DNA from: Verrucomicrobiota bacterium | GTDB taxonomy: Bacteria > Verrucomicrobiota > Verrucomicrobiia > Opitutales > Oceanipulchritudinaceae | Direction of reading: 5' to 3' | Length of the DNA stretch: 64,000 bases | Assembly (NCBI GenBank): GCA_033762955.1 | Contig: JANRLC010000048.1 | Span: 1-64,000, forward strand | In this document: positions 1 through 64,000 of the stretch, piece after piece | Position numbering within the stretch: position 1 is the first letter of the stretch | How the letters are laid out: each line of letters opens with the position of its first letter | Program-made: the position numbers and the translations under genes | Notes under the pieces: model-generated | Databases searched by the model: none | Told to the model about the DNA's origin: nothing | What the model saw: the letters and a program-made list of their open reading frames with translations, nothing else

Positions 1-288
1 GTGTTGAAGGGCAAGACTATGTTGGTTTTGCCTTCGGTTAAGGGCGTTTCACCCATGGTTGAGAATGGCACCTACAGCACCACAACTTCGAAATGCACTG
101 GGACAGTGGTGTGGGACGCATGGGACTTAAGGTGCATCAGCCTAGATGTGTTCTACTTCTGCACTCTGCCTCCTGAAATCTGGAATCTGGAATCTGAAAT
201 CTGTAATCTGGAATCTACCTTCCGCCCCTTGTTCTTCAAGAGTAGGCTTGCTCTGAACGGGAGTGGCGGGTACACCTCATCCCTTTGT

Positions 289-873
289 ATGAATAAAGGA
301 CAGCCAGAACCGCTTGTACACGATGGCCAGGGCTTTCGAATCGGGATCGTTGCCGCGCGCTATAACCAGGACTTGGTGGATGCATTGATTGTGAGTGCTT
401 TCATCGTACTGCGAAAGGCAGGAGTGGCCGCCGAGGATATCGAGACTGTCCGTGTCCCGGGCTCACATGAACTGCCCTACGCGGCCCGAATGCTCGCCGC
501 TACAGGCCAGTTCGACTGCATCATCGCACTCGGTGTGGTTTTGGAAGGCGAGACCAGCCACGCACGCATTATTGGCGAAGGTACGGTGAACTCCTTCATG
601 CGAATCATGGAAGAGTGGGAAGTGCCGGTGATTAATGGCATCGTCACTGCGAACACGCTGGAGCAGGCGGAGTTACGCTGCAAGGGCAACATTAATCGTG
701 GTGGGGAGTTTGGTGCCGCAGCACTCGAAATGGCTGCGGTGAAGCTCAATCTCACCGCCCGCCTGGATGAAATCTATGGCGAGGATGATGAGGATGATGA
801 TGAGGATGTCCTCGGCAAAGACTGGAAGAAACTTCTTGGCGAAAACGATGACAACGAACCGTGGAAATCATGA
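289..873 (+). CDS. ribH: 6,7-dimethyl-8-ribityllumazine synthase with acidic C-terminal tail
   Basis: Translation MNKGQPEPLVHDGQGFRIGIVAARYNQDLVDALI...HELPYAARMLA is canonical RibH. The in-frame upstream extension to position 1 runs through simple repeats, so the start is set at the ATG at 289. The stop TGA overlaps the nusB ATG (ATGA). Confidence 0.9.
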   Translation: MNKGQPEPLVHDGQGFRIGIVAARYNQDLVDALIVSAFIVLRKAGVAAEDIETVRVPGSHELPYAARMLAATGQFDCIIALGVVLEGETSHARIIGEGTVNSFMRIMEEWEVPVINGIVTANTLEQAELRCKGNINRGGEFGAAALEMAAVKLNLTARLDEIYGEDDEDDDEDVLGKDWKKLLGENDDNEPWKS

Positions 874-1448
874 GTAAGGGCTACACCAATCGCCGCGCCA
901 ACCGCGTGGCTGCAATGCAATTTCTTTACATGTGGGAGGCCAACCCCCCGGATAGTATGCCGGAGGTGATGGAGCGGTTTTTCTCGAATCTCCCCATGGT
1001 CGATGAGGATGCGCTCCCTCCCCTTCCCAAAGATGCTGTGCAAGAAGCGCCCGCAGAGCAACCTGCCGGAGGTGTGCCAGTGGAGCCTGCACCGCGTCCC
1101 GCCCTCGTAGCCCCTCAACCGGTTAAGATTCAGCCTCGCGAGGACTGGCAGTTCGCCGAGGAGCTGGTGTTGGGCGTCATTGAGCATCTGGAGGAGATAG
1201 ACGAAATCATACGCTCCCACACCCGGAACTGGGACTTCAAGCGGATTGCGCGGATAGACCTCTCCATTCTCCGGCTCGCGATCTATGAGATGCTCCACCG
1301 CAAGGATGTGCCGCCTATCGTTTCCATTAATGAAGCCATCGACCTCTCGAAACTCTACTCGAATGCCGATGCCAAACGCTTCATTAATGGTATCCTCGAC
1401 CAGTTTAAACTCCGCCTTAACCGCCCGCTTCGCGACGCCTCTAAATAG
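870..1448 (+). CDS. nusB: transcription antitermination factor NusB
   Basis: C-terminal region EDWQFAEELVLGVIEHLEEIDEIIRSHTRNWDFKRIARIDLSILRLAIYEMLH is the NusB fold; it is translationally coupled to ribH in the classic ribH-nusB operon. Confidence 0.85.
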   Translation: MSKGYTNRRANRVAAMQFLYMWEANPPDSMPEVMERFFSNLPMVDEDALPPLPKDAVQEAPAEQPAGGVPVEPAPRPALVAPQPVKIQPREDWQFAEELVLGVIEHLEEIDEIIRSHTRNWDFKRIARIDLSILRLAIYEMLHRKDVPPIVSINEAIDLSKLYSNADAKRFINGILDQFKLRLNRPLRDASK

Positions 1449-1545
1449 TCTGTAATTGTTAGATGGCTGGCTGCCGCAAAGGTGGCACCCTCTCTTGTGG
1501 CATCGCACCCAGCCAACCAGCCCGCACTACACAATCCGTATTCTC

Positions 1546-2481
1546 ATGTTTTCCATCTTCAACAAGTTCAAAGAGGGGTTCAAGAAGACCGCGCCCACAC
1601 TCTTCAAGGCGTTTGATAAAGTGGGGCAGCTCTTCGCCGGGCGCAAACTGGATGCCGCCTCGCTGGAGGAGCTGGAGGAGGCGCTTTATACGGCAGACTT
1701 TGGGGTGGAAACAGCGAACGAGATTCTCGAAGAGATTAAGAAGGCGTTCCGAGCAGAGAAAGACTTCCACGGCAAGGAGGCCGCCCGCATCGGTGCCGCA
1801 GTGCTGAAGCGCGTGCTGGCCGAGGCTGAGGGGAAGTTCCAACCCAGCCAGGTGACGCATAATCCCGAGGTTATAGCTCTTATCGGGGTTAATGGCTCTG
1901 GCAAGACGACCACCGCCGCGAAGCTGGGTTATCTCTGCAAACAGGACGGCTTCCCCGCTGTACTGGGTGCGTGCGACACTTTTCGCGCCGCTGCGAATGA
2001 GCAGATCAAGTCCTGGAGCGAACGCCTCGGCCTCGAGCTCGTGTCCAGCCAGCATGGGGCAGACTCCGCAGCCGTTGCCTTTGATGCGTACAGCGCTGCG
2101 GTCAGCCGGGAGCGTCGGATTCTCATACTGGATACTGCGGGTCGTCTGCACACGAAGCAGAACTTGATGGAAGAGTTGAAGAAGATACGCCGCGTGTTGC
2201 AGAAGAAAGATGCAAACGCTCCGCACCATCGCTGGTTGGTACTAGACGGCTCCATCGGCTCGAACTCCATCGAGCAAGCCCGCGTATTTCACCGGGATTT
2301 CGATCTCACCGGACTAATTATTACGAAACTCGACGGCACCAGTCGCGGCGGCGCACTCGTGGGTATTTACCGGGAGTTCAAGCTGCCCATCTTTTTCGTA
2401 GGTCTCGGCGAGAAAGAGGAGGACCTCCAGCCTTTCAACGTGGACAACTACGTCAACGCTATCTTTGGGATAGAGGAGTAG
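1546..2481 (+). CDS. ftsY: signal recognition particle receptor FtsY
   Basis: SRP GTPase motifs GVNGSGKTTT, DTAGR and TKLDG are present. The start is taken at the internal MFSIFNKFKEG rather than the ORF-track extension. Confidence 0.85.
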   Translation: MFSIFNKFKEGFKKTAPTLFKAFDKVGQLFAGRKLDAASLEELEEALYTADFGVETANEILEEIKKAFRAEKDFHGKEAARIGAAVLKRVLAEAEGKFQPSQVTHNPEVIALIGVNGSGKTTTAAKLGYLCKQDGFPAVLGACDTFRAAANEQIKSWSERLGLELVSSQHGADSAAVAFDAYSAAVSRERRILILDTAGRLHTKQNLMEELKKIRRVLQKKDANAPHHRWLVLDGSIGSNSIEQARVFHRDFDLTGLIITKLDGTSRGGALVGIYREFKLPIFFVGLGEKEEDLQPFNVDNYVNAIFGIEE

Positions 2482-2580
2482 ATGGAAGAAGGAAGAAGGC
2501 AGAAGAGTAGTCAGTAGTTAGTAGAGAGTAGGAAAAGCAGAAGCATTGTTTGTCCATCCCTGTCCATCCAGACCTACTAC

Positions 2581-3759
2581 CTACTCAAACACCACGCCGA
2601 GCTTCATAAAGGTATCCGGCGGTGTAAGCAGACTGAGAACGGTGAGCCCATCGTCCCGCAGGTCGTAGTAGTAGGCGGGGTGCGTCAGTACTCCATTATA
2701 TTTCAGCCATCTGTGGGAGCGCATGTCTCCATAAAGGCCATCGTCGCAGCGAATCAGTGAACACCAGCCACCTTCGCGGGGTAGGAGAGTGATGTGCTGT
2801 GGGTACTGTGTGCACAGTTCGCGTAGAAACGTATCATTGGTGGTGAGTCTGGCGTTGATTTGTCGTTGCAGATCATGGCGGGTGTTGAGTAACGCCCCCG
2901 CGGCATGCTGCACCGGTGCCCCCGCAGAAAGGTAGAAGTCTGCGATATACTCCAGTCTTGCCAGGGCGTCATAGACCAAATGAAGGGGACCATACACGGC
3001 CACCCACCCGAGTTTCATTTGAGGTAAGCCGCAGACCTTCGAGAGCCCGTTGAGCACAAAGGTTAATGCCTTTCGCCTAGGCTCTCGTGTGCGTGTGGCG
3101 CCGGCGGCCGGGAAGTCGTAGAATACCTCGTCCACTATCAGAGCAAATCCATGCTCCGCTGCCAACTCTTCCAGTAGGTCATAGTCCTCTGCGTGCAAGT
3201 AGTTCCCCGTTGGATTGCTGGGGCTAATAACCACCAGCGCACGTGTGCGCACCGAGATGGCTGCCGCCAGGCGGTCGAAGTCGATCCTCCAGGTCTGTGC
3301 ATTCTGGGAAAAGGTCAACCGGTACCGCACGGCGACCAGTCCCTCAAACTGCGCGAGAAACTCCACCAACGGGTAGCCCGGCGTGGGGTAGAGCACCTCA
3401 TAGCCCGGCTTAGCCAGCAGCTTGAAGAGCAGCGCGTAAGCCTCGCTCGTGCTCGCGGTTAGCAGAATGCGATCCGCCGGCATGCTCCACCCGCGCTCCG
3501 CGTAGTAGCGGCTCACCGCCTCGCGCGCACAGAGCAACCCTCGCGCCGTCGGCTCATACCGCAGCGCAGCGGGATTCGCAAATGCTTCCATAATCGCAGC
3601 CTCATCGTAAACAAACCCCGCTGCCGTTGGGTTCGTCTCAATGAGATCATAGATTATACCTCCTATTTTCCGACGCTGGTTAACAGCATCGGTCAACGGA
3701 TTCTCCTCACCACTCCATTCAACACGGTTTCCAAACATGCTGTCAGCATGGACGAACAC
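2581..3759 (-). CDS. PLP-dependent aminotransferase, class I/II
   Basis: The 392-aa ORF has the aminotransferase fold signature (SPSNPTGNY ... LSKVCGLPQMKLGW with the lysine in SK). Confidence 0.7.
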   Translation of the reverse strand: MFVHADSMFGNRVEWSGEENPLTDAVNQRRKIGGIIYDLIETNPTAAGFVYDEAAIMEAFANPAALRYEPTARGLLCAREAVSRYYAERGWSMPADRILLTASTSEAYALLFKLLAKPGYEVLYPTPGYPLVEFLAQFEGLVAVRYRLTFSQNAQTWRIDFDRLAAAISVRTRALVVISPSNPTGNYLHAEDYDLLEELAAEHGFALIVDEVFYDFPAAGATRTREPRRKALTFVLNGLSKVCGLPQMKLGWVAVYGPLHLVYDALARLEYIADFYLSAGAPVQHAAGALLNTRHDLQRQINARLTTNDTFLRELCTQYPQHITLLPREGGWCSLIRCDDGLYGDMRSHRWLKYNGVLTHPAYYYDLRDDGLTVLSLLTPPDTFMKLGVVFE

Positions 3760-3853
3760 TCATCCGCTGGCAACAGGAAGTAATGAGGACTGTGGCACCA
3801 ACTGCCAACTGCCTTCTGCCTTGTCAACTTTGTGCCTACTTCTACATCAGAAA

Positions 3854-3929
3854 TGGCGTCCCGTAGGGGATTCGAACCCCTGTTTCAAGGTTGAGAACCT
3901 TGAGTCCTGACCGGGCTAGACGAACGGGA
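3854..3929 (-). tRNA. tRNA-Glu (anticodon CTC), CCA encoded
   Basis: The reverse complement folds as a cloverleaf: acceptor GTCCCGT/ACGGGAC, anticodon stem CAAGG/CCTTG, loop TTCTCAA, T-loop GGTTCGAATCC. Confidence 0.8.
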
Positions 3930-3999
3930 CGTTTTCGCAGACGTAGCGTAAATCCGGAAAGATTGCCTTGTCGAGAACAATAGCTAGGTTATCGCCACT

Positions 4000-4797
4000 A
4001 TGAAACTCCCCGTCTCCATTATCAACGCCTTCACCCAGCGGGTATTTGGTGGAAATCCCGCCGCCGTTTGCCCGCTGGAAACTTGGCTGCCAGACGCCAC
4101 GCTACAAGCCATTGCCGAACAGCATAACCTTGCCGAGACGGCATTCACTGTGCCACTAGACGCCCCCGGCAGCTACCACTTGCGCTGGTTTACCCCTGCG
4201 GTGGAAGTGCCCCTGTGTGGTCACGCCACGCTCGCTGCCGCGCACGTGCTATTTGCAGCCCATCCCACCCTGGAAACACTCCGCTTCCATACGCTTAGCG
4301 GGTGGCTGACTGTGATACGCGCCGCTGACCGGCTCACCCTCGACTTCCCAGCCCGCACACTGGTGCAACCAGCGCCCAAGCCCGTCGTAGATGCCCTCTT
4401 TCCAAGCGCACTGGAGGCATGGGTGGATTCTGCAACGAACCTCTTCGTAATCCTTCCTACAGAAGCCGCCGTAAAGGCACTCACTCCAGACCTGCCGCTC
4501 CTCGCGCGGCACCCCTACCACGGCGCCATCATCACCGCACCCGGAGACACCGTGGATTTCGTCTCCCGCTTCTTCGCCCCGGCCCTCGGCGTCCCGGAAG
4601 ACCCCGTCACCGGCTCCGCACACTGCACACTCACCCCTTACTGGGCCACCCGGCTCGGTAAACCCACACTCACCGCCCGCCAAGTCTCCCGCCGTGGCGG
4701 CGAACTCTGGGTCCACTCCGCAGGTGAGCGCGTGCACATCAGCGGCCATGCCCGTACCTACGCCACCGGCATCATAGACCTGCCCGAGCTGGCCTAG
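4000..4797 (+). CDS. PhzF-family phenazine biosynthesis-like isomerase
   Basis: N-terminus VSIINAFTQRVFGGNPAAVCPL with the conserved E and C/H residues of the PhzF/DAP-epimerase-like fold. Confidence 0.75.
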   Translation: MKLPVSIINAFTQRVFGGNPAAVCPLETWLPDATLQAIAEQHNLAETAFTVPLDAPGSYHLRWFTPAVEVPLCGHATLAAAHVLFAAHPTLETLRFHTLSGWLTVIRAADRLTLDFPARTLVQPAPKPVVDALFPSALEAWVDSATNLFVILPTEAAVKALTPDLPLLARHPYHGAIITAPGDTVDFVSRFFAPALGVPEDPVTGSAHCTLTPYWATRLGKPTLTARQVSRRGGELWVHSAGERVHISGHARTYATGIIDLPELA

Positions 4798-4872
4798 CCC
4801 GCCAACAACGCACCCATCTAGTCACGCCGAAGCGCCGTAAATCTTTCGATTCACGGCGTCTTCAGCGGAAAT

Positions 4873-4956
4873 TGGTGCTCGAGGGGGGACTTGAACCCCC
4901 ACACCTTTCGGCATACGCACCTCAAGCGTACGTGTCTGCCATTTCACCACCCGAGC
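4873..4956 (-). tRNA. tRNA-Leu (anticodon GAG), long variable arm, CCA encoded
   Basis: Reverse complement GCTCGGGTGGTGAAATGGCAGACACGTACGCTTGAGGTGCGTA...GGGGTTCAAGTCCCCCTCGAGCACCA, with anticodon loop TTGAGGT. Confidence 0.8.
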
Positions 4957-5399
4957 ATTGCTACTATTGCTTTACGCAATTGAGGAAGCGGCGAATTAAA
5001 GGTTTTGCCACCCGGGGAAGCAAGCATTTTTTCAGGAAACCCAAAATGCAAGCGCTATGCTGCGTGACCCCGGTGCATCCGCAGGGGGTCACATGCAAGA
5101 ATCCAGCAAACAAAGACTAGTTAACGCACCATCGCTCCAGTGCACGACCCCTTGCAGAACAGCTCCAACACCCATCAGACCAACTTCAATCCCACTAATC
5201 CCATTTCTATGACACACAACAGGTGACCAAAGACCTGAAAAAGGGTTGAAAACACATCATTTGTAAAAAATGACACCATTTACCCCACACTTTACCCCTG
5301 CAAAGGCAACAATAACACCTGCAAAGGAAAACTTTGGACGTGTGAATGCTTTTATAACACGATGGAATGCTTTTCCAGGACCTCGGAATGGTATCTTTG

Positions 5400-5640
5400 G
5401 ACCTGTTTTGCAAATTATTGACACCGGGAACACATTGAGCGGACCTGTTTTACATATCCCAAGACCTATTGGCCCACGCTTTGCCCCTTTTTTACAATCA
5501 ATTAGACCTATTAACGTTTGGGTTAGGCCCTTTTTACAATTTCGCAGGCAAAATCGCTCCTCCCGCGGTCCTATTCGCGCCTCATTTGGGCATAAATGCC
5601 CATTTCTTTTACAAATCACTCCCTCTTTTTTACAAGAAGC
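5400..5640. promoter_or_regulatory. iteron-like array of at least 6 TTTTACAA-centred repeats with about 42-bp phasing
   Basis: GGACCTGTTTTGCAAAT, GGACCTGTTTTACATAT, CCTTTTTTACAATC, CCCTTTTTACAATT, TTTTACAAAT and TTTTTTACAAGA lie at about 5406, 5447, 5490, 5533, 5607 and 5629. The region is non-coding and lies upstream of the gene at 5823. Confidence 0.45.
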
Positions 5641-5822
5641 GCGTATTTCAAGCATCCTGCTTCAGGAGAGTGGTGTAAGCATCGCTTGCGCACCAAACAC
5701 GCTATCTCATAAGCTCCCCGCACACCTCTTTCCCCACTCAGCCGCCTCCTCGACGATACCCGCGACACCGACTACTCGCTAAGAATTAACACTCGACACC
5801 TTACCGTCGAATTTCGCACAGT

Positions 5823-6335
5823 GTGGTGATGAAATATATCACGATACTCCCCTTATGTTGTCTATTATTTGTCGGTGCCCCTGTTGCACAGGCAGAAGCC
5901 CCTGCTGCTCCACCAGCGGTAAAAAAGGAAGACAAGTCCAGCGTATTACATATTCCCCCGATACACGTACCCAACGAAATCATCAGTTCGCTGAAAATTA
6001 TCGAAGCGACGAAAGTGCAACTCGCCACCATGCGAAGTCTCCCTGAGGACGAACTATTTCTCTACCTCGCGTTAAACGAGGATTACATACAAGAATTTCG
6101 CTACATACACTTCACCAATCAGGATGCCAAACTAATGATCGATCGCTCTCGCACGGAAGGCGTGCCGGAAACCAATCGCGAGTATCTGATGTATGTTGAG
6201 CAATATGAAGGCGGCCTCAAGCGCATGCGTTATTTAGCTCAACGCATTATGACCAGCAAAGAGATACAGCTCTCGATCGAGGAGAAAGCTCTAGCGGCCG
6301 TGCTGAAACGTTTAGGCGTCGAAGACCCCAAATAG
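5823..6335 (+). CDS. secreted hypothetical protein (signal peptide)
   Basis: The N-terminus KYITILPLCCLLFVGAPVAQA is a signal peptide; no recognised domain. Confidence 0.5.
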   Translation: MVMKYITILPLCCLLFVGAPVAQAEAPAAPPAVKKEDKSSVLHIPPIHVPNEIISSLKIIEATKVQLATMRSLPEDELFLYLALNEDYIQEFRYIHFTNQDAKLMIDRSRTEGVPETNREYLMYVEQYEGGLKRMRYLAQRIMTSKEIQLSIEEKALAAVLKRLGVEDPK

Positions 6336-6529
6336 GTGTTTGTAGTTCGCCTTGCCACCCCGTTGGAGTTCCTCTGCTTCAGCAGGTTCTCGTCATCGGC
6401 GTCAATCGCGTCAGTAAGGTCAATCAAGTCAACGTCACACACACACACCCACTGCCCAACAAGCTGAAGGCGCAGACATCCCGAAGTCATGGGCTCTATT
6501 CATTTCCCACGACCTTAGCGCGTCTGAAC

Positions 6530-7183
6530 CTAGTAGGTTGGCCTCTCAGTCTTGCCGTTGTCTGACCCCTCTTGATTACCTTCCTTATCTTCCTCACTAC
6601 CGACTAGCAGTTGTATTACTGCATCTTTAAAGCTAGCCAAATCGCTGTAGGCTACCGGACCATAATTGGTGCGTCCTTTGTTCTCTGCGAACCACTCGCA
6701 GAGGCAGGCCTTTATGGACTTGTCGGGAAAGGCCGTGGTCATTTCCAGTGTGATATAGCGCGCGGTCTCTCCCAAATCGACAATTGCTGCATGGTAACAA
6801 AGCGGCATGTCTTTGGGCTCAGGAAAAGTAAGGAAGATAATATCTGGAATTTTATCTCCATCCCCCGCCAGGAGTTCAACCGAGACCCCATTCCAGTCGT
6901 ACATATTCCTGAACATACTCCCCTTGCCAAATGCCGCGAGAGAGCGATCAGCCTTTATAACCTCTACAAAATCCGCATGTTTCAGTACCATATCACGAAT
7001 TAGTCTATGCTGTGCGTAATAAGCCTTCTCAAAAACATAAACCCATCGCTTGCCGTATGGACCAGTGGGAATTTCAGGTTGGGTTGCAACAGATGGACGG
7101 TTCCCAGTAGTAGTTTCGCAGCCAGTGACCGCGAACAGTAGGCACATCAGGAGCAGCGGGGAGAATAGGATGCGGCTTTTCAT
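6530..7183 (-). CDS. lipoprotein, hypothetical
   Basis: The N-terminus MKSRILFSPLLLMCLLFAVTGC is a signal peptide with a lipobox cysteine. Confidence 0.55.
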   Translation of the reverse strand: MKSRILFSPLLLMCLLFAVTGCETTTGNRPSVATQPEIPTGPYGKRWVYVFEKAYYAQHRLIRDMVLKHADFVEVIKADRSLAAFGKGSMFRNMYDWNGVSVELLAGDGDKIPDIIFLTFPEPKDMPLCYHAAIVDLGETARYITLEMTTAFPDKSIKACLCEWFAENKGRTNYGPVAYSDLASFKDAVIQLLVGSEEDKEGNQEGSDNGKTERPTY

Positions 7184-7438
7184 CGGAGAAGTTAACGACC
7201 CAACCCATGATTTATTTGGTCGTCTTGCAAACCATTTCCAGTGTTTCGAAAGACGGATGACCAGTTATTGCAGCCGCTACCTGAGTACGCGGCCCGTTTA
7301 GCCTGCTATGCTGCAACCGAACTTTCCGAACCGGAGACCGGCGCACCCAGGAATGAGATAGGTCACAACCACTGGGGCCCTTTGGGGTTGATCCGCCCCA
7401 ACGAGGCCAGGCGATAATTACGGCAAATCCTGTCGTCC

Positions 7439-7660
7439 CGTGCAGACATCCTGCTGTCTGCACGCAAAGAAAGAGAATTTCAGCGAACCCCGGGAAGTAG
7501 AATGAACACTTGAGGACTGTGATCGAGGTGCTATGCACTCCATGCAGCGCCAACGGCGCGACCTTATACCAGCCTGGGCCATCGGCCCAGGTTCGTACCA
7601 ATATATACAGGATCGCGAGCGCTGAAGGCGCGGAACCAGCGGGATGTACACCATCCCCTG
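7439..7660. mobile_element. MITE-like palindromic repeat, copy A
   Basis: About 80% identical over about 215 bp to the reverse complement of 11122-11333. It starts with the hairpin CGTGCAGACATCCTGCTGTCTGCACG and contains GAGGTGCTATGCACTCCATGCAGCGCCAACGGCGCGACC...CAGCCTGGGCCATCGGCCCAGG...ATATATACAGGATCGCGAGCGCTGAAGGCG. Confidence 0.7.
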
Positions 7661-8001
7661 AGAACGCCAACGATTCGTTGTCTTTTTACCAACCACTGCC
7701 GACGGGGACGACAGCACTCCCGGCACTCACACATAAACGCTCCCCCCAGAAGCCTCCCCATGGGAACGCCGACGTCCTCGTCGGCAGTGGCTGAGCCTTC
7801 GGCGCGAAGAAGGCACTCGTTTTAGTCACTAGACTGGCCGTGCATCTCCAATGACTTCGAGTTGTACGCCCTGCATTTGACCCCAAATCCAGCATTGACA
7901 CCCCCCATGCCAATCCTAATTATCCACAGCTTACATCGATCCGAAGTCCACAACAAGGATCGCACCAACACAGGCTAGGCAAGTGTTGTTCTCCAATTTT
8001 A

Positions 8002-8082
<81 letters not shown>

Positions 8083-8610
8083 TTAATTTCCTCTCGGGAA
8101 AACGTCCCCGCCTTGGGCAACAGTCCACCGGCGTAGATCCCGATGTACCGGAATCGCCTAAGTCGCTGACAGCAAAGGCTTACGCAGCCACCACTGCATA
8201 ACCGGGTTCTCTCAGTTTCGCACGTCCAAGACGCAGCGAACATCAGCAGGAACGCTTATCGTGAAAATCTCGCCCATGTCTCTCAGATTCATCTGCGAGA
8301 GCCAAAAGCTTAAGCAACTGTTTCGCTGCCATGGGTTATCCTCATTGAACTCAAATCAGAACTGAGATTTTGGCTCAGGTAATAATATATTCACACAACC
8401 TTGTAATTAAAAAGGAAGATTACCGCTTGGCGTGTTTCCGGGGATGTAACTATAATGTACTTCATCGGCAGTAAACCACCAAGAGTACGGCAGACAATTA
8501 CAGCACATGGTCAAGAAGCAAATGCAATCCAGACCGACAGCAATTGTATGTAATTATTAACAAAAACCTCAACTTATGTCGGCTGCATATTTGCAGCTTG
8601 AAATTAACTG

Positions 8611-10809
8611 TTGGGCACCTTTGGAAACACCATTATGCATGACCATATTCTAAAATCATGGCTTGGCGATATACCACCATTCAATGACGAAATCGGTCAC
8701 AAGACGGGGATTGTCAGCCCGGCCTGGAACGTTGATCATGCGGAAATGTATCCGACAATCCCGCTCGATCACGCCACCATCCGCATGGTTGGATCCGCCG
8801 AAGTGCTGCTTACGTATGCGATGCCCGGGCATCCGCCGCTGGCCATCGCCCCACCATGCTGGTCGCTCGACGACCGCGAGGTGGTCGGCGCTGTCGCTTG
8901 CTGGCGAACCGGCGAGCAGCGCGACCTGCCCAACGGCTGCCGCGAGAGCGCGTGGAGCGGCGACCTTGTTCAGGCCCCCGGCCACCGCCTCGAGCTGACC
9001 CTGCGCTGGGCGGCCGACGATCCGGTGGTGCGCTTCCGCTTACGGCTGCACGGCCCCGGCCAATTGACCAAGCCCGAGGGCCGCGACCGGCTGCGCTTCC
9101 TCGCCTGCGACCTCGCCGACGCCGGCGACGTGACGCTCGTCGAGCTGTCGGCGTTTAATGAGCTGACCCACAGCTACCAGCCGGTCGAGCGCGAGCTACA
9201 GACCGGCGTGCACGAGATGGGACCGATCGTGGTGGCGAGTCGTGGCGGGCAGTCGCTCCTGCTCGCTTACGAGCACGGCTCGCAGGCCAACGAGGCCTTC
9301 CTCGCCTACGTCCGCGACGGCGACCAGCTTCGCCTCGACGCGGTGCAGGGCACCTACTGCTGCGGCGATCCCCTGCCGTGGACCTCGCCGTGGCTCGAGG
9401 TCGCGACGGTGGCCGGTGACCGCGACCAGCTCGCCCGCGCCTACCGCCGCTTCGTCCTCGACCACCTCGCCCTGCGCCCGGCGACACGGCGGCCGCTGAT
9501 CTGCTACAACACCTGGAACCGCCAGGAACGAGCCAAGCACTGGGAAGGGAAGCCGTACCTCGCCGACATGAACGAGGCGCGCATGCTGCTGGAGGTCGGC
9601 ATCGCCGCGCGCATGGGCATCGACGTCTTCGTCCTCGACACCGGCTGGTACGAGAAGACCGGCGACTGGCGGACCTCGCGCGAACGCTTCCCGCGCGGAC
9701 TCGATCCGGTGAAGGCGGCGCTCGACGCCAACGGCATGCGCCTCGGCCTGTGGTTCGGGCCGCTGCACGCGGCGCTCAGCTCGCAGGCGCGGGCCGCGCA
9801 CGAGGACTGCCTTATCTGCAGCCACGGCAAGCCGTGGGACGCGCATCCGGTGTGGGAGACCGAGGCGAGCCAGAATCTGTGCCTCGCTTCGCGCTGGGCC
9901 GAGGCCTTCGCCGACGAGCTGATCCGACTGCACCGTGAGACCGGGGTCACGGTGTTCAAGTGGGACGCCATCGGTCAATGGGGCTGCGATGCGCCGGGGC
10001 ACCGCCACGGCGGGACCGAGGCAACGCGCGAGGAGCGCGCCGCGCGCTACGCCTATCTCCTGCCGCTGGCCATGGCCGAGGTGGTCGAGCGCCTCGCCGA
10101 GGCGGTGCCGGAGGCGATCGTCGACTTCGACGTCACCGAGGGCGGCCGCGCCGTCGGCCTCGCATTTCTCGCCTCGGGGCGCTACTTCCTGATCAACAAC
10201 GGGCCGTACTTCGCCAACTACGACCTGCCCAACGCGGTCGACGGCAACAGCAACATATTCCTCGGCCTCGGCCAGACCCGGGCGATGATCTGCCGTCAGA
10301 GCTACGCCTACGACCGCTGGCTGCCGGCCAACCTCACCCTGGTCCACTACCTGCCGGACGATCCGGCGCCGGCGGCGAGTTCGTGGACGAGGCCCAACGC
10401 CGCCGTCGATATCCTCGAGGTCACGCTGGCCTCGGTGGTGCTCGGTCACAACGGCTTCTGGGGCGACCTGACGGCGGTGTCGGAGGCCGGGGTGGCACGC
10501 ATCCGCGCCGTCCTCGAACGCTGGCGCACGGTGCGCGACGCGGTCACCCGGGCGCAGCCGCGGCGCATCGGCGCTCCGGGCATGGCGCCGGAGATCCACG
10601 AGAAGCTGCACGACGGGCGCGGCGTGGTCGCCATCTTCGCCGCCCAGGCCGGCGCCTGGGAGCACGTCACCACCGGGCCGGTGGCGCAAGCCGACTGGGC
10701 CATGCCGAGCGTCAACGGCGACACCATCATCACCCGCCTGCCCGACGGACGGGCGCGCATCCGCGCCGTGTTCCGCGCGCCCGGGGCGCGGCTGGCGGTG
10801 TTCGGCTGA
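8611..10809 (+). CDS. GH36-family alpha-galactosidase (melibiase-like), horizontally acquired
   Basis: The 732-aa ORF has the GH27/36 (DxGW) signature FVLDTGWYE. Coding GC is about 72% from about 8850 onwards against about 56% for its neighbours. Confidence 0.7.
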   Translation: MGTFGNTIMHDHILKSWLGDIPPFNDEIGHKTGIVSPAWNVDHAEMYPTIPLDHATIRMVGSAEVLLTYAMPGHPPLAIAPPCWSLDDREVVGAVACWRTGEQRDLPNGCRESAWSGDLVQAPGHRLELTLRWAADDPVVRFRLRLHGPGQLTKPEGRDRLRFLACDLADAGDVTLVELSAFNELTHSYQPVERELQTGVHEMGPIVVASRGGQSLLLAYEHGSQANEAFLAYVRDGDQLRLDAVQGTYCCGDPLPWTSPWLEVATVAGDRDQLARAYRRFVLDHLALRPATRRPLICYNTWNRQERAKHWEGKPYLADMNEARMLLEVGIAARMGIDVFVLDTGWYEKTGDWRTSRERFPRGLDPVKAALDANGMRLGLWFGPLHAALSSQARAAHEDCLICSHGKPWDAHPVWETEASQNLCLASRWAEAFADELIRLHRETGVTVFKWDAIGQWGCDAPGHRHGGTEATREERAARYAYLLPLAMAEVVERLAEAVPEAIVDFDVTEGGRAVGLAFLASGRYFLINNGPYFANYDLPNAVDGNSNIFLGLGQTRAMICRQSYAYDRWLPANLTLVHYLPDDPAPAASSWTRPNAAVDILEVTLASVVLGHNGFWGDLTAVSEAGVARIRAVLERWRTVRDAVTRAQPRRIGAPGMAPEIHEKLHDGRGVVAIFAAQAGAWEHVTTGPVAQADWAMPSVNGDTIITRLPDGRARIRAVFRAPGARLAVFG

Positions 10810-10975
10810 GCGGTACTGGGTGGGTTTGCGAAACCGCATCCCCGCCCTATGCTGCGGCCATGGCGATCGAGCGTCCCATCCTCCTGGTCGGTGGCGCCCC
10901 GAGCGTGCCGGTGTACGCCGTCCGCCACCTCACCGTCGCGGCGACTGGCACCACCGCCCATATTATTAGAGTCCT
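10810..10975 (+). pseudogene. truncated 5' fragment of a high-GC donor gene (MAIERPILLVGGAPSVPVYAVRHLTVAATG...)
   Basis: High GC continues for about 160 bp after the GH36 stop, with an ORF start and no completion; GC then drops sharply. Confidence 0.35.
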
Positions 10976-11039
10976 CATGCGCTACATAAATCCAGACATC
11001 CTGAAGTCGTGGGAATTGAGATGAATCCTGTTTGCCTTT

Positions 11040-11335
11040 AAGAGCACCAACGGCGCGCACTAGCCATAGCCTGGCCAACGGCCCAGGTTTAGACTAAACA
11101 ATGCCATGAGCGTTGAAGGCGCGTGTCCTACAACCCGCTGGGGACTCGCTTTCAGCGCTCCCGATCCTGTATATATATCGTTTTACCTGGGTTGTTGGCC
11201 CAGGCTGTCTTAAGGTCGCGCCGTTGGCGCTGCATGGAGAACATAGCACCTCTACCACAGTCCTCTAGGGTTCATCCTACTTCACGCAACCGCCGGGAAT
11301 CCCTTTGTTTTCGTCCTGACTTCAGGATGTCTGAA
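11040..11335. mobile_element. MITE-like palindromic repeat, copy B (inverted relative to copy A)
   Basis: See copy A. It also carries the internal palindrome CGCTTTCAGCGCTCCCGATCC / GCGCCTTCAACGCTCATGG shared with copy C, and ends ...GACTTCAGGATGTCTG. Confidence 0.7.
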
Positions 11336-11493
11336 ATCAGGGTCAACCCTTCTTGCACCACAGGTTCCAGGAGCCGGTAGTTCATGATCCTCGTGATTCT
11401 TGAGCGGTCCATTCCAGTGATGACAGACAACTCGGCATAGTCATCGACTTTTCCCGCTGCAAGCCACTCGTCGAATACAACTGCACAGGCCAT
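11272..11493 (-). CDS. small HTH DNA-binding protein (hypothetical); 3' end overlaps MITE copy B
   Basis: MACAVVFDEWLAAGKVDDYAELSVITGMDRSRITRIMN carries a helix-turn-helix. The last 20 or so codons are encoded by MITE sequence. Confidence 0.35.
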   Translation of the reverse strand: MACAVVFDEWLAAGKVDDYAELSVITGMDRSRITRIMNYRLLEPVVQEGLTLISDILKSGRKQRDSRRLREVG

Positions 11494-11677
11494 CAACCGG
11501 GCTTCGCGGGGCACTGGTTCGGCTCTGTTGCGATTGGACCGAGGGGGTGCGAATGATTGAGGAAGACAAAAAAACGGGCTAACCAATAAAGGAATAAAAA
11601 CTCAGATGCGCCCGCAGATCAGAACCATTCAACATAACCTTGTCAAATCACACAAAGACTTGATAGGCTAATGGAAC

Positions 11678-14026
11678 ATGGTCTCATCAATCCTCTCCTT
11701 CATTACGGAAAATCCGGTGTATATCGTCTTGGGTTTTGCCATTTTGTTTGTGCTCTATAACTCGATTACCATTGCGCGTGGTGATCAGATTATCACGCTT
11801 GAGCGACGGTGGTTTGGGCGGCAAATGCCGGATGGGCGCACGGTGGCTCTCTCAAATGAGGTCGGTGTGCAAGCGCGGGTTCTTGGCCCAGGTTTCCACT
11901 TCCTGATTCCATTCATTTATAGAACATCGAAGTATTACTTCATCGACATCCCGCCAAACCAGGTCGGTGTTGTCCGGGCGATTACGGGCAAGCCGATTCC
12001 GTCTGGCAGCTACATGGCGAGGAGTGTCGAGTGTGATCTTTTCCAGGATGGGGAAGCCTTTCTGCGCAATGGCGGTGAAAAGGGTCCGCAACTGGCCATT
12101 CTCCCTGAAGGGCAATACAAGCTGAACCCGAAGCTCTTCGAGGTGAAGATTGTCGATGCCATCATGATTCAGGATAACGAGGTGGGCTATGTCGAGGCCA
12201 TCGATGGGCAACCGGTTACCCGGGTTGGCGGGAACTTTGGTTCACCCGTTCAATGCGACAGCTTTCAGGACGCAGAAGCTTTCATTAAGAACGGCGGTCA
12301 GAAGGGACCCCAGATATTCTTCCTCGTACCCGGATTCTACCGCATCAACACCATCCTCTTTCAGGTGGAGAAGCGTCCGATTACCGAGATCAAAGGTGGT
12401 CAGATAGGGTTGGTTGAGGCGACGGATGGGGCGCGCATCCCCGAGGGCCGCCTCTTGTCCGTCAAAGTCGTAGGCCATAATAATTTCTATGATGGCGAGG
12501 CATTCATCCAGAACGGTGGCGAAAAGGGCCGCCAGCTCGATGTCCTCATGCCGGGTCGCTACCGTATCAACCCTGCGTTATTCAAAATAATCAGCGTGGT
12601 AGATTGGACGACGATTGATGCGGACCAGGTGGGGATCGTGACGATTTTAGAGGGTAAGCCTATTGTAGATTCCACGAAGATTGCCGCTGAAGAGTTACCG
12701 CTGGGTACCCATAACAATTTCCAGGACCCCGCGGCATTCCTCGCAGCTGGCGGGCAGAAGGGTTTGCAGATTCCAGTACTGCGTGCGGGTAACTACGCCA
12801 TCAACCCGTGGTTCGCATCGGTTGAGAAAGTCCCCATGATTCGCGTGGATATTGGTTACTGTGGCGTGGTGACGAGTTATGTAGGGCCGGAGGGTGCTGA
12901 TCTCACCGACGATGCCGTGAACGCGAAGATAGTAGCCAATGGTTACAAGGGGATATGGGCAGACCCGCTTCAGCCCGGCAAGCACCCGCTCAACACCAAG
13001 ATAATGAAGGTGGACATTGTCCCCACTACACAGATTCTCCTCAACTGGGCGGACAGCCGCTCCAGTGCGCATGAGCTTGATTCCAACTTGAAGACGATCA
13101 CGCTGCGCACCGCAGATGCCTTCAACGTAAACATGGATGTAAGTGTTATAATCCATATCCCGATGAAGAACGCACCGAAGGTTATTGCGAATCTCGGGTC
13201 TGTTAAGAACATGATCTCCCAGGTGCTGGAGCCCGCCATCAGCTCACACTTCCGCAACTCTGCCCAGTACATCAAGGCGCTCGATCTCTATACCGAGCGT
13301 AAAGAGCTGCAGGAGATGGCCAAAGCCCATATTGATGCGGTGCTTAAAGTTCACCACATTGACTCCAAGGACACATTGATAGCGGATGTGGTACTGCCTG
13401 CTGAGTTGACCAAGACTGTCACCAACCGGCAAATTGCAGAGCAGGAAAAGAAGACCTACGCCACGCAGAAAGAGGCGCAGGACGAACGCCGCTCCCTCGA
13501 GAACGCCACTGCTCAGGCTGCCATGCAGCCGAAGGTCGTGGAGTCCGAGCGCAATGTGGAAATCCAGAAGAACGTTGCCGAGGGCAAAGTCCGCGAGGCC
13601 GAGGGCTCCAAGGCCGCCGCCATTCTGCATGCCACCGGAGAATCCGAAGCCATCAAGCTTAAGGCCACAGCACAGGCCGAAGCCACGAAAGTCACCGCCA
13701 TTGCCACGGCGGAGGCCACGGCCAAAGTCGGTAACGCCGAAGCCGAGGTCATCCTGGCCAAAGGCCGTTCGAATGCCGAAGCCTACAGGCTCGAGGTCGA
13801 GGCCATGGGCAAGGATGTCTTTGGGCAAATCCGTGTCATCGACAAGATCGCAGCCAGCAATCTCAAGCTCATCCCCGAGAACCTCGTTATCGGTGGCGGC
13901 GGCGGTAGTGGCGATAACGGTGGGCTCATGAACGGCTTCTTCGGCATCAGCCTGCTTGAAAAGCTAACAGGGCGCGGGTTCACTGTCCGAAGCGATGATA
14001 CGAATACCCTGCCTCCCAAGAAGTAG
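11678..14026 (+). CDS. SPFH/flotillin-like membrane protein with four N-terminal tandem repeats
   Basis: It has an N-terminal TM helix and an SPFH N-motif LGPGFHFLIPFI. Four repeats of about 90 aa follow (FQDGEAFLRNGGEKGPQLAILPEGQYKLNP, FQDAEAFIKNGGQKGPQIFFLVPGFYRINT, FYDGEAFIQNGGEKGRQLDVLMPGRYRINP, FQDPAAFLAAGGQKGLQIPVLRAGNYAINP). The C-terminus is a flotillin-type A/E-rich coiled coil (AEAEVILAKGRSNAEAYRLEVEAMGKD). Confidence 0.7.
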   Translation: MVSSILSFITENPVYIVLGFAILFVLYNSITIARGDQIITLERRWFGRQMPDGRTVALSNEVGVQARVLGPGFHFLIPFIYRTSKYYFIDIPPNQVGVVRAITGKPIPSGSYMARSVECDLFQDGEAFLRNGGEKGPQLAILPEGQYKLNPKLFEVKIVDAIMIQDNEVGYVEAIDGQPVTRVGGNFGSPVQCDSFQDAEAFIKNGGQKGPQIFFLVPGFYRINTILFQVEKRPITEIKGGQIGLVEATDGARIPEGRLLSVKVVGHNNFYDGEAFIQNGGEKGRQLDVLMPGRYRINPALFKIISVVDWTTIDADQVGIVTILEGKPIVDSTKIAAEELPLGTHNNFQDPAAFLAAGGQKGLQIPVLRAGNYAINPWFASVEKVPMIRVDIGYCGVVTSYVGPEGADLTDDAVNAKIVANGYKGIWADPLQPGKHPLNTKIMKVDIVPTTQILLNWADSRSSAHELDSNLKTITLRTADAFNVNMDVSVIIHIPMKNAPKVIANLGSVKNMISQVLEPAISSHFRNSAQYIKALDLYTERKELQEMAKAHIDAVLKVHHIDSKDTLIADVVLPAELTKTVTNRQIAEQEKKTYATQKEAQDERRSLENATAQAAMQPKVVESERNVEIQKNVAEGKVREAEGSKAAAILHATGESEAIKLKATAQAEATKVTAIATAEATAKVGNAEAEVILAKGRSNAEAYRLEVEAMGKDVFGQIRVIDKIAASNLKLIPENLVIGGGGGSGDNGGLMNGFFGISLLEKLTGRGFTVRSDDTNTLPPKK

Positions 14027-14243
14027 GCGGAAGGTCGCAGAAGGCAGCCTGCTAAAGCAGGGTTTGTGTTTAGCTTTAGCGTAGAATTCATGGGATCCTG
14101 TCGCACCGAAGGCGCACTGGACTCAAGAGTGGTTGCGCCTTCGGCGCGGAATGTGTCCCGTTGGCCTTGGCATACGCTAAGCGCGTACCGATGTCGTGGG
14201 AATATCCAATAACCCGAATCCGCCCCGTTCTGTCTGCCTTCCT

Positions 14244-16730
14244 TTAATCAGCACGAAGGGACACGGCAGGCGAAACTTTCAATGCCCGACGAGTGGGACC
14301 GTAGCAGGCAACCGCAGTGATAAATGAGATAAGGAGGGTGACCAGGCTCAGGATGACTGGGTCAAAGGGATTCACTTCAAATAGTATGGCTCGCATGGTT
14401 CCACAGGTTAAGAAGCAAAGGGTTAACCCAAGAAGCAGACCAATGATCAACTGAATGCCCGTCTCTTTGCCAAGCTGCCAGATGACATGCTCGGGGCGTG
14501 CCCCCAGCGCCATGCGGATGCCTATCTCCTGGCGGCGCTGATTGACATAAAAGCTTACCACACCATACAGACCGAGGCTGGTCATAAAGATGCCGATAAT
14601 CGCACTTACTACAAAGGCCTCTGAGACAACTGCCATGGAGTGCGTCTCTTGCTCGACGAAGTAGCTGGGCACATTTATTGCCATGACCGGAATTTCAGAG
14701 TCAAGAGCGGTGACAGTCTCTCGAAGGATGGCGGCCATACGGAGTGGGTCACCTGCCTTGGGGCGGATAAGGATCGTGGCGAAGTCGCGGGCACGGTCGG
14801 TGGTGGGTGTGTATATCCCACTGCCATCTCCATAACGTTGTGAAGGGCTGAGTCCGCGCATTTCCAGCGTGGGACAAATGCCGACGATAGTCATCCAGTG
14901 TTCCTTGTCCCAATCCATGCGGATTCGTTTACCCAGTGGGTTCTCTTTGGGAAAATTGGTTTCAGCGAAGCGCTGGTTGACTATGCAGACACGTTCCGTT
15001 GTGGAGATATCCGTCTCCGCGAACTCTCTCCCGTTGACGAGTGGCACGCCAAGAGTCTTGAAATAATCCGGTGAGATGGACTCGGCCCGGCAGAAGGGAT
15101 AGTCCTTTTCCGATGCGTAAGTGGTGCCTTCGACTAGATAGCGCATTCCATTGATGCCGGAGATTTGGTAACGGTCGGTAATCGCTACCGAAGCGACATC
15201 GGGGTTCTCGCGTATCCGCTGACGAAGGGTACTATAGAAACGACCTCTGGAGAATTCGTCCGCATACTTTCCCTGTGTCAGGATAGTCTGGCCCATCAAG
15301 TGACTATTTAATTCGTATCCAAGCTGAATCTTGCGGGAGTTAATGATGGATTTGGTCATCAAAGCCGAGGCCACTACGAGGGTGAAACACAGGGCGATCT
15401 GAATGATCACAAGAGCACGACTGAACCGACCAATCGACCATCCTGAGCCACTGCGACCACCGTCCTTGAGTAATTCGTTGAGATTGGTATGGGCTGCCTT
15501 CCATGCTGGTAGCATTCCCGCGATGAGTCCAGCTAGTGCTGTGGTGAAAATAGTTACGATGAGAGTGAGAGGATCGATGCGCACATGCATCCAGTAGGGA
15601 ATGGTATCACTCGATGAGATACTGTCGAAGATGGCACTGCTGCCATGTATGGCAAGCAGTGTCCCCAAGCCAGCACCGACCACCGCGATGAGTACACTCT
15701 CCACCAGCATCTGCGTGGCAATTGTCCATGGGCCAGCCCCGAGGGCAGCGCGAACGGCAAGCTCCCGGGTACGCGTGGATGCACGGGCGAGTAAGAGGTT
15801 CGCTACGTTCGCACACGCGGTAAACAGCAGGAGAATGGCGCTGGCAAACATGATTAAGAGCACAACTACAGTCGTGTTGTTATCTCCATAGCTGAAGTAG
15901 GCGGTGTACGGGATGATGCGGGCGGAGTTGAAATCCCCATGGGAGTCCGGGAACGTGGCGGCAAGCTGCTTCACCAAGCCATCAAGCTCGGTTTCGGCCT
16001 GTTCCAGAGAAATGCCTTCTTTCAGCCTGCCATACACCATACACATCTGGCCGTTATAGCGGTCATTGAAACTACGGTTAAGAGCCATGGCCTTGTCCAG
16101 ATGGAGTTGCATGGGTTGCCAGCCATCCTCGGCCACAGGGAAGCGGAATCCATCGGGCATGACCCCGAGGATGGTCGTTGCCATGCCATTCACTTTGATG
16201 CTGCGACCCACAACCGTGGGATCCGATGAGAAATCCGATTTCCACTTATGGTAACTGAGGATAATGGTGGGTTCCGCGCCGAATTGGTCATCGGCTTCGG
16301 TAAAGTTCCTCCCATACATGGGTTGTACTTCAAGGGGTATCAGCCAGTTTGCGCTGACATAGGCGAGATTGTAGCGGTGGGCTTCTTCCCCCTGGGATAC
16401 ATTGCGAAACAGAAACGGACGAAATGCACACAGTGAGTCGAAACTCTTAATCTGCTTTCGCCAGTCCTCGAGATCGAGCGGTGGTACAGCGGAGAAGTTC
16501 TTGTTCCCATCCTTGTGCATGCGAAGGAGCATGTAAATCCGCTCGCCTTCTCTTACGGGCAGGTTGCTTAACAGAATGCCATTTAACATACTGAATTGCA
16601 CGGTGACCATGCCGATGCCCAACGCCATGGCACCTATCGCCATGAGTGTTATGCCAGGTTGTTTACGCATCAGTTGGAGTGCGTACGTGGCATGGTGGAA
16701 CTGTATGCTTATAAAATTGGATAATGTCAT
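14244..16730 (-). CDS. ADOP-type ABC transporter permease (duplicated FtsX/MacB-like)
   Basis: The 828-aa ORF has two FtsX-type 4-TM domains and MacB-like periplasmic domains (ACANVANLLLARAS...). Confidence 0.75.
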   Translation of the reverse strand: MTLSNFISIQFHHATYALQLMRKQPGITLMAIGAMALGIGMVTVQFSMLNGILLSNLPVREGERIYMLLRMHKDGNKNFSAVPPLDLEDWRKQIKSFDSLCAFRPFLFRNVSQGEEAHRYNLAYVSANWLIPLEVQPMYGRNFTEADDQFGAEPTIILSYHKWKSDFSSDPTVVGRSIKVNGMATTILGVMPDGFRFPVAEDGWQPMQLHLDKAMALNRSFNDRYNGQMCMVYGRLKEGISLEQAETELDGLVKQLAATFPDSHGDFNSARIIPYTAYFSYGDNNTTVVVLLIMFASAILLLFTACANVANLLLARASTRTRELAVRAALGAGPWTIATQMLVESVLIAVVGAGLGTLLAIHGSSAIFDSISSSDTIPYWMHVRIDPLTLIVTIFTTALAGLIAGMLPAWKAAHTNLNELLKDGGRSGSGWSIGRFSRALVIIQIALCFTLVVASALMTKSIINSRKIQLGYELNSHLMGQTILTQGKYADEFSRGRFYSTLRQRIRENPDVASVAITDRYQISGINGMRYLVEGTTYASEKDYPFCRAESISPDYFKTLGVPLVNGREFAETDISTTERVCIVNQRFAETNFPKENPLGKRIRMDWDKEHWMTIVGICPTLEMRGLSPSQRYGDGSGIYTPTTDRARDFATILIRPKAGDPLRMAAILRETVTALDSEIPVMAINVPSYFVEQETHSMAVVSEAFVVSAIIGIFMTSLGLYGVVSFYVNQRRQEIGIRMALGARPEHVIWQLGKETGIQLIIGLLLGLTLCFLTCGTMRAILFEVNPFDPVILSLVTLLISFITAVACYGPTRRALKVSPAVSLRAD

Positions 16731-16929
16731 GAATCCGCTAAATTAGTAAATGTAATCAGCGTATTCAGCAAATTCCACGCCATTCTCCACGGGACTCCTA
16801 AAATCACGACCAGCACGTGGGTTTGGCGCTGTCGAGAGGGTTGCTACACGGACGCCTAGTACGTCAGTGTATCATTTCCGGGACAATTCCCGTACCGGAA
16901 ACGCGACTACATCCCCAGCGCTCTCCTGC

Positions 16930-18369
16930 TTAAGGATAGGCGATGATCACGCTTGGTACTACCTTAAGATCGGCGAAGTAGCGGGGGTGGGTGCCATACT
17001 CGCGGAAGTAGTAGAGCCAGCGGGTGCTCTCTGCGGTTTCTCCGAGCTGAAAGAGGTAGGGATAAGTTGTGCGATTTGTCCACCACCAGCTATCCATCGC
17101 CCAGTCGTAGATCCAGTAGCTATCATTTATACCGGGTGGGCAATATATCCAGTCGTGAGTGGTGCTCCAGACGATTGGGTATTCGGGAATATAGAGAAAA
17201 TCTGACAGCCAGTTACAGTAAATGATATTGGTGCCTACTACGGTGGACCCTCTGAAGTAAACCCGCCATTCCAAGGTGTCGAAGATGAATCCAGTGCTGA
17301 CGCCTTCGCTATCGCGGGCTGTACCGTAGATGAAGGTACTGTCCGCGCTTACACGGGCGTCTTCCAAGCTCCAGTTTCCGCCGAGGCCATCACTAAGATC
17401 GATGCCATAGCTGTTGGCGAGTTCTGTCTGTAGGGTGCGCATGCCAGCGGTGGCGTCCCAGATAAAGGCTGCGTACTTGTACTTTCCCGAAACAGCGTCG
17501 AAGCGCTCCAGATAACCGGTTGCCACAGTGCCGTCGGCATTCAGTGCCGAGGGGATGGCACTGTCCCAGCCGCTCACATGGACGAGAGCCGTCATCTCCC
17601 CGGCTTCATTCCAGAGGACTGCGCGATCGGTGGTGCCTGCGCCGGAGATTTTAGGACCTAGCGCATAGCCCGCAATTACTTTGCCGTTGCCTGAGACTGC
17701 GGTTGCGACGCTTTCGCTGTACCCAGCGCCATGCGAAAGCCGGGTGGGCACACCACTACGCCAGGCGATGGCGTTCGAGCCCTCATCAAATAGCGCGTAT
17801 CCTGCGAGTACGCTGCCGTCAGCGGAGAGTGCTTCACCGCTATGGATGAGTGCTCCTGCGGGAGCGGTCAGTATTGTACGGTTGCCTGCCTGATAGCTGA
17901 AGGCTACCCCACTTCCCGACTCGGTTGAGTCGCCAATGATTACCGCGCCATTGGCCGATATCGCACTGGGGAACACCACGGCTTCTGCGGTGCCGGTGCC
18001 CGTCATTAGCTCCGCGACAGACCCTATCTGCCAGCGAAACGCGGCTTCGAGGGTTACGGAGCTGGCGTTCTGGTAGGTCACGGTGCCCGTGGCTGTCGTG
18101 CCATCTGCACTAAGTGCAGCGAGTTTGCTCTCGATTAGAGTCAGCCCCTCCGGCAGCGCCATCACTTGCATGCCATTGAGGGAACCCCACACGGCGGCCC
18201 TGCTCTTATTGGCAACTACGAGATTCCCCCCTATGTGGTGCGTGTTGGCGACTGTTTTGACCGAGAAACCGCTTATGTTATAGGGTGCCTGGTCGAGAGG
18301 AGAAAAGGTGCTGGCGCCGTGGGCGCAAGTGAGTAGAAACGGCAGTAGAGCGAGGGCGAGTTGTTTCAT
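16930..18369 (-). CDS. secreted repeat protein (DG-repeat / HAF-like extracellular repeats)
   Basis: Signal peptide MKQLALALLPFLLTCAHG, followed by repeated xADGTxxxGxA motifs and a W-rich C-terminus. The start is moved to the internal ATG at 18369. Confidence 0.5.
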   Translation of the reverse strand: MKQLALALLPFLLTCAHGASTFSPLDQAPYNISGFSVKTVANTHHIGGNLVVANKSRAAVWGSLNGMQVMALPEGLTLIESKLAALSADGTTATGTVTYQNASSVTLEAAFRWQIGSVAELMTGTGTAEAVVFPSAISANGAVIIGDSTESGSGVAFSYQAGNRTILTAPAGALIHSGEALSADGSVLAGYALFDEGSNAIAWRSGVPTRLSHGAGYSESVATAVSGNGKVIAGYALGPKISGAGTTDRAVLWNEAGEMTALVHVSGWDSAIPSALNADGTVATGYLERFDAVSGKYKYAAFIWDATAGMRTLQTELANSYGIDLSDGLGGNWSLEDARVSADSTFIYGTARDSEGVSTGFIFDTLEWRVYFRGSTVVGTNIIYCNWLSDFLYIPEYPIVWSTTHDWIYCPPGINDSYWIYDWAMDSWWWTNRTTYPYLFQLGETAESTRWLYYFREYGTHPRYFADLKVVPSVIIAYP

Positions 18370-18459
18370 ATAACAGAGATAAAGAATGCAATTATTGGCG
18401 GATTGGCAAACCATCAAGACACACCATAGTCGGGTATGGTTCGTATTACAGTACGTAAA

Positions 18460-19128
18460 CTAATCAAATAAAGATGCCTGCCGGGTCGATTCTTGTTCAT
18501 TTTGTGCAATTGCTGCCAGCATGAGCGCGTGGAGGGTCACTGAGCGCCACTCGGGCTGGTCCATGCAATGCAGAAGAAGGATGGCTGCCGCCAACGCATC
18601 GTAGAGGGCAGCGTGGTAACGCCGACGCCGCAGTGGGCAAAGCGATTCCGCCAAGTCGTCAAGCGTGGGTTGCAGTCCGAGGTCGCGCACCAGAGTTTCC
18701 AGTTGGTAGCTGGCTCTACCGGGGAAAACACGAGCAGCCATGCGGCAGGTATCGAGCCACGGAGCCCAGTCCGCCTTCTCTGTGCCATGCTTCAGGAAGT
18801 CCGGGCAGAAGGGTGGGTAGGCCCAGATGCTTTTAAGCAAGGAGCTTTCAAATGAGGCATAGTGCGCACCGAGGATACCGCTTCGCCGCAGTTCCACAAA
18901 GCGGCCCCACTCCTCACCGAAGGGCGCGGTATTGCCGGTGGAGCTGGCAGTTAACCCGTGAAGGCGCGTGTCGTCCCTCGGGATCACTCCCTGCGGGCGG
19001 CATAGCCGGGTATAGCTGGACTGGATGTGCCCACCGAGAAGGGTGACGACGCCAAACTCGATGACGCCGTAGCTTCGGTGTCCCTCGAAGTCGATTATGT
19101 GGAGTGGTACTTCGTCCCAGCGCGCCAT
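18460..19128 (-). CDS. DEDDh 3'-5' exonuclease domain protein
   Basis: HIIDFEGHRSYGVIEFGVV ... HYASFESSLL match the DnaQ-like exonuclease motifs. Confidence 0.6.
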   Translation of the reverse strand: MARWDEVPLHIIDFEGHRSYGVIEFGVVTLLGGHIQSSYTRLCRPQGVIPRDDTRLHGLTASSTGNTAPFGEEWGRFVELRRSGILGAHYASFESSLLKSIWAYPPFCPDFLKHGTEKADWAPWLDTCRMAARVFPGRASYQLETLVRDLGLQPTLDDLAESLCPLRRRRYHAALYDALAAAILLLHCMDQPEWRSVTLHALMLAAIAQNEQESTRQASLFD

Positions 19129-19222
19129 GGCGAGGGGTAAAGTAACCGAAACTGCACATACTCCAAGCCTGTAACAACGATTTGGGTTGTTTCCCTGCCT
19201 TGTGCCCCCTTAAACCCCACTG

Positions 19223-19990
19223 GTGCAAATCGATAAACTAAAGGATTTCGTTGCCCTTCTGGCCCGCGAGAGCGCGGAAGCCATTCTCCCTTACTTTGGG
19301 CAGATTGGGTTGGCGGTGGAGACAAAGAGCGATGCCTCCCCGGTAACTTTGGCCGATCGCGGTGCCGAGCTGGTCATGCGTGCGCTGATCGAGCGGCACT
19401 TCCCGGAACATGGAATACTGGGTGAGGAGTACGGTACCGTGCGCGCGGATGCCGAGTACGTCTGGGTACTGGACCCGGTGGACGGCACAAAGAGCTTTGT
19501 CGCGGGCACACCGCAGTTTGGCACCCTTATCGCATTGATGCATCGGGGGAAGCCGATTCTAGGCGCGATTAACAGCCCGGTTTCCGGTCAGCTCCTGATG
19601 GGGGATAACTCCACCACGACACTCAATGGTAAACCCGTGCATGTCCGCAGCACCACACAGCTTGCAGACGCCGTCCTCCTCACAACAGACCTGAGCGGGC
19701 CCCAGCGCCACCAGAATGGTGCAGCTTGGAGCAATCTGGTTGGCAAGGTGAAGAAGCTTTATACCTGGGGCGACTGCCATGGCTACCACCTGCTCGCCAC
19801 AGGCGGGGCAGACATCATGGCAGACCCAGCGATGAACCCTTGGGATATTATGGCGCTCATTCCTGTCATTCGCGGAGCGGGTGGTACGATTACCGACTGG
19901 CAGGGGAACGACCCCGTGACCGGGCATTCCATTGTTGCGAGTGTCCCGGCACTGCATGCGGAAGTGATTAAGCTGCTGAATGGGTTCTGA
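19223..19990 (+). CDS. inositol monophosphatase family protein (SuhB/HisN-like)
   Basis: GEEYG ... VWVLDPVDGTKSFV ... WDIMA are the IMPase motifs. Confidence 0.8.
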   Translation: MQIDKLKDFVALLARESAEAILPYFGQIGLAVETKSDASPVTLADRGAELVMRALIERHFPEHGILGEEYGTVRADAEYVWVLDPVDGTKSFVAGTPQFGTLIALMHRGKPILGAINSPVSGQLLMGDNSTTTLNGKPVHVRSTTQLADAVLLTTDLSGPQRHQNGAAWSNLVGKVKKLYTWGDCHGYHLLATGGADIMADPAMNPWDIMALIPVIRGAGGTITDWQGNDPVTGHSIVASVPALHAEVIKLLNGF

Positions 19991-20052
19991 ATGATCTGCC
20001 TGATCCGACTGATCCGACCGATCTGTCGTATCCGACCCATCCGACAGATCAT

Positions 20053-20838
20053 CTAGATCACGTGAGTGCCTTTGCAGTCGGGATATTTGGTGCAGCCCCA
20101 GAACTGCTGACCGGCATTTTTACCGCTCTTCGCTGTGCGGAGAGCCATTTGGGCACCGCATTGGGGGCACTTGGGAATGGAATCGGTCTGGCCTGAAGGC
20201 GCAGGCGCAGCGGGATGGTCTTGTGTTCGCCTGTGGACAAGGCGGGCAGTGGCGAGCTGTTCGCTGTAACCGCCTTCCTCGATGAAGCCTTTCTCCAAGG
20301 CGGTGATTTGGCGGTCGAGGAGGAAGTTCGCCTGGTGGATGAGGCATATTAGCGCGTTCGCGCGAACAGCGGGGTCGGCGTGCTCTAGCCAGCGCGAATA
20401 GAGCGCTGCGCGCTGGTGATCGCACAGATCAGACAGATCGGTCGGATCCGCCTGATCCGCCCGATCCGACCGATCCGCTTGCTTTTTCCGGTACACCAGC
20501 GGCACCCTCCGGACCGCGAGGGATTCCGGGTCATCGGGAGCCCATGCCGGCAATCTGCGGTGGCGGAGGAAGTCCTCGTAGTCGAGTAGCAGCTCTTCGA
20601 GGCTGGCGCGGGCGACATTAACGAGCCGTAGCTCGGTCTGCGATGAGGTAGCAGAGGCGCGGCTACCCTCGGCGATATTCTGGCGACCACTGCGTGCGGC
20701 CTGTACCATCTGGTCCACGGTGCGAGAGCGGGCATCGAGGAACTTCTCGCAGAACCAGACGGTTGCATCGTAGATGAGCGTCGTTGTCTGGAAGCTGCAC
20801 GTATCGCGGTAGCCGCCACTGGGTCGGAGTTTCTTCAT
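20053..20838 (-). CDS. four-helix-bundle protein fused to a topoisomerase-type C4 zinc ribbon, with an internal low-complexity insert
   Basis: N-terminal 4HB signature (IYDATVWFCEKF ... QNIAEGSRASATSSQTELRLVNVARASLEEL). C-terminus CPQCGAQMALRTAKSGKNAGQQFWGCTKYPDCKGT. The DRSDRADQADPTDLSDL stretch is encoded by 9-nt GATCCGNCC tandem repeats. Confidence 0.6.
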   Translation of the reverse strand: MKKLRPSGGYRDTCSFQTTTLIYDATVWFCEKFLDARSRTVDQMVQAARSGRQNIAEGSRASATSSQTELRLVNVARASLEELLLDYEDFLRHRRLPAWAPDDPESLAVRRVPLVYRKKQADRSDRADQADPTDLSDLCDHQRAALYSRWLEHADPAVRANALICLIHQANFLLDRQITALEKGFIEEGGYSEQLATARLVHRRTQDHPAAPAPSGQTDSIPKCPQCGAQMALRTAKSGKNAGQQFWGCTKYPDCKGTHVI

Positions 20839-20872
20839 GTCGCGAGATAGGTCGAGTTTGCAGAGAGTTTGC

Positions 20873-21211
20873 TTAAACTTCAGCCTTCACGTGCTCGTGG
20901 TAAACGCGCAGCAGCTCTGTCACCAATATCCCCTCTATCGTCATCCCCTTGTAGCCCGCATCGGCAATTGAGAGATCGCCCAGGCAGGCGTTGCGGATGC
21001 TGGCCCCGGTCAGTGCGACATTAAAGAACTTAGCCCCACGCAGATTGACATCGTCAAGGCTGGTCGCGCTCAGGTTGACATTATGGAATTTCGATTGGGA
21101 AAGATTCACATTTTCAAACTGCGCCCCGCCCAGATTGACATCTGTAAACTCCGAGCCGCCCAGATCAGCGTGCTCCGCCTTGTACTTTCCACATTTAAGC
21201 TCGGTGCTCAT
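20873..21211 (-). CDS. pentapeptide-repeat protein
   Basis: MSTELKCGKYKAEHADLGGSEFTDVNLGGAQFENVNLSQSKFHNVNLSA... shows A(D/N)LxG repeats. It is a paralog (about 90% aa identity) of 39847-40185. Confidence 0.75.
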   Translation of the reverse strand: MSTELKCGKYKAEHADLGGSEFTDVNLGGAQFENVNLSQSKFHNVNLSATSLDDVNLRGAKFFNVALTGASIRNACLGDLSIADAGYKGMTIEGILVTELLRVYHEHVKAEV

Positions 21212-21256
21212 GGTTCGATGGTGTTGAGGTTGGTGACGAAAGCACAAGTACTGTGT

Positions 21257-21769
21257 TTATTGGGTGATAATCAGCGTCTTAAGGATACTATTATCGCTTT
21301 GTGTACCCATGTACCAGAACATGCTGAATCCCGAAATGAAGAGCAACCAAATGATGCCAAAAACCATGCTCATTTTGGCTGATTGACTAAAACCACACGA
21401 GAGAACGGATCGGGAGGCGTCCGAAGGATCGTATCTAACCCCAACTGATTTTGCCGTTCGAAGGCGTCTGACAATTTCATTTTGGTTCTCTCGATTGCTA
21501 CCGCCAGAGTAGCCATATGCAATACGATTCCCTGTGTAAGTTACACCAGATACGACATAGTCATACTGAACTTCGCACCTAAATGTTCTGCCTTTGCGGT
21601 GGTATACTCTTTTGAGTTCACAAGCGGTTATCCGCCCTTCTGTCGTTGGCCAACCACGGGCAACCGAGGACTTGCGCCATGAGTAGACCCCATAGCCCAG
21701 TATGCCAAAACCAATGAGGAAAAACACGACGATGATGATAAGTACGCCAGATGCAGACATAGCCTTCAT
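21257..21769 (-). CDS. DUF3592-family membrane protein
   Basis: TM-flanked beta-rich domain with TTEGRI ... RVYH ... Y.Y..G..Y.G ... YDP pattern. The start is chosen at MKAMSASGVLIIIVVFF. Confidence 0.55.
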   Translation of the reverse strand: MKAMSASGVLIIIVVFFLIGFGILGYGVYSWRKSSVARGWPTTEGRITACELKRVYHRKGRTFRCEVQYDYVVSGVTYTGNRIAYGYSGGSNRENQNEIVRRLRTAKSVGVRYDPSDASRSVLSCGFSQSAKMSMVFGIIWLLFISGFSMFWYMGTQSDNSILKTLIITQ

Positions 21770-22419
21770 GAGTTGGGATAGCGGTATTTCTGTGGCATAC
21801 CTGCTCCAGAGTTGCAAGCGCATTACGGTTACGTAGTGGTCTGTAGGACGCATCTCACTTTCTGGACATATTAAATAGGAATGGCCGCAAAAAGTCGCAA
21901 AAATAGATACAAAAATGAAAGACACCAGCTCGCATCGTGCGTATGCCTTGAGTGTTCGTTAACCTCTGCATTCCTTTTTTAATTTTTGTGCCTTCTTGCG
22001 GCTAAAAATCCCTCGGCTAAAGCCAGCTATCCAAAAACTGAGATGCGCCCTGGTCTGTAGGGTCATCCAAGTGGCTGCAACTGCAACAATTCCGGGAGCG
22101 GTCGTCCTATAAACGCTGGAAGACACACGGGCAAGATGCCGCCAATATGCCTGGGCCACTTAGTGAAATAATCCAATCACTGCGAGATGCACCACTTCCG
22201 CAGTTCCTACACTGCATGAAAACAACGCGCTCGGAAAAGTACTCTGGGAACCAATCGCTCAAGAAAATGCAGAAGGGTGGGAGAGTGAGGAGAGGCAAAG
22301 TGGTCGGTGTTCGTGTACAAGTTGGAGTTCACGCTTCAGCGTGTCCGGGTATGGGGAGTAGAGAACAAATATCTCACGCCCACTTCGCTCAAGACGCCTA
22401 GACGCAAAGGATACGATGA

Positions 22420-22650
22420 CGCGACTTTTCAAATAAATAAAGGATCGGGAGCGCTGAAGGCGCGACCCAAGGGAGTTGTAGGACCGCTCCTTAGGTCGCG
22501 CCTTCAGCGCTCATGGTGTTTTACTGGTCTAAACCTAGGCCGTCGGCCTAGGCTGGGGCTGGATCGCGCCTTCAGCGCTACCAAGGCAAATTGGGTTCAT
22601 CTCATTTCCCATGACTTCAGGATGTCTGATGTTAGTGTCGAAAAAAAACG
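22420..22650. mobile_element. MITE-like palindromic repeat, copy C
   Basis: GGATCGGGAGCGCTGAAGGCGCG ... GTCGCGCCTTCAGCGCTCATGG ... GTCTAAACCTAGGCCGTCGGCCTAGGCT ... GACTTCAGGATGTCTGA matches copies A and B. Confidence 0.65.
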
Positions 22651-23461
22651 GACAGAACCACATCGTGATCCTGTCCGCTTGATTACTGTCAGTCAGTGTC
22701 ACGGAACACCGAACACGAAGCAAAGCGAAGCGTCTGCTTTAACCGGCTAGGCGGCTTGGCTCATGGGTTCGGCTTCCGTCCGGATTACTTTGAGGTGCTT
22801 TACCTTGTCTTCTTCTGATCTGCTTATCGTCTGAAATCGCCTCTTTCGCTCGACACCTGAGCCTCTCTCATCTTCGGAGAACGTCTGAACTCAGCCGCGC
22901 GGAGGGTGCATCGCAGTTTTTGGACAATAAGCAATAGAAGCGGACTGGCGAAGGCACCAGCGCTTACATTCCCAACCGGTAACCAGCCACAGATGTCACT
23001 GATTCACACGGATAGAAGCAATCGCATCCGTGGCTAATCCATCTAATCTACACCCAATCTGTGGCCAAATGAGCGATCCGCCGCCGCATGGCCGTATCAT
23101 CCGCATTGGCGGCGAATACCGTGACTTGCGCCGTATTGAAGCGCATCCGGCTACGACCGCAAAGCCTCCCCGCTCATAGTGCGCGGTTAGCCCAATTCGG
23201 GTCCGCTGCGCTCAGATGACGCGGGCTGTCAGGCCCTGCTCATAACACAAAACGCAAAGGCGAATCGCCCGCGCCGCTCCGGGCTTGTTCAACCATGGAT
23301 GTAGTCGGAGATTCGTTCCTCATCTCCGCTACATCCTTTCGAAACACGATGCCTATTAAATATGCGCATTTAACCTACCACTTCCCTTTGTTTAAGCCAT
23401 CTCACAAATTGAGCATCGGCATATATATGACGTTGTGTTTAGTTCGGCTCCTTTGGTCTTC

Positions 23462-23800
23462 TCAACATTTAGATAGGGCGTCATTCTTTAATTTCTCCCC
23501 CAGTGATCTCAAGTCATCTATAATCCGATTCAACAATTGGATGTCGGTCGCATAAATCTGTTCATATAATTTGATTAGTTTATCTGAATCTTCCAAGGAA
23601 TCACCGAAGTGGAATGTCGCATTGCGAACTCGAACAAACTTATCGACGCGGGCTATAACCTTTCGGACTCGTTTTTTCTCTGCTCTTGTTTCGTCGGAAA
23701 GTGCGCCTAGCGCATCGAGTTTTCGATGCCACTCATTCAATCCGGCCCTTATTTCATAGAGGGCAGCTAAAACTTGCTTCTTAATGGCAATCTCCGTCAT
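23462..23800 (-). CDS. cassette ORF, HEPN-like (RNxxxH motif) hypothetical protein
   Basis: The 112-aa ORF has KFVRVRNATFHFGD, which fits the HEPN/DUF86 Rx4-6H motif. Its ATG overlaps the stop of an upstream 56-aa ORF (ATGA). Confidence 0.45.
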   Translation of the reverse strand: MTEIAIKKQVLAALYEIRAGLNEWHRKLDALGALSDETRAEKKRVRKVIARVDKFVRVRNATFHFGDSLEDSDKLIKLYEQIYATDIQLLNRIIDDLRSLGEKLKNDALSKC

Positions 23801-23967
23801 GCCGTGATGCTGATTTTTTTCTTTTCTTCTTTCAGGAAGGCGTCGTTGAACGCGCTAAGATAGGCATTCAACGCCGAATTTACATTCTGCCAGCCGACAA
23901 CCATGCGTCGGTATGTGCGCTGGGGTTCTGTTGCGCCGCGAATCCACTCGATTTGGGGATGCTTCAT
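23797..23967 (-). CDS. small cassette ORF (56 aa), possible partner/antitoxin of the HEPN-like gene
   Basis: MKHPQIEWIRGATEPQRTYRRMVVGWQNVNSALNAYLSAFNDAFLKEEKKKISITA. It starts 7 bp downstream of an attC R-prime box. It is absent from the ORF track because it is under 60 aa. Confidence 0.35.
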   Translation of the reverse strand: MKHPQIEWIRGATEPQRTYRRMVVGWQNVNSALNAYLSAFNDAFLKEEKKKISITA

Positions 23968-23973
23968 ATTTTT

Positions 23974-24080
23974 GCCGAACGATAAAGCTCAGACACCCCG
24001 CTGGGGATTTCCGAACTCAATAGTCTTCTCGTAAGCGCTGGGCGTCATCTGGGTTGTCTGTAGCGTCTTTCTTGTTAGTC
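23974..24080 (-). other. integron attC site
   Basis: Top strand GCCGAACGATAAAGCTCAGACACC ... GGTTGTCTGTAGCG ... GTTAGTC. Confidence 0.55.
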
Positions 24081-24325
24081 TGCGTCATTAGTCACCAAAA
24101 AGTTTGTCTCTTATCTCTTGAATCATCGAACGCACGTCATCACCAGTGCAGCTGCTGTTCGCTAACTGGCTCGAAATTCGGTCCAACTTCACAGGTATGC
24201 TGAGAATCGCGCACTCCAGTCGACGTACTCGCTCGGCTTTCTGCTCCACCAACTGACGAGCTCGAACAAGCTCTCGGCGTTTCTCTCGTTCTGCTTTGCT
24301 CGGAATGGTTACTGTGTTTGGTGTG

Positions 24326-24427
24326 GCCTAGCGTCAAAGATGAGCCACGATGCAACTTGGCGCGTTTCCTGACGCTGCAGGAATCGTGACAGGTCGTGTC
24401 GTTGGCTCTGGTGCCTTGTTGTTAGGC
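24326..24427 (-). other. integron attC site (long, lies inside the 3' end of the ORF 24334-24825)
   Basis: Top strand GCCTAGCGTCAAAGATGAGCCACG ... CGTTGGCTCTGGTGCCTTGTTGTTAGGC. Confidence 0.65.
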
Positions 24428-24825
24428 TGGATTTCTTCGAGCCTCTCCCAGCGCATTTCAAATTCGGGAATCATGTAGCTCTTCGGCTGAAGCCAGAATG
24501 AAACCCGCTCTTCCTTCACTCCGCGATGAGCTCTGGCTCTGACCTCCTCTGGCCTCAAAATGAAAATTCCAGGAGTGGCGTCTAAATTATTCACGATGAT
24601 CCAAAAGTCACCCATAACTTTATCGAGAGAATTTCCAAGCGGCACAGGACTCTTCTTGCTCAGTGCTTTCACTTGGATGCCGATGTAACGAGTGGCCGTT
24701 AGATCGTAGGCAATGATATCAATGCCCTTCGCATTTCGCGCGGTCGGCATGACATTCCAACCACGCTTTGACAACTCGTAGCACACGAAGTAAAGGCCTA
24801 CATTTCCTACGATCTGGGCGTTCAT
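24334..24825 (-). CDS. cassette ORF, Hjc/NucS-like PD-(D/E)xK nuclease-fold protein
   Basis: GNVGLYFVCYELSKRGWNVMPTARNAKGIDIIAYD ... IGIQVKAL fits the G..GE..V...L...G..V......DIIA ... QVK nuclease pattern. The C-terminal roughly 30 aa are translated through the attC. Confidence 0.5.
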   Translation of the reverse strand: MNAQIVGNVGLYFVCYELSKRGWNVMPTARNAKGIDIIAYDLTATRYIGIQVKALSKKSPVPLGNSLDKVMGDFWIIVNNLDATPGIFILRPEEVRARAHRGVKEERVSFWLQPKSYMIPEFEMRWERLEEIQPNNKAPEPTTRPVTIPAASGNAPSCIVAHL

Positions 24826-24831
24826 GATCTT

Positions 24832-24900
24832 GCCTAATGTGGAAGCTGAGGTGCGCTGCGAGCGTCAGCGAGTAGCGTCACCTTCAGCAACTTGTTAGCC
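24832..24900 (-). other. integron attC site
   Basis: Top strand GCCTAATGTGGAAGCTGAGGTGCGC ... CTTGTTAGCC. The stop codon TAA of the upstream cassette gene lies inside the R'' box GGCTAAC. Confidence 0.6.
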
Positions 24901-25389
24901 TAAATAATCAATCTTCAATGATCTCCTAAGCTTTTTCGCCGATTCGAGTGCGGTCCTCAAATTATCATCCATTGTATTCCCAACAAACTTTTCAATTAAT
25001 TCCAGTTGCTCATCTTTTGAATCAAGCACCAATCTAACAAGGGGATCCAACTCTCCTGCAACGGTATCAAATATTACTCCTTCCTTCCCCATCATTATTT
25101 TGTAATATAAATCTTCATTCTCTTGAAAGAGATTGATATCAAATCTCCCCTTGGCCCAATCAGAAACATGGCCTAGAAAACTATCTTGCTTAATATGATT
25201 TTCCAACTTCCCGGACAATCGGTTCACCTCTAAGGTATACTTGATGATGGGGTTTTTTATATTTACTATTTTTGACAGGAATAAAATCAATCCTTCCCAG
25301 TACTGATCATCCTCAGTGTTTATATATATGCAGATGTAAGATGGGCCATCCTTTGATATGATATTAGATTTGAGTATAGCTGTTTTCAT
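24895..25389 (-). CDS. cassette ORF, hypothetical protein (about 36% GC)
   Basis: 164-aa ORF bounded by attC sites on both sides. Confidence 0.5.
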   Translation of the reverse strand: MKTAILKSNIISKDGPSYICIYINTEDDQYWEGLILFLSKIVNIKNPIIKYTLEVNRLSGKLENHIKQDSFLGHVSDWAKGRFDINLFQENEDLYYKIMMGKEGVIFDTVAGELDPLVRLVLDSKDEQLELIEKFVGNTMDDNLRTALESAKKLRRSLKIDYLG

Positions 25390-25399
25390 AAATTGTCTG

Positions 25400-25464
25400 G
25401 CTAACGTAGAAGTGAGCGGCCTGCGCTGCTTTTCGCACAGGTCCGCTCTACTGCCGGGTTAGCC
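25400..25464 (-). other. integron attC site
   Basis: Top strand GGCTAACGTAGAAGTGAGCGGCC ... CTACTGCCGGGTTAGCC. The stop TAA is embedded in the R'' box. Confidence 0.6.
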
Positions 25465-26319
25465 ACGTTTTCGCTCAAGTATTTCATGGACGTCTTTGGC
25501 TAGCTGCCTATATGAGAGCGTTGCCATCTTCCTATCGCATAGTGCGACGACATGGCCCAGATCGTGCTCACCTTCAAACGGAAAGGAATCCGTGACGGCC
25601 GGGATATTTAGCGAGCCGATCCATTTACCTAGAATTCCAACGGAAATGACAATGTTAGATGGACCCAACCCCGCGATTACACACGAGCCCTTAATCAACT
25701 GACAAAAATGGCTCAACAATTCGCTCTCCTCTTTATCTGCACTTTCGGCTTGGGAAAATTCGTCATATCCTCGCAAACCGAAGTGTGCAAAGTCCTCGCG
25801 TTTTGATTCTGAGTTGAAGTTCATTAGTGCGCGCAGCTCGTTATGCTTGACATGAGTACGGAATAGATCGCCGTAGATGAAGTAACCAGCAGACAGCGCA
25901 ACCTTAGCAACGAAGCGTTTGCGGCCGTGAGCTTCAATATTAAATTGCGACGAAATCGTGTTTCCGCCGATTTCATGCGGCTCAAGGTGGCGCTTAGTCA
26001 TCGCATCCCAAATGAGCATGCCCTCTTTGCCACGCAAGGTAACTTGAATGGGCCGCTTTTCGTCGCCCAGATGCGACTTTTTCAATAACACCGTCGGCGG
26101 CGTGTTGCTGTGTCCCCTTGCGTCAAACTCACGACGGCGCATCAGCGTAAGAAAGTCGTTTGCCAACACTCCATCGATTCTTGAACCAACCTTCGCATTG
26201 AAGTCCTTCTCTACGGGAATACAGAACTGGTTTGATCCTCCGAGCGAAAGTGGAATGATGTGCTCGGAGTTCATTGCCTCTACAGGCAATTCAAGGTCTG
26301 TGTAAGGACACCACGGCAT
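25459..26319 (-). CDS. cassette ORF, HNH endonuclease-domain protein
   Basis: NSEHIIPLSLGGSN is an HNH motif near the N-terminus. The 286-aa protein has an uncharacterised C-terminal domain. Confidence 0.6.
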   Translation of the reverse strand: MPWCPYTDLELPVEAMNSEHIIPLSLGGSNQFCIPVEKDFNAKVGSRIDGVLANDFLTLMRRREFDARGHSNTPPTVLLKKSHLGDEKRPIQVTLRGKEGMLIWDAMTKRHLEPHEIGGNTISSQFNIEAHGRKRFVAKVALSAGYFIYGDLFRTHVKHNELRALMNFNSESKREDFAHFGLRGYDEFSQAESADKEESELLSHFCQLIKGSCVIAGLGPSNIVISVGILGKWIGSLNIPAVTDSFPFEGEHDLGHVVALCDRKMATLSYRQLAKDVHEILERKRG

Positions 26320-26321
26320 AG

Positions 26322-26395
26322 CGGCTAGCGTATGAGATCAGTCACGGCCCAGCAAGGCCGTTGGCTGTAGCGACTGGTTGGTCGGTTTGGTTTTC
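26322..26395 (-). other. integron attC site (boxes degenerate)
   Basis: Top strand TAGCGTATGAGATCAGTCACGGCCCAGCAAGGCCGTTGGCTGTAGCGACTGGTTGGTC is nearly identical to the attC at 49597-49657. Confidence 0.55.
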
Positions 26396-26406
26396 ATGGG
26401 GGATTC

Positions 26407-27123
26407 CTATGCGATGCGCTTCCACCGCTTGAACGCCGCTACATCATCGGAGGAAAGGTCAAACCACTCACCCTCACCTCGCTTGCTGGCAAAGCGTCTA
26501 TGCCAATAAGCCTCTACTCCTGCTGGATCATCGGTCTCGATGGTGTGAATGGTTGTCGGCGGGACAGGAATCTTTATCGCGAGCTGCCTCTCGCGACTTC
26601 CGACCGACACAGTCCGTCCAATCTTGTGGTGACGCCCGGATCGCATGAGATAAACAAAACCGGTTTCAACAGACCTCTCCTTGTCTGGAGCTGACGCCTC
26701 CTCCTTCAGCTCAGCCCGACATAGAGACAAAACGTCGTCGTACTCTGGATGACTCTCACAATACCGTACCACGCGACCAAGCAACGCGTCCTTCCCATCG
26801 CGGTAGAACACGGTCTGACTTGGAAACGTCTTATCCGTGCGAGACCGCAAAACAAACTCTCCTTTCACAGGAATACGCCCAAGCTCTCTCGCGAACGCGA
26901 TAAACTTCTCGACCAAAAAGTCTGCCGAATACGCGGCTTGCATTTGATTGCAGCTGAAGCCCGCTTCGACCAACGCATCGCCCCATCTAAGCCAATGACT
27001 GGGAAACCAATCATTGTGCCGAATGCCAGTCTTACGCTCGAACAAGAGTGTCCCGGGGGCTTTGCCGCCGTTCTCTTTCGCGATGCGACGGATTTCTTCG
27101 AGAACTCGTGCTTTTTCGATCAT
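26407..27123 (-). CDS. cassette ORF, T5orf172 (GIY-YIG-like) domain protein
   Basis: C-terminal half GFVYLMRSGRHHKIGRTVSVGSRERQL ... PAGVEAYWHRRFASKRGEGEWFDLS is the T5orf172/MUG113 signature. A GGAGG Shine-Dalgarno lies 7 nt upstream; the gene is translationally coupled to the 27142-27846 gene. Confidence 0.6.
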   Translation of the reverse strand: MIEKARVLEEIRRIAKENGGKAPGTLLFERKTGIRHNDWFPSHWLRWGDALVEAGFSCNQMQAAYSADFLVEKFIAFARELGRIPVKGEFVLRSRTDKTFPSQTVFYRDGKDALLGRVVRYCESHPEYDDVLSLCRAELKEEASAPDKERSVETGFVYLMRSGRHHKIGRTVSVGSRERQLAIKIPVPPTTIHTIETDDPAGVEAYWHRRFASKRGEGEWFDLSSDDVAAFKRWKRIA

Positions 27124-27141
27124 TGGTTAGCCTCCGTTTTC

Positions 27142-27846
27142 TTATTTGGGGTCACGCTTACCTGCTAAAATAGCGATTACATTAATGGCCGTAGTGGTGG
27201 CATCAACACATATTGCTGCACTTCTAAAATCCGCAGTTCGAGAGTGAGTAAGGGCATTCGCGATACGCAAGGATGCTTTGGTATAACGCCTGAGCTCCTC
27301 ATTCGCATCGCCCTTCATCTCAACGGCTATATACGATTCCAGCATTCTGTTTGCGTCCGTAGAACTGGGTTCGGTGCCATCAAGTGGAGGATGATTCGCT
27401 CTGATATATACGGCCTGCGCCAATGAAACTAATCCATCACGGCAAAGAAGTCCTACTGCCTGAAACTGCTCTTCATTCTCTGCCGACGCTAGACGATTCC
27501 TCATCTCGCCAACGGTTCTATCAACTCGCTCCCATCCGGTCAGCTGATATTCCTGCTCTTTTCCGGTCTGAATCAAATTTATTAATGGGGTAAATAGATT
27601 TGAGACAAAGCTTCTCCGGGATTGATAGCTTGGTAAATCACCCGAACTCCATCGGCCATACCAATCCCATAGACTGCCGTATGTAATAGGATTCGTGATT
27701 TTCCGAACCGCTAGAGCTGCTGAAATCTTAGCGTAAGTGCGCTGATACTGCTCATCGACTTCTTGGATTCGTGAGCCACCAGTAGAAACAGAGACCATGA
27801 GATCACGCATTTTATTAAGACCTTCAATCAACTCGGGATTATTCAT
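27142..27846 (-). CDS. first cassette ORF next to attI, hypothetical protein
   Basis: The 234-aa ORF starts about 6 bp from the attI junction. It shares a cassette (no attC between) with the T5orf172 gene. Confidence 0.55.
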   Translation of the reverse strand: MNNPELIEGLNKMRDLMVSVSTGGSRIQEVDEQYQRTYAKISAALAVRKITNPITYGSLWDWYGRWSSGDLPSYQSRRSFVSNLFTPLINLIQTGKEQEYQLTGWERVDRTVGEMRNRLASAENEEQFQAVGLLCRDGLVSLAQAVYIRANHPPLDGTEPSSTDANRMLESYIAVEMKGDANEELRRYTKASLRIANALTHSRTADFRSAAICVDATTTAINVIAILAGKRDPK

Positions 27847-27851
27847 ATTTT

Positions 27852-27990
27852 TGGCTATCAGTTTGATATATGGAAAGTTTTCCGTCCTATAGCAAGCCGT
27901 AGACGGAAACTTTATACATGTTATTGACTATAGAAACGGAATTCATGAAAAATGTGAAGCTTGCAGTCTGATTATCCGTCCTATTAGCTA
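27852..27990. promoter_or_regulatory. attI recombination site region, and probable Pc/Pint promoter region
   Basis: The intI 5' flank abuts the first cassette. It is about 85% identical to 50352-50495; similarity to that second copy stops exactly at the first-cassette boundary (27852 / 50352). Confidence 0.6.
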
Positions 27991-27995
27991 ATGAC

Positions 27996-28997
27996 ATGGA
28001 TAAAGTGGAAAAGAAGGCTGGGTTTCATCCTGATCCGGGGTTGCGGTTGATGGAGCAGGTGCGGGAGGGGTTGCGCTACTATCATTATGCTTACCGGACA
28101 GAGCAGATTTATTGCGAGTGGATTGACCGGTTTGTGAAGTTTTATCGGGATGAGCGGCATCCGCGAGAGATGGGGAGCCTGGAGGTGGAGCGGTTTCTCT
28201 CTCATCTGGCTTCGGTGGAGCAGGTTTCGGCTTCGACGCAGCGACAGGCTTTGAATGCCCTGGAGTTTTTGTATGACAGGGTACTTCTCCAGCCACTAGC
28301 CGGGGAAATTGCTCCCATCCGGGCCAGGCCGGGTCAGCGTCCGCCTGCGGTTTTGACCGTGGCGGAAACGGGCGCGTTGCTGGGGGCAATGAAGGGAACA
28401 CATGGGGTGATGGCGCGGTTGCTTTATGGGGCCGGGTTGCGCTTGATGGAGTGTGTCCGGCTGCGGATTAGGGATGTGGATTTTGGGCAGGGGCTGGTGT
28501 ATGTGCGCGATGGCAAGGGGGGAGGGGAGCGTACGGTGCCGCTGCCGAAGCGGTTGAAGCCGGCCTTGCTGGAGCACCTGCGACGGGTGCGGGCTTTGCA
28601 TGAGAGTGATCTGGCGGAGGGTTTCGGTGCGGTGTGGCTGCCGGAGGCTTTGTCGCGTAAATACCCGCAGGCTGAGCGTGAGCCGGGGTGGCAATATGTG
28701 TTCCCGGCCAAAAAGCGTTCCCTCGATCCGCGCAGTGGTCGGGAACAACGGCATCATGTCATGGAATCGGGGGTGCAAAAGGCGGTTAAGGTGGCGGTGG
28801 CCAGGGCGGGGATCACGAAAAAGGTGGGGTGCCACACTTTGCGTCATAGTTTCGCCACCCATCTGCTTGAAAGTGGGGTCAATATTCGTGTATTGCAGGA
28901 GTTGATGGGGCACAGGAATGTGAAAACTACCGAAATGTATACCCGTGTTGTGCTCGGTAATAAGCAGGGTATCACCAGCCCACTGGACAGGCTGTGA
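27996..28997 (+). CDS. intI: integron integrase (tyrosine recombinase IntI)
   Basis: Alignable by eye to IntI1: LRYYHYAYRTEQIYCEWIDRFVKFY; the IntI-specific insertion VWLPEALSRKYPQAEREPGWQYVFPAKKRSLDPRSGREQRHH; and catalytic HTLRHSFATHLL ... GH ... TEMYTRV (R-H-R-Y). Confidence 0.9.
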   Translation: MDKVEKKAGFHPDPGLRLMEQVREGLRYYHYAYRTEQIYCEWIDRFVKFYRDERHPREMGSLEVERFLSHLASVEQVSASTQRQALNALEFLYDRVLLQPLAGEIAPIRARPGQRPPAVLTVAETGALLGAMKGTHGVMARLLYGAGLRLMECVRLRIRDVDFGQGLVYVRDGKGGGERTVPLPKRLKPALLEHLRRVRALHESDLAEGFGAVWLPEALSRKYPQAEREPGWQYVFPAKKRSLDPRSGREQRHHVMESGVQKAVKVAVARAGITKKVGCHTLRHSFATHLLESGVNIRVLQELMGHRNVKTTEMYTRVVLGNKQGITSPLDRL

Positions 28998-28999
28998 GG

Positions 29000-29960
29000 G
29001 TGGGGTTGTGAATGGAGAATGGAAAATGGAGAGTGGAAAATGGGGATGGCGCAAGGCAGGAGGCAGGAGGCAGATTTAAGATTACAGATTTCAGATTTCA
29101 GATTCCAAATGGCGGAAGGGAGAAGGTAGTCGCTTCGCTTCGTGTGAATATCTGTCGCTGCGCTCGGTAACGGTGATAAAGTTGGCAGTTAGCAGTGTGC
29201 AGTTGGTAGTTTGCAGTGGGGAGCCGCTTCGCTCCGTGTTCGGTGGTCCGTGTTCGGTGGGCGACTAATGCAAGCTGCCGCCCGTGGTCGGGAGAGTGGT
29301 TCCGTGGACAACTTCCCGATTGCTGAAGGTGGATAAATGCTGTGTTTCCCGATGACACGGGAGGATGAGACTGCACTCCAGATAGGAAAACCAACCTTGG
29401 CAAGCGGAAATGACGTAGCGTAGGCACAAAGTAACAAAGGCACAGAGTCGGATAGGCAGGAGGCAGAAGGCAGTGGACAGTTTGCAGTTGGCAGTGGGGC
29501 CCCCCATTGCTTCCCCTTCGTCCCCTTCTTCCCATTTCCGCGAGTGGCGGCAGGGTCGCGGCGAGTGGCGGTGGGGTCTCAGGGAGTGGCGGCAACGGTT
29601 CCGCGAGTGGCGGCGGGTGTGCGCGAGTCGCGGCGGGGGCTCGGGAAGTGGCGGCAACGGTGGTACGCGTGACGGCAACGGTGGTGCGAGTGGCGGTAAC
29701 CTTGGTACGAGTGGCGGCAACGGTGGAGCGAGTGGCGGCAACGGTGGTGCGAGTGGCGGCAACCTTGGTACGAGTGACGGCAACGTCGGTACGAGTGGCG
29801 GCAACGGTGGTGCGAGTGGCGGTAACCTTGGTACGCGTGACGGCAACGGTGGTGCGAGTGGCGGCAACGGTTGAGGGAGCGGCGGCGGGGGTGTTGCGGG
29901 AGTCGCGGCGGGGGTTGCAGGGTGGGGCAGGGGTGAAATAGACCCATTTTGTCACAATTG
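29000..29960. repeat. composite repeat module: GGAGAATGG / GGCAGGAGGCAG / AGATTTCAGATT simple repeats, a 210-bp conserved unit (29263-29470), and a 21-nt tandem array (about 29500-29880)
   Basis: The 210-bp unit is about 88% identical to 50790-51000. The tandem unit GGTGGTGCGAGTGGCGGCAAC occurs about 17 times. A paralogous module lies at 50495-51520. Confidence 0.75.
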
Positions 29961-30015
29961 GGTTGCATAGGAGGGCTGGACAGGGGGTGGTTTGGGCTAT
30001 GGAATTGGGGAACTT

Positions 30016-32088
30016 ATGAAACATGATTTTAGTCCGGTAGCTCCGTTGGGTCGCTCAAACATTAGCCATCTGCGGCCTGCGGGTTTTGATACTTTCTGGT
30101 TCGGGGTGTGCTACTACCCGGAGCATTGGGACGCGGAGACGCGGGCTCTCGATGCGGAGCGGATGGCGGCAGCGGGGGTGAATGTAGTGCGGATGGGCGA
30201 GTTTGCGTGGGACTTGATGGAGCGGGTGGAGGGGGTGTATGACTTTAGTTTGTTTGACGAGACGATTGCGCATCTGGCCAGGCATGGGATTAAGACAATC
30301 TTCTGCACGCCGACGGCGGCTCCGCCGCGGTGGTTGACAGTACAGCATCCGGAGATACTGCGCCAGGACAGGCTGAATACGGAGCTTAAACATGGTTCGC
30401 GGCAGCATGCGGACTACAGTCACCCTACGTTCCGGGAGTATTCACGTCGGATCACGGAGGTGCTGGCTGAGCATTACAAGGATAATACAGCGGTGATTGG
30501 GTGGCAGACGGACAATGAGATTTACTGCCATTTCTCAGATGACCACAGCCCGGCGACGCGGGCGGCGTTTATCGCGTTTCTAAAGGAGAAGTATGCGGGC
30601 GACATTGTTGCGCTGAACCGGGCGTGGGGTACGGCTTTCTGGGCGCAGACTTACGGGAGTTTCGAGGAGATTGATACGCCGTATGAGAATCGACCGACGT
30701 ATCCGAACCCTTCGCAGCAACTGGACTATGCGCGGTTCCTGAGCGAGACGGTGGCGCGGTTCCAGCATGAGCAGATTGCGCTCTTGCGGGCGGCGAATGC
30801 GGGGTGGTTCATCACTCATAATGGGGTGATGAGCAAGACGGACTACCGGGGGCTGTTTACGCAGGACCTGGATGTGCTGGGGTATGATGTGTACCCGTTC
30901 TTCGACACGAATCCCACGTCCCGCCCGTGCAGCCACGCATTTGGGCTGGACCGTGTGCGGGCGTTTAGCGGGAACTTTATTGTGCCAGAGCACCAGGCTG
31001 CGGCGGGTGGACAGGCGCCGTACTTTCATAATGCGCCGGAGCCGGGGGAGATGCGCTTGTTTACGTACCGGAGCATCGCGCGCGGGGCGGATAGCGTGCT
31101 GTACTTCCGCTGGCGCACGTGCCGGTTTGGGGCGGAGATTTACTGGTGCGGGATTCTGGACCATGACAATGTGCCGAGGCGGCGCTACGCGGAGCTGAGC
31201 CAGATCGGCGGGGAACTGAAGCGCGTGGGTCCGGCCCTGCTGGGCACTTCTGTGCGCGTGGAGGTGGCGTTTGCGGAGGGGGACTATGCGGCGACAGAGG
31301 CGCACTTAACTTACCCACTCGGTCTACCCTCGGAGGGGACGGCGGCAGTCTGGAGCCATCGGTGGTTCTTCGAGCGGGGGTATGCGGTGGGTTGTGTACA
31401 CCCTGCGGATAACCTGGATGGTGTGAAGCTGTATATTATCCCCCATTGGACTGTGTTTGACCCGGCCTGGGTGCCTGCGCTGGAGCGATTTGTAGAGCGG
31501 GGTGGGGTACTGGTAATCGGTGCGAGGACGGCGTCGCGTACGTTAGATAATCAGGTAACTGCGGAGACGCTGCCGGGGTGCCTGGCGAAGCTGGCCGGAG
31601 TCACGGTGGAAGAGTATGGCCGGCAAAACAAGGGAGACCTGCGCCCACAGAAGCTGCAGCTCGGCGAAACTGAGGTGGAGAGCGCGGATTGGTACGAAGT
31701 GCTGGGCCTGCAAGGGGCGGAGGCGCTCGCAACCTGGACCACACGGCACCTGGTGGGCTTGCCTGCAATCTCGCACCGCAAGGTGGGGCGCGGGCATGTG
31801 CTCTATGTGGGGACGTATTTCTGTAACGGGGCGCTCTTCGATGCGCTCTGGCCCGTGGCTGGTAAACTGGCCGGTGTTTCCCCACAACTGGTGGAGCACC
31901 CGGCGGGGATTGAGGTAGTCGTCCGCGAAAAGGCGGGAGTGGAACTGTGGTTTATGCTGAATCGCAACGAGACGGCAACCCGTGTACCGCACCCACCGCT
32001 CGGACAGGACCTGGTGACGGGAACCACCGTGGATGGCCCCTGCGAGATAGAGGCGAGTGGCGTGCGAGTGGTGGTGCAAAGACGGTAG
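30016..32088 (+). CDS. GH42-family beta-galactosidase
   Basis: FWFGVCYYPEHW ... GEFAW ... WQTDNE matches the GH42 N-terminal TIM-barrel motifs; the protein is about 690 aa. Confidence 0.75.
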   Translation: MKHDFSPVAPLGRSNISHLRPAGFDTFWFGVCYYPEHWDAETRALDAERMAAAGVNVVRMGEFAWDLMERVEGVYDFSLFDETIAHLARHGIKTIFCTPTAAPPRWLTVQHPEILRQDRLNTELKHGSRQHADYSHPTFREYSRRITEVLAEHYKDNTAVIGWQTDNEIYCHFSDDHSPATRAAFIAFLKEKYAGDIVALNRAWGTAFWAQTYGSFEEIDTPYENRPTYPNPSQQLDYARFLSETVARFQHEQIALLRAANAGWFITHNGVMSKTDYRGLFTQDLDVLGYDVYPFFDTNPTSRPCSHAFGLDRVRAFSGNFIVPEHQAAAGGQAPYFHNAPEPGEMRLFTYRSIARGADSVLYFRWRTCRFGAEIYWCGILDHDNVPRRRYAELSQIGGELKRVGPALLGTSVRVEVAFAEGDYAATEAHLTYPLGLPSEGTAAVWSHRWFFERGYAVGCVHPADNLDGVKLYIIPHWTVFDPAWVPALERFVERGGVLVIGARTASRTLDNQVTAETLPGCLAKLAGVTVEEYGRQNKGDLRPQKLQLGETEVESADWYEVLGLQGAEALATWTTRHLVGLPAISHRKVGRGHVLYVGTYFCNGALFDALWPVAGKLAGVSPQLVEHPAGIEVVVREKAGVELWFMLNRNETATRVPHPPLGQDLVTGTTVDGPCEIEASGVRVVVQRR

Positions 32089-32323
32089 GCGCTGAGGTAC
32101 AAAGGTACAAAGGCACAGAGGCACAAAGTTGGCAGAAGGTAACCAGAGTGTCTCGCTCTGGTCTGAATGGCTTTGGCGAGGATGCTCCTTGCGTGTGCGG
32201 ACCGACGGTCCGCATTGTTCAGTGACATCAGGATGACCGAATGAAACGTCGCGCCAACGACGCTGCATACACAAACAGGGTTCGTCTCCTTTCCCGCGAC
32301 TCTTGGAAGTCAGAAGTGGGCAA

Positions 32324-32815
32324 CTACAGCTTTACTAACATGAGGTGAAAAGTGCTGCGCAGGGCGAGTTTCGTGAACCCGCAACGCTCATAGACCTTTA
32401 TGGCGGGGTTCTCCGGGTGGACGGTGAGTGCCACCTGCTTGTAACCATGAACCCGGGCGGCGGCGAGGGCTGCCAGCATCAGCGGTCTGCCATGACCTTG
32501 GTGTTGAAACTCCGGGAACAGAGCGATCCCGATTTGCGGCGTATCATCGTCCACATAAGCCAGCCCCTGTTGATTGGCGATCAACCGCATCCACGCTGCC
32601 CCGATTGGGCGATCCACACCGCTAAGTTGGCCAACCACGCCCACATCCGTGGGGCGTCCCCAGTTCTCCGCATAAATGCGCACCGCAGGATGCTCCAGCA
32701 CCGCACGCGGACGCAACGGCGCTGGCGGTGGATCCCACAGGGCGACATGCAGGATATCCCACAGCCAGTCTTGATCCGAAGGAACGAGGGGGCGCGTGCT
32801 GAACATGGTTCCCAT
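32324..32815 (-). CDS. GNAT-family N-acetyltransferase
   Basis: QHQGHGRPLMLAALAAARVHGYKQVALTVHPENPAIKVYERCGF is the acetyl-CoA-binding motif region. Confidence 0.65.
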   Translation of the reverse strand: MGTMFSTRPLVPSDQDWLWDILHVALWDPPPAPLRPRAVLEHPAVRIYAENWGRPTDVGVVGQLSGVDRPIGAAWMRLIANQQGLAYVDDDTPQIGIALFPEFQHQGHGRPLMLAALAAARVHGYKQVALTVHPENPAIKVYERCGFTKLALRSTFHLMLVKL

Positions 32816-33035
32816 TAGAAACCGATCCGCCCTGGAAATGGCAAGCCTGGGGATTGTCTTTAGTCGCGCTTAGTCAACAAGTCGAAGTGTGTTATTCTCG
32901 TTGGAGAAACTGCTTATTCTGTTCCAGGTCTCGATTTCGTCGTACGTCATTATTGAAGTATACGTGCCAAACATTTTTACGGCATCAGCTATCCGCTGGC
33001 GACGATTGGTGTCTTCGATCGCAAAAACGACCGCA

Positions 33036-33323
33036 TCACGCTTGGATTTCGCCCCAGTAGAATTCATCGCATCTTCCAATGCCTGATTCGGCATCGAGCA
33101 GACGTACGGTTCGCGGTAGTGCGCCAAACAGGGATGCCATAAAGCCAGCGACAGATGTCGGCGTGAGGAACTGCCCGAGTTCCTCTTGTCGAGTTCTCGG
33201 GTTTTCCCTGGCCGCAAGTTTCGTATTTTCAACCACCATATTTAGTACCGTCACGCCATCATCCATCGAACGGGTATTGTTTGCAAGTGCGATGGCTTGA
33301 CCCATGCCGCAATCTCCCGCCAA
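33036..33323 (-). pseudogene. possible remnant of an N6-adenine DNA methyltransferase N-terminus
   Basis: ELGQFLTPTSVAGFMASLF ... VRLLDAESGIG resembles the GQFFTP..VA.FM and LDPACGSG motifs of type IIG/PglX-like methyltransferases. It is only 95 aa and overlaps another ORF. Confidence 0.3.
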
Positions 33324-33425
33324 CCACCCAAAAAATTATGGGAACGATTGGCTTGGCGACGGGGCGGGGGTCGTGTAGAGAATGGGAATTGCTGTTATTT
33401 CTGGAGCACTCTTGCCGCCCCGACC

Positions 33426-34241
33426 ATGAATCGAATACATGCCACCGCCTTTGTTGATCCCGACGCACAAGTAGCCTCTTCTGCCGAAATCGGCCCGTTT
33501 GCAGTGGTAGAAGCGGGGGTTATCGTTGGAGAAAACTGCGTTATCGGGCCGCACGCGGTGCTGCGGAGCGGTGTAATCCTCGCTGAGGGTGTGGGGATCG
33601 ATGCCCATGCTGTCATTGGCGGGCTGCCTCAGGACTTGCGGTTCGACCCGAAGACGATCAGTGGTGTCCGAATCGGGGCGAATACGGCGATTCGCGAGGG
33701 TGTGACGATTCACCGCGCGACAAGGGCCGGAAGCTTTACCGAGATAGGGGCCAATGTACTTATCATGGCTTATGCGCACGTGGCGCATGATTGCCGGGTG
33801 GAGGACCGCGTGGTTCTGGTCAATAATGTTATGTTGGCGGGGCATGTATGGGTAGGGCCGTACGCTTTTCTGGGCGGTGGGGCCTCGTTTCACCAGAATG
33901 CGCGCATTGGCGAGAGCGCGATGGTCAGCGGGCTGACACGTGGGCCGCACGATGTGGCCCCCTTTACTCTGGTCGCGGAACGGTGCGAAGTCCACGGGTT
34001 GAACCTTGTCGGCATCAAGCGTCGCGGCTTCGGGCAGGAAGTGATTAGCGAGCTGAAGGCAGCGTACAAGGCTGTCTATGGTCAGCCGGGGAATCGACGG
34101 CATTTCGCTCAGGCCATGCTGGATGGCCCGCACTCGCCGCACTCGCCCCAAGCCCGGCAGTTCCTGGAGTTTTTTATCCAACCCACCAAACGGGGGTACT
34201 CTACTCCCGTCAAACAACTCAAGACAGAGGAAGCCCCATGA
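33426..34241 (+). CDS. lpxA: acyl-ACP--UDP-N-acetylglucosamine O-acyltransferase
   Basis: The left-handed beta-helix hexapeptide repeats and the MNRIHATAFVDPDAQV N-terminus are typical of LpxA. Confidence 0.8.
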   Translation: MNRIHATAFVDPDAQVASSAEIGPFAVVEAGVIVGENCVIGPHAVLRSGVILAEGVGIDAHAVIGGLPQDLRFDPKTISGVRIGANTAIREGVTIHRATRAGSFTEIGANVLIMAYAHVAHDCRVEDRVVLVNNVMLAGHVWVGPYAFLGGGASFHQNARIGESAMVSGLTRGPHDVAPFTLVAERCEVHGLNLVGIKRRGFGQEVISELKAAYKAVYGQPGNRRHFAQAMLDGPHSPHSPQARQFLEFFIQPTKRGYSTPVKQLKTEEAP

Positions 34242-35152
34242 AAAAAATTGCACTGACTTGTGGAGACCCGTCGGGTGTAGGCCCGGAAGTGATTGCAGCG
34301 TGGGCTCGCGCGAATCCCGAGAACTTGAAGGGAGTCACGGTTATCGGCCCCATGCTCTGGCTCGAAAAACACTTCGGCGACCTTCCAGTGGATATGGAAA
34401 TTGCCGGCCCCTTGAGCTTTGAAGCTACTCCGGGAGACCCCACCGCTACTGGCGCCAAAGTGGCGTTTGAGGCGCTGGATATTGCCGCTGCCGGGTGCAA
34501 GAGCGGTCGATTCAATGCCGTGGTAACTGGCCCGATCAGCAAGGCGCAAATGCGCGAGGTGGGGTTCCATTTTGCCGGGCAGACGGAGTTCTTCGCCGAC
34601 CGCTGGGGAGGCGAGCCCACGATGGGGTTCGTAGGGGAGAAGCTGCGGGTGGTACTCGCCACGTGGCATGATCCCTTGATGCGCGTCGCCAGTCTGCTCC
34701 AGGATGGCCGACTACTCGCACGAGCGGTGCGCCGAGCCCACTGGCTGGCGAAGGCTCTCGGCGCGACTGAGCCGCGCATAGCGGTCTGTGGACTGAACCC
34801 GCATGCGGGAGAGGAGGGGCTCATTGGCCGGGAAGAGATAGACATGATAGATCCGCAGCTCAAGCGCCTACGCGAGCAAATGCCTGGCGTATCCCTCACT
34901 CTGCCGGGCGATACCGTCTTCTGGCGTGCGCTAAAGGGAGACTTCGACATCGTAGTGGCCCTTTATCATGATCAGGGGCTGGCTCCGCTTAAGACCGTGG
35001 ACTTCGAGAACGCCGTAAACATCACCCTCGGTCTGCCCTGGATTCGCACCAGTCCAGACCATGGCACCGGGTTTGCCATAGCGGGCAAGGGTCTTGCCAA
35101 TGCACACAGCATCGGCGAAGCCGTGGCACTAGCGAGGAAGCTGGAAATATAA
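34238..35152 (+). CDS. pdxA: 4-hydroxythreonine-4-phosphate dehydrogenase
   Basis: MKKIALTCGDPSGVGPEV ... ALYHDQGL ... SPDHGTGFAIAG are the PdxA family motifs. Confidence 0.8.
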   Translation: MKKIALTCGDPSGVGPEVIAAWARANPENLKGVTVIGPMLWLEKHFGDLPVDMEIAGPLSFEATPGDPTATGAKVAFEALDIAAAGCKSGRFNAVVTGPISKAQMREVGFHFAGQTEFFADRWGGEPTMGFVGEKLRVVLATWHDPLMRVASLLQDGRLLARAVRRAHWLAKALGATEPRIAVCGLNPHAGEEGLIGREEIDMIDPQLKRLREQMPGVSLTLPGDTVFWRALKGDFDIVVALYHDQGLAPLKTVDFENAVNITLGLPWIRTSPDHGTGFAIAGKGLANAHSIGEAVALARKLEI

Positions 35153-35174
35153 GCGCGGTCGCTTGGGTAACAGC

Positions 35175-35462
35175 ATGAATCTTTTAGACAGAGTTACGAT
35201 TGAGCCCGACAAGTGTGGCGGTAAACCTTGTCTGCGCGGCTATCGGATTCGGGTTGGAGATGTGTTGGGGTTGATGGGCAATGGAGCCACCATCAATGAA
35301 ATTCTGGCCAATTATCCGTTTCTCGAGAGAGAAGACATCTACGCCGCTCTGCTGTATGCTAGCAGCAGCGTAGAACGCGCCTGTTCCCATGCCGACGATG
35401 AGGTGGATCACCCCAACCCCCCCCTGCCACCCTCTCTTGACAGCAACCCCAATCTGCGTTGA
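35175..35462 (+). CDS. DUF433-family small protein
   Basis: CGGKPCLRGYRIRVGDVLGLMGNGATINEILANYPFLEREDIYAALLYA. Confidence 0.55.
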   Translation: MNLLDRVTIEPDKCGGKPCLRGYRIRVGDVLGLMGNGATINEILANYPFLEREDIYAALLYASSSVERACSHADDEVDHPNPPLPPSLDSNPNLR

Positions 35463-35483
35463 GTACACCTCACTCACTTATCC

Positions 35484-35885
35484 ATGGAAACATCGACAGC
35501 CACTGAACCCACCAACCTTTTACCCTCATCGCTTCCCGAGGGTGTTCGCGTGGGCAATGAACTGCTCATACGCTTATCCGCGGCAGCGGGAGACAAGGCA
35601 CGGGGGTTGATGGCGCGAGAGAAACAAGGTCCCTACCTGCGCATCGCAGTTACCGGAGGCGGGTGCAGTGGGCTCTCTTACAAGCTCAAGTTTGTTGGCG
35701 AACCGAAGAAAGGGGACATTCTGGTGAATTCTGCGAATGTCCCGGTCCTCATTGATTCCAAGAGCGCCCTGTACTTGAGGGGTATGCATCTGGATTATTC
35801 GAGTAATCTGGTCAGCGGAGGGTTCAAGTTTTCCAACCCAAATGCCAAGGCAAGCTGCTCCTGTGGCGATAGTTTTAGTCTATGA
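35484..35885 (+). CDS. HesB/IscA-family iron-sulfur cluster insertion protein
   Basis: GGGCSGLSY ... CSCGDSF gives the three conserved cysteines. Confidence 0.75.
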   Translation: METSTATEPTNLLPSSLPEGVRVGNELLIRLSAAAGDKARGLMAREKQGPYLRIAVTGGGCSGLSYKLKFVGEPKKGDILVNSANVPVLIDSKSALYLRGMHLDYSSNLVSGGFKFSNPNAKASCSCGDSFSL

Positions 35886-36003
35886 TACGATTCGTGCTCG
35901 CAATAACTGTAGAAAAAGCGTTGAAATGCGGCAAACAGCGGGCATAATCCGCTTTCGTAACCAGCAGACAGTATAAATAGACTATCACGTCCAACCCTCA
36001 CTA

Positions 36004-36660
36004 ATGGCATTCCCACCCACTTCAGGCGGCAACCGTCCCTATAACCGGTCCTATAACAATAACAGCAATCAGGTGCGTAAGAACGAGCGCATCCGTGCTC
36101 GCGAAGTACGCTTGATAGGCCCGGATGGCAGCCAAATCGGCATCGTAACACGTGAAGAGGCACTGGTACTTGCCAAGCAACACGATCTCGACCTCGTGGA
36201 GATAGCCGCAACGGCGACCCCACCGGTTTGCCGTATCCTCGATTACGGCAAGTACATGTATGAGATTTCGAAGAAGGCCAAGGACAAGACCCATGTCACG
36301 AAGGTCAAGATCATCAAGATGCGCATGCGCATAGAGACCCACGACTACATGGTGAAGATTCGCCACTCGGAGGAATTTCTATTTAAGGGTAACAAGCTCC
36401 GACTCACCCTCCAGTTCCGCGGTCGCGAGATGGAGCATAAGGAGCTGGGCTACGAAGTCGTGCAGCGCGCGGTAAACGACCTCATCCACGTAGGGGCAAT
36501 CGAAGGCGGTGTGAAGCCCCAGGGCCGCAGCATCGTCGCCACGCTCAACCCCCTTCCCGTCGCCAAGCGCAAGCTCAAGTTCAACGAGAAGGTCTCCGAA
36601 CACGATGATCTCGTGGACGATTCGGACGATGCGGATGAGCACGACGAAGACGCGAAGTAG
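36004..36660 (+). CDS. infC: translation initiation factor IF-3
   Basis: INERIRAREVRLIGPDGSQIGIV ... KVKIIKMRMRIETHDY ... ; acidic C-terminal tail. Confidence 0.8.
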   Translation: MAFPPTSGGNRPYNRSYNNNSNQVRKNERIRAREVRLIGPDGSQIGIVTREEALVLAKQHDLDLVEIAATATPPVCRILDYGKYMYEISKKAKDKTHVTKVKIIKMRMRIETHDYMVKIRHSEEFLFKGNKLRLTLQFRGREMEHKELGYEVVQRAVNDLIHVGAIEGGVKPQGRSIVATLNPLPVAKRKLKFNEKVSEHDDLVDDSDDADEHDEDAK

Positions 36661-36842
36661 GGGAACGAAGCAGTTTTCCGTTGGCAGATTCCAGTTTCCA
36701 ACGGGGAGCGCGTATCCGCTTTGGTAAATTATTCCGCCTTCGCGCACGTTTTCTTGCCGTTGCAGGGGAGAGCATCCATGGTTGCTTTGTGGATGACTCA
36801 ACCCGAAACCTGGAGCCGCTCAGAACTCATGAGAGTTACCGG

Positions 36843-37835
36843 ATGGGTCGCCGGGTATTCATGGGCCTGCTTGCGGGGATGGGTTTGTTGCTGAGTGGCG
36901 GGCGCCTCGAGGCAGAACCCAAAATTAACGGGGTCGCGTACACCACGCTGAAGACTATCGGTAAGCAACTGGGATTGAGGCACAAGTGGGTACAGGCGGA
37001 CAGGCATGTTATGCTTTCCGCTAGCGACACAAAGCTGTCGATGGAGGTGAATAAACGGGACATCCAGGTCAATGGGATTCGCGTTTACCTAGGGTTCCCG
37101 GTGGCGATGTTGAATGGCGACCTTGCCATCAGCACACTCGACTATGAGAAGACGCTCCAAGCGCTCCTTCTGCCCCACCGCTTCAAGCCGGTTCCGCGGC
37201 TGGTACGCATTGCGATTGATGCCGGACACGGTGGCAAGGACCCTGGAGCCCAGAACAAATCGCTAAAGCTGGTGGAGAAGCAGTTGACGTACGACTTGTC
37301 GAAGCGTCTGCAGAAGCTACTCACCGCAAGGGGATTCACCATCAGTTTACTGCGGACCAAGGACGAGTTTATTGCCCTGGAGAAGCGCACGCTTCAGGCG
37401 AACAGCGCAAAGGCGGATTTCTTTGTGAGCCTTCATTTCAACGCGGCGAATGAGACTACCGTCCGGGGAGTGGAGACCTATGCTTACACCCCGGTGGATC
37501 AGCCCTCCACATCCCGTAGCAAGGTTGTTGCCGATGACCGTACGGTGGACCCCGCGCATAGGCATAATCCATGGAATACACTGGCGGCATTCTACATCCA
37601 GCGAGCCATGGCAGACCAACTGGAGACCGAGGATCGGGGTATGAAGCGCGCGCGGTTCACGGTGCTGAAGGGCCTGAATTGCCCCGGGGTTCTCGTTGAA
37701 GGAGGCTTTCTTACCCACGCCACGGAGGGTCGCAACCTTGCCAGCACTGCCTATCGCGAGCGGCTGGCGCGGGCGATCGCCGAAGGGATTGTGGCTTACC
37801 AAAACACACTAAAACGGGCTGCCTCTAAAACATGA
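36843..37835 (+). CDS. N-acetylmuramoyl-L-alanine amidase (Amidase_3 family)
   Basis: IAIDAGHGGKDPGA ... SLHFNA ... GVETYAY ... are the Amidase_3 zinc-binding motifs. The start is taken at MGRRVFMGLLAG. Confidence 0.75.
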   Translation: MGRRVFMGLLAGMGLLLSGGRLEAEPKINGVAYTTLKTIGKQLGLRHKWVQADRHVMLSASDTKLSMEVNKRDIQVNGIRVYLGFPVAMLNGDLAISTLDYEKTLQALLLPHRFKPVPRLVRIAIDAGHGGKDPGAQNKSLKLVEKQLTYDLSKRLQKLLTARGFTISLLRTKDEFIALEKRTLQANSAKADFFVSLHFNAANETTVRGVETYAYTPVDQPSTSRSKVVADDRTVDPAHRHNPWNTLAAFYIQRAMADQLETEDRGMKRARFTVLKGLNCPGVLVEGGFLTHATEGRNLASTAYRERLARAIAEGIVAYQNTLKRAASKT

Positions 37836-39619
37836 ACACCCTCGTGCGTTTACTCATTCCACGATTGGTCTGCGCCATGCTTCTCTTGTGGATGGCGCTA
37901 CCAGAACTGCGCGCACAATCCCCTGCCAGTGTAGTAATCCTAGCCAACAGCAGGGACCCCCAGAGTGTTGAGCTGGCGAACTATTACGCGAGCCAGCGGG
38001 GGATTCCTACGAAGAATATCATCGCGCTGCCCATGACGACGGATGAGGCCATCTCGTGGCCTGTCTACGTTGAGCAGATTCACAACCCTGTTTTCAAGGC
38101 ACTCGCGAACGGGAACTGGTTGAATGCCCTCGAGAACAAGCGCACCGACGCCGTGGGCCGCATACGCTGGGATATATTTGGAAACGACATTGGCTATCTG
38201 GTGCTATGCCGGGGCGTACCACTGCGAATCAATGGCGATGCCGCCCAGCAGACACCCGCCGAACTGGAGAAACTGAAGCAGGTGCTTCGCCACCTTTTCG
38301 GTCAGCGTCGCACAGACGAAGAGATCAATGCAGCGGCGGAGCGGTTTAAAACCAGCACAGCCTCCGTCGATGCAGAACTCGCTCTGCTGGCCATCGGCGA
38401 AGATATGCCTTTACTCGGACCCTTCCCGAATATTCTTCATAATCAGCCAACTCCCTCACTACGGGCGAAGCAGAAGATCATTAAAGTAACCCGCCTTGAT
38501 GGTCCTACAGTCGCCGCTGCAAAAGGGTTGGTGGACAGCGCTCTGGCTGGTGAGAAATATGGGCTCATCGGCCGCGCATACATCGACCAGGATGGTCGCA
38601 TGAGCGAGGGCTACGCCATGGGAAATGAATGGCTCGGCCAGATTGCCCGCTCCGTCCGGCGACTCGGCTACCCGCTCTCGCTGGACACACAGCAGCCCAC
38701 CATCCCCGCCAGTGCGCGGATGGATGCCCCAGCCATCTACTTCGGGTGGTGGACATGGAACGTGGACGGCCCGTTTGCACTGCCTGGGTACCGGCTGCCG
38801 CCGGGAGCGATAGCGGTACACCTTCACAGCTACTCTGCGCAAACCCTGCGCAAAGTGGCAGGCGAGCCGGATGCCCGCTGGGTGGGTCCGCTGGTGGCTC
38901 AGGGTGCGGCCTGCACACTGGGGAATGTTGAGGAACCTTACCTGCAATTTACCCATAATTTCGGCACATTCTTCGATGCCCTGGCAGAGGGCAAAAACTT
39001 CGGCGATGCCGCTTATGCCGCGCTGCCCGTACTCTCCTGGCAGGCCGTGGCAGTCGGCGATCCCTTGTACCGGCCTTTCCTGCGCACCCTCGACCAGCAG
39101 CGCAACCTCGGTGATGACCCCGAACTGGCCAGCCGCGCCCAGTATATCGCCCTGCGGCAATGGCAGTTACTCGCCGATGCGGGCAAGGACGACGAAGGCG
39201 CCGCCATTGGCCGCACCGCCTACTTCAAGCACCCCGGCCTCGCCCTAGCGCTGAAACTCGCCCGCTACTACAAAGGCGCAGGCAGCGCCGACAAAGCTCG
39301 AGATATCCTCAAGCTCCAGATGACTCGCGGATTCCTCTCCAGTGATGAATGGATACTCGCCGCCGAGGTCGCCATCTGCATGAGCAATGACCTCAATGAA
39401 CCCAAGCTGGCCCTGCCCCTTTTTCGCACCCTTCTCGAAATTCGCAATCTCCCTGATCCCGTTGCGATTGCCATCCTCCACGAAGCGTCCTCTTGCGCCA
39501 AAGCCGCAGGCTACCCCGAGCTGGAGGCCAGATGGACCGAACGCTTTCGGATACTCACGATGCCACCGCCGGTGGCACCAGCGACAACGGCCACCGCAGA
39601 GGCCACGCCGAAGAAGTAG
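37832..39619 (+). CDS. secreted hypothetical protein (595 aa)
   Basis: Signal peptide followed by a large conserved-hypothetical domain; no catalytic motif recognised. Confidence 0.5.
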   Translation: MNTLVRLLIPRLVCAMLLLWMALPELRAQSPASVVILANSRDPQSVELANYYASQRGIPTKNIIALPMTTDEAISWPVYVEQIHNPVFKALANGNWLNALENKRTDAVGRIRWDIFGNDIGYLVLCRGVPLRINGDAAQQTPAELEKLKQVLRHLFGQRRTDEEINAAAERFKTSTASVDAELALLAIGEDMPLLGPFPNILHNQPTPSLRAKQKIIKVTRLDGPTVAAAKGLVDSALAGEKYGLIGRAYIDQDGRMSEGYAMGNEWLGQIARSVRRLGYPLSLDTQQPTIPASARMDAPAIYFGWWTWNVDGPFALPGYRLPPGAIAVHLHSYSAQTLRKVAGEPDARWVGPLVAQGAACTLGNVEEPYLQFTHNFGTFFDALAEGKNFGDAAYAALPVLSWQAVAVGDPLYRPFLRTLDQQRNLGDDPELASRAQYIALRQWQLLADAGKDDEGAAIGRTAYFKHPGLALALKLARYYKGAGSADKARDILKLQMTRGFLSSDEWILAAEVAICMSNDLNEPKLALPLFRTLLEIRNLPDPVAIAILHEASSCAKAAGYPELEARWTERFRILTMPPPVAPATTATAEATPKK

Positions 39620-39639
39620 CGATCTGTCGGATCCTCTAG

Positions 39640-39810
39640 ATCACGTGAGTACCCTTGCAGTCGGGGTATTTGGTGCAGCACCATCTGGTCCACGGTACGG
39701 GAGCGGGCATCAAGGAACTTCTCGCAGAACCAGACGGTTGCATCGTAGATAAGCGTCGATGTCTGAAAGCTGCACGTATCGCGGTAGCCACCGCTGGGTC
39801 GGAGTTACTT
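39640..39810 (-). pseudogene. remnant of the four-helix-bundle/zinc-ribbon gene (internal deletion of about 600 bp)
   Basis: The 5' and 3' ends match 20690-20838 and 20053-20100, but the middle is missing. Confidence 0.6.
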
Positions 39811-39846
39811 CATGGAACGAACTGGGTATGTTAGCAGAGCGCTCCC

Positions 39847-40185
39847 TTAAACTTCAGCCTTCACGTGCTCTCGGTAAACGCGCAGCAGCTCAGTCACCAA
39901 AATCCCCTCTATCTTCATCCCTGCGTAGCCTGCATCGGCAATGGTAAGGTCGCCCAGGCAGGCGTTGCGGATGCTGGCTCCGGTCAATGCGACATTGAAG
40001 AACGTAACGCCGCGCAGATTGACATCATCAAAGCGGGTCGCGCTCAGGTTGACGTTATGGAACTTCGACTGGGACAGATTCACATTCTCAAACTCTGCGG
40101 CACCCAGGTTGACATCCGTAAACGCCGAGCCGCCCAGATCAGCGTGCTCCGCCTTGTACTTTCCACATTTAAGTTCCGTGCTCAT
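39847..40185 (-). CDS. pentapeptide-repeat protein (paralog of 20873-21211)
   Basis: About 90% aa identity to the copy-1 gene. Confidence 0.75.
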   Translation of the reverse strand: MSTELKCGKYKAEHADLGGSAFTDVNLGAAEFENVNLSQSKFHNVNLSATRFDDVNLRGVTFFNVALTGASIRNACLGDLTIADAGYAGMKIEGILVTELLRVYREHVKAEV

Positions 40186-40344
40186 GGTTTGATGGGAATG
40201 AGGTTGGTGACGATTGCACATCACTGTGTTTATCCGGAAATAATAATGTGTGTTAAGTCGCTTGCCGTAAACGCAAAAGCGGGCGGGACTTTGTGGGTCC
40301 CGCCCGCGAAGGCTTGTTACTGCGTTGGTTGCCGGGTTGTAGGA

Positions 40345-41334
40345 CTAGGCAGCCTGGGTTAACGGAGCGGCTGCGGTGCGCACTACTGTCACGGCATTGC
40401 TGCCGCGCTCGCGACGGGTGTTGGTGACAACATACACCTTGTAGAGCATTGTGCTACCGGTGGATGCGAGCCCTTCGCTGGTCTCGTAGGACTGTACGTC
40501 CTTAGCCACTGTGGCGATGGCAGACGCCTCGTTCGTGCTGTAGGGAGCGGCGTTGCAGGCGCGGATCTCGTAGTGGAGCAGGTCCGTGCGAGCGCTCGGA
40601 GTCCAGGTTAGTGTAGCCTTCTGCGCGACAGCGTCCCAGCTAGCGAGCAGTTCCACTTTGTCGGCAGCACCGCCCTTGGGCTGAGTGATTGTCGGCACAT
40701 TAACACGAATCAGGTGGTCCTTCGGGAAAACTGCCTTCACCTTGTCGAGGTACTGGATGAGGCGGGGCTTGATCTCCTTCTTCACCATTTCATCACGCGT
40801 CTGAATGAGCATGGAGTGGTCCTTCTTCTTAATGATGATGTTCTTATAGGCCGTACTCAGTGCTGCGCTGTCCGTCGTGAACTGTTCGATGGTGATTCCA
40901 CCTTCGAGAACCAGGGGCGAGGGAAGCCCAGCCACCGGATTATCCAGCAGGTACTGCCAGAGATCGCGTACCGCTTCGCACGTACGCAGGAACTCCAGTT
41001 GCTTGCAGCGACCACGCGGCAGCTTGGGCAGGCGCTGCGCCACCTCCGCCGGGAGTTCGCCACGCACCAGATAGATGAACTTGGCGATGCTTTCATAAAG
41101 CGATGCTTTTAAGGCATCGCGATTGGCGTACTCCTGACGGAGACTCTTTAGACTCAGGTCTTGCTGGTATAACAGCGCTTCAATGGCCGCAATGAGGTCC
41201 GAGAAGCGGTTTATAGTGAACAATCCCTTGAGGACGATGGCACCAGAGGCGCCACGAGAATCATTCGCCTTCATCCAGCTATTGAGAAAGCTGACGAGGC
41301 AGGCGATGATGGTTGATACTGTATTGAGTGACAT
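40345..41334 (-). CDS. hypothetical protein with C-terminal fibronectin-III-like domain
   Basis: WTPSARTDLLHYEIRA ... YKVYVVTNTRRERGSNAVTV is FN3-like. Confidence 0.45.
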   Translation of the reverse strand: MSLNTVSTIIACLVSFLNSWMKANDSRGASGAIVLKGLFTINRFSDLIAAIEALLYQQDLSLKSLRQEYANRDALKASLYESIAKFIYLVRGELPAEVAQRLPKLPRGRCKQLEFLRTCEAVRDLWQYLLDNPVAGLPSPLVLEGGITIEQFTTDSAALSTAYKNIIIKKKDHSMLIQTRDEMVKKEIKPRLIQYLDKVKAVFPKDHLIRVNVPTITQPKGGAADKVELLASWDAVAQKATLTWTPSARTDLLHYEIRACNAAPYSTNEASAIATVAKDVQSYETSEGLASTGSTMLYKVYVVTNTRRERGSNAVTVVRTAAAPLTQAA

Positions 41335-42169
41335 GACTATTCCTTTCGTTTGTTTTGTTATTTTGGTTGGTATTCCCAGTCTGCACACAGCCGCCGGCCT
41401 TCAGCTCTCAACGTTCGGCGTCGTGCCGACAGTTGGCTGTTGGTTTGTGCTCTGCACAGCCCGCGGGAATAGCGGGGTTCTTGGTTGCCGTTCTGCTTCT
41501 GACATTGCACCGTTGGTCAGATCATCGGGGCCGGTTCTTGAATCGGGCTTTTACCCCCTCTTCTCAATCCCTTCCTTTCCTTGCGGTCCGGAGCACTGGG
41601 CGTCGCCTATCTTTTTAAAGATACACATCCAAAAGAGGATGTACTCCCTGTGAGCGGCTTCAGGTTCCAGCTATCATGGACGGCAAATCCAACCAGAACT
41701 TTAAAGCATGGATGTACAGTGACAGACCGACGGGGGTAGATCAAGCACATATCTTAAAATAATCGATTTTTCGTGATCGAAGGATGATCATGGACGCGGA
41801 ACCCGCATGAATAGCCAGTTTGTCGAAGGAGAACGCCACCGGAAGCTGATGTATGGCCGATTCATGGTAGTGCAAAGTGCTGGGAATGACTATTATGGCT
41901 GATTGCAAGGCGGTGTAGATAGCAGCGAATCAGAGAATAGGATGGAGACAATCTCAAGAAAATGCGTAGAATCGGGGCAAAATGAGTGGGAATAGATGAA
42001 GAAAGTGAAGCCGTAGGTGAGGGGAGCTGTGGATTATGTTATAGTGGACTATCGTCTAAAAATGCATATTAAGTTAGGCAGTGTTCACTAGAATAAGTGG
42101 CTGTCCATCGAGGTTCTGCTGGAAATGTAAAGTGGCGGAAGGGAAACTATTCACTGCGATTGTTATGAC

Positions 42170-42665
42170 TACCAAAGGAGCACGGCCAGCTTGGTCGCTT
42201 GTGTGATAGAAGCGGGCGAGCCGCCCGTGCTTCTGTAAAGAAGCTTGGCCGTATAAAGGAGCGCGGCCAGCTTGGTCGCTTGTGTGATGGAAGCGGGCGA
42301 TCCGCCCGCGCTCCTGTAAAGAAGCTTGGCCGTATAAAGGAGCTTGGCCGTATAAAGGAGCGCGGCCAGCTTGGCCGCCTTGTGTGACAGAAGCGGGCGA
42401 GCCGCCCACGCTCCTGTAAAGATGCCAGCTTGGCCGTATAAAGGAGCGCGGCCAGCTTGGCCGCTTTGTGTGATATAAGCGGGGGAGCCGCCCGCGCTCC
42501 TATAAAGATGCCAGCTTGGCCGTATAAAGGAGCGCGACCGGCTTGGCCGCTTTGTGTGATAGAAGCGGGCGAGCCGCCCGCGCTCCTGTAAAGATGCCAG
42601 CTTGGCCGTATAAAGGAGCGCGACCAGCTTGGTTGCTTGTGTGATAGAAGCGGGCGAGCCGCCCA
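42170..42665. repeat. tandem array of about 5.5 copies of an 87-bp palindrome-rich unit
   Basis: Unit GGAGCGCGGCCAGCTTGGCCGCTTTGTGTGATAGAAGCGGGCGAGCCGCCCGCGCTCCTGTAAAGATGCCAGCTTGGCCGTATAAA at about 90% inter-copy identity. There are no unique spacers, so it is not a CRISPR array. Confidence 0.75.
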
Positions 42666-43124
42666 CGGGTTTATGCCAAGACAAGGCTGATTGGACACGC
42701 TGAAAGGACAGACAAGAATGTCTATCCCACATTGCCCAATACCTCAATCCGTGGGATCGAGGCCATCCTGACTGCTCTGTGCGGGGTACACCAAGCGAAG
42801 CGACTTGCCTTTCCCTGCCTTTGCCCTTTCTGCCATCTTCCTGTTGCCTTCTGCCTTTGTCTTTTACCAACAAAAAGCGGACAGAACCACATGGTGATCC
42901 TGTCCGCTGGAATACTTATAGCTACTGCCTTGATTGACTAGGCGGTTTTACTCATGGGTTCGGCTTCGGTCCGGATTACATTGAGGTTATTACTACCGCG
43001 TTCGCGGTGGGTTTGGAGATATCCGAACTCAGTGGTCTTCTCGAATACGCTGGGCGTCATCGGGGTTGTCTGTAGCGCCAGGTTCGGCTTTCATTTTCTG
43101 TTTTCGACATCGCCTCGATTAACG

Positions 43125-44684
43125 TTATGGATGTCGTGCAACCTTAGCACGGAGCATGTCCATGTGCATCTCAGCGCGCTTCTTCTGCCCTTCCTCTGTA
43201 ATGAGTGGATAGACCGCCTCAAGCCGCGCCAAAGCCTGTGAAGCAACTTCACCTTCAAGCTCCTCGGTTGACGTTGCTTCCAATGCTGTCATTACAAGCC
43301 ACGGCTCAGCTGAAGTGTAGAGCGGAGCTAAATCAGCGAACTTCGCCCCGATCATCCATAGCGTTTGGTGCTGAGTGTAAGCTTCCTGACTGTTCTTGGG
43401 TGGATGACTTGGTATGGCCTCTACTAGCCGCGGAATGCCTGGCCTGCCAAGCTGGCGAAGTTCGGATAGGACTTTCATACTTCGAGAATCATCCGACATC
43501 CCGGCCAAAGCGAACTCAGTCAACTGAGTAGCAATGTCATCAAGCTTCGCTTTTACTCTCTCCATGGCCAAACCCTGATCAGTCCTTTCTTCCAGCGGAA
43601 CCTTCGCCCAATTGCAGAACTGGGTAATTGCGTAGCTCTCTGAAGGAGGATTCTGTTTTCGAGCCAAATCCTTGGCGATTTGCCCGCGTACCGAACGGCA
43701 GGCGAGATCCAGTTCAGAGAGTATGCTTGAAATCCGGCTTAGCGCCTCGACGACGCCCGTTCGGTCCTCCGGTTTGCTGTGGTAAATCTCCAGAAGCTCG
43801 GGAATGAACTCAATCGCCTCTACGTTATAGCACAGTGATGAATAATCCAGCTCCGGCGGACGGTCTTTACGAAAGGTGTGGAATGCCTGCCAAATTCGCG
43901 TTTGTCTGGGCCCGGGATCGAGGGCTCCGTGGTCTGGCAAGATGAGTTCAATGCTGATCTTGGGCCTGTTTGGAATGACCTCGGAATATCCCTCGTTCAA
44001 TACCCGGCTCCCGATTGACCGCTGCCAACTGTGATTAAGCACCAGCTTCTCCGGTTGATCTTTCAATTCCCGAAAACTCAGATTCCAGAACGTTGGCTTG
44101 CGCTGCAAATCCCCGGGCGGATCAGACATCGGCTGAATTTCCAAGGCGACACTCTGGCTCGCACGCAACCGAAATCGGAATTTGCCTTGGGAATCACTGC
44201 TTGATGATCGCTTCTGCATACTCAGACCATTCTCGTGGAAGTACTCATTAATTCTGACTCCAGAGAGAATATTGCCCCTGATGTCGCGCAATTGAAGTTC
44301 GACTCGTGTTGAATTCACAAAGTCTATCAGCAAGGCGACCCCCAGCCATAGGATTACCGCGGGGATTACTGTTGAGAGTTGCCGCGCTTCTTTTCTCGGT
44401 CGGCAAAAGAATGTAGCTATCAGACCAAGGAGACAAATCGCGAGAGCCGGCAGCAGAATAATGGCCATCATTCCAGCAAACCCTGCGTCCGGTCCGCTCA
44501 TGCTCCCGATGTGGCTCAGAATCCTGAGGATCTTGAATGCCGCGTAAGCAAAGACTCCGGTGGTTGGAAACCATATAAAAACGACCCACCGACGGCTACG
44601 GAAAGCGAATGAAAGACTGAGCCCACAGATCAGGGCGAAGAGCCCCACCAATGCGGATGTGAGGGATAGCTGGGAGAAAATCAT
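43125..44684 (-). CDS. cassette ORF, large multi-TM membrane protein (about 519 aa), hypothetical
   Basis: Start chosen at MIFSQLS, 35 bp downstream of the R-prime box. Four N-terminal TM helices are followed by a soluble domain. Confidence 0.5.
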   Translation of the reverse strand: MIFSQLSLTSALVGLFALICGLSLSFAFRSRRWVVFIWFPTTGVFAYAAFKILRILSHIGSMSGPDAGFAGMMAIILLPALAICLLGLIATFFCRPRKEARQLSTVIPAVILWLGVALLIDFVNSTRVELQLRDIRGNILSGVRINEYFHENGLSMQKRSSSSDSQGKFRFRLRASQSVALEIQPMSDPPGDLQRKPTFWNLSFRELKDQPEKLVLNHSWQRSIGSRVLNEGYSEVIPNRPKISIELILPDHGALDPGPRQTRIWQAFHTFRKDRPPELDYSSLCYNVEAIEFIPELLEIYHSKPEDRTGVVEALSRISSILSELDLACRSVRGQIAKDLARKQNPPSESYAITQFCNWAKVPLEERTDQGLAMERVKAKLDDIATQLTEFALAGMSDDSRSMKVLSELRQLGRPGIPRLVEAIPSHPPKNSQEAYTQHQTLWMIGAKFADLAPLYTSAEPWLVMTALEATSTEELEGEVASQALARLEAVYPLITEEGQKKRAEMHMDMLRAKVARHP

Positions 44685-44718
44685 GACGGCTAGATGTTGG
44701 GGAAGGTGATTATGCGCG

Positions 44719-44809
44719 TGCCGAACGTCTAGCTCATCCACGGCGGGGATGGAAGCCCGAATTCAAACTGGAGCGTTACCCGCCGTTGGATGGAGCGTCT
44801 TGTTCGCCT
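44719..44809 (-). other. integron attC site
   Basis: Top strand GCCGAACGTCTAGCTCATCCACGG ... CGTTGGATGGAGCGTCTTGTTCGCC. Confidence 0.6.
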
Positions 44810-44826
44810 TTGGTTTATGAGTTTGT

Positions 44827-45405
44827 CTATGCTGGATGAGTAAGTCGTGTGATGATCTCTTCAACGTCACGGACACCAGCAATAGCTAAGAAACCGTGGT
44901 CAGTGGATTGTCTGCCACCATCACCATCACCCGCCCAAGTCCGCTCAAAAATGAGGTCTCCAGTCCCATCTGGCTTCTGAACCCGTCGGATGTCTTTGAG
45001 TCGGTCGGGATCAAATGAACGAATTGTCATGGAACCAAATACACCACCAGCTAGGACAATAGCTCGCTGATCCGTGATGACATAGGCAGTTCTTCGAGCC
45101 ATTCGTCGCATCCAGTATGGACTGGAAAGCATACCAAATCCGATGAGGACGAATGGCAGGCCGAACAGTGGGAAAATGCCAAAGCCCTGACTAAAGTCGG
45201 GCATCTTGAACCCGCTGGCTCCAGCAATCCAGAAAAGAGCAAACGCTGTCCAAGGTATGCCAAACAGCACAAGTCCGATACTACGCCGGGCAAAACAACC
45301 AGGAATGGGCTGTCCAGTCCATGTGACACGTTCTCCATTTCGCAGTTCAGCATCAATAAGACGAGAAACATCGTGCGGTAAATTATTTGTGTGGTGGAAT
45401 TGCAT
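44827..45405 (-). CDS. cassette ORF, membrane protein (2 TM plus a bPH-like domain), hypothetical
   Basis: 192-aa ORF starting 16 bp after the R-prime box. Confidence 0.5.
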   Translation of the reverse strand: MQFHHTNNLPHDVSRLIDAELRNGERVTWTGQPIPGCFARRSIGLVLFGIPWTAFALFWIAGASGFKMPDFSQGFGIFPLFGLPFVLIGFGMLSSPYWMRRMARRTAYVITDQRAIVLAGGVFGSMTIRSFDPDRLKDIRRVQKPDGTGDLIFERTWAGDGDGGRQSTDHGFLAIAGVRDVEEIITRLTHPA

Positions 45406-45420
45406 AGGGTTTCATTTTTT

Positions 45421-45487
45421 GCCGAACGGTAAAGATGAGCCACGAGGCATGACAGCGGTGGACGTTGGCTCTGGTGCCTGGTTCGGC
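45421..45487 (-). other. integron attC site (best-preserved exemplar)
   Basis: Top strand GCCGAACGGTAAAGATGAGCCACGAGGCATGACAGCGGTGGACGTTGGCTCTGGTGCCTGGTTCGGC. R''/R' are GCCGAAC/GTTCGGC. L''/L' are GAGCCA(A)CG / CGTGGCTC with one extrahelical base. Confidence 0.75.
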
Positions 45488-45488
45488 C

Positions 45489-45851
45489 TCATGTGATAAC
45501 CGAAGATACCGCGACGCGACAATTCTCGGCCAAACCGTAAACCTTGTCGGCTTCGTAGTCGAATAGCTCGTAGTGCACCGATTCCCAGCCTCTCGAGCTA
45601 ATCTTATCTACGTCGAAACCGATGAGCTGGTGAATGGATGCAATGCGGAAATCGCGAACATTGCCGAAAGTGACATCGATCTGCCCCTTCTTTCCTTTGA
45701 GCACAAAGGAGACAATCTTTTCGAATCGCTCGCGATCTTCCTCGTAATATGTGTCGATAGACAGGCACTTAAGATCCGTAAAATCACCGAATGCGCAGTC
45801 GCCATACTGTGCTTTGACATCGGCGTAACCTGGAAGATCAGCGAGCGACAT
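45489..45851 (-). CDS. cassette ORF, hypothetical protein (120 aa)
   Basis: The stop codon directly abuts the R'' box. Confidence 0.5.
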   Translation of the reverse strand: MSLADLPGYADVKAQYGDCAFGDFTDLKCLSIDTYYEEDRERFEKIVSFVLKGKKGQIDVTFGNVRDFRIASIHQLIGFDVDKISSRGWESVHYELFDYEADKVYGLAENCRVAVSSVIT

Positions 45852-45859
45852 TGTATTTT

Positions 45860-45958
45860 CCGAACGTTATAGATCAGCCACGACTATGGCTGGCGCACAG
45901 CCTGCGCAAGCAGGATGCGTGACTGACATAGTCGTTGTGCTGTAGCGCCTGATTAGGC
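45860..45958 (-). other. integron attC site
   Basis: Top strand CCGAACGTTATAGATCAGCCACG ... GTCGTTGTGCTGTAGCGCCTGATTAGGC. Confidence 0.65.
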
Positions 45959-45964
45959 TCATGT

Positions 45965-46663
45965 TTATTGTATTTCTTTGCAGATAAAACTCCGTACGAC
46001 CGGTTGCGCTAGAATCATAGCTAATTCATCGTGCAAAACTTTTTCCTTGTTTCCGCCTGGAGGTGATGGATGGCTAAACTTAATAACTAAACGCTTGCGG
46101 TGAATGAATATTCGGTCTGCTGGACACGTGAACTCAGTGCTGGGATGGTATGCTGCGTGATAAGACCAAAAGGTGTTAGCGCACAAGATCACGTCGGGAC
46201 AAATAAGATCAATTTGCTCAGTGAGAAACTCTTTATCTCTGATTGCCGCTTGCTGTATCAGCTTCTGTGAGGAGGTAGTCTCTCCTAGCTCCTTGGAAAC
46301 ATTTACATAGGCGATATCTGACAACTGTATGGTTCCGGCATACCTTGAGTCAAATGCATCATACTCAGCTTGAGAACTTGATGCGTTACCGGTGTAAACC
46401 GATTTAATCAGATCCCTCCATCGAACAATATTGCGCCATATAATTGGGAATTTCCCGTTTCGCGCAATTATTTCTATTGGGCTCCCAGATATGTTATACC
46501 AATTCGCTTTTTTGTGTGATTCCTTCATCAGGAACAAAATCCTAGGCTTTGCGGTCATCCACGCTTCAGGGCTTAGGATGCCGTCCCGCACAAAGGGATT
46601 ATACCCCCGAGTGTGAGCCCACCTGTCTTGTAGTTCGGTTAACTTTTCGATTTCGATGTCCAT
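45965..46663 (-). CDS. cassette ORF, hypothetical protein (232 aa)
   Basis: Bounded by attC sites on both sides. Confidence 0.5.
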   Translation of the reverse strand: MDIEIEKLTELQDRWAHTRGYNPFVRDGILSPEAWMTAKPRILFLMKESHKKANWYNISGSPIEIIARNGKFPIIWRNIVRWRDLIKSVYTGNASSSQAEYDAFDSRYAGTIQLSDIAYVNVSKELGETTSSQKLIQQAAIRDKEFLTEQIDLICPDVILCANTFWSYHAAYHPSTEFTCPADRIFIHRKRLVIKFSHPSPPGGNKEKVLHDELAMILAQPVVRSFICKEIQ

Positions 46664-46669
46664 GTTATT

Positions 46670-46770
46670 TCTACCTTACGTCATAGATGAGCCACGAGCG
46701 TGCTCGACGCCAAAGCCTGCCCCGCAGCCGACGTGCCAAGCACGCTCGTTGGCTCTAGCGAATGATCAGG
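46670..46770 (-). other. integron attC site (R-prime box degenerate)
   Basis: Top strand CCTTACGTCATAGATGAGCCACGAGCGTGCTCG ... CAAGCACGCTCGTTGGCTCTAGCGAATGATCAGGC. Confidence 0.55.
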
Positions 46771-46771
46771 C

Positions 46772-47455
46772 TCATTTTTCATTCATCCAATTTAGTGTAT
46801 TGTTTATAGCCAGACACCATGCATCGTAAGCCGGACGCGACGGATGAGGTATGGAGTATATTAAGCATCCATCGACCACTGCGCTATTCCGGAATCCAAT
46901 CGGACCTTGGGGGCTCAATAACTGGTTCACCGCTGCTAAACCTGCATGACCTCCAACAAACACGACATCAGGTCTCAGTGCCATAATCTCAGCCCAGATG
47001 TATCTTCCGGTGTCAGAATGGCCGACTGCAGATATCGCTGCGTAATCCTGCGGTTTCACTGAATTGGACTGTGCTCGGATATTGTAATATATCGTTCTGT
47101 CTAAAGTGTCTTCAATCATATCATCGTTGGCAAACGCTGCGCTAAGCATCTCTCGCGACGCCGCTATCTTCTTCTGGAAACACGCTAGTGCTACATGGAG
47201 AACAGCAAAAGTGTATCGAGTCGTCTTAGTGCCCGTGTCGCCGGCATCATAAATCCAATCAATTAGGTCGTCTCGTGTAACATCGAACACGCCCATTTTC
47301 TCATAGCCATACGGTTCCATATTAACGGCGACAACTTTGAATGGCTCATTCCAGTAGCGGTCCGTTGTCGGTCCGTAGAACATGTGATGTGTCGCTCCGG
47401 AATCAAGAAGGTGCTTCCGTAAGCTAGCGCGGGCTTCGTGGAATTTATGGATCAT
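46772..47455 (-). CDS. cassette ORF, hypothetical protein (about 227 aa)
   Basis: Start moved to the internal MIHKFHEAR so that the R-prime box GTTCGGC lies 19 bp upstream, as in the other cassettes. Confidence 0.45.
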   Translation of the reverse strand: MIHKFHEARASLRKHLLDSGATHHMFYGPTTDRYWNEPFKVVAVNMEPYGYEKMGVFDVTRDDLIDWIYDAGDTGTKTTRYTFAVLHVALACFQKKIAASREMLSAAFANDDMIEDTLDRTIYYNIRAQSNSVKPQDYAAISAVGHSDTGRYIWAEIMALRPDVVFVGGHAGLAAVNQLLSPQGPIGFRNSAVVDGCLIYSIPHPSRPAYDAWCLAINNTLNWMNEK

Positions 47456-47474
47456 GAATTGATTGATTAATTCT

Positions 47475-47639
47475 GCCGAACGCATAGGTCAACGACGGGA
47501 GCCAGCCTCCGATGACGTTCGATGTGTCTCTGAGCGAATCGGCTGGCTCACGTTCACTGGACCGTCTGGTTCGCCTTCTTCTTCATTTTCGGTCCCATGA
47601 CGCGAAACAGGCTTTGTCTTCAATCCAGCCTTGTTCGGA
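47475..47639 (-). other. integron attC site, unusually long or compound
   Basis: Top strand GCCGAACGCATAGGTCAACGACGGGAGCCAGCC ... GGCTGGCTCACG ... GGTTCGCC ... TTGTTCGGA. Confidence 0.45.
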
Positions 47640-47642
47640 TTT

Positions 47643-47897
47643 TCAGAAGAAGACAATCGGTCCACCGCTAGCGGTGCATGACTCTGCCAGATAAACGGAG
47701 ATCACATCAGGTTCATCCTGTGAAATGCCCACAACCACAAGATTGTAAGCCTTGGCCGCAGACTGGACAATCAGCGCGACTTCTCCTTGGGACGCTGCCA
47801 TTTCACCAGCGGCATTCTTACAGTTAAAATCGCCTTGCTCAGACACGCAGCCTGCCACAAATACAAGCGCGAAGGAAATGATGCGATGAAGGGCCAT
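47643..47897 (-). CDS. cassette ORF, small lipoprotein (84 aa)
   Basis: MALHRIISFALVFVAGC gives the lipobox. It starts 6 bp after the R-prime box. Confidence 0.45.
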   Translation of the reverse strand: MALHRIISFALVFVAGCVSEQGDFNCKNAAGEMAASQGEVALIVQSAAKAYNLVVVGISQDEPDVISVYLAESCTASGGPIVFF

Positions 47898-47902
47898 TCT
47901 AT

Positions 47903-47990
47903 CGGCGAACGTAAAAGTGCGCTACGGATGAAACTAAGCCTAAGACGTTTGCTCCCCCGACTTGCTCTACAATGCGGGGCAACTTAGAAT
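47903..47990 (-). other. integron attC site (degenerate)
   Basis: Top strand CGGCGAACGTAAAAGTGCGCTACGG ... the far box is weak (AACTTAGAA). Confidence 0.4.
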
Positions 47991-48625
47991 CTAGATATCA
48001 AACCTAAAAAATAGGAAATAATAGCAGTAATAATAACTAGGATAATGTTATCCTTATTACGATACCAGAAACTTTTATACTTATGTTTTCTGTTTAAGAA
48101 GATTTTTGATGAACCAATAAATGAGTGTCCAAGAAATAAGATATAAAATATGACCAGTGATAGCAGTAAACCAGCTGGATACTTAATGAAATTATTCAGG
48201 GGAAGAAATGGGGTAAGATATACTATCAGAAAAATAGACATACCACATATCATTCCGAGAATACCATTCCACCAATAGCCAGTAGGATGCCATGAGTACC
48301 ATTTAACATGTGAGCTTAATAAATCCTTTACGAAGGGCGCATCTTTTTCGTTTTGATAGGGACGGCTAATTGTAACACCTCTTGGCTCAATATCTATGCG
48401 AATTTCATCAAAGGAGTTCTTGTACCTGAAAATAAGATTAAGGGAAGAAATGTGATCCCTTGATACGTGCTCCAATAATTCTTCTAATGACTCGTACTCC
48501 GTATTGTCATACATCACACTCAATTCTGAGTCATCAGGAAGTTGTCGGATTAGATTATCTAAATCATCAAGGTATAATCTAATTGGAGGTATCCTAATAG
48601 GGGCAGTGCTTCTGATTATTTTCAT
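47984..48625 (-). CDS. cassette ORF, membrane protein (about 214 aa), hypothetical, about 33% GC
   Basis: Start moved to MKIIRSTAPIRIPP, 6 bp downstream of the R-prime box. The longer ORF-track start lies inside the attC. Confidence 0.45.
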   Translation of the reverse strand: MKIIRSTAPIRIPPIRLYLDDLDNLIRQLPDDSELSVMYDNTEYESLEELLEHVSRDHISSLNLIFRYKNSFDEIRIDIEPRGVTISRPYQNEKDAPFVKDLLSSHVKWYSWHPTGYWWNGILGMICGMSIFLIVYLTPFLPLNNFIKYPAGLLLSLVIFYILFLGHSFIGSSKIFLNRKHKYKSFWYRNKDNIILVIITAIISYFLGLISRF

Positions 48626-48630
48626 TTTAT

Positions 48631-48750
48631 TAGAACGTACAAGATTCAAGATGAGCCAAGTGTATGCTTGGCGCGAATCGTGTCCTACAAAAGGGAAGAA
48701 AAGCACGATTCGTGACAATCATACGCATTGGTTCCATCGCCATGTTAGCC
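48631..48750 (-). other. integron attC site (long)
   Basis: Top strand TAGAACGTACAAGATTCAAGATGAGCCAAG ... CATGTTAGCC directly followed by the stop TAA of the upstream gene. Confidence 0.5.
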
Positions 48751-49587
48751 TTAGTTTCGTTTTATTTTATGCACTCCATCAGGTGCTTGAATCTGATTAT
48801 CTGTCTGAACTTCGATCAGTTGTAAATCTGTAACTACGCTTTGGTTGTATCCAAATTTTAGTTCAACATATTTATGATTTCCGTCGGAATGTTCATCTAG
48901 GCCCCATGCTCTCTTAATGACCAATCTGGTTTCTCTTTCATATGAATATTTGTGTGGCAGGTATAGCCCGCAAATGGAGGATGCGTCCTCCCAAAAAAAC
49001 TCTTTATTTAAACTATTTTTGGTCCAGTCCTGGACTTCTTTAAAGAAATCAGCCCATTTATCTATACCGTTTCCGTAGGTAATGCGCCGAAGGCATCCCG
49101 ACTGAACTGTCAATCTGAATCTAAACCTAAACCCATTACCTTTAGCGAATACAGTCCAAAAATTATGTTCTTCATTTGGTGTGAGATCAGTGTCTGTCAT
49201 CGATGTGTAGTAAAATCCATCGGCTATAGATTGAACATATCGAGGCCTCTGGGAGGCCTCATCTATTCCGAGAGGATACTTGTAGTCAAATTTCTCAAGA
49301 AAAGCCCGTATCTCATCCTCTTGGATTCTTTTTTCAACTGAATATAGCCTTAATCGACTGGTGGTTAAAATACTTTCACCGCTCACCTTATTCGTGTAAT
49401 GGTAGAACTCGCTGTCGTGTATCGGAGGGCAAATTTGATTGGTTAATTGCTTGGATATGCGCCCACCTTTGATCGAGTCGATTACCACGCGCTCAAGAAA
49501 GTTGAAGTCGTCTTTGGTAGCTTGAATTCCGAATTCGTGTTTGGTGAAAATATCATTCAACCCCTGGATGTATTTATCGTATTCCAT
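48751..49587 (-). CDS. cassette ORF, hypothetical protein (278 aa, low GC)
   Basis: Bounded by attC sites on both sides. Confidence 0.5.
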   Translation of the reverse strand: MEYDKYIQGLNDIFTKHEFGIQATKDDFNFLERVVIDSIKGGRISKQLTNQICPPIHDSEFYHYTNKVSGESILTTSRLRLYSVEKRIQEDEIRAFLEKFDYKYPLGIDEASQRPRYVQSIADGFYYTSMTDTDLTPNEEHNFWTVFAKGNGFRFRFRLTVQSGCLRRITYGNGIDKWADFFKEVQDWTKNSLNKEFFWEDASSICGLYLPHKYSYERETRLVIKRAWGLDEHSDGNHKYVELKFGYNQSVVTDLQLIEVQTDNQIQAPDGVHKIKRN

Positions 49588-49596
49588 TGTATTTCT

Positions 49597-49657
49597 GGCA
49601 AACGTTAAAGATCAGCCACGGCCCAGTAGGGCCGTTGGCTGTAGCGCCTGGTTAGCC
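49597..49657 (-). other. integron attC site
   Basis: Top strand GGCAAACGTTAAAGATCAGCCACGGCCCAGTAGGGCCGTTGGCTGTAGCGCCTGGTTAGCC. Confidence 0.7.
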
Positions 49658-49750
49658 TCATTTTCATTGGCTGTCAAAATGTGCGAAGACCTCGATAAGC
49701 GAGGAAGCAAAGGGCACCCAGCAGCGCCAACATGACAATTACCGCGAGCT

Positions 49751-49990
49751 TCACAGGCGCGCTTTCACTCTCTGATCATCGCGAGCGCGGGGAAAACTCT
49801 TCACAACTTCGAAGGCAATCCATTCGTGCGGCTCGCCCTCAACATGCGCGCCGTCGATAGGAATCAAGCCTTCGCTTTTCGACATCGCACCGGACTTAAT
49901 TTGCTCCGCAAGCGCGATGATGTCTTTCTGCTCCCCCGCGACTGTGACGCCGGGAGATGGTCCGCCTTCTACTTTCACGAGGAGCTTCAT
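49751..49990 (-). CDS. cassette ORF, small hypothetical protein (about 79 aa)
   Basis: Overlaps the upstream ORF by 29 nt in the ORF track; the start is moved to MKLLVKVEGG. Confidence 0.4.
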   Translation of the reverse strand: MKLLVKVEGGPSPGVTVAGEQKDIIALAEQIKSGAMSKSEGLIPIDGAHVEGEPHEWIAFEVVKSFPRARDDQRVKARL

Positions 49991-50012
49991 TCTTTGGCTC
50001 TCTAGTGCCTGG

Positions 50013-50345
50013 TTAGCCGGTCTTGAAGCGATCCAAAACATGTTTTTGAATGGCAGATAAAATCAGCATCGGCATAGATCCGACAACAGTCTGCACGAAA
50101 AGCATCTTATTGAAGCTGAGACGCTGCGCAGTGACGTCGTCCATAAACCAAAGAGTCACCAACAGCGAGACAATCGCCGAAATAGCTAATCTCGCGAGAA
50201 ACCATCCATATCGTCCGATTTGCTCTTCCTTGGAGTACTTAACGACGGGCACTGCTTTCTTACGTCGGGCTAGAGGAAGCATCAGCGGCAAGAAGCCGCC
50301 AAGTAATCCAAATAAGATCGCACTTATAAAGAGTTTCGATTCCAT
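50013..50345 (-). CDS. first cassette ORF next to the attI remnant; small membrane protein (110 aa)
   Basis: Three predicted TM helices; starts 7 bp from the attI-cassette junction. Confidence 0.45.
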   Translation of the reverse strand: MESKLFISAILFGLLGGFLPLMLPLARRKKAVPVVKYSKEEQIGRYGWFLARLAISAIVSLLVTLWFMDDVTAQRLSFNKMLFVQTVVGSMPMLILSAIQKHVLDRFKTG

Positions 50346-50351
50346 AGTAAA

Positions 50352-50495
50352 TTGGCTAAGGGTTTGATATATGGAAAATATCCGTCCTATTGCAAGCAGT
50401 AGATGGAATATTTTCCATGGTATTGGCTATAGAAATGAAATTCTGGAAATGCGAAGCGTGAAGTTTGTTTTCCGTCCTATTAGCTAATGACAGGA
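50352..50495. other. attI-like site copy with deleted intI
   Basis: ...TATGGAAAATATCCGTCCTATTGCAAG ... TTTTCCGTCCTATTAGCTAATGACAGG matches 27852-27995 including the intI start context (GCTAATGACATGG in copy 1). Downstream, intI is replaced by AGATTTCAGATTCC repeats. Confidence 0.7.
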
Positions 50496-51520
50496 TTACA
50501 GATTTCAGATTCCAAATGGCGGAAGGCAGATGGCAGGAGCCGAACCAGTCTCCCTGTTACTCCCATCGCGAAACACGGGGCGTTGTGAATGGAAAATGGA
50601 GAATAGAGAGTGGAGAATGGGGATGGGGGACGAATGGAGAATGGGGATGGCGGAAAGCAGATGGCAGAAGGCAGATTTAAGATTCCAAATTCCAGATTCT
50701 GAACGCTGAAGGCTGATAGCTTCTCCTGTTACTCCCGGGGCGTGTTGTTGGGCTCTGAGCCTGCTTCTCCGCCAACAAACTGCGGCATGTAGGACTTATG
50801 CAAGCTGCCGCCCGTGGTCGGGAGAGCGGTTCCGTGGACAACTTCCCGATTGCTGAAGGTGGATAAATGCTGTGTTTCCCGAAGACACGGGAGGATGAGA
50901 CTGCACTCCAGATTGGGGAACCAACCTTGGCAAGCGGGAAATAGCGTAGTGTAGGCACAAAGTTACAAAGGCACAGAGTCGGAAAGGCAGGAGGAAGAAG
51001 GCAGCAGGCGGATTTAAGATTACAGATTTCAGATTCCAAATGGCGGAAGGCAGATGGCAGGAGGCAGATTCCAGATTACAGATTCCAAATTACAGATGGC
51101 AGAATGCCGGAAGGCAGCAGATTCCAGATTACAGATAGCAGAAGTCGTGGCGGGGGTTGTAGGAGTGGCGGCAATCTTGGTACGAGCGGTGGCAACGGTG
51201 GTACGAGTGGCGGAAGCGGTTGCGGGAGTGGCGGCAACGGTTCCGCGCGTGGTGGCAACGGTGGTACGGGTGACGGCAACGGTGGTACGGGTGACGGCAA
51301 CGGTGGTACGGGTGACGGCAACGTCGGTACGAGTGACGGCAACGTCGGTACGAGTGGCGGCAACGGTGGTACGAGTGGCGGAAGCGGTTGCGAACGAATG
51401 GAAAATGGTGAATGGAGAATGGAGAATGGGCGGGAGGGGGGCGGAATGGAGAATGGGCAGATTCCAGATTTCAGATTCCAGATTTAAGATTCTGAACGCT
51501 GATAGCTTCCTTCTTCCCAT
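50495..51520. repeat. composite repeat module paralogous to 29000-29960 (simple repeats, 210-bp unit at 50790-51000, 21-nt tandem array about 51150-51400)
   Basis: See 29000-29960. Confidence 0.75.
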
Positions 51521-51618
51521 TGCCTTTCCTCGAGTCGCGGCGACTTATCCGGGGCTGCCAAAATCTTCCCGGCAATGGGCTTGCAGCGGTTGAGGAATGC
51601 GCCAAAACTCAGGGGTTC

Positions 51619-54600
51619 ATGGCTGCGGATAATCCTTTCGTCCACCTGCACTGTCACAGCGACTATAGTCTGCTCGATGGGTGCGCACATATTGACAAGA
51701 TGATGGCCCGCGCGGCCAAGCTGGGGATGCCTGCGCTGGCGTTGACGGACCATGGGAATCTCTTTGGTGCGGTGGAGTTCTACAAGGCGGGGAAGAAGAA
51801 CAACGTGAAGCCGATCCTCGGCTGCGAGGTGTACCTGGTGATTGACCACGGGATCGGGGACCGTCCGAAGCGCACGCGCCCCCAGGAGGATGATGAGCAG
51901 GAGAAGGCGAGCGAGACCGGCTCCTCGGCGATGGCGAACAAGATCTACCACATGGGGCTGCTGGCGCGGAACAATGTGGGCTGGAAGAACCTGTGCAAGC
52001 TGGTATCAAAGGCGCACCTCTATGGCATGCACTACCGGCCTCGGGTGGACTTCGCCACGCTGACGGAGCATGCGGAGGGGTTGATCGGGTTCTCCGGGTG
52101 CATGCAGGGGGTGATCCCGCAGCACTTGATGCGCGGGGAAAAGGCCAGGGCGAAGCAGTGGTGCGCGAAGTTTATCGAGGTGTTTGGCCGGGAAAACTAC
52201 TACGTGGAGCTGCAGGAGCATGGGTTGGTGGAGCAGCACCAGCTCAACCTCGACTTGCTGGAGATAGCGAAGGACTTTGACCTGAAGGTCTTCTGCTCGA
52301 ACGACTCCCACTATGTCGAGCAGGGGCATAGTGTCCCGCATGACATGCTGCTTTGCATCCAGACCGGGAAGCGGGTGAATGATGAGAAGCGGATGCGCTT
52401 CGATAACAACAACTTTTACATGAAGAGCGGGGCCGAGATGGAGTCGCTCTTCGGCCACATCCCCGGGGCGTTGACGAATACTCTGGAGATCGCGGAGCGG
52501 TGCGATCTGAAGCTGGAGTTTGGCGTGAACCATTACCCGGTCTTCAAGCTGGATGAGGACACCAAGGCGCGCTGCCAGGACAACCCGACGTTCCTCAAGG
52601 AGCTGTGTATCAAGGGGTTTCTCAAGCGCTACGGGGTGGACTACAATGCCCGCGCCACCCATGCCGATCCGGCTTACGCCGAGGAGCTGTGCAAGCGGCT
52701 GGACTTCGAGCTGACGATCATCGGGAAGACCGGGTTCATCGACTACTTCCTGATCGTGCAGGACTTCATCAACTGGGCGAAGGACCGCGGCATCCCGGTG
52801 GGGCCGGGGCGCGGTTCAGGCGCAGGGTGTATGGTGGCGTATGTGCTGGGGATAACGGATACGGACCCCATGCGCTTCCGTCTGCTCTTTGAGCGAATGC
52901 TCAACCTGGAGCGCGTCTCGCCACCGGACTTTGATATCGACTTCTGCATGCGCCGCCGTGACGAGGTGATCGAGTACGTGCGGAACAAGTACGGGGCCGA
53001 TTGCGTGTCGAACATCATTACATTTGGCACCTTCGGCGCGAAGACGGTGATTCGCGATTTGGCGCGGGTGACAGACTTCCCCTTCGCCGAGGCCGACCGG
53101 ATCGCCAAGATGGTGCCGGAGAACCCGGATATGACGATCGAGAAGGCGCTGGCAAACAGTGCAGAACTCGCCGCCGAGATCCAGCGCAACCCCACAGCCA
53201 AGCAGATATTCGACCACGGGAGAGTCATCGAGGGAATGGCGCGCAATACCGGTCGCCATGCGGCGGGGATTATCATCTGCGACCAGCCGCTGATCGAACA
53301 GGTGCCGGTAACCTTGCAGGAAGGTGCGATGACAACGCAGTTTGAGAAAGGCGCGGTGGAGGATCTCGGGCTTCTCAAGATGGACTTTCTCGGGCTGAAG
53401 ACGCTGACGGTGATCAGCGATGCGGAGACGTACATCAAGCAGACGGCGAACCCCACCTTTGACCTGAATGCGGTGCCCTTCGACGACCCGCGCACCTACG
53501 CACTCATGCGGGATGCGCGAACGGTCGGCGTCTTCCAAATGGAATCCGGCGGGATGCAATCGCTCTGCCGCCAGCTCGAAGTGGCGAACATCGACGAGAT
53601 TGTCGCCCTCATCGCGCTGTACCGCCCGGGGCCGATGGACTGGATACCGGACTACATCAAGGGCAAGAAGGACCCGGCCTCAATCAAGTTTCCCCACCCG
53701 CTGCTGACCAATCTCCTGCGCGAAACGTACGGCGTGATGGTGTATCAGGAGCAGGTTATGGAAGCGGCCAAGATACTCGCCGGGTACTCGCTCGGAGGCG
53801 CGGATATCCTGCGCCGCGCGATGGGTAAGAAGAAGCCCGAGGAGATGGAGAAGCAGAAGGGAGTCTTCGTAAAGGGGTGCAAGGAGCACCACAATATTGA
53901 TGAGAAGACGGCGGTGGAGTTGTTCTCCATATTGGAGAAGTTCGCCGGTTATGGGTTCAACAAATCCCACTCTGCGGCGTATGCTATCCTGACCTACCGC
54001 ACGGCCTACTTGAAGGCCAATTACCCGCTTCAGTTCATGGCGGGAGCGCTGACCTGCGAGCTGGGGCATGCAGATAATCTGGCGAAGTTCCTCGACGAAG
54101 GGCAGGCGATGAACGTGACGGTGGAGGGGCCGAACATCAACCACTCCCGCGAGCAATTCTACCCGCGCATCACGAAGCTCGGAGCTTATTATGAGACCGG
54201 GAATCCCTCGGACGAGGGCACCGTGCTCTTCGGGCTGGGCGGGATAAAGGGCGTGGGCGAAGGAGCAGCGCAGAAGATAATCGAAGAGCGCGAGAAGAAT
54301 GGGCCGTACAAGGATTTCAAGGACTTCATCACGCGGGTGGATAGCAAGGCTGTTAACCGCAGGGTGATTGAAGCGCTTATCAAGACCGGGGCCTTCGATG
54401 CGCTCGGCGAGGACCGCGGGGAGCTTCTCCACAACGTGGACAGTGTGATGAGTGAGGCCGCCTCGGCCCAGAAGGATCGCGAACGCGGACAGACCAGTTT
54501 GTTTGACATGATGGAGCCTGCGCCAAAGCCTGGTGCGGGCAAAGGCAAGGGCAGTGCGCCTGCACCCAGTGCCCACCGCATGCCCTTGAATGAAATGCTG

Positions 54601-55275
54601 CAATTTGAGAAGGAGTTGCTGGGCTTCTATGTCTCGGGGCACCCGCTGAATGCCTACCGCGGGCTGGCGGAGCACGTGGATACGTTTAAGGGCGATGATT
54701 ACCGGAACCTGCCGGACCGCACGCCCTTCCGCCTCTGCGGGGTGGTCTCGAAGATCGACAAGAAGATATCGAAGAAGGACAACCGCCCGTGGGCGATTGT
54801 CACGCTCTCGACTCGCTCCAACAATTACTCGCTCAACTACTATGCAGACTCGTATGACCGTTGCCAGAGCCTGCTGGTTTCGGGGGCGTTGCTGGTCGTA
54901 CTGGGGTCAGTCAACCAGCGCAACGGCGAATCAATCCTGAGCGGGGACAATGCCGGGCAGATCGACGGCGCGCTGCCAGCAGTGGTCAACAAGCTGACCT
55001 GGATCATCACTCCGGGAGCACAGGCGGAAGACTTTATCCGGCTGCTGCGGGCAAAGCTGGACAAGGAAAGCGGCCCGGTTTACCAGCGCATCGGGTTTCT
55101 GGTGGAGCCGGAATGGGCAGCAGTGGCCGACATAGCGGGGCCTCTCCGCTGGCGGCTCACGGCGCAATCCTTTCAAGAGATTCGCAAGCACCCCGCCGTG
55201 GTGGATGTGCTGGTGGAGTGTCCCCCACCCGTGGCCCGCGAACCAGAGTGGAAACGCCGGGCAAAGGCGGGGTAG
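51619..55275 (+). CDS. dnaE: DNA polymerase III alpha subunit
   Basis: PHP domain (FVHLHCHSDYSLLDG), the pol III alpha catalytic core, and an OB-fold C-terminus; about 1218 aa. Confidence 0.9.
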   Translation: MAADNPFVHLHCHSDYSLLDGCAHIDKMMARAAKLGMPALALTDHGNLFGAVEFYKAGKKNNVKPILGCEVYLVIDHGIGDRPKRTRPQEDDEQEKASETGSSAMANKIYHMGLLARNNVGWKNLCKLVSKAHLYGMHYRPRVDFATLTEHAEGLIGFSGCMQGVIPQHLMRGEKARAKQWCAKFIEVFGRENYYVELQEHGLVEQHQLNLDLLEIAKDFDLKVFCSNDSHYVEQGHSVPHDMLLCIQTGKRVNDEKRMRFDNNNFYMKSGAEMESLFGHIPGALTNTLEIAERCDLKLEFGVNHYPVFKLDEDTKARCQDNPTFLKELCIKGFLKRYGVDYNARATHADPAYAEELCKRLDFELTIIGKTGFIDYFLIVQDFINWAKDRGIPVGPGRGSGAGCMVAYVLGITDTDPMRFRLLFERMLNLERVSPPDFDIDFCMRRRDEVIEYVRNKYGADCVSNIITFGTFGAKTVIRDLARVTDFPFAEADRIAKMVPENPDMTIEKALANSAELAAEIQRNPTAKQIFDHGRVIEGMARNTGRHAAGIIICDQPLIEQVPVTLQEGAMTTQFEKGAVEDLGLLKMDFLGLKTLTVISDAETYIKQTANPTFDLNAVPFDDPRTYALMRDARTVGVFQMESGGMQSLCRQLEVANIDEIVALIALYRPGPMDWIPDYIKGKKDPASIKFPHPLLTNLLRETYGVMVYQEQVMEAAKILAGYSLGGADILRRAMGKKKPEEMEKQKGVFVKGCKEHHNIDEKTAVELFSILEKFAGYGFNKSHSAAYAILTYRTAYLKANYPLQFMAGALTCELGHADNLAKFLDEGQAMNVTVEGPNINHSREQFYPRITKLGAYYETGNPSDEGTVLFGLGGIKGVGEGAAQKIIEEREKNGPYKDFKDFITRVDSKAVNRRVIEALIKTGAFDALGEDRGELLHNVDSVMSEAASAQKDRERGQTSLFDMMEPAPKPGAGKGKGSAPAPSAHRMPLNEMLQFEKELLGFYVSGHPLNAYRGLAEHVDTFKGDDYRNLPDRTPFRLCGVVSKIDKKISKKDNRPWAIVTLSTRSNNYSLNYYADSYDRCQSLLVSGALLVVLGSVNQRNGESILSGDNAGQIDGALPAVVNKLTWIITPGAQAEDFIRLLRAKLDKESGPVYQRIGFLVEPEWAAVADIAGPLRWRLTAQSFQEIRKHPAVVDVLVECPPPVAREPEWKRRAKAG

Positions 55276-55283
55276 AGGGGCGG

Positions 55284-55538
55284 TTACGCGTCCAGCGTCA
55301 CGTCGGTCTCCGGCTTGCAGATGCAGGGGAGAATGGCGCCGGGCTCGACATCGATGAGCGGCTCCTGTGTATAGGTCACTCTGCCGGAGAGGATGCGAGT
55401 CATACAGACGGTGTCCGCACCACAGCGGCACCCCGCCGCAATGGCCACGCCGTGGGCTTCTGCGAAGTCGAGCAGGTTCTCACACGAATCATTCCAGGGA
55501 ACGGTTTTACCAGACTTGGCGAAAGTAATAGTGGGCAT
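55284..55538 (-). CDS. small 2Fe-2S ferredoxin-like protein
   Basis: Cysteine cluster GCRCGADTVC ... ILPCIC. Confidence 0.45.
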   Translation of the reverse strand: MPTITFAKSGKTVPWNDSCENLLDFAEAHGVAIAAGCRCGADTVCMTRILSGRVTYTQEPLIDVEPGAILPCICKPETDVTLDA

Positions 55539-55601
55539 GGTGGTAGAGGACAGCGTTGCGTATTGTAAGTATTCCCAGAACAGACTGGCTGCAGGCTGTA
55601 C

Positions 55602-57113
55602 TTACTCAAGCGTGATATTCCGCCGCTCGAGTGTGAGGCCGAGTTGACGGTCGTATTCCGCGATGGCCTTCGCATAGTCCGCAATGGCATCGGCTTGAAG
55701 AATCTCGGCAGAGGACACGTCCTGCTGCACGCGGAGGACGACGAAGGTCGTACTGGTGCCTGCACGGAGTTTCTTCTCCTCAGCGGTGAGGGACTGGCGG
55801 GCAAGATTCACGGCCTTCTGCGCGGCTTGCAGGCGCTGCCAGCCCGTGGAGAGGCGAAGCGCAGCGTCTTCGAGGTTCAATCGCACCGTCTGCTCGAGGC
55901 GCTTAAGCTGGAGGTCAGCCTGGTTCCGGCGCATGTAGGAGATGGCCTTGCGCGAGGCTCTATCGCGATTCGGAATCGGCACGCTCAACACAGCACCGGC
56001 GGAGTAAGCCTGGGTGCGGTTCCGCCCGAGGTCGTCAAAGCTGCCATGAAAAGAATCGCTCTGTCCGCGCCACCCATAACTGCCCACGAGGTCCAGTTGC
56101 GGGAGCATCCCATTGCGGTCGCGGGAGAGTTCGAGTTCCTTGCTTTCGAGCGAGAGCTTGGCCTGCCTGTAATCCGGTCGATTCTCCAATGCCCTGGGGA
56201 AATCGCTGCCTGCATCAACGGAAACTTCGGTGCCTGCCTTCGGTGCTTCCACAACAATACCGGGACCAATCAAGGTTCCCGCCTGGTCTGAAATCAAGTC
56301 CGCCAGGGCAAGCTCGGCCTGGCGCTTCTGACGACGCGCGTTGATCACATTTTCTTCGCGCAACGCGAGTTCGGACTCAGCCAAGACAACATCGAGTGGC
56401 GCAATCGCACCCGTGTCCGAGCGGAAGCGGTTGTCCTCAAGAAGCTGTGCTGCGAGGTCGCGGCTACGTTGGGCTACATCGAGATTTCTGCTGGCAAAGA
56501 AGTAGTTATTGTAGGCGTAGACGGTGTTTGTCACCACATCGATCACCGTCTGACGGAACCCTTCGTCCGCGCTCTGCGCCCCACGCCGGGCAATCCGCAC
56601 CTTCGCCAGTGAGCCCCCGCCGAAGCCCCGTAGGAGGGGCTGCGTCAACGTAAGTCCGGCGAAGGAATTGATCGCATTGGCATCGTCGAAGTTGTTGCGG
56701 TTCGTGCGCGTATCGTAGGCATCGAGTGCGATGGCATACTGCGTACCGAGCCAGGGGACCTTGCCCTCAATCCCGCTGGAGAAATCATCCTGTCGATACT
56801 CCAGTGCAGGAAATTGCGCCTGGTAATTGTCATCCTTGGTGAACGTGTAACGCGTCGTGAACGCGGGATCATACTCGCCCCAGGCACCACGGAGTTCCTG
56901 TGCTGCGATCAACGGTGAGAAGCGCTCTATCGCGATGCTGAAGTTACGCGACAGTGCGCGCTGTACGGCCTCATCTTGATTGAGATGCAGCGGCTCCGGC
57001 TGCGCACTGACCTGCGTGCCCGCTGCCAGCGAGGCGATGAGCACACACACTACTGCCCGGAAGTGGCGTTTGATTGGTAGGCACGCTGGCGCGGATTCAT
57101 CAAGATGTCTCAT
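55602..57113 (-). CDS. TolC-family outer-membrane efflux protein
   Basis: Signal peptide plus two outer-membrane-efflux-protein repeats; 503 aa. Confidence 0.7.
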   Translation of the reverse strand: MRHLDESAPACLPIKRHFRAVVCVLIASLAAGTQVSAQPEPLHLNQDEAVQRALSRNFSIAIERFSPLIAAQELRGAWGEYDPAFTTRYTFTKDDNYQAQFPALEYRQDDFSSGIEGKVPWLGTQYAIALDAYDTRTNRNNFDDANAINSFAGLTLTQPLLRGFGGGSLAKVRIARRGAQSADEGFRQTVIDVVTNTVYAYNNYFFASRNLDVAQRSRDLAAQLLEDNRFRSDTGAIAPLDVVLAESELALREENVINARRQKRQAELALADLISDQAGTLIGPGIVVEAPKAGTEVSVDAGSDFPRALENRPDYRQAKLSLESKELELSRDRNGMLPQLDLVGSYGWRGQSDSFHGSFDDLGRNRTQAYSAGAVLSVPIPNRDRASRKAISYMRRNQADLQLKRLEQTVRLNLEDAALRLSTGWQRLQAAQKAVNLARQSLTAEEKKLRAGTSTTFVVLRVQQDVSSAEILQADAIADYAKAIAEYDRQLGLTLERRNITLE

Positions 57114-57156
57114 TCTGTAGTGTATTTAAGATGCAATTAAATCATAAACACCAGCC

Positions 57157-59643
57157 CTAGTCCGGGCGCAGTGCCTGCATGGGGTGCGTGCGCGAGGCCT
57201 TGATTGCTGGCCGCAAGCACGCGAGGAACGCCACGCCCGTGAGTGCCATCACCACGAGAATATAAGTGGCCGGGTCTGTGGGCTTCACATCGAAAAGCAG
57301 TTGGGCGATGAAGCGCGACATCAGCAGAGCCAGCGTCAGCGTCGTGCCGATACCCACGACGAGACCTATTCCAGCCTGGATGGCACCCTGGCGGAAGATA
57401 AGCTCGGCTATCTGGCGCGAGCGCGCTCCGAGTGCGAGTCGTATGCCAAACTCCTGCTTGCGCTGATTCACGGAGAAGCTCATGACGCCATAGATTCCGA
57501 TTGCCGCCAGAAATACTGCCACAGTCCCGAAGATGCCGAAACTACTCGCGAGGAAGCGCGACTGCGCGAGGTCCTCATCAAGCAACACCGCTGGCGTAGT
57601 CACCCAGTAGAGCGGAAGGTTCGGGTCGTACTTGCGAACATGCTCGCGGAGCACTTCACCCATTGCAAGGATGGGGCCACCGCGCGGCTTGGCCGCTATG
57701 GTCATAAACATCGGGGCGTTATCCGGAGTCAATGGCTCGAAAAACGCAGTGCCCTCGCCTGGGTCATTGTTCTGCCAGAGGGGGCTGATCTTCATGTCCT
57801 TAACCACACCGATAACCGTGACCCAATCCGGCGCCACCGCGCCTGGAGCATTTCCGCTCTGCTGCACGCGGCGCTTGAAGCGCTTGCCAATCGGGTCCTC
57901 GTTCGGCCAGTGTTTGCGGGCGAACTTCTCAGTCACAATAGTGACGGGATTCTTCTGGGTTATATCACTCGCCATGAAATCGCGCCCAGAGAGGAGTTTG
58001 ATGCTGTTCAGATTAAAGTATTCATAGGATACCACCTCGCCCCAGGAGAAGGGGTAGTCCGTGTCCTTCTCGAAGGGTTTGGCGCCTTCTATCTCAAGAC
58101 GTGTACCATTCGCCCCCCAGAAGCGGATGCGTGCACTTGTCGCAGCCTCGGCTACGCGCGGATCCTGTTTCAGGCTGTCAGTCACATTGCGGAAGAACTT
58201 GTAGCGATCCTCACCCTTCGGGTAGTCCGCCTGAAACAACCCCGCCCGGGCCACACAGTAACTGTTTAGATCGTAGCCGAAATCACTGGCCGACTGGTTC
58301 TGGAGGCTGCGAATCATGAGCCCGGAACCCACCAGCACGAGGCAACTGAAGGCAATCTGTGCAACAACCATTATTTTGGTGAGCTTCCCCATGTGCACAC
58401 TGGAGCCCGTGCGCGTGTTATCCTTGAGGATTTCATTAATATCGGTCTTCGAAGACTTTAGGGCGGGCATGAGACCGGAAAGAATACCACACAGCAGGGT
58501 CAACCCGGTAACAATGCCGAGTATGCGCCAGTCGATGGAGAAGTCCCACCACTGCGGCAGGAAGAGCGCCTCGGCGCGAGCCTTGATGGCCTCAATCCCG
58601 AAGTGGGCTATCCCCATACCCAGAAGGGCCCCCACGCCAGCCATCACTACACTCTCAGTTAATATCTGCACGACCAGGCGACTGCGGGATGCGCCAAGGG
58701 CACTGCGGATCGCGAGTTCGCGACTGCGTGCGGCGATACGGGCAAGCTGTAGATTGGCCACGTTGGCACAGGCAATCAGCATCACGAAGACTACCGCCGC
58801 GAGCATGAAGTACAGGCGGTCGCGCACCCAGTCCGGTGTCTGTTCGCGGATAAGAGGACGGACTTCACCGGCAGTGTATCCCTTGTTAGTCTCGGGATAT
58901 TCCTGTGCCAGTTGATTGGCGATGATACTCAATTCAGCCGTGGCCTGCTCGTAGGTCACCCCAGGCTTTAGACGACCGTAGCAATTGAGATCAAACCCCT
59001 CGCCGCGCTTGAGCTGCAACCAGTTAAGCTGCGAAGCGAGCGGAATCCAGAGTTCATTGCGGTCGGGATAAGCGAAGCCTTCTGGCATTACACCGATGAT
59101 TGTACCGAGCATGCCATTGACGCGTGCCGGCTTGCCGATGACAGCCACATCCCCGTCGAACTGGTTCTTCCAGGTATGGTAGCCCAACAGGATAACCGGG
59201 GGCTTCCCGGGCTGGTCGTCCGCTTCTGTCATGGCTTGCCCGATAATCGGCTGTACACCGAGAATCTTCGTGAAGTTCCAGGTCACGCGTCCCCCGTTCA
59301 AGCGATAGGCCTGGCCCTCGTAGCTGAGGTTAATCGTACCGTCGAACCCAGCGCCGATATCCTCAAAGGAAGTGGCCTGCTTGCGCACATCCATATAGGA
59401 ATGCACAGACAGATTGTTGTTTTGGTTCTCCTCAGCGGCATGGGGATTGAGTTGGCGCACACTGACTAGCCTATCCTGCTCGGGATACGGCAGCCCCTTT
59501 AGGATGGCTGCGTTGATCAAGCTGAACTGTGTGGTTACGCCACCGATGCCTAGGGCAAGGGCGAGCACCGCGAGGATGGAGTAGCCGGGGTTCTTCGCCA
59601 GCAGGCGCAGTCCGTGTTTGATATCGCTTATAATGAGTTCCAT
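57157..59643 (-). CDS. ADOP-type ABC transporter permease
   Basis: 828 aa with duplicated FtsX domains (ACANVANLQLARIAARSRELAIRSALGASR ... GIRLALGARS). Confidence 0.75.
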   Translation of the reverse strand: MELIISDIKHGLRLLAKNPGYSILAVLALALGIGGVTTQFSLINAAILKGLPYPEQDRLVSVRQLNPHAAEENQNNNLSVHSYMDVRKQATSFEDIGAGFDGTINLSYEGQAYRLNGGRVTWNFTKILGVQPIIGQAMTEADDQPGKPPVILLGYHTWKNQFDGDVAVIGKPARVNGMLGTIIGVMPEGFAYPDRNELWIPLASQLNWLQLKRGEGFDLNCYGRLKPGVTYEQATAELSIIANQLAQEYPETNKGYTAGEVRPLIREQTPDWVRDRLYFMLAAVVFVMLIACANVANLQLARIAARSRELAIRSALGASRSRLVVQILTESVVMAGVGALLGMGIAHFGIEAIKARAEALFLPQWWDFSIDWRILGIVTGLTLLCGILSGLMPALKSSKTDINEILKDNTRTGSSVHMGKLTKIMVVAQIAFSCLVLVGSGLMIRSLQNQSASDFGYDLNSYCVARAGLFQADYPKGEDRYKFFRNVTDSLKQDPRVAEAATSARIRFWGANGTRLEIEGAKPFEKDTDYPFSWGEVVSYEYFNLNSIKLLSGRDFMASDITQKNPVTIVTEKFARKHWPNEDPIGKRFKRRVQQSGNAPGAVAPDWVTVIGVVKDMKISPLWQNNDPGEGTAFFEPLTPDNAPMFMTIAAKPRGGPILAMGEVLREHVRKYDPNLPLYWVTTPAVLLDEDLAQSRFLASSFGIFGTVAVFLAAIGIYGVMSFSVNQRKQEFGIRLALGARSRQIAELIFRQGAIQAGIGLVVGIGTTLTLALLMSRFIAQLLFDVKPTDPATYILVVMALTGVAFLACLRPAIKASRTHPMQALRPD

Positions 59644-59703
59644 GGTGAGAGTCTCCGCTTGATGATTCGTTGAACAGACAGGTTTGCAGACTGTAGAGGA
59701 CAG

Positions 59704-62307
59704 TTATTCGTACCGAAGGGTATCCGTGGGATGAATTCGCACGGCGCGGCGCAGCGGCATGAAGCAGCTCAGCATCGCAATAAAAGTAAGTAGTATCACA
59801 ACAGTGATAAAAGTAGGCGGGTCGATAGGCTTTACGCCATACAGCGAATCCGTCAGCCGTTGCACAGCGAAGATCGCGGCGATCTCGCCTGCTATGAGCC
59901 CGGCCACGAGCTGCCAGAACCCCTGCCAGAGGATAAGCCGCGCTATGGCGGAGCGTCTGGCCCCCAGAGCGAGGCGGATGCCAAACTCGCGGCGACGCTG
60001 GTTCACCGCAAAGTTCATAACCCCGTAGATGCCAATGGCGCAGAGGAAGATGGAGACCATGCCGTACAGATGGAGCGTGCCCGCCATGATACGGTAGGGC
60101 AAAGTGGTTTCAAAGAAGAAGCGATCCATGGTCTTCACGAAGTATACCGGCAGATTCGGGTCCAACCGAAGCACTTGCTTGCTGATAGCTCCGGTCATCA
60201 CCATAGGCTCGATATTGCGCACCCTCACTACAAGAGTCATAAACCGGTCCAGCCCCTGTGCCATCGGTGTATAAATGTAGAAGCTGCCTTCCTCCTCGTT
60301 TTTGGAAAAGCTCCCAGTGTTGATATCAGAGACCACACCTACAATCTTTAGCACAGGCGGTTCGGACTCAATGCTCTCGCCCTTCCCCTTAATCACCCGC
60401 AAGGTGTGCCCAAGGGCACTGCCGTCAGCCCAGTGGCGACGGGCGAAAGATTCACTCACAATCGCGACCGATTCGGAACCCTTGACATCCTGCGCACTGA
60501 AGTTTCGCCCCGCCAGTAACTGTGCGCCGAAGGTGTCAAAATACGAAGGAGACACCGTCTCAAATCTAGCCTCAAGGTTCTTCCAGTTTCCCGTGTCAGC
60601 TACGGTGCCGCCGTCGCCAGCCTGGGGCGTGGGAGACGCAGGGGCGACGGCGGCTGTGGTCGTGTCTGGTTGCAGCGTGTAGTGCAGTTGGGAAGAACCG
60701 TACATGGAAATCCACGAGGTGGCTGCAGCTCCTGCAACCCCGGGAATCTCTCGCACGTTTGTCTGAAGCTTCTCCCAGAATACGAGGCGTGCTTCCATGG
60801 TGGGATAGTCCTCCTCGAAGAGCCCGATGCGCATCGTCAGCATCTCCTCTGGCTTGAATCCCGGGTTAACTTTGTTCAGTTTTAAAACAGTTTGAAGGGT
60901 AAGGCCGGCACCTATCAACAGCACGAAAGAAAACGCTATCTGAACGACCACGAGCACTCTGCTAAAGCGGCTGAGCCTCCAGTCTGTGGACGTTCGGCTG
61001 GAGACCTTGAGCTGCTCATTGATGTTTATTCGAGTGGCGTTCCATGCTGGGATAAACCCGGCGAGGAGTGCCGTAAGTCCAGTCGTCGCAGCGACAAAGA
61101 GCCCCACGCGCCAGTCGAGATTGAAGTTTACCCAAAATGGTTTGTCTATCAATTCTGCGGTCTTCCACATCACGTCTATCAACCAGAGTGCGATAATCAT
61201 GCCGCCAATGGTCCCGAGGATGGCAAGCAGCAGGCTCTCGGCCAATAACTGGCGAATGAGTTGCCAGCGGGTGGCCCCCAGTGCAGAGCGAATCGAGAGT
61301 TCCTTGCCCCGTGAGGCGGAGCGTGCGAGGAGAAGATTTGCCACATTCGCACAGGCTATGAGCAGTACGATACTCACCGCAGCCATCAGCGTCCAGAGCC
61401 AGTTGGCAGGACCGCCATGGGTGGCTTCTTCCATCACCGGCTTGAGGGTTAGTGTCGTGTCCTTGTAGGTTTCGGGGTGTTCCTTTTGCAGGTATTTCAC
61501 CAACGCATCGAGCGACTGGGTCGCGTCGGTCTGTGCAATATCACTGCGCAGACGGCCTTCAATGCGCAGCCAGTTGCCCTCGCCTTTGGATAACTCCTCT
61601 GGTTTCTGACGGATGAGGACCCATACGTCTTCTGTAGCCGGGTAGTGAAACCCCTCCGGCACAATCCCGGTGATGTATGCCTTCTGCCCATTGATACGGA
61701 CTTCCTTGCCAATGAGGTTCGGGTCGCCCCGGAAGAGTTGTTGCCAGAGGCGATGCGAAACAATCACCGGGTTGTAGTCCGGCTGCATCCATCGCGCCGC
61801 ATCGAAGTCTTCCCCATGCTCGGGTGGGAGCATGACCATTCGAAAGAAGTCCGGGGTAACATACGCTCCATTTACCCGTTGGGGGCCAGTGCTTCCGGAG
61901 AGGTTCACGGTGCCCTTGTAGAAGCCCGCCATGTCGCTGAAGCATTTCTGCCGGTCACGGATTAGCTGGTAATCGCGCAGCGGGTAAAACGATGACTCTT
62001 CCGTATAGCTATTGTCGCTGCCTACTCGTGCCAGCGTGCGCATCTCTCCAAGCCCCTTGATATCCGGCGTCTTGTAGAGGGCTCCATTGAGCACACTAAA
62101 CATTGCAGTACTCAGCCCCGTACCGAGCGCAATCGCCAGCACCGCCAGCATTGCCGTGCCGGGACGTTGCGCTACGAAGCGGAACGCATCCAGCAGGCAC
62201 ATGGGCAACGAGGAGCAAGGGAACAATACCTGCGACCGACGTGGGATATCCTTCTTGCTGGGGATATCCGCGTACGGATCGGAAGACTTGTTGCCTTTGT
62301 GTATCAT
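59704..62307 (-). CDS. ADOP-type ABC transporter permease
   Basis: 867 aa with duplicated FtsX domains. Confidence 0.75.
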   Translation of the reverse strand: MIHKGNKSSDPYADIPSKKDIPRRSQVLFPCSSLPMCLLDAFRFVAQRPGTAMLAVLAIALGTGLSTAMFSVLNGALYKTPDIKGLGEMRTLARVGSDNSYTEESSFYPLRDYQLIRDRQKCFSDMAGFYKGTVNLSGSTGPQRVNGAYVTPDFFRMVMLPPEHGEDFDAARWMQPDYNPVIVSHRLWQQLFRGDPNLIGKEVRINGQKAYITGIVPEGFHYPATEDVWVLIRQKPEELSKGEGNWLRIEGRLRSDIAQTDATQSLDALVKYLQKEHPETYKDTTLTLKPVMEEATHGGPANWLWTLMAAVSIVLLIACANVANLLLARSASRGKELSIRSALGATRWQLIRQLLAESLLLAILGTIGGMIIALWLIDVMWKTAELIDKPFWVNFNLDWRVGLFVAATTGLTALLAGFIPAWNATRININEQLKVSSRTSTDWRLSRFSRVLVVVQIAFSFVLLIGAGLTLQTVLKLNKVNPGFKPEEMLTMRIGLFEEDYPTMEARLVFWEKLQTNVREIPGVAGAAATSWISMYGSSQLHYTLQPDTTTAAVAPASPTPQAGDGGTVADTGNWKNLEARFETVSPSYFDTFGAQLLAGRNFSAQDVKGSESVAIVSESFARRHWADGSALGHTLRVIKGKGESIESEPPVLKIVGVVSDINTGSFSKNEEEGSFYIYTPMAQGLDRFMTLVVRVRNIEPMVMTGAISKQVLRLDPNLPVYFVKTMDRFFFETTLPYRIMAGTLHLYGMVSIFLCAIGIYGVMNFAVNQRRREFGIRLALGARRSAIARLILWQGFWQLVAGLIAGEIAAIFAVQRLTDSLYGVKPIDPPTFITVVILLTFIAMLSCFMPLRRAVRIHPTDTLRYE

Positions 62308-62346
62308 AGCCTTGTTGTGTCGCCAAAGACCCGGCCTGTCTCTCCA

Positions 62347-63057
62347 TTACATACTCTTCTTATCGTTCTTAATTTCATCCACTATCTTACCGTCGAAGAG
62401 ATGGATGATACGGTGCGCACAGTGGGCGTAGCGGTCGTCGTGGGTCACCATGCAGATGGTGGAGCCTTCCTGATTGAGGGCTTCGAGCATCTCCATGACT
62501 GCGCCACCGTTCTTGGAGTCGAGGTTACCCGTGGGTTCGTCCGCGAGGAGAATCTGAGGGTCACCGGCCAGGGCACGGGCCACCGCTACACGCTGTTGCT
62601 GACCGCCAGAGAGCTGGCTGGGCAGGTGGTTCTTGCGGTGAATCATCTGTACTTTCTCCAACGCGGCCACGGCCTTCTCGCGTCGCTCCGAGGGGCGCAG
62701 ACCACGGTAGGCTAGCGGTAGCTCCACATTCTCCAGCACAGAGAGATCGCCGATCAAATTAAACGACTGAAAGATGAAGCCGATCTCACGGTTGCGAATC
62801 CGTGCCCGTTGCTCCAGAGTCAAGTTGGCCACTTCCTGGTTATTCAGCGCGTAGCGCCCATCCGAGGGTGCCTCAAGCAGCCCGAGTATGGAGAGCAGTG
62901 TGCTCTTGCCGCAACCCGAGGGTCCGGCGATGGAGACAAACTCCCCGCGCTGGATGTTCAAGTGGATGCCCGAAAGAGCATGCGTTTCAATCTCGTCCGT
63001 CAAGAAGACCTTCTTAATGCCATCGAGGACGATGAGGGGGGCGTTTCCGTTATTCAT
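62347..63057 (-). CDS. ABC transporter ATP-binding protein (MacB/LolD-like)
   Basis: Walker A GPSGCGKST, signature LSGGQQQRVAVARAL, and Walker B ILLADEPTGNLD. Confidence 0.85.
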   Translation of the reverse strand: MNNGNAPLIVLDGIKKVFLTDEIETHALSGIHLNIQRGEFVSIAGPSGCGKSTLLSILGLLEAPSDGRYALNNQEVANLTLEQRARIRNREIGFIFQSFNLIGDLSVLENVELPLAYRGLRPSERREKAVAALEKVQMIHRKNHLPSQLSGGQQQRVAVARALAGDPQILLADEPTGNLDSKNGGAVMEMLEALNQEGSTICMVTHDDRYAHCAHRIIHLFDGKIVDEIKNDKKSM

Positions 63058-63136
63058 GGGTGATGTGGATGAAGCTGGTATTGGTTACTGTTGCTAATTG
63101 GTAGTTGGAAAGAGAAGCGGTGCAGGAGACCCGCAC

Positions 63137-64000
63137 CTATTTTACTTGAATCCTCTCGAAGCGATCCCATTGCGTCGTGTCGCTAAGGATGACACGGTCG
63201 CCGACTGAGAGTCCGGATTTGACTTCGATCTCGGTGACGGAGCTGCGGCCAAAGGTCACCGATGTGCGCTCGGCGAGGTTGCTGCTCCCGCTCAGCCGGA
63301 AGATGGATACACTGCCATGCTCGCGGGCGAAGGCGGGGCGCCCTACGTAGAGCACATCCGCCAGGCTCTCCAGATCGATGCTGCCCTCGATAGTGAGGTC
63401 TGGCCGGGCACCGCGTGGGAGTTCGGCAGTGAGGCGTACGTCAACATTCACCGTTCCATTCTCCACCGTGGGGTCCACTCGCATAACTTCCCCGGTGATG
63501 GTCCCGTTGCGGGTGTCGATGAGTGCCTGCTGGCCGATCTGCACATCCTTCGCCTGCGTCTCCGGGACGCGGACGACGGCCTTCAATCGCGTGGGATTCG
63601 CCACCTGGGCGAGGTTCTGCCCGGCGGTTACCTGCTCGCCCTCGACAACGGGCAGGCGCTGCAAGATACCGCGGTCCACCGCGCGGACCTTGAGCTGCTC
63701 AACCTGGCCTTTAACCAGGTTGAAGCGTTCGCGCTCCTGCTGCACATTAACCTCGCGGGCGGCGAGTTGCTTGATGACCGCGTTCTCCTGCGAAGCGAGG
63801 CGGCGCTTCTCGATGGCGAGCTGGGCTTCCAGCCGTTCCGCCTGCAAGCGGGATTGTTTCAAAGTCAGCTCCGCCACCAGCCCCTCTTTATAGAGTGCTT
63901 CATTAACTTCGGCTTCGAGCTTCGCGCTCTTATAGTCTGCCTCAACACCGGCGATGGTGCTCTGAAGCTCCAGGACACGCCCTTGTAGCTCGGCCTCGAG
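63137..64000 (-). CDS. HlyD/MacA-family periplasmic adaptor, 5'-truncated by the window edge
   Basis: Coiled-coil plus beta-barrel adaptor sequence. The reading frame stays open to position 64000; the listed GTG at 63877 is not the true start. Confidence 0.65.
   Translation of the reverse strand, partial: LEAELQGRVLELQSTIAGVEADYKSAKLEAEVNEALYKEGLVAELTLKQSRLQAERLEAQLAIEKRRLASQENAVIKQLAAREVNVQQERERFNLVKGQVEQLKVRAVDRGILQRLPVVEGEQVTAGQNLAQVANPTRLKAVVRVPETQAKDVQIGQQALIDTRNGTITGEVMRVDPTVENGTVNVDVRLTAELPRGARPDLTIEGSIDLESLADVLYVGRPAFAREHGSVSIFRLSGSSNLAERTSVTFGRSSVTEIEVKSGLSVGDRVILSDTTQWDRFERIQVK

Follow-up and report, generated by a model that had tools for sequence, protein, structure and literature searches.

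Solved GH36 enzymes such as LaMel36A from Lactobacillus acidophilus (2xn0), the L. brevis enzyme (3mi6), TmGalA from Thermotoga maritima (1zy9), and AgaA/AgaB from Geobacillus stearothermophilus (4fnr/4fnq) have a fold like that predicted for the protein described here, though the latter is only 11 to 15% identical to any solved GH36 and its sequence likeness to them is confined to ~100 to 210 barrel residues. In canonical GH36 enzymes the acid/base Asp sits in a GGGRxD motif; we know of no characterized member of the ~700-aa GH36-like subfamily considered here. Known illegitimate acquisitions of single genes combine foreign composition, incongruent phylogeny, and ends that run through donor genes or spacers with a lack of mobile-element genes or repeats at those ends, features that recur at this locus, where the mechanism is deduced from absence. 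Islands borne by tyrosine integrases and associated with tRNA genes offer a second comparison, as our insert also lies near a tRNA with mixed composition and repeats around it, but it measures 2.3 kb, holds one gene, and has neither an integrase nor a duplicated tRNA 3' end.

The stretch analyzed (64,000 nt in full; hereafter the window) comes from a 66,808-bp contig whose proteins P0138, P0258, and P0267 are all labelled as from a Verrucomicrobiota MAG, a host taxonomy that is the submitter's label only, and its housekeeping genes ribH, ftsY, and dnaE share the composition of the flanks. We consider it quite probable that positions 8692-10959 are a little-ameliorated acquisition from another phylum, a random ~2.27-kb piece of donor chromosome integrated illegitimately. 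A literature search returned nothing bearing on the locus, whose features are as follows:

7443-7648, no strand: MITE copy A, partial, in the opposite orientation to copy B, with 79% identity to the right 205 nt of B
8006-8082, + strand: tRNA-His (GTG), found by ARAGORN and the Rfam tRNA model (65.9 bits)
8083-8691, no strand: AT-rich stretch with no gene identified, GC 0.45 (0.41 over 8250-8691)
8611-8745, + strand: in-frame upstream ORF extension, coding unsupported (no homologue match; intergenic in relatives)
8692-10959, no strand: high-GC segment of ~2.27 kb, probably donor-derived, delimited by GC and blastn homology
8692-8745, + strand: putative donor upstream spacer, most of the relatives' 64-nt AraC-GH36 intergenic region, with the AraC gene missing
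8746-10809, + strand: intact gene for a GH36-like (Melibiase-domain) glycoside hydrolase of 687 aa, from PF02065, homologues, and predicted fold
10810-10859, no strand: high-GC spacer of 50 nt separating the GH36 gene from the gene fragment
10860-10959, + strand: start (33 codons) of a truncated DFP-domain (PF04127, phosphopantothenate-cysteine-ligase-like/CoaB-like) gene, from HMMER and blastn
10993-11333, no strand: complete 341-bp MITE (copy B) with 14-bp terminal inverted repeats CAGACATCCTGAAG
11272-11586, - strand: small host ORF weakly matching (E = 1.3e-4) phrog_14161, a phage 'recombinase' family

Composition, limits, and contents of the segment

The segment is compositionally foreign, i.e., it deviates from the recipient DNA, with 70.9% GC (0.709) over 8692-10959 versus 54.7% (0.547) for the remaining window. 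Across 577 two-kb windows outside it, GC averaged 0.547 (sd 0.045) and reached a maximum of only 0.617, which puts the segment at z = 3.6 and upholds the view of the preliminary description that its composition is foreign to the window elsewhere. In 200-nt windows GC is 0.40-0.50 at 8300-8800, climbs to 0.67-0.77 across 8800-10900, and drops to 0.53-0.57 past 10950; the jump described earlier is thus sharp and real, though the flanks lie at ~51-53% (window mean 55%) rather than 56%. Third codon positions are, as had been claimed, nearly all G or C, with GC of 0.72/0.51/0.91 per codon position in 8746-10809, and the GC3 of 0.91 in the GH36 gene compares with 0.57-0.80 in the other long (host) ORFs of the window. 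The left breakpoint falls somewhere in 8676-8692, where blastn homology to the high-GC loci L004, L003, and L005 starts at 8692, and on the right the break is at 10959/10960, where the match to the DFP locus L170 stops at 10959. Between these limits lie a 54-nt donor upstream spacer, the intact GH36-like gene, a 50-nt spacer, and 33 codons of a DFP-domain gene.

An ORF of 732 aa is present at 8611-10809, but the gene supported by homologues is 8746-10809 (687 aa), with a start site, M46 of the ORF (nt 8746), common to all homologues (73-90% identical). By this comparison the start in the public annotation (MDX2110102.1, 'alpha-galactosidase', PGAP start ATG 8635) appears to be 37 codons too long. 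The first 240 or so nucleotides of the ORF had been described as host-like and read as a chimeric 5' end. That stretch is better resolved into 81 nt of AT-rich host DNA (8611-8691), the 54-nt donor spacer (8692-8745), and a gene start of natively lower GC: the first 90 nt of the gene have a GC of 0.56-0.63 in the five closest relatives, versus ~0.72 overall, and of 0.49 and 0.59 in L006 and L007, so that lower GC over the first ~100 nt is native to the gene family. A chimeric 5' end is rejected given the M46 start, the onset of donor nucleotide homology 54 nt ahead of this ATG, and the equally low start GC in relatives; of the N-terminal 80 residues, which had been singled out for comparison with homologues, 46-80 align, but 1-45 are matched by none. 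In the spacer itself a conserved block, ATCGGTCACAAG...GGATTG.CAG, is common to the window and five relatives (alignment A2), and in the relative L003 a minus-strand AraC-type gene, called at 2902-3717, starts 11 nt left of the onset of homology. A consensus scan, the only method applied to this feature, marks a promoter-like TTGTCA-17-GATCAT at 8711-8739 within the donor spacer.

Beyond the stop codon, the 50-nt spacer at 10810-10859 has a marginal likeness to the GH36-clpP spacers of relatives (z 1.4-2.9, p 0.006-0.11), and a second ORF opens with MAIERPILLVGG... at 10860, its donor-type composition and its homology both ending at 10959. The earlier reading of this ORF as broken off at the composition boundary was borne out, as it is a co-linear fragment of a DFP gene with 85.6% nucleotide identity to L170 over 10856-10959 and a GC3 of ~0.91 in its 33 codons (hand count). 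Residues 1-33 are 72-81% identical to the N-termini of ~230-aa DFP-domain proteins; a full HMMER scan with the fragment gave P0259 (81%), P0260 (79%), and P0266 (79%), all at N-terminal regions, with alignment to residues 1-33 of P0260 and 22-49 of P0266, both of which carry PF04127. The 34-aa fragment alone had zero matches in a Pfam search, and a word-index search with the 54-aa ORF matched only that ORF itself. Since only ~14% of a DFP/CoaB-like (PF04127) gene is kept, the stub is non-functional, and the annotated 54-aa 'hypothetical protein' SFY80_07680, whose reading frame extends through host and MITE sequence as far as 11024, is an annotation artefact on a dead gene stub.

A divergent GH36-like product

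The Pfam Melibiase domain (PF02065) is found at residues 309-513 of the 732-aa ORF (57 bits, cut-off 27, E 2e-15) and is present in all homologues. An AlphaFold model of the protein (pLDDT 93.9, pTM 0.93) has a predicted architecture in which a (beta/alpha)8 barrel lies between N-terminal and C-terminal beta domains; its top 25 Foldseek matches in the PDB are all GH36 alpha-galactosidases or GH36 galactosaminidases, the best of them over the whole chain with E 1e-31 to 1e-27 and TM 0.61-0.67. The protein deviates at 3 of 180 highly conserved columns, compared with a homologue median of 5. Full length, with nearly all conserved columns kept and a confident GH36-like fold, the gene is intact.

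The motifs VLDTGW and FKWD are conserved; in an alignment with the GH36 galactosaminidase 8x1b the latter pairs with 'fkgD', its Asp falling on that D. This Asp, D407 of the K-x-D motif, occupies what we take to be the position of the GH36 catalytic nucleophile and is, together with K405 (687-aa numbering), invariant in 59 homologues. The stretch corresponding to GGGRxD reads DFDVTEGGRAVG, in which D460, D462, E465, and R468 are invariant among the 59 homologues; it contains TEGGRAVG in place of the canonical motif, with no Asp after the Arg, and no alignment to a solved enzyme reached this stretch. The best NCBIfam match is weak and partial, 36 bits to a beta-L-arabinopyranosidase model whose cut-off is 1100. 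'Alpha-galactosidase' is the annotation label used by JGI and NCBI for an activity that is itself only predicted, and the product is presumably a cytoplasmic, divergent GH36-like retaining glycosidase of alpha-galactosidase or related activity.

Relatives and probable donor lineage

The closest proteins share 73-90% amino acid identity with the window protein; the nearest relatives, at 78-90% amino acid and 84-90% nucleotide identity, lie in contigs of 66-73% GC, with the gene matching local composition there. All close relatives with a phylum label come from Planctomycetota MAGs (genome matches of 87% for L005, 89% for L008, and 78% for L007, with the next tier at <=57%), and in an NJ tree the window copy is nested inside a high-GC clade with Planctomycetota-labelled members. 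As the copy nests among Planctomycetota-labelled sequences from loci of 65-71% GC, its phylogeny is incongruent with the host, and the nearest homologue labelled Verrucomicrobiota (Opitutaceae) is 47% identical. The nearest-relative comparison proposed in the preliminary description thus leads to high-GC genomes of another phylum, though not to the Actinobacteria expected there; an actinobacterial donor is rejected on the same evidence. The only match in a plasmid database was partial, at 67%, to Curtobacterium. Taken together, the sequence comparisons point to horizontal acquisition from a clade in which every phylum label is Planctomycetota, and the donor was probably Planctomycetota-like.

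In the relatives, the gene 3' of GH36 is clpP in six (L002, L003, L004, L172, L173, and L008, in the last as read from an alignment) and a fucosidase in L001; in L173, clpP starts 69 nt past the GH36 stop. The order GH36 to DFP was seen in no sampled relative: a tblastn search with DFP homologues over L001-L169, including all GH36 loci fetched by then, returned no DFP gene, and the DFP homologue loci L170 and L171 held no GH36. The true donor may therefore be unsampled, or the fragment may have been assembled in two steps. Though a high-GC donor agrees with what had been proposed, the claim that the acquisition was recent needs tempering, given a nearest sampled relative at 90% nucleotide identity. 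Lineage-specific changes from GC to AT and from AT to GC number 43:5 in the window, compared with 11:3 to 69:12 in relatives, which gives no clear signal of amelioration; the segment can be called recent only in the sense of not being detectably ameliorated.

The same comparisons bear on whether 2.3 kb of Planctomycetota DNA was misjoined into a Verrucomicrobiota contig during metagenome assembly, which we regard as very unlikely. The source is a MAG contig whose junctions are known from a single assembly, the exact protein occurs on one contig only, and metagenomes commonly contain high-GC relatives of the gene, all of which a chimera would explain. Such a misassembly would, however, need two independent false joins returning to one genome, the two flanks share a MITE family, neither junction has a repeat or shared sequence to mislead an assembler, and the block is identical to no sampled sequence.

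Surroundings and route of integration

The insert starts 610 nt downstream of tRNA-His, the only Rfam match over 7-12 kb, and a 29-aa ORF in the intervening AT-rich stretch (8243-8332) has no Pfam match. To its right, 33 nt away, stands MITE B, which folds as a long hairpin (z = -9.8) and is bounded by a 5-bp target duplication, AAATC, at 10988-10992 and 11334-11338; with copy A on the left, both flanks of the insert carry one MITE family. The small ORF at 11272-11586 belongs to no Pfam or NCBIfam family, and MITE B now contains its 3' end; a reconstruction without the MITE has the ORF running past 10960 into the foreign sequence, and the insert would thus abut or interrupt its original 3' end. 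The next gene, encoding an SPFH protein, has relatives of 80-90% identity in assemblies labelled with several other phyla and looks widely exchanged; its closest homologue loci, L085-L089, share with the window only that gene, with no synteny. A metagenome scan for host relatives with the PhzF-like protein likewise gave <=57% identity and no synteny, and these searches yielded neither a close host relative nor an empty site.

Placement between two MITE copies and near a tRNA, as first described, is correct, but the acquisition can be tied to neither, given MITE B's own 5-bp duplication, the lack of an integrase, and the lack of a tRNA-derived repeat. That the two inverted copies (7443-7648 and 10993-11333) form a composite element which captured and moved the gene they bracket is so improbable that we give it next to no credence: identity between the copies is only 79% and copy A is incomplete, the bracketed interval includes the host tRNA-His, the high-GC block stops 33 nt before copy B and ~1 kb from copy A, and the duplication on both sides of copy B marks it as a solo insertion.

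The main rival, less remote but still unlikely, is that the segment is what remains of a larger integrase-borne island at tRNA-His, from which deletions and MITE activity trimmed the integrase, the att repeat, and the rest of the DFP gene. The proximity of the tRNA, the clustering of MITE copies, the weak resemblance of the adjoining small ORF to a recombinase family, the neighboring SPFH gene, and the unexplained AT-rich 609 nt between tRNA and insert, possibly remains of a larger element, would all fit such a history. Yet there is no integrase within 17 kb, the only tyrosine recombinase (27996-28997) being XerC/D-like, and the tRNA-His 3' end is repeated nowhere in the 64-kb window with up to 3 mismatches allowed. 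The left end of the high-GC block lies inside a donor intergenic spacer and not at an element end, and the parts from the tRNA to 14 kb have three compositions (0.41, 0.71, and 0.55), arguing that they are not one island.

We return to the illegitimate integration of a random chromosomal piece as the preferred reading. No integrase, transposase, att-like repeat, or target duplication was found at the insert ends; the left end cuts the AraC-GH36 spacer and the right end cuts the DFP gene at codon 34. Cut donor features and ends free of a mobile-element signature make illegitimate recombination most probable, and the only junction microhomology is an ACCACC hexamer near both junctions, within chance by rough estimate. 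We propose that a ~2.27-kb piece of random chromosome from a high-GC bacterium, of the clade with Planctomycetota-labelled MAGs, reached a ~55%-GC Verrucomicrobiota-labelled genome as linear DNA and was joined, most probably by non-homologous recombination rather than by a mobile element, 610 nt past tRNA-His at the 3' end of the small host ORF. Its cargo would have been a single whole gene, most of the spacer ahead of that gene, and 33 codons of DFP debris; expression may proceed from the carried-over promoter-like site, and MITE B would have inserted independently. That the fragment cuts through donor features argues for random DNA uptake over a mobile element. As TEGGRAVG stands where GGGRxD is expected, the subfamily could differ from alpha-galactosidases in substrate or mechanism, and we raise, as a tentative and rather doubtful extension, that the locus combines precisely delimited inter-phylum uptake of naked DNA, purely by illegitimate recombination, with a widespread GH36-like subfamily of deviant acid/base motif and possibly another substrate or mechanism. 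If so, the cargo gene would have brought its own promoter and lost its AraC-type regulator.

As an ordinary horizontal transfer of a carbohydrate-active enzyme, this case leaves knowledge of gene transfer and of GH36 unchanged. It provides a clean worked example of an inter-phylum transfer, with breakpoints placed within ~15 nt on the left and at the exact nucleotide on the right, corrects the public annotation twice, at the gene start and at the 54-aa 'hypothetical protein', and flags a large GH36-like subfamily without a characterized member.

Composition and ancestry of the high-GC segment

The step in GC content that the preliminary description placed at a GH36-like glycoside hydrolase gene is real. 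In 200-nt windows, GC moves from 0.40-0.50 over 8300-8800 to 0.67-0.77 over 8800-10900 and to 0.53-0.57 past 10950, and among 1-kb bins the top two of the 64 kb cover 9001-11000 (0.706 and 0.711; all others at most 0.634). The block concerned comprises:

8692-10959, foreign high-GC segment (left breakpoint within 8676-8692, right at 10959/10960)
8746-10809, plus strand, GH36-like (Melibiase-domain) glycoside hydrolase gene, 687 aa
10860-10959, downstream gene fragment

The segment as a whole has a GC content of 0.709 vs a mean of 0.547 elsewhere (577 two-kb windows; sd 0.045, maximum 0.617). By codon position the GH36 gene has a GC of 0.72/0.51/0.91, with GC3 of 0.57-0.80 in the window's other long ORFs, and the housekeeping genes of the flanks (ribH, ftsY, an aminotransferase and dnaE) have a GC of 0.55-0.60.

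The closest GH36 relatives share 73-90% protein identity and 84-90% nucleotide identity with the window copy (90.1% for locus L173, 89.2% for L172 and 88.3% for L004). Top matches among species-representative genomes were Planctomycetota MAGs (L008 at 89%, partial; L005 at 87%; L007 at 78%), and an unclassified MAG (L006) carries a homologue at 82%; the next tier falls to 57% or less, and the closest Verrucomicrobiota-labelled homologue, from Opitutaceae, is 47% identical. The relatives' loci are 66-73% GC, and there the GH36 gene matches local composition. A neighbor-joining tree placed the window copy within a high-GC clade, sister to L004/L005/L003/L001, with L002, L006 and L007 outside. 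The nearest homologues thus come from lineages other than the host's close relatives, and GC in the surrounding genome is lower, which favors the transfer that had been proposed; the conclusion that the segment was horizontally acquired from a high-GC donor holds. Its description as recent stands only loosely, as amelioration was not detectable either in GC3 (0.911; the four relatives nearest to it have 0.934-0.954, and more distant ones 0.76-0.87) or in the GC-to-AT excess, which resembles that of the relatives.

Ends of the transferred block

An ORF at 8611-10809 is present and matches Pfam Melibiase (PF02065) with 57 bits vs a cut-off of 27. All 12 homologues compared (49-89% identity) start at a methionine equivalent to ORF residue 46, nucleotide 8746; residues 46-80 align with all 12 and residues 1-45 with none. 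Nucleotide homology to the closest loci begins at 8692, 54 nt upstream of this ATG and inside the 64 nt that, in the relatives, separate the GH36 gene from a divergently oriented AraC-type regulator gene. The first 90 nt of the gene have a GC of 0.56-0.63 in the five closest relatives, 0.49 in L006, 0.59 in L007 and 0.60 in the window, below the relatives' whole-gene values of 0.65-0.73 in each case. Together, these observations resolve the supposedly host-like first 240 nt into three parts, and homology supports no chimeric protein N-terminus:

8611-8691, 81 nt, host DNA, in frame by chance
8692-8745, 54 nt, donor spacer
from 8746, natively lower-GC gene start

The public annotation of the gene (MDX2110102.1, 724 aa, ATG at 8635) exceeds the homologues by 37 codons and is thus called too long over 8635-8745.

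At the other end, the truncated co-transferred gene fragment was described correctly. The ORF from 10860 keeps donor-type codon composition (GC3 about 0.91 by hand count), and N-terminal matches at 72-81% identity came from a full HMMER scan against 1.84 billion representatives. They include two proteins of 238 and 229 aa (P0260 and P0266), each with the CoaB-like phosphopantothenate-cysteine ligase domain (Pfam DFP, PF04127). Nucleotide homology to the best hit's locus (L170) is 85.6% over 10856-10959 and ends at 10959, where the sequence turns from ...ACCACCGCCC into ATATTATTAG, leaving 33 of about 235 codons of the DFP gene. The annotated 54-aa "hypothetical protein" SFY80_07680 (10860-11024) consists of these codons followed by host and MITE DNA. 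A DFP gene adjoins GH36 in none of the sampled relatives, and tblastn with DFP homologues found none in loci L001-L169. Downstream of GH36 lies clpP in six (gene calls in L002, L003, L004 and L172; the sequence tail in L173; alignment in L008) and a fucosidase gene in L001. Given that no sampled relative has the GH36-DFP order, the actual donor is unsampled.

The left end of the block thus falls within a donor spacer and its right end in codon 34 of the donor's DFP gene, and the block has neither a mobility gene nor a terminal repeat. The simplest account is uptake of a random, linear piece of the donor's chromosome, followed by its joining through illegitimate recombination. The GH36 gene retained a conserved promoter-like element (TTGTCA-17-GATCAT, 8711-8739), whose -35-like hexamer falls within a stretch that all relatives conserve; its AraC-type regulator was lost, and the gene may be expressed in the host.

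Insertion site and alternative origins

Four members of a MITE family lie in the window:

6473-6526, relic, 54 bp, terminal repeats only
7443-7648, copy A, partial, inverted, 79% identical to B
10993-11333, copy B, complete, 341 bp, 14-bp terminal inverted repeats CAGACATCCTGAAG
22433-22628, further partial copy

Copy B starts 33 nt past the right breakpoint, folds into a long hairpin (z = -9.8) and is flanked on both sides by a 5-bp target duplication, AAATC. This duplication indicates that it inserted alone, not as the end of a composite element, and contradicts MITE-mediated capture of the GH36 gene. Members of this family occur to the left and to the right of the insert, so the two flanks come from one genome. 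An assembly chimera is conceivable in a MAG contig, though unlikely; it would need two unprompted misjoins, both returning to the same genome. One 66,808-bp contig carries the database entries for three products of the window (its SPFH protein, the GH36 protein and the 54-aa ORF that contains the fragment), all labelled "MAG: ... [Verrucomicrobiota bacterium]" and given SFY80_ locus tags.

Removing copy B and one duplication copy extends a small minus-strand ORF (now 11586 to 11272) past 10960 into foreign DNA; with the foreign block also removed, it stops 10-30 codons into the left flank for any left boundary at 8676-8695. This places the insert at or in the 3' end of that ORF, whose one match, a weak one, is to a phage "recombinase" family.

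A tRNA-His gene lies at 8006-8082. The 609 nt between it and the insert (8083-8691) are AT-rich (GC 0.41-0.45), without an identifiable gene, and hold five promoter-like matches vs 0.7 per shuffle, the shuffles ignoring the region's uneven composition. On the other side, an SPFH/Band-7 (YqiK-like) gene of host-like composition (11678-14026, plus strand, 782 aa) has relatives 73-90% identical in assemblies labelled Gammaproteobacteria, Thermoanaerobaculia, Patescibacteria and Anaeromyxobacteraceae; five of their loci (L085-L089, 62-65% GC) have this gene alone in common with the window, at about 80% nucleotide identity; apparently it has been exchanged widely as a single gene. The AT-rich stretch and the shared SPFH gene hint at a variable spot, and a trimmed tRNA-His island is possible, but every defining signature is absent: the tRNA 3' end has no second copy within the 64-kb window, no significant repeats in the window bracket the insert, and the nearest tyrosine recombinase, XerC/D-like, is 17 kb away. 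The roles that had been implied for the MITEs and the tRNA therefore fail.

That recombinase (27996-28997) follows a lower-GC stretch (22000-28000, 0.44-0.54) of minus-strand ORFs, including weak HNH and T5orf172/MUG113 domain proteins, which may be another variable or defense-type islet. Six successive minus-strand ORFs without a Pfam family (192-538 aa) occupy 43100-50000, and the GC minimum of the window (0.365) falls at 48-49 kb, just upstream of dnaE (51496-55275).

The GH36-like protein

The acquired copy is full length and departs from the consensus at 3 of 180 columns conserved to 90% or more among 58 homologues, compared with a median of 5 for the other sequences. Its AlphaFold model is confident (pLDDT 93.9, pTM 0.93), and the best PDB matches, all GH36 alpha-galactosidases, extend over the whole chain (E 1e-31 to 1e-27, TM 0.61-0.67, identity 11-15%). 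In sequence, the protein resembles solved GH36 enzymes over part of the barrel, with the VLDTGW and FKWD motifs inside the similar region, and K405 and D407 are invariant across the family. Whereas canonical GH36 enzymes have GGGRxD, the corresponding region here reads TEGGRAVG, so we assign no residue as acid/base. By profile and fold, the protein is a member of the GH36/Melibiase superfamily; its subfamily has no characterized member, and "alpha-galactosidase" is an annotation label for a putative activity. In the relatives, the gene adjoins the AraC-type regulator, and in L001 also GH28 and fucosidase genes, which fits a role in carbohydrate use. A host-like GH42 beta-galactosidase gene (29992-32088, plus strand; GC 0.61, GC3 0.71) lies 19 kb from the GH36-like gene, so the host already has galactoside-related enzymes.

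The original observation is thus confirmed and its interpretation largely right: the GH36 insert is a tidy yet ordinary case of a carbohydrate-active enzyme gene acquired by horizontal transfer.

What the first reader, a model, noticed from the sequence alone, without database searches (positions are those of the whole stretch)
20032..51520. The two integron loci are diverged copies of one large duplicated module
Both loci share the same gene order. The order is a four-helix-bundle/zinc-ribbon gene (20053-20838, with a remnant at 39640-39810), a pentapeptide-repeat gene (20873-21211 and 39847-40185, about 90% aa identity), and a variable insert. Each array then has a conserved distal end with the hairpin AAAGCGGACAGAACCACATSGTGATCCTGTCCGCT (22655-22690 and 42885-42920) and the tail CTAGGCGGYTT..CTCATGGGTTCGGCTTCSGTCCGGATTAC (22748-22800 and 42940-42995). 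Then come the cassettes, attI, intI (present only in copy 1), and the same composite repeat module (29000-29960 and 50495-51520). The cassette content differs completely between the copies. The level of divergence points to an old duplication followed by independent cassette turnover and loss of intI in copy 2.
Basis: seen in the sequence. Interest (0 to 1): 0.7.

Follow-up and report, generated by a model that had tools for sequence, protein, structure and literature searches.

The report
Duplicated chromosomal integron; one copy lost integrase
A Verrucomicrobiota genome fragment carries two diverged copies of the same ~10-kb integron platform 9.6 kb apart, and the second copy has since lost its integrase gene by a clean deletion; this is a clear example of a known route to integrase-less cassette arrays, not a new kind of system.

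Summary
Self-BLAST gives eight collinear, same-strand homologous patches (74-94% identity) between 20039-29915 and 39622-51500. Locus 1 is a complete integron. It has an intact IntI (TIGR02249, 416 bits; full-length match to VchIntIA), an attI, and five attC sites on the minus strand. Locus 2 has eight attC sites of the same family and a homologous attI, but no intI, so it is a CALIN that keeps its attI. The two loci share no cassettes.

Homology breaks exactly at the attI/first-cassette junction. In copy 2 it also breaks 6 nt into the intI ORF, where about 1.08 kb is missing and the join lies in heptamer repeats.

The two pentapeptide genes differ by dS 0.42 with dN/dS 0.12, so the split is old and both genes are under selection. 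Copy 2 carries further decay: a nonsense codon plus a 605-bp out-of-frame deletion in the four-helix-bundle gene, and a truncated terminal attC.

In-genome duplication cannot be separated from acquisition of a second homologous platform, because no close relatives exist in any collection searched (nearest IntI 67%, nearest DnaE 69%). The contig comes from a MAG, so read-level validation is still needed. This is a new member of a known kind and of modest interest.

The parts
20053..20838 (-). Copy 1: intact four-helix-bundle (23S rRNA IVP family) + 4helix_suffix + Zn-ribbon gene; left end of module (homology starts at 20039)
   Evidence: Pfam PF05635/PF01396; NCBIfam TIGR04258 71.8 bits, TIGR02436
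20873..21211 (-). Copy 1: pentapeptide-repeat gene (112 aa)
   Evidence: Pfam PF00805; 90.3% aa identity to copy 2, dN/dS 0.12
21257..22645 (-). Copy 1: variable insert (DUF3592 gene 21257-21925; half of a MITE-like element 22433-22628), not homologous to copy 2
   Evidence: Pfam PF12158; repeat alignment
22646..22680 (-). Copy 1: terminator-like hairpin plus T-run at the distal end of the array
   Evidence: 16-pair stem plus T-run; 88% identical to copy 2
22734..22796 (-). Copy 1: conserved 'tail' (reads as the last 16 codons of an ORF ending in TAG in both copies)
   Evidence: 84% identity; read directly from the sequence
22797..23971 (-). Copy 1 only: trailing segment (overlapping ORFs 23812-23970 and 23462-23800, plus ~660 bp without a listed ORF) that is deleted in copy 2
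   Evidence: Alignment A4: copy-2 42925-43077 is contiguous, whereas copy 1 is split into 22734-22796 and 24002-24065
23972..26383 (-). Copy 1: five attC sites (23972-24080, 24326-24427, 24832-24900, 25399-25464, 26323-26383)
   Evidence: R''-L''-loop-L'-R' folds; covariance model R1, minus-strand hits only, 23.8-62 bits
24081..27854 (-). Copy 1: cassette array (ORFs 24140-24355, 24334-24825, 24895-25389, 25459-26319, 26407-27123, 27142-27846); GC 47-50%
   Evidence: ORF list; mostly no Pfam hit; GC profile
27855..27995 (.). Copy 1: attI region and intI leader; homology to copy 2 ends at the first-cassette junction (…ATATATCAAAC|TGATAGCC in cassette orientation)
   Evidence: Alignment A2, 84% identity with blocks of 16-23 invariant nt
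27996..28997 (+). intI: intact integron integrase (NCBI MDX2110119.1), present only in copy 1
   Evidence: TIGR02249 416 bits against cutoff 265; full-length alignment to VchIntIA 2A3V, E 1e-85, including the integron-specific insertion and the R/K/HxxR/H/Y residues; accession
29002..29915 (.). Copy 1: right-flank noncoding module: heptamer repeats 29010-29217, 212-bp element 29263-29473, 21-bp tandem array 29540-29915
39622..39813 (-). Copy 2: pseudogene of the 4HB/Zn-ribbon gene (stop at codon 3; 605-bp out-of-frame internal deletion)
   Evidence: Translation and alignment
39847..40185 (-). Copy 2: pentapeptide-repeat gene (112 aa), intact
40258..42875 (-). Copy 2: variable insert (347-aa ORF 40345-41388 with no family hit; 86-bp tandem array 42174-42667)
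42876..42908 (-). Copy 2: terminator-like hairpin plus T-run
   Evidence: 15-pair stem
42925..42987 (-). Copy 2: conserved 'tail'
43022..43088 (-). Copy 2: truncated terminal attC (R''/L'' half only), homologous to copy-1 attC 23972-24080
   Evidence: 82.7% identity; weak model hit of 11.8 bits against 23.8 for copy 1; no L' partner in the sequence
44721..49657 (-). Copy 2: seven complete attC sites (44721-44808, 45421-45487, 45859-45958, 46673-46771, 47475-47575, 47904-47970, 49597-49657)
   Evidence: 47904-47970 was not in the training set, E 0.011
43089..50354 (-). Copy 2: cassette array (10 minus-strand ORFs from 43125-44741 to 50013-50345, none with a Pfam hit); GC 41-51%
50355..50492 (.). 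Copy 2: attI region, intI leader and the first 6 nt of the former intI ORF (A-GGAT); intI itself is absent
50493..51500 (.). Copy 2: right-flank module: heptamer repeats, 212-bp element 50793-51004, 21-bp tandem array 51141-51393, more heptamers 51396-51492

Best explanation
The two loci are paralogous copies of one sedentary chromosomal integron platform. The platform runs: 4HB/Zn-ribbon gene, pentapeptide gene, variable spacer, terminator, cassette array, attI, intI, noncoding right module. The copies sit in direct orientation in two intergenic sites of a housekeeping region: IMPase|GH42, and TIGR03790-family gene|dnaE. They are 9.6 kb apart.

After the split, both copies stayed functional long enough for every cassette to be replaced by IntI-mediated excision and insertion at each attI. 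Copy 2 then decayed in three ways:
- A deletion of about 1.08 kb, with its right end in a heptamer-repeat tract, removed intI from codon 3 onward.
- The 4HB gene acquired a nonsense codon and a 605-bp deletion.
- A deletion of about 1.2 kb truncated the terminal attC.

Copy 2 is now a CALIN that still has an attI and mostly canonical attC sites. The intact IntI of copy 1, 21 kb away, could still act on it in trans.

Shown here: homology and collinearity, attC arrays, an intact IntI, absence of intI in copy 2, the pseudogene lesions, and the selection pattern.
Inferred: that the event was an in-genome duplication, the order of events, and any present activity in trans.
For: - Eight collinear same-strand patches, with alignments.
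- IntI is a true, intact integron integrase.
- A covariance model of attC finds significant sites only on the minus strand and only inside the two arrays, 5 and 8 sites. Both arrays use the same attC family.
- No cassettes are shared and there is no intI remnant.
- Pentapeptide pair: dS 0.42, dN/dS 0.12. In the 4HB N-terminal fragment 7 of 9 differences are at third codon positions, yet there is a stop at codon 3 and a frameshifting deletion.
- attI homology ends at the cassette junction on one side and 6 nt into the intI ORF on the other, then resumes in the heptamer tract downstream of intI.
- The terminal attC is complete in copy 1 and truncated in copy 2.
- The spacer between the copies encodes lpxA-like, pdxA, Fe-S assembly, infC and amidase genes, so the setting is chromosomal. 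No flanking genes are duplicated.
- Both arrays are 5-15 points lower in GC than their flanks.
- CALIN origin by intI loss is an established hypothesis (PMC4889954; PMC8618304).
Against: - No close relative is available to show a one-copy ancestral state. The nearest IntI is 67% identical and the nearest DnaE 69%, with no synteny.
- No transposase, target-site duplication or other vehicle for a 10-kb dispersed duplication was seen.
- Identity is uneven across patches (74-81% up to 97.5%), so one neutral divergence time does not fit every segment. Selection or gene conversion must be invoked.
- Both attI/first-cassette junctions and 3 of 5 R' boxes in array 1 lack the canonical GTT triplet. Current recombination activity is therefore uncertain.
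- The contig is from a MAG and could not be checked against reads.
Confidence: 0.7

Rival explanations
1. The second platform was not duplicated in this genome. It was acquired from a related lineage carrying the same conserved integron neighbourhood and inserted next to dnaE, for example by recombination of a transferred island. The copies would then be xenologues rather than paralogues. The later intI loss would be the same as in the main explanation.
For: Divergence is large (dS 0.42). The flanking genes are not duplicated. Integron integrases and their arrays are commonly transferred horizontally (general knowledge; PMC8618304). No relatives are available to exclude this.
Against: No integration machinery, tRNA target or island boundary is seen at either end. 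Both copies share the genome's own idiosyncratic heptamer and 21-bp repeat sequences and the same attC family. The two copies lie only 9.6 kb apart in direct orientation, which a local duplication explains more simply.
Confidence: 0.2
2. Assembly artefact: the MAG contig wrongly joins or repeats one integron locus, or combines loci from two strains.
For: The source is a metagenome-assembled contig of 66.8 kb, and it contains many repeats.
Against: The copies differ by 6-26% in every shared patch and have entirely different cassettes and different unique flanks. The 9.6-kb spacer is unique housekeeping DNA with no repeat that could cause a false join. GC content outside the arrays is uniform.
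Confidence: 0.05
3. There is no module-level homology. The resemblance comes only from genome-wide repeats and from features that any two integrons served by one integrase would share.
For: Heptamer repeats occur at several other sites in the window, and attC sites within a genome are typically alike (PMC4889954).
Against: Unique, non-repetitive sequences are shared in the same order on both sides of the arrays: 580 bp across two genes (E=0), the 212-bp element (E 1e-87), the terminator, the tail and the attI region. None of these occurs elsewhere in the window.
Confidence: 0.02

Closest known systems
Sedentary chromosomal integron (for example the Vibrio cholerae superintegron with IntIA, or the Xanthomonas ilvD-linked integron)
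   Same: Locus 1 has an integron integrase with the family-specific insertion, transcribed divergently from an attI. Next to it is an array of same-strand cassettes separated by homogeneous attC sites. The cassettes are mostly of unknown function and low in GC, and the locus is embedded among housekeeping genes.
   Different: The array is small (5 attC sites). The host is a Verrucomicrobiota MAG. The attI is uncharacterised. Several R' boxes and the attI junction lack the canonical GTT.
[quoted passage not shown] 2016, PMC4889954)
   Same: Locus 2 has eight attC sites and no intI or intI pseudogene within 10 kb, in a genome that encodes IntI elsewhere. About half of the CALINs in that survey were in such genomes. 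Loss of intI is one of the proposed origins.
   Different: Here the origin can be read directly. The attI, the intI leader and the first 6 nt of the ORF remain, and a paralogous complete copy sits 9.6 kb away. In the 2016 survey most CALINs (95%) had no recognisable intI trace, and their attI status was not assessed.
Genomes with more than one integron (20% of integron-bearing genomes in PMC4889954)
   Same: There are two integron-type loci in one genome.
   Different: These two are demonstrably copies of one platform, including non-integron flanking genes. Only one copy retains its integrase.

Membership tests
Complete integron (locus 1) | Tyrosine recombinase of the IntI clade with the integron-specific additional domain and intact catalytic residues | tested here: met
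   TIGR02249 scores 416 bits against a cutoff of 265. It aligns end to end with VchIntIA 2A3V, including the insertion and the R, K, HxxR, H and Y residues.
Complete integron (locus 1) | Two or more attC sites (R''-L''-variable loop-L'-R', imperfect hairpin with extrahelical bases) in one orientation next to intI | tested here: met
   There are five sites from 23972 to 26383, all on the minus strand, 61-109 nt long. Caveat: the model was trained on these same sites. Independent support comes from their folds and from one untrained hit in array 2.
Complete integron (locus 1) | attI recombination site between intI and the first cassette | tested here: inconclusive
   The position is inferred because homology between the copies stops exactly at the first-cassette junction next to a TTAGCC/ATAGCC R'-like box. 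The core triplet reads GAT in copy 1 and CTT in copy 2 instead of GTT. Function cannot be tested with these tools.
Complete integron (locus 1) | Pc promoter driving the cassettes | not testable with these tools
   The sigma-70 consensus scan found only one weak plus-strand site at 27924-27953, facing intI. Verrucomicrobiota promoters are not covered by the scan.
CALIN (locus 2) | At least two attC sites with no integron integrase nearby (4 kb in IntegronFinder's definition) | tested here: met
   There are seven complete attC sites and one truncated site from 43022 to 49657. tblastn with IntI finds nothing in the window except 27996-28994. The nearest intI end is 14 kb from the array.
Segmental duplication (paralogous modules) | Collinear homologous blocks in the same order and orientation, including unique sequence on both sides | tested here: met
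Segmental duplication (paralogous modules) | Both copies arose within the same lineage (sister relationship against outgroups; one-copy state in relatives) | not testable with these tools
   No relative closer than 67% (IntI) or 69% (DnaE) exists in the genome, metagenome or protein collections.

The most novel reading that the evidence does not exclude
One integron integrase serves two attI platforms. Under this reading, the integrase-less copy is a maintained satellite platform rather than a dead relic. Its attI region (15.6% divergence against about 32% at synonymous sites of the adjacent gene) and 6 of 8 canonical attC R' boxes would have been kept by selection, so that the IntI encoded 21 kb away captures and shuffles cassettes at both sites. 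The 212-bp element (94% identity overall, 97.5% in its core), which is far better conserved than any other shared segment, would be a cis-acting or RNA component of this platform type.
Probability: 0.15. Interest if true: 0.55.

Novelty: new member of a known kind. Interest (0 to 1): 0.3.

Why it matters
CALINs are as common as complete integrons, but their origins are mostly inferred, because very few retain any trace of intI. This locus preserves that history in one contig: a complete integron, and its paralogue caught shortly after a clean intI deletion with the attI still in place. It documents platform duplication followed by integrase loss as a concrete route to a CALIN. It also shows that cassette content can turn over completely while the platform ends persist. 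The pair of natural attI variants, together with their cognate IntI, could be used to test trans-activity. Finally, it extends well-resolved integron anatomy to Verrucomicrobiota. It does not change how integrons are understood to work.

Tried and rejected
1. Related genomes to test one copy against two:
- The genome-contig scan with IntI gave a best hit of 55% identity, in unrelated phyla.
- The protein search gave a nearest IntI of 67% and a nearest DnaE of 69%.
- The contexts of the two closest dnaE genes (L022, L023) show no synteny and no integron.
- Exact look-ups of the window's own IntI and DnaE returned no contig.

2. Metagenome DNA scans with a 24-mer from the 212-bp core and a 21-mer from attI gave no hits. 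blastn of the 212-bp element against plasmids gave no match.

3. The 212-bp element as a known or structured RNA, or as coding sequence:
- Rfam gathering and E-value searches gave nothing credible.
- Folding z-scores were +0.26 and +0.54.
- A 1-nt indel and the lack of an in-frame start argue against coding.

4. Pentapeptide and 4HB genes as cassettes:
- There is no attC hit in 20000-22800 or 39600-42900.
- Homologues at 57-59% identity lie in long runs of small same-strand accessory genes (L024, L025). My attC model finds nothing there and none is visible by eye. This is inconclusive and was dropped.

5. A strict RYYYAAC…GTTRRRY regex scan for attC failed because this family uses GGCTAAC/GTTAGCC-type boxes. 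A covariance model replaced it.

6. A larger tandem duplication that included the flanks was rejected: there is no protein-level paralogy between 30-39.6 kb and 51.5-64 kb, or between the left flanks.

7. Defence-system annotation of the cassettes (PADLOC) gave one marginal hit only.

Full report
**Source.** The window is most of a 66.8-kb contig of a Verrucomicrobiota metagenome-assembled genome. The window's IntI and DnaE match NCBI MAG proteins at 100% identity. The IntI accession is MDX2110119.1, a singleton cluster.

**Checking the observation.** A blastn of the window against itself gives a chain of eight patches in the same order and orientation:
- 20039-20100 ~ 39622-39683 (87%)
- 20705-21283 ~ 39680-40257 (86.6% over 580 bp, E=0)
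- 22734-22796 ~ 42925-42987 (84%)
- 24002-24065 ~ 43014-43077 (87.5%)
- 27851-28001 ~ 50352-50496 (81%)
- 29002-29110 ~ 50579-50690 (74%)
- 29263-29473 ~ 50793-51004 (93.9%, E 1e-87)
- 29562-29885 ~ 51141-51393 (about 80%)

The shared sequence totals only about 1.6 kb of each 10-12 kb locus. The rest is cassettes and a variable spacer.

**Locus 1 is a complete integron.**
- The ORF at 27996-28997 (+) scores 416 bits on TIGR02249 'integron integrase' against a cutoff of 265.
- It aligns end to end with the solved V. cholerae IntIA (2A3V, E 1e-85). The alignment includes the integron-specific insertion and the catalytic R, K, HxxR, H and Y residues.
- To its left, on the opposite strand, lie ORFs with few or no family matches.
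- These ORFs are separated by 61-109-nt elements with the canonical attC layout: R'' GGCTAAC-type box, L'', variable loop, L', and R' GTTAGCC/GTTCGGC-type box, with extrahelical A residues.

**Testing the attC sites.** I built a covariance model from eleven such sites and searched the whole window with filters off.
- All hits with E < 0.05 are on the minus strand.
- They fall only in 23981-26383 (five sites) and 44722-49657 (seven sites). A weak hit at 43022-43088 (E 0.71) marks the truncated terminal site of locus 2.
- One site, 47904-47970, was not in the training set.
- No site flanks the pentapeptide or four-helix-bundle genes, so these are not recognisable cassettes.

**Locus 2 is a CALIN that keeps its attI.**
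- It has seven complete attC sites and one truncated site, and ten minus-strand ORFs without Pfam matches.
- It has no integrase. tblastn with IntI finds nothing in the window beyond locus 1.
- The 140 bp next to its first cassette aligns with the attI/intI-leader region of locus 1 at 84% identity, with invariant blocks of 16-23 nt.
- On the cassette side, homology ends exactly at the junction with the first cassette. In cassette orientation the junctions read …ATATATCAAAC|TGATAGCC and …ATATATCAAAC|CCTTAGCC.
- On the other side it runs through the leader and the first 6 nt of the intI ORF (ATGGAT against A-GGAT). It then jumps to the heptamer tract that lies about 90 bp downstream of the intI stop codon in locus 1.
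- Copy-1 positions 28002-29086 therefore have no counterpart.
- The exact right breakpoint is ambiguous because that region is low-complexity and partly duplicated in locus 2.

**The distal ends.**
- Both arrays end with a homologous attC. In locus 1 it is complete (23972-24080; L'' GCTACAGACAACCC pairs with L' GGGGTGTCTGAGC).
- In locus 2 only the R''/L'' half and part of the loop remain (43022-43088). The sequence then continues directly into the 'tail' that in locus 1 lies 1.2 kb further on.
- Locus 2 has therefore lost about 1.2 kb here, including the L'/R' half.
That makes it a terminator-like site at the end of the cassette transcription direction.

**The left flank.**
- Beyond a non-homologous spacer, both loci carry a 112-aa pentapeptide-repeat gene. 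The copy-1 spacer holds a DUF3592 gene and half of a MITE-like element. The copy-2 spacer holds a 347-aa ORF and an 86-bp tandem array.
- The two pentapeptide genes are 88.8% identical in nt and 90.3% in aa. Of 38 differences, 25 are at third codon positions. dS is 0.42 and dN/dS is 0.12.
- Next to it is a four-helix-bundle/4helix_suffix/Zn-ribbon gene. This gene is intact in locus 1.
- In locus 2 it has a stop at codon 3 and a 605-bp internal deletion that shifts the frame.
- Even so, 7 of the 9 differences in its first 134 nt are at third codon positions. This suggests that copy 2 of the gene was under purifying selection for most of the time since the split and was inactivated late.

**The right flank.**
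- It is a mix of heptamer tandem repeats, a unique 212-bp element and a 21-bp tandem array.
- The heptamer tracts also occur at 158-216, 2480-2524, 3798-3813 and 42806-42857. They are a general feature of this genome's intergenic DNA and are weak evidence for homology.
- The 212-bp element is the best-conserved shared segment, at 94.3% overall and 97.5% over a 118-nt core.
- It has no credible Rfam match and no folding signal. A 1-nt indel and the lack of an in-frame start argue against coding. It has no match in the collections searched. Its role is unexplained.

**Cassette content and setting.**
- No cassette protein of one array resembles any of the other (best E 0.07).
- Both arrays are lower in GC (41-51%) than the surrounding DNA (55-61%).
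- The 9.6 kb between the loci encodes GH42, a GNAT, an LpxA-like acyltransferase, PdxA, an Fe-S assembly protein, IF-3, an amidase and a TIGR03790-family protein. Locus 2 is followed by dnaE.
- None of the flanking genes is duplicated. The repeated unit is therefore the platform itself, placed in two intergenic sites in direct orientation.

**Interpretation.** An integron platform with its neighbouring genes became two copies. Both were active long enough for complete and independent cassette replacement. Copy 2 then lost intI. My additions:
- Copy 2 shows three separate late lesions: the intI deletion, the 4HB nonsense codon plus deletion, and the terminal attC truncation.
- Its attI and 6 of its 8 R' boxes remain canonical-looking, so the IntI of copy 1 could still act on it. 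CALINs are generally thought to be mobilisable in trans (10.1101/2025.06.18.660453, introduction).
- Against present activity, both attI/first-cassette junctions (GAT, CTT) and three of the five R' boxes in array 1 (GCT, ATT, GCT) lack the GTT triplet.

**Limits.**
- Whether the two copies arose by duplication in this lineage or by acquisition of a second homologous platform cannot be decided. The nearest IntI is 67% identical and the nearest DnaE 69%, with unrelated neighbourhoods. Scans of genome and metagenome collections found nothing closer.
- No mobility genes or target-site duplications mark the ends.
- Identity varies from 74-81% to 97.5% among the patches, so selection or gene conversion must have acted unevenly.
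- An assembly artefact is unlikely, given the divergence, the different cassettes and the unique housekeeping spacer. It cannot be excluded without reads.

**Comparison with what is known.** Cury et al. (PMC4889954) defined CALINs. They found them as often in genomes with IntI as without, and proposed integrase loss, rearrangement and off-site insertion as their origins. They found intI pseudogenes near only 5% of CALINs. About 20% of integron-bearing genomes in that study had more than one integrase. The same three origins are restated in PMC8618304. This locus fits the 'loss of intI' route and adds a platform duplication before it. It is a clear, well-resolved example in an under-sampled phylum, not a new kind of element.

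Noticed in passing
window 158-216, 2480-2524, 3798-3813, 29010-29495, 42806-42857, 50587-51492; also 19992-20050 and 20427-20478: Short tandem tracts of several different heptamers (GAATGGA, CAGATTY, GGCAGRA, GCAGTTG; 3-9 units each) are scattered through intergenic DNA. A 9-mer (GATCCGACC) occurs both downstream of and inside the 4HB gene, where it encodes a low-complexity linker. From memory, these resemble the heptameric STRR repeats of heterocystous cyanobacteria.
   Followed up: partly
window 29263-29473 and 50793-51004: A unique 212-bp noncoding element is 94% identical between the two loci (97.5% over a 118-nt core), far above every other shared segment (81-89%). It has no Rfam match, no folding signal, no consistent ORF and no match in the collections searched. 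Either it is under strong constraint or it was recently homogenised by gene conversion.
   Followed up: partly
window 10993-11333 (full), 7443-7648 and 22433-22628 (halves): A MITE-like repeat of about 340 bp has 16-bp terminal inverted repeats (CAGACATCCTGAAGTC … GACTTCAGGATGTCTG). One half-copy sits in the variable spacer of integron locus 1, next to the terminator.
   Followed up: partly
window 42174-42667: A tandem array of about 5.7 copies of an 81-99-bp unit (86-bp consensus, 93% matches), each containing a GC-rich hairpin (GCGGGCGAGCCGCCCGC). There are no spacers, so it is not CRISPR-like. It lies in the variable spacer of locus 2.
   Followed up: no
window 29584-29886 and 51155-51388: 21-bp tandem arrays (consensus GGTGGTACGAGTGGCGGCAAC, 11-14 copies) are present in both right-flank modules. 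Long ORFs run through them on both strands, but these are not conserved in frame between the copies.
   Followed up: partly
window 24326-26383 versus 43022-49657: The array that still has intI has more degenerate R' core triplets (GCT, GTT, ATT, GCT, GTT) than the integrase-less array (GTT in 6 of 8). Both attI/first-cassette junctions read GAT or CTT rather than GTT.
   Followed up: partly
window 26407-27123 and 25459-26319: Two cassettes in locus 1 carry nuclease-type domains: T5orf172/MUG113 plus a homing-endonuclease-associated repeat in one, and a weak HNH_5 match in the other. PADLOC gives only one marginal hit (PDC-S57, E 2e-4).
   Followed up: partly
window 23462-23970: Two overlapping small minus-strand ORFs (about 52 aa and 112 aa) follow the last attC of locus 1 and have no attC of their own. 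The arrangement resembles a toxin-antitoxin pair. Neither ORF has a Pfam hit.
   Followed up: no
window 14244-16730, 57157-59643, 59704-62307: Three paralogous minus-strand ORFs of 828-867 aa are 29-35% identical to each other. Two of them are adjacent. They were not annotated here.
   Followed up: no
L024 1-14000 and L025 (whole): Pentapeptide homologues at 57-59% identity lie in long same-strand runs of small accessory genes (glyoxalase, GrpB, OsmC, NUDIX, LysE, GFA, cupin, GNAT). The layout looks like a cassette array, but no attC was found with my model or by eye.
   Followed up: partly

What the first reader, a model, noticed from the sequence alone, without database searches (positions are those of the whole stretch)
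22740..28997. Complete sedentary chromosomal integron: intI, attI and a low-GC cassette array
Taken together the evidence supports a complete chromosomal integron. The protein at 27996-28997 aligns by eye with IntI1, including the integron-integrase-specific insertion ALPEALSRKYPQAEREPGWQYVFP...DPRSG..RHH and the RHRY catalytic residues. Immediately upstream and divergent lie at least seven small minus-strand ORFs with GC well below that of the neighbouring housekeeping genes. Each is followed by a 65-110-bp imperfect palindrome with inverse core boxes (GCCKAAC / GTTMGGC). Stop codons are embedded in the 5' box, and the next ORF starts 6-35 bp after the 3' box. This is the architecture of an integron with homogeneous species-specific attC sites.
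Basis: partly seen in the sequence, partly recalled or inferred. Interest (0 to 1): 0.9.

Follow-up and report, generated by a model that had tools for sequence, protein, structure and literature searches.

The report
Chromosomal integron with an integrase-less twin
This is a genuine but ordinary integron (a gene-capture platform made of an integrase, an insertion site and a row of mobile gene cassettes) in the chromosome of an uncultured Verrucomicrobiota bacterium, and 22 kb away sits a duplicated copy that kept its insertion site and cassettes but lost the integrase gene.

Summary
ORF 27996-28997(+) is an intact integron integrase: TIGR02249 scores 416 bits against a cutoff of 265, and it aligns end to end with VchIntIA, including the IntI-specific insertion. 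NCBI already names it 'integron integrase' in a Verrucomicrobiota MAG.

Divergent from it lie an attI region and a low-GC (48%) minus-strand array. The array has five statistically robust attC sites: 26323-26383, 25399-25464, 24832-24900, 24326-24427 and 23974-24080. A covariance model built only from sites outside the finding detected all five. It found nothing else in the 64 kb, and it also finds arrays beside intI genes of unrelated bacteria.

Several details need correction:
- Only 5 of 8 ORFs are followed by an attC.
- The distal 1.2 kb (22740-23973) has only relics.
- The attC sites are about 61% identical, so they are not homogeneous.
- 'Sedentary' is untested.

There is also a paralogous locus at 39.6-51.5 kb. 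It shares the flanks, an 81%-identical attI and seven attC sites. A roughly 1085-bp deletion there removed intI, leaving a CALIN that kept its attI. One cassette recurs, cassette-bounded, in another metagenomic array.

Verdict: a new member of a known kind, of modest interest.

The parts
27996..28997 (+). intI, an intact integron integrase of 333 aa.
   Evidence: TIGR02249 scores 416.4 bits against a cutoff of 265. Pfam finds Phage_int_SAM_4 and Phage_integrase. The protein aligns full length to VchIntIA 2a3v at E 1e-85, including the insertion at residues ~196-254. It is 100% identical to an NCBI protein named 'MAG: integron integrase [Verrucomicrobiota bacterium]'.
27859..27995 (-). attI region. 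It carries two direct ATAGGACGGA repeats (27975-27984 and 27881-27890), a GGAAAACTTTCCA palindrome, and the inferred crossover between G27859 and A27858.
   Evidence: The region is 81% identical to 50352-50496. The decamer occurs exactly four times in the 64 kb, two per attI. The junction aligns to the G|TT of attI regions next to IntI relatives of 63-66% identity. Function is inferred, not shown.
27924..27953 (+). Candidate intI promoter: TTGACT-18-AAAAAT, 43 nt upstream of the ATG.
   Evidence: Consensus scan scores 9/12. This is weak evidence. No cassette promoter (Pc) reached the threshold.
26329..27858 (-). Cassette 1 (1530 bp). It holds two ORFs, 27846-27142 (234 aa, no family) and 27123-26407 (238 aa, MUG113/T5orf172 GIY-YIG-like), plus attC 26323-26383.
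   Evidence: ORFs and families. The attC scores 39 bits with the B-only model and 60 bits with R2.
25405..26328 (-). Cassette 2. ORF 26319-25459 (286 aa, with a weak HNH_5 match below the Pfam cutoff) plus attC 25399-25464 (GGCTAAC…GTTAGCC).
   Evidence: The attC scores 31 and 49.6 bits. The bottom-strand fold has z -3.4 with bulged T on the 3' arm.
24838..25404 (-). Cassette 3. ORF 25389-24895 (164 aa, no family) plus attC 24832-24900 (R' is ATTAGGC).
   Evidence: The attC scores 25.5 and 55.8 bits.
24332..24837 (-). Cassette 4. ORF 24825-24334 (163 aa, reads into its own attC) plus attC 24326-24427.
   Evidence: The attC scores 62 bits with the B-only model. Window 24840-24326 is 79% identical over 515 bp to L022 5987-6497. 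That match is exactly one cassette inside an 8-attC metagenomic array.
23980..24331 (-). Cassette 5. A small ORF 24252-24088 (54 aa, doubtful) plus attC 23974-24080 (107 nt).
   Evidence: The attC scores 30 and 49.8 bits. Its left half is homologous to 43014-43077 in locus B.
22700..23979 (-). Distal, decayed part of the array. It holds overlapping ORFs 23967-23797 (56 aa) and 23800-23462 (112 aa), an orphan R'' box GCCGAAC at 23441-23447, about 660 bp without ORFs, and an attC relic at 22708-22773.
   Evidence: No significant CM hit. The orphan R'' is 7/7 complementary to the R' of the preceding attC. There are no ORFs longer than 43 aa. Region 22734-22796 is homologous to 42925-42987.
22646..22680 (-). 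Intrinsic terminator that closes the array.
   Evidence: A 16-bp stem followed by a T-run. It is conserved in locus B at 42872-42916, 91% identical.
50360..50496 (-). Locus B: attI-like region without an integrase. It keeps both ATAGGACGGA repeats (50471-50480 and 50381-50390).
   Evidence: Window 28002-29086 (intI) is absent here, and the junction has GAT microhomology. tblastn finds no intI fragment anywhere else in the window.
44720..50359 (-). Locus B cassette array (a CALIN). Its seven attC sites are at 49597-49657, 48630-48750, 47475-47575, 46673-46771, 45859-45958, 45421-45487 and 44720-44808. GC is 0.477 measured over the slightly larger interval 43125-50345.
   Evidence: attC hits. 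ORFs. No ORF has a Pfam family. GC.
42872..43088 (-). Locus B array end: a truncated attC (43014-43088) and the conserved terminator region.
   Evidence: Homology. The truncated attC scores only 10.7 bits. Sequence shown.

Best explanation
Region 22646-28997 is a complete chromosomal integron of a Verrucomicrobiota bacterium.

Components and mechanism:
- intI (27996-28997, + strand) encodes a tyrosine recombinase of the integron-integrase subfamily.
- The 137-bp region upstream of it is attI. New cassettes would be inserted there, with the crossover at about 27859|27858.
- Running away from attI on the minus strand are five promoterless cassettes of 352-1530 bp. Each ends in an attC site.
- The bottom strand of each attC (the window's + strand) folds into a hairpin with paired R and L boxes, an unpaired central spacer, extrahelical bases on the 3' arm and a variable loop.
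- By analogy with studied integrons, IntI would excise a cassette by attC x attC recombination of the folded bottom strands. It would then re-insert the circle at attI, next to a promoter in or near attI. These steps are inferred, not shown.
- The distal 1.3 kb is a decayed tail that ends at a terminator.

A paralogous copy of the whole platform lies at 39.6-51.5 kb. It kept attI and seven attC sites but lost intI through a ~1.1-kb deletion. It is therefore a CALIN of demonstrable origin, and the single IntI could service it in trans (inferred).
For: Integrase:
- TIGR02249 scores 416 bits (cutoff 265), against 131-134 bits for XerC/XerD models.
- It aligns ungapped to VchIntIA residues 4-320, including the IntI-specific insertion. 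The catalytic motifs are conserved.

attC sites:
- Model R1 was built from six locus-B sites only. It finds five locus-A sites (E 4e-5 to 3e-16), all on the minus strand, and nothing else in the window.
- The same model finds same-strand arrays upstream of and divergent from intI in unrelated genomes: L002 has 11 sites, and L014 and L017 have 8 each.
- On the 12 sites, 87% of cells pair and 10 of 18 pairs show compensatory changes. The covariation score is 0.35, against 0.14 in shuffles (0/500 reach it) and at most 0.076 when partners are slid.
- Bottom-strand folds show a bulged T on the 3' arm, and the unpaired columns are 6 bp apart, as in canonical attC.

Cassette mobility:
- Window 24840-24326 matches L022 5987-6497 at 79% over exactly one cassette, with different neighbours, inside an 8-attC array.
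- Homologues of that protein occur in many phyla, and one in Marinobacter is also followed by an attC.

attI:
- The region is conserved between the two loci, with the decamer present only there.
- The junction aligns to G|TT in relatives.

Chromosomal context:
- The flanks encode GH42, an LpxA-like protein, PdxA, IF-3, an amidase and DnaE. No transposase is present.

Low GC: 0.48 against 0.58-0.60.

Twin locus.
Against: - No recombination was observed. Activity is inferred from sequence alone.
- Three of the five R' boxes in array A deviate from the conserved GTT (GCT, ATT, GCT).
- Both attI junctions are off consensus by one base (GAT in A, CTT in B). Parts of the array may therefore be frozen.
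- No cassette promoter reached the scan threshold.
- No LexA-type box was found.
- With five attC sites the array is small for a 'sedentary' integron.
- attC sites are only ~61% identical.
- The sequence is a MAG contig, so assembly cannot be independently verified. However, the two loci have different outer flanks, which argues against strain collapse.
Confidence: 0.9

Rival explanations
1. This is a fossil integron. intI is intact by sequence, but the array is no longer recombined. The cassettes are fixed chromosomal genes, and the attC sites are decaying relics.
For: - Three of five R' triplets in array A are not GTT, and the attI junction reads GAT.
- The distal 1.3 kb has only orphan boxes.
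- One attC in locus B is truncated, and two (47904-47970 and 43022-43088) score at noise level.
- No Pc or SOS box was found.
Against: - intI is full length with all catalytic motifs.
- The L-box helices are 92% paired with compensatory changes.
- The two paralogous arrays share their flanks at 81-94% identity but share no cassette ORFs. At least one array has therefore turned over completely since the duplication.
- GAT/ATC variants co-vary in the related L022 array, so GAT may be tolerated in this lineage.
Confidence: 0.3
2. This is a mobile integron carried on a transposon, plasmid or other mobile element, not a resident chromosomal one.
For: The array is short (5 attC sites). That is within the range of mobile integrons as given in PMC9024848 (read).
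Against: - No transposase, IS, relaxase or plasmid gene lies within 10 kb on either side. The flanks are core genes.
- The IntI scores below the cutoff of the NF011946 integron-integrase equivalog model (311 bits against 435; I take this to be the class 1 model, not verified). Its closest relatives are 63-67% identical proteins from Kiritimatiellales/Verrucomicrobia genomes that are also in chromosomal contexts.
- The cassettes carry no resistance genes.
Confidence: 0.05
3. This is not an integron. It would be a XerC/D-type or phage-type recombinase that happens to lie next to REP- or MITE-like palindromic intergenic repeats.
For: The window does contain other palindromic repeat families: 22433-22628 resembles 10993-11176, and 7443-7648 resembles 11129-11333. 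A strict RYYYAAC…GTTRRRY scan found nothing in the region.
Against: - The recombinase is above the integron-integrase cutoff and far below the Xer cutoffs.
- The insertion is present.
- The palindromes are strand-specific and lie only at ORF ends.
- They have attC architecture, and the model built from them recognises arrays next to intI in other phyla.
Confidence: 0.02

Closest known systems
Chromosomal integrons as defined by Cury et al. 2016 and IntegronFinder ('complete integron'), for example the Vibrio cholerae superintegron with VchIntIA (PDB 2a3v)
   Same: - It has a divergent intI, an attI and an array of co-oriented, promoterless, mostly ORFan cassettes with low GC.
- The attC sites have R''/L''/L'/R' boxes, an unpaired central spacer, extrahelical bases 6 bp apart and variable loops.
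- The IntI carries the family-specific insertion.
- The context is chromosomal.
   Different: - It has only 5 attC sites (12 counting the twin), against tens to hundreds in V. cholerae.
- Its attC sites are ~61% identical, not the >80% VCR-like homogeneity.
- IntI aligns end to end with VchIntIA (E 1e-85), but its percent identity was not computed. It belongs to a PVC-superphylum clade.
- Several crossover triplets deviate from GTT.
CALIN elements (clusters of attC sites lacking an integron integrase)
   Same: Locus B (44720-50496) has seven attC sites and no intI within 20 kb. It sits in a genome that encodes IntI elsewhere on the same replicon.
   Different: - Most CALINs have no traceable origin. 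Only 15 of 279 had an intI pseudogene nearby (PMC4889954, read).
- Here the origin can be read directly. A paralogous platform shows a ~1085-bp deletion that removed intI from its second or third codon onward.
- The attI region survived, with both repeat motifs intact.
Integrons of Kiritimatiellales and Verrucomicrobia genomes (Pontiella sulfatireligans, Verrucomicrobia bacterium S94)
   Same: - These are the closest named IntI relatives, at 64-66% identity.
- They share the same divergent layout, with small ORFan genes upstream.
- Their attI ends share the GGAAAAnTTTCCA-type motif and the AAC(N)G|TT junction.
- S94 has three attC sites recognised by model R2.
   Different: No cassette is shared. 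The Pontiella attC sites are not recognised by R2 at E<0.01. No twin locus was seen within the fetched flanks.

Membership tests
Integron integrase (IntI) | A tyrosine-recombinase fold with the catalytic R-K-HxxR-H-Y residues. | tested here: met
   PF00589 and PF13495 are found. The motifs GLRLMEC, GKGG, HTLRHSF, GHRNV and MYTRV align to the catalytic motifs of VchIntIA.
Integron integrase (IntI) | The IntI-specific additional domain (insertion between patches II and III) that is absent from XerC/D. | tested here: met
   Query residues 196-254 align without a gap to VchIntIA 2a3v, whereas XerC-like and XerA structures align in two pieces that skip this stretch. TIGR02249 scores 416 bits, above its cutoff of 265. 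The XerC and XerD models score 131-134 bits, far below their cutoffs of ~330. The IntegronFinder intI_Cterm profile itself was not available.
Complete integron (Cury et al. 2016 / IntegronFinder) | At least one attC site within 4 kb of intI, on one strand. | tested here: met
   The nearest attC (26323-26383) is 1.6 kb from intI. Five sites lie on the minus strand, 352-1530 bp apart. The model was my own, not IntegronFinder's. It was cross-validated on intI-linked arrays of other bacteria.
Complete integron (Cury et al. 2016 / IntegronFinder) | attC architecture: an R''/R' inverse core with AAC/GTT, L''/L' boxes, an unpaired spacer, extrahelical bases on the bottom strand, and a variable terminal loop. 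| tested here: met
   Alignment and structure are (R helix 79% paired, L helix 92% paired, 10 compensatory pairs). Bulged T on the 3' arm of bottom-strand folds. Loop lengths give sites of 61-121 nt. Exception: 3 of 5 R' boxes in array A are GCT or ATT rather than GTT.
Complete integron (Cury et al. 2016 / IntegronFinder) | An attI site adjacent to intI where cassettes are inserted. | tested here: inconclusive
   The 137-bp region is conserved in the twin locus, carries locus-specific repeats, and has a junction that aligns to G|TT in relatives. attI sites have no general sequence model, so function needs an assay.
Complete integron (Cury et al. 2016 / IntegronFinder) | A Pc promoter that drives the proximal cassettes. 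| tested here: inconclusive
   No minus-strand sigma-70-like site scoring at least 9/12 lies in 27850-28300. The only candidate is a weak TTGCTA-17-CATATA at 27895-27867, which is conserved in locus B. Verrucomicrobial promoters may differ.
Complete integron (Cury et al. 2016 / IntegronFinder) | Cassettes are discrete mobile units. | tested here: met
   Cassette 4 recurs at 79% identity, bounded within 3-6 nt of the predicted G|TT borders, in a different array with different neighbours. This is indirect evidence. Excision itself is not testable with these tools.
Sedentary chromosomal integron | A chromosomal location outside any mobile element. | tested here: met
   Core genes lie on both sides and between the two loci. 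No transposase or plasmid gene is present.
Sedentary chromosomal integron | A large array, meaning more than 10 attC sites (formerly more than 19). | tested here: not met
   Locus A has five robust attC sites, and locus B has seven. The threshold comes from PMC9024848 (read).
Sedentary chromosomal integron | The same locus is present in all strains or close relatives of the species, and the attC sites are highly homogeneous. | not testable with these tools
   No close relative exists in the collections searched. The next best IntI is 67% identical, and the best genome-contig hit is 55%. attC homogeneity was tested and is moderate, with mean identity 61% on shared columns.
CALIN (locus B) | [quoted passage not shown] | tested here: met
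   Seven sites lie in 44720-49657. tblastn finds no intI fragment in the window other than 27996-28994.
Mobile integron classes 1-5 | IntI orthologous to IntI1-IntI5, carried on a transposon or plasmid. | tested here: not met
   The NF011946 integron-integrase equivalog model scores 311 bits, below its cutoff of 435. I take this to be the class 1 model, which I did not verify. No mobility genes are nearby.

The most novel reading that the evidence does not exclude
One integrase may serve two platforms. The intI-less twin keeps a usable attI. Both ATAGGACGGA repeats and the 16-nt block next to the crossover are perfectly conserved against an 81% background. Six of its seven attC sites keep canonical GTT triplets. 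The single IntI at 27996-28997 would then capture and shuffle cassettes at two separately transcribed arrays 22 kb apart. That would make a natural 'two-attI' integron. It would also be a rare case in which the birth of a CALIN by a clean intI deletion can be read directly from a paralogue.
Probability: 0.3. Interest if true: 0.5.

Novelty: new member of a known kind. Interest (0 to 1): 0.3.

Why it matters
This finding adds a well-resolved example of an integron from Verrucomicrobiota, a phylum where integrons are known but little described. It also supplies a set of PVC-type attC and attI sequences.

The more useful piece is the twin locus. The origin of CALIN elements is debated, and most have no trace of an integrase. 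Here a paralogous pair documents the 'loss of intI' route with a defined deletion junction and a surviving attI. The two arrays share no cassette ORFs although their flanks are 81-94% identical. This gives a relative clock for cassette turnover against point divergence.

None of this changes the understanding of how integrons work.

Tried and rejected
- A strict RYYYAAC(N40-150)GTTRRRY scan found nothing in the region. The boxes deviate from the textbook consensus by one base each.
- The generic inverted-repeat finder did not recover the attC sites, because bulges interrupt the arms.
- Rfam has no matching family. It reported only three tRNAs.
- My relaxed box-plus-folding scan gave many false pairs in GC-rich genes. 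It was nevertheless what revealed the sites at 44-50 kb.
- The candidate at 40266-40364 was rejected as an attC. It is an intrinsic terminator.
- The candidate at 11073-11200 was rejected. It is a MITE-like repeat.
- Degenerate candidates scored at noise level (5-11 bits) with both models and are reported only as relics: the candidate attC starting at the orphan box 23441-23447, 22708-22773, 23130-23234, 47904-47970 and 43022-43088.
- PADLOC gave no convincing defence-system hit. The only match was a weak PDC-S57 hit on the T5orf172 protein at E 2e-4.
- Pfam and NCBIfam found nothing for most cassette ORFs.
- An exact-sequence look-up of IntI found no contig.
- The genome-contig scan found only relatives of 55% identity or less, so strain comparison was impossible.
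- LexA-box patterns (CTGT-N8-ACAG, TGTTC-N4-GAACA, GAAC-N4-GTTC) gave no match with fewer than 2 mismatches.
- GC skew across the window is inconsistent, so the orientation of attC bottom strands relative to replication could not be inferred.
- The rule that each R'' should match the upstream R' better than its own R' is supported at only 2 of the 10 robust junctions (A3 and B2 in the numbering). Two more cases, the orphan R'' at 23441-23447 and B3, are supported only via degenerate sites. The rest are ties or go the other way.

Full report
**The observation**

Between 27846 and 23462 the minus strand carries eight ORFs (234, 238, 286, 164, 163, 54, 56 and 112 aa). This stretch is 48.3% GC. 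By comparison, intI is 58.4%, the core-gene block to its right is 58.3% and dnaE is 60.0%.

**The integrase**

- Pfam finds the SAM-like N-terminal domain and the catalytic domain of tyrosine recombinases.
- NCBIfam TIGR02249 'integron integrase' scores 416.4 bits (cutoff 265). XerC, XerD and XerA models score 131-160 bits, far below their cutoffs.
- Against solved structures, the protein aligns end to end (residues 17-333) with Vibrio cholerae IntIA/IntI4 (2a3v, E 1e-85). The alignment has no break across residues ~196-254.
- That stretch is the IntI-specific insertion. XerC-like and XerA structures align only as two pieces on either side of it.
- The catalytic motifs are all present: GLRLMEC, GKGG, HTLRHSF, GHRNV and MYTRV.
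- The identical protein is already in NCBI as 'MAG: integron integrase [Verrucomicrobiota bacterium]' on a 66.8-kb contig.
- The next closest proteins are 63-67% identical. They include Pontiella sulfatireligans, Kiritimatiellales MAGs and Verrucomicrobia bacterium S94.

**The attC sites**

A strict textbook pattern found nothing, and the generic repeat finder missed the sites. Reading the intergenic gaps and running a relaxed box scan showed palindromes with GGCTAAC/GTTAGCC-type boxes.

The same kind of site also turned up far outside the finding, at 44-50 kb. I used that for a semi-independent test. A covariance model (R1) was built from six sites of the distant array only.

- With filters off over the whole window, R1 scored five sites inside the finding: 24326-24427 (62 bits), 26323-26383 (39), 25399-25464 (31), 23974-24080 (30) and 24832-24900 (25.5).
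- It also scored one untrained site at 47475-47575 (26 bits).
- All hits are on the minus strand, and nothing else reaches E<0.01.
- The same model finds co-oriented arrays upstream of and divergent from intI in unrelated bacteria: 11 sites in a Lysobacterales MAG, 8 in a betaproteobacterial MAG and 8 in Frateuria. It therefore recognises generic attC sites, not a local repeat.

On the 12 aligned sites, 87% of cells are paired and 10 of 18 pairs show compensatory changes. The covariation score is 0.35, against 0.14 in shuffles (0/500 reach it) and at most 0.076 for slid partners.

The structure is the canonical one:
- a 7-bp R''/R' helix;
- a 5-6-nt unpaired spacer;
- an L helix with two unpaired top-strand positions 6 bp apart, one an invariant A that becomes a bulged T on the folded bottom strand;
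- a variable loop, giving total lengths of 61-121 nt.

A refined model (R2) trained on all 12 sites found no further site.

- Five ORF groups end in an attC, not every ORF.
- The first cassette holds two ORFs separated by 18 bp. That gap contains an orphan GGCTAAC overlapping the ribosome-binding region.
- ORF 24825-24334 reads about 30 codons into its own attC. Its homologues elsewhere are 131-150 aa.
- The ORF pair 23967-23797 / 23800-23462 is followed only by an orphan GCCGAAC box.
- Region 22740-23440 has no ORF longer than 43 aa and no significant attC.
- The array ends at a strong intrinsic terminator, 22646-22680.
- Mean attC identity on shared columns is 61%. The arms are conserved, but the sites are not homogeneous in the Vibrio sense.
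- Three of the five R' boxes read GCT, ATT and GCT instead of GTT.

**Evidence that the units are real cassettes**

The protein of cassette 4 has about 2000 homologues across many phyla. The closest homologue (82% identity) lies on metagenomic contigs L022 and L023, inside an array of eight attC sites recognised by R2.

DNA similarity between the window and L022 is 79% over 515 bp. It runs from 24840 to 24326, which is from the R' box of the preceding attC to the last base of the cassette's own attC. The similarity stops there, and the neighbouring cassettes are unrelated. A Marinobacter homologue is also followed directly by an attC.

**attI**

- The 137 bp between the intI start and the first cassette contain two direct copies of ATAGGACGGA and a GGAAAACTTTCCA palindrome.
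- The decamer occurs exactly four times in the 64 kb: twice here and twice in the homologous region of the second locus.
- I aligned this region with the intI-proximal regions of four IntI relatives of 63-66% identity. The block next to the first cassette lines up with their '…TTCCA…AAC(N)G|TT…' junctions.
- This places the crossover at G27859|A27858 in locus A (reads GAT) and at C50360|T50359 in locus B (reads CTT).
- This is comparative support, not proof of function.
- A promoter-like site faces intI at 27924-27953. No convincing Pc was found.

**The second locus**

Self-comparison shows that the whole platform is duplicated in the same orientation.

| Feature | Locus A | Locus B | Identity |
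|---|---|---|---|
| Left flank with pentapeptide-repeat gene | 20705-21283 | 39680-40257 | 87% |
| Array-end terminator | 22643-22687 | 42872-42916 | 91% |
| attC | 24002-24065 | 43014-43077 | 87.5% |
| attC | 26335-26379 | 49609-49653 | 91% |
| attI | 27851-28001 | 50352-50496 | 81% |
| Right flank | 29263-29473 | 50793-51004 | 94% |

The right flank also includes 21-nt tandem repeats in both loci.

- In locus B the attI homologue is joined directly to the sequence that in locus A lies 90 nt past the intI stop. About 1085 bp (28002-29086) are missing, and the junction has a GAT microhomology.
- tblastn finds no other intI fragment in the window.
- Locus B carries seven attC sites and about ten ORFan genes at 47.7% GC.
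- The two loci share no cassette ORFs.
- Their outer flanks differ: inositol monophosphatase and GH42 for A, a 595-aa protein and dnaE for B. They are separated by lpxA-like, pdxA, infC and amidase genes. A strain-collapse artefact is therefore unlikely.
- Locus B fits the definition of a CALIN. It documents the 'loss of intI' route that Cury et al. proposed but could trace in only 5% of cases (PMC4889954, read).

**Comparison with what is known**

Integrons are already reported from Verrucomicrobia/Verrucomicrobiota (PMC4889954; PMC8618304, read). The layout, the integrase features and the attC architecture here are canonical.

The context is chromosomal and free of mobility genes. However, the array is below the >10-attC size used to call integrons sedentary (PMC9024848, read), and conservation across strains cannot be tested. 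I therefore file it as a complete chromosomal integron, a new member of a known kind, with 'sedentary' unproven.

Cassette functions are mostly unknown:
- one T5orf172/MUG113 GIY-YIG-like protein;
- one protein with a weak HNH-like match;
- one protein I read by eye as PD-(D/E)xK-like;
- a possible HEPN-like small gene pair.

There is no resistance gene and no PADLOC system.

**Mechanism**

Shown here:
- the components and their arrangement;
- the attC structure with covariation;
- the cassette-bounded homology to another array;
- the deletion that made locus B.

Inferred from the family:
- IntI-catalysed attC x attC excision of folded bottom strands;
- attI x attC insertion;
- expression from a promoter near attI;
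- possible trans action of IntI on locus B.

Noticed in passing
window 39622-51500: This is a paralogous copy of the whole integron platform in the same orientation. It has shared flanks, an attI-like region (50352-50496) and seven attC sites (44720-49657) at low GC. intI was removed by a ~1085-bp deletion. No cassette ORFs are shared with locus A.
   Followed up: yes
window 24840-24326 vs L022 5987-6497 (JGI 3300000156) and L023 (SRR11869874): One cassette (a 163-aa protein I read by eye as PD-(D/E)xK-like, plus its attC) recurs at 79% DNA identity. The match has cassette-exact borders and lies inside an unrelated 8-attC metagenomic array. In that array several attC sites carry co-varying GATC-type boxes (GCCGATC…GATCGGY) instead of AAC/GTT.
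   Followed up: partly
window 27124-27141: A perfect GGCTAAC box, the array's typical R'' box, sits in the 18-bp gap between the two ORFs of the first cassette with no attC behind it. It may be a remnant of a deleted attC (two cassettes fused), or chance overlap with the GGAGG ribosome-binding site.
   Followed up: no
window 20873-21247 and 39847-40224 (minus strand): Duplicated 124-125-aa pentapeptide-repeat protein genes (87% DNA identity) lie just beyond the end of each array, in the same orientation as the cassettes. The four-helix-bundle/zinc-ribbon gene 20053-20838 next to copy A is absent beside copy B.
   Followed up: partly
window 21284-22642 and 40258-42871: These are locus-specific low-GC segments between the conserved terminator and the conserved pentapeptide gene. 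Locus A has a DUF3592 membrane protein (21257-21925). Locus B has a 347-aa ORFan (40345-41388). No attC was detected, so they could be very old cassettes or independent insertions.
   Followed up: no
window 22433-22628, 10993-11176, 7443-7648, 11129-11333: MITE- or REP-like repeats of about 200 bp, built around the palindrome GAGCGCTGAAGGCGCG, occur in inverted orientations at several places. One copy sits directly after the array terminator.
   Followed up: no
window 29540-29915 and 51141-51393; also 29002-29129, 50494-50720, 50975-51120, 51396-51502, 158-228: G-rich 21-nt tandem repeats (11-14 copies), and short CAGATTT / AATGGAGAATGGAA-type repeats, flank the 3' side of intI and the equivalent side of locus B. 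They create long spurious ORFs and a strong local GC skew.
   Followed up: no
window 42174-42667: An 81-99-bp tandem repeat of about 5 copies (86-94% matches) lies just beyond the end of array B.
   Followed up: no
window 23462-23967 (minus strand): The overlapping small ORF pair (56 aa and 112 aa, with an ATGA overlap) resembles a toxin-antitoxin layout. The larger protein has an RNATFH (Rx4H, HEPN-like) motif that I read by eye. There are no Pfam or PADLOC hits.
   Followed up: no
L029 (Verrucomicrobia bacterium S94), L030 (Pontiella sulfatireligans), L031, L032: The IntI relatives of 63-66% identity have the same divergent layout with small ORFan genes. Their attI-proximal regions share TGGAAAATTTTCCA-like and CATATGTGGAAA-like repeats with this locus. 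Model R2 recognises three attC sites in S94 but none in Pontiella.
   Followed up: partly
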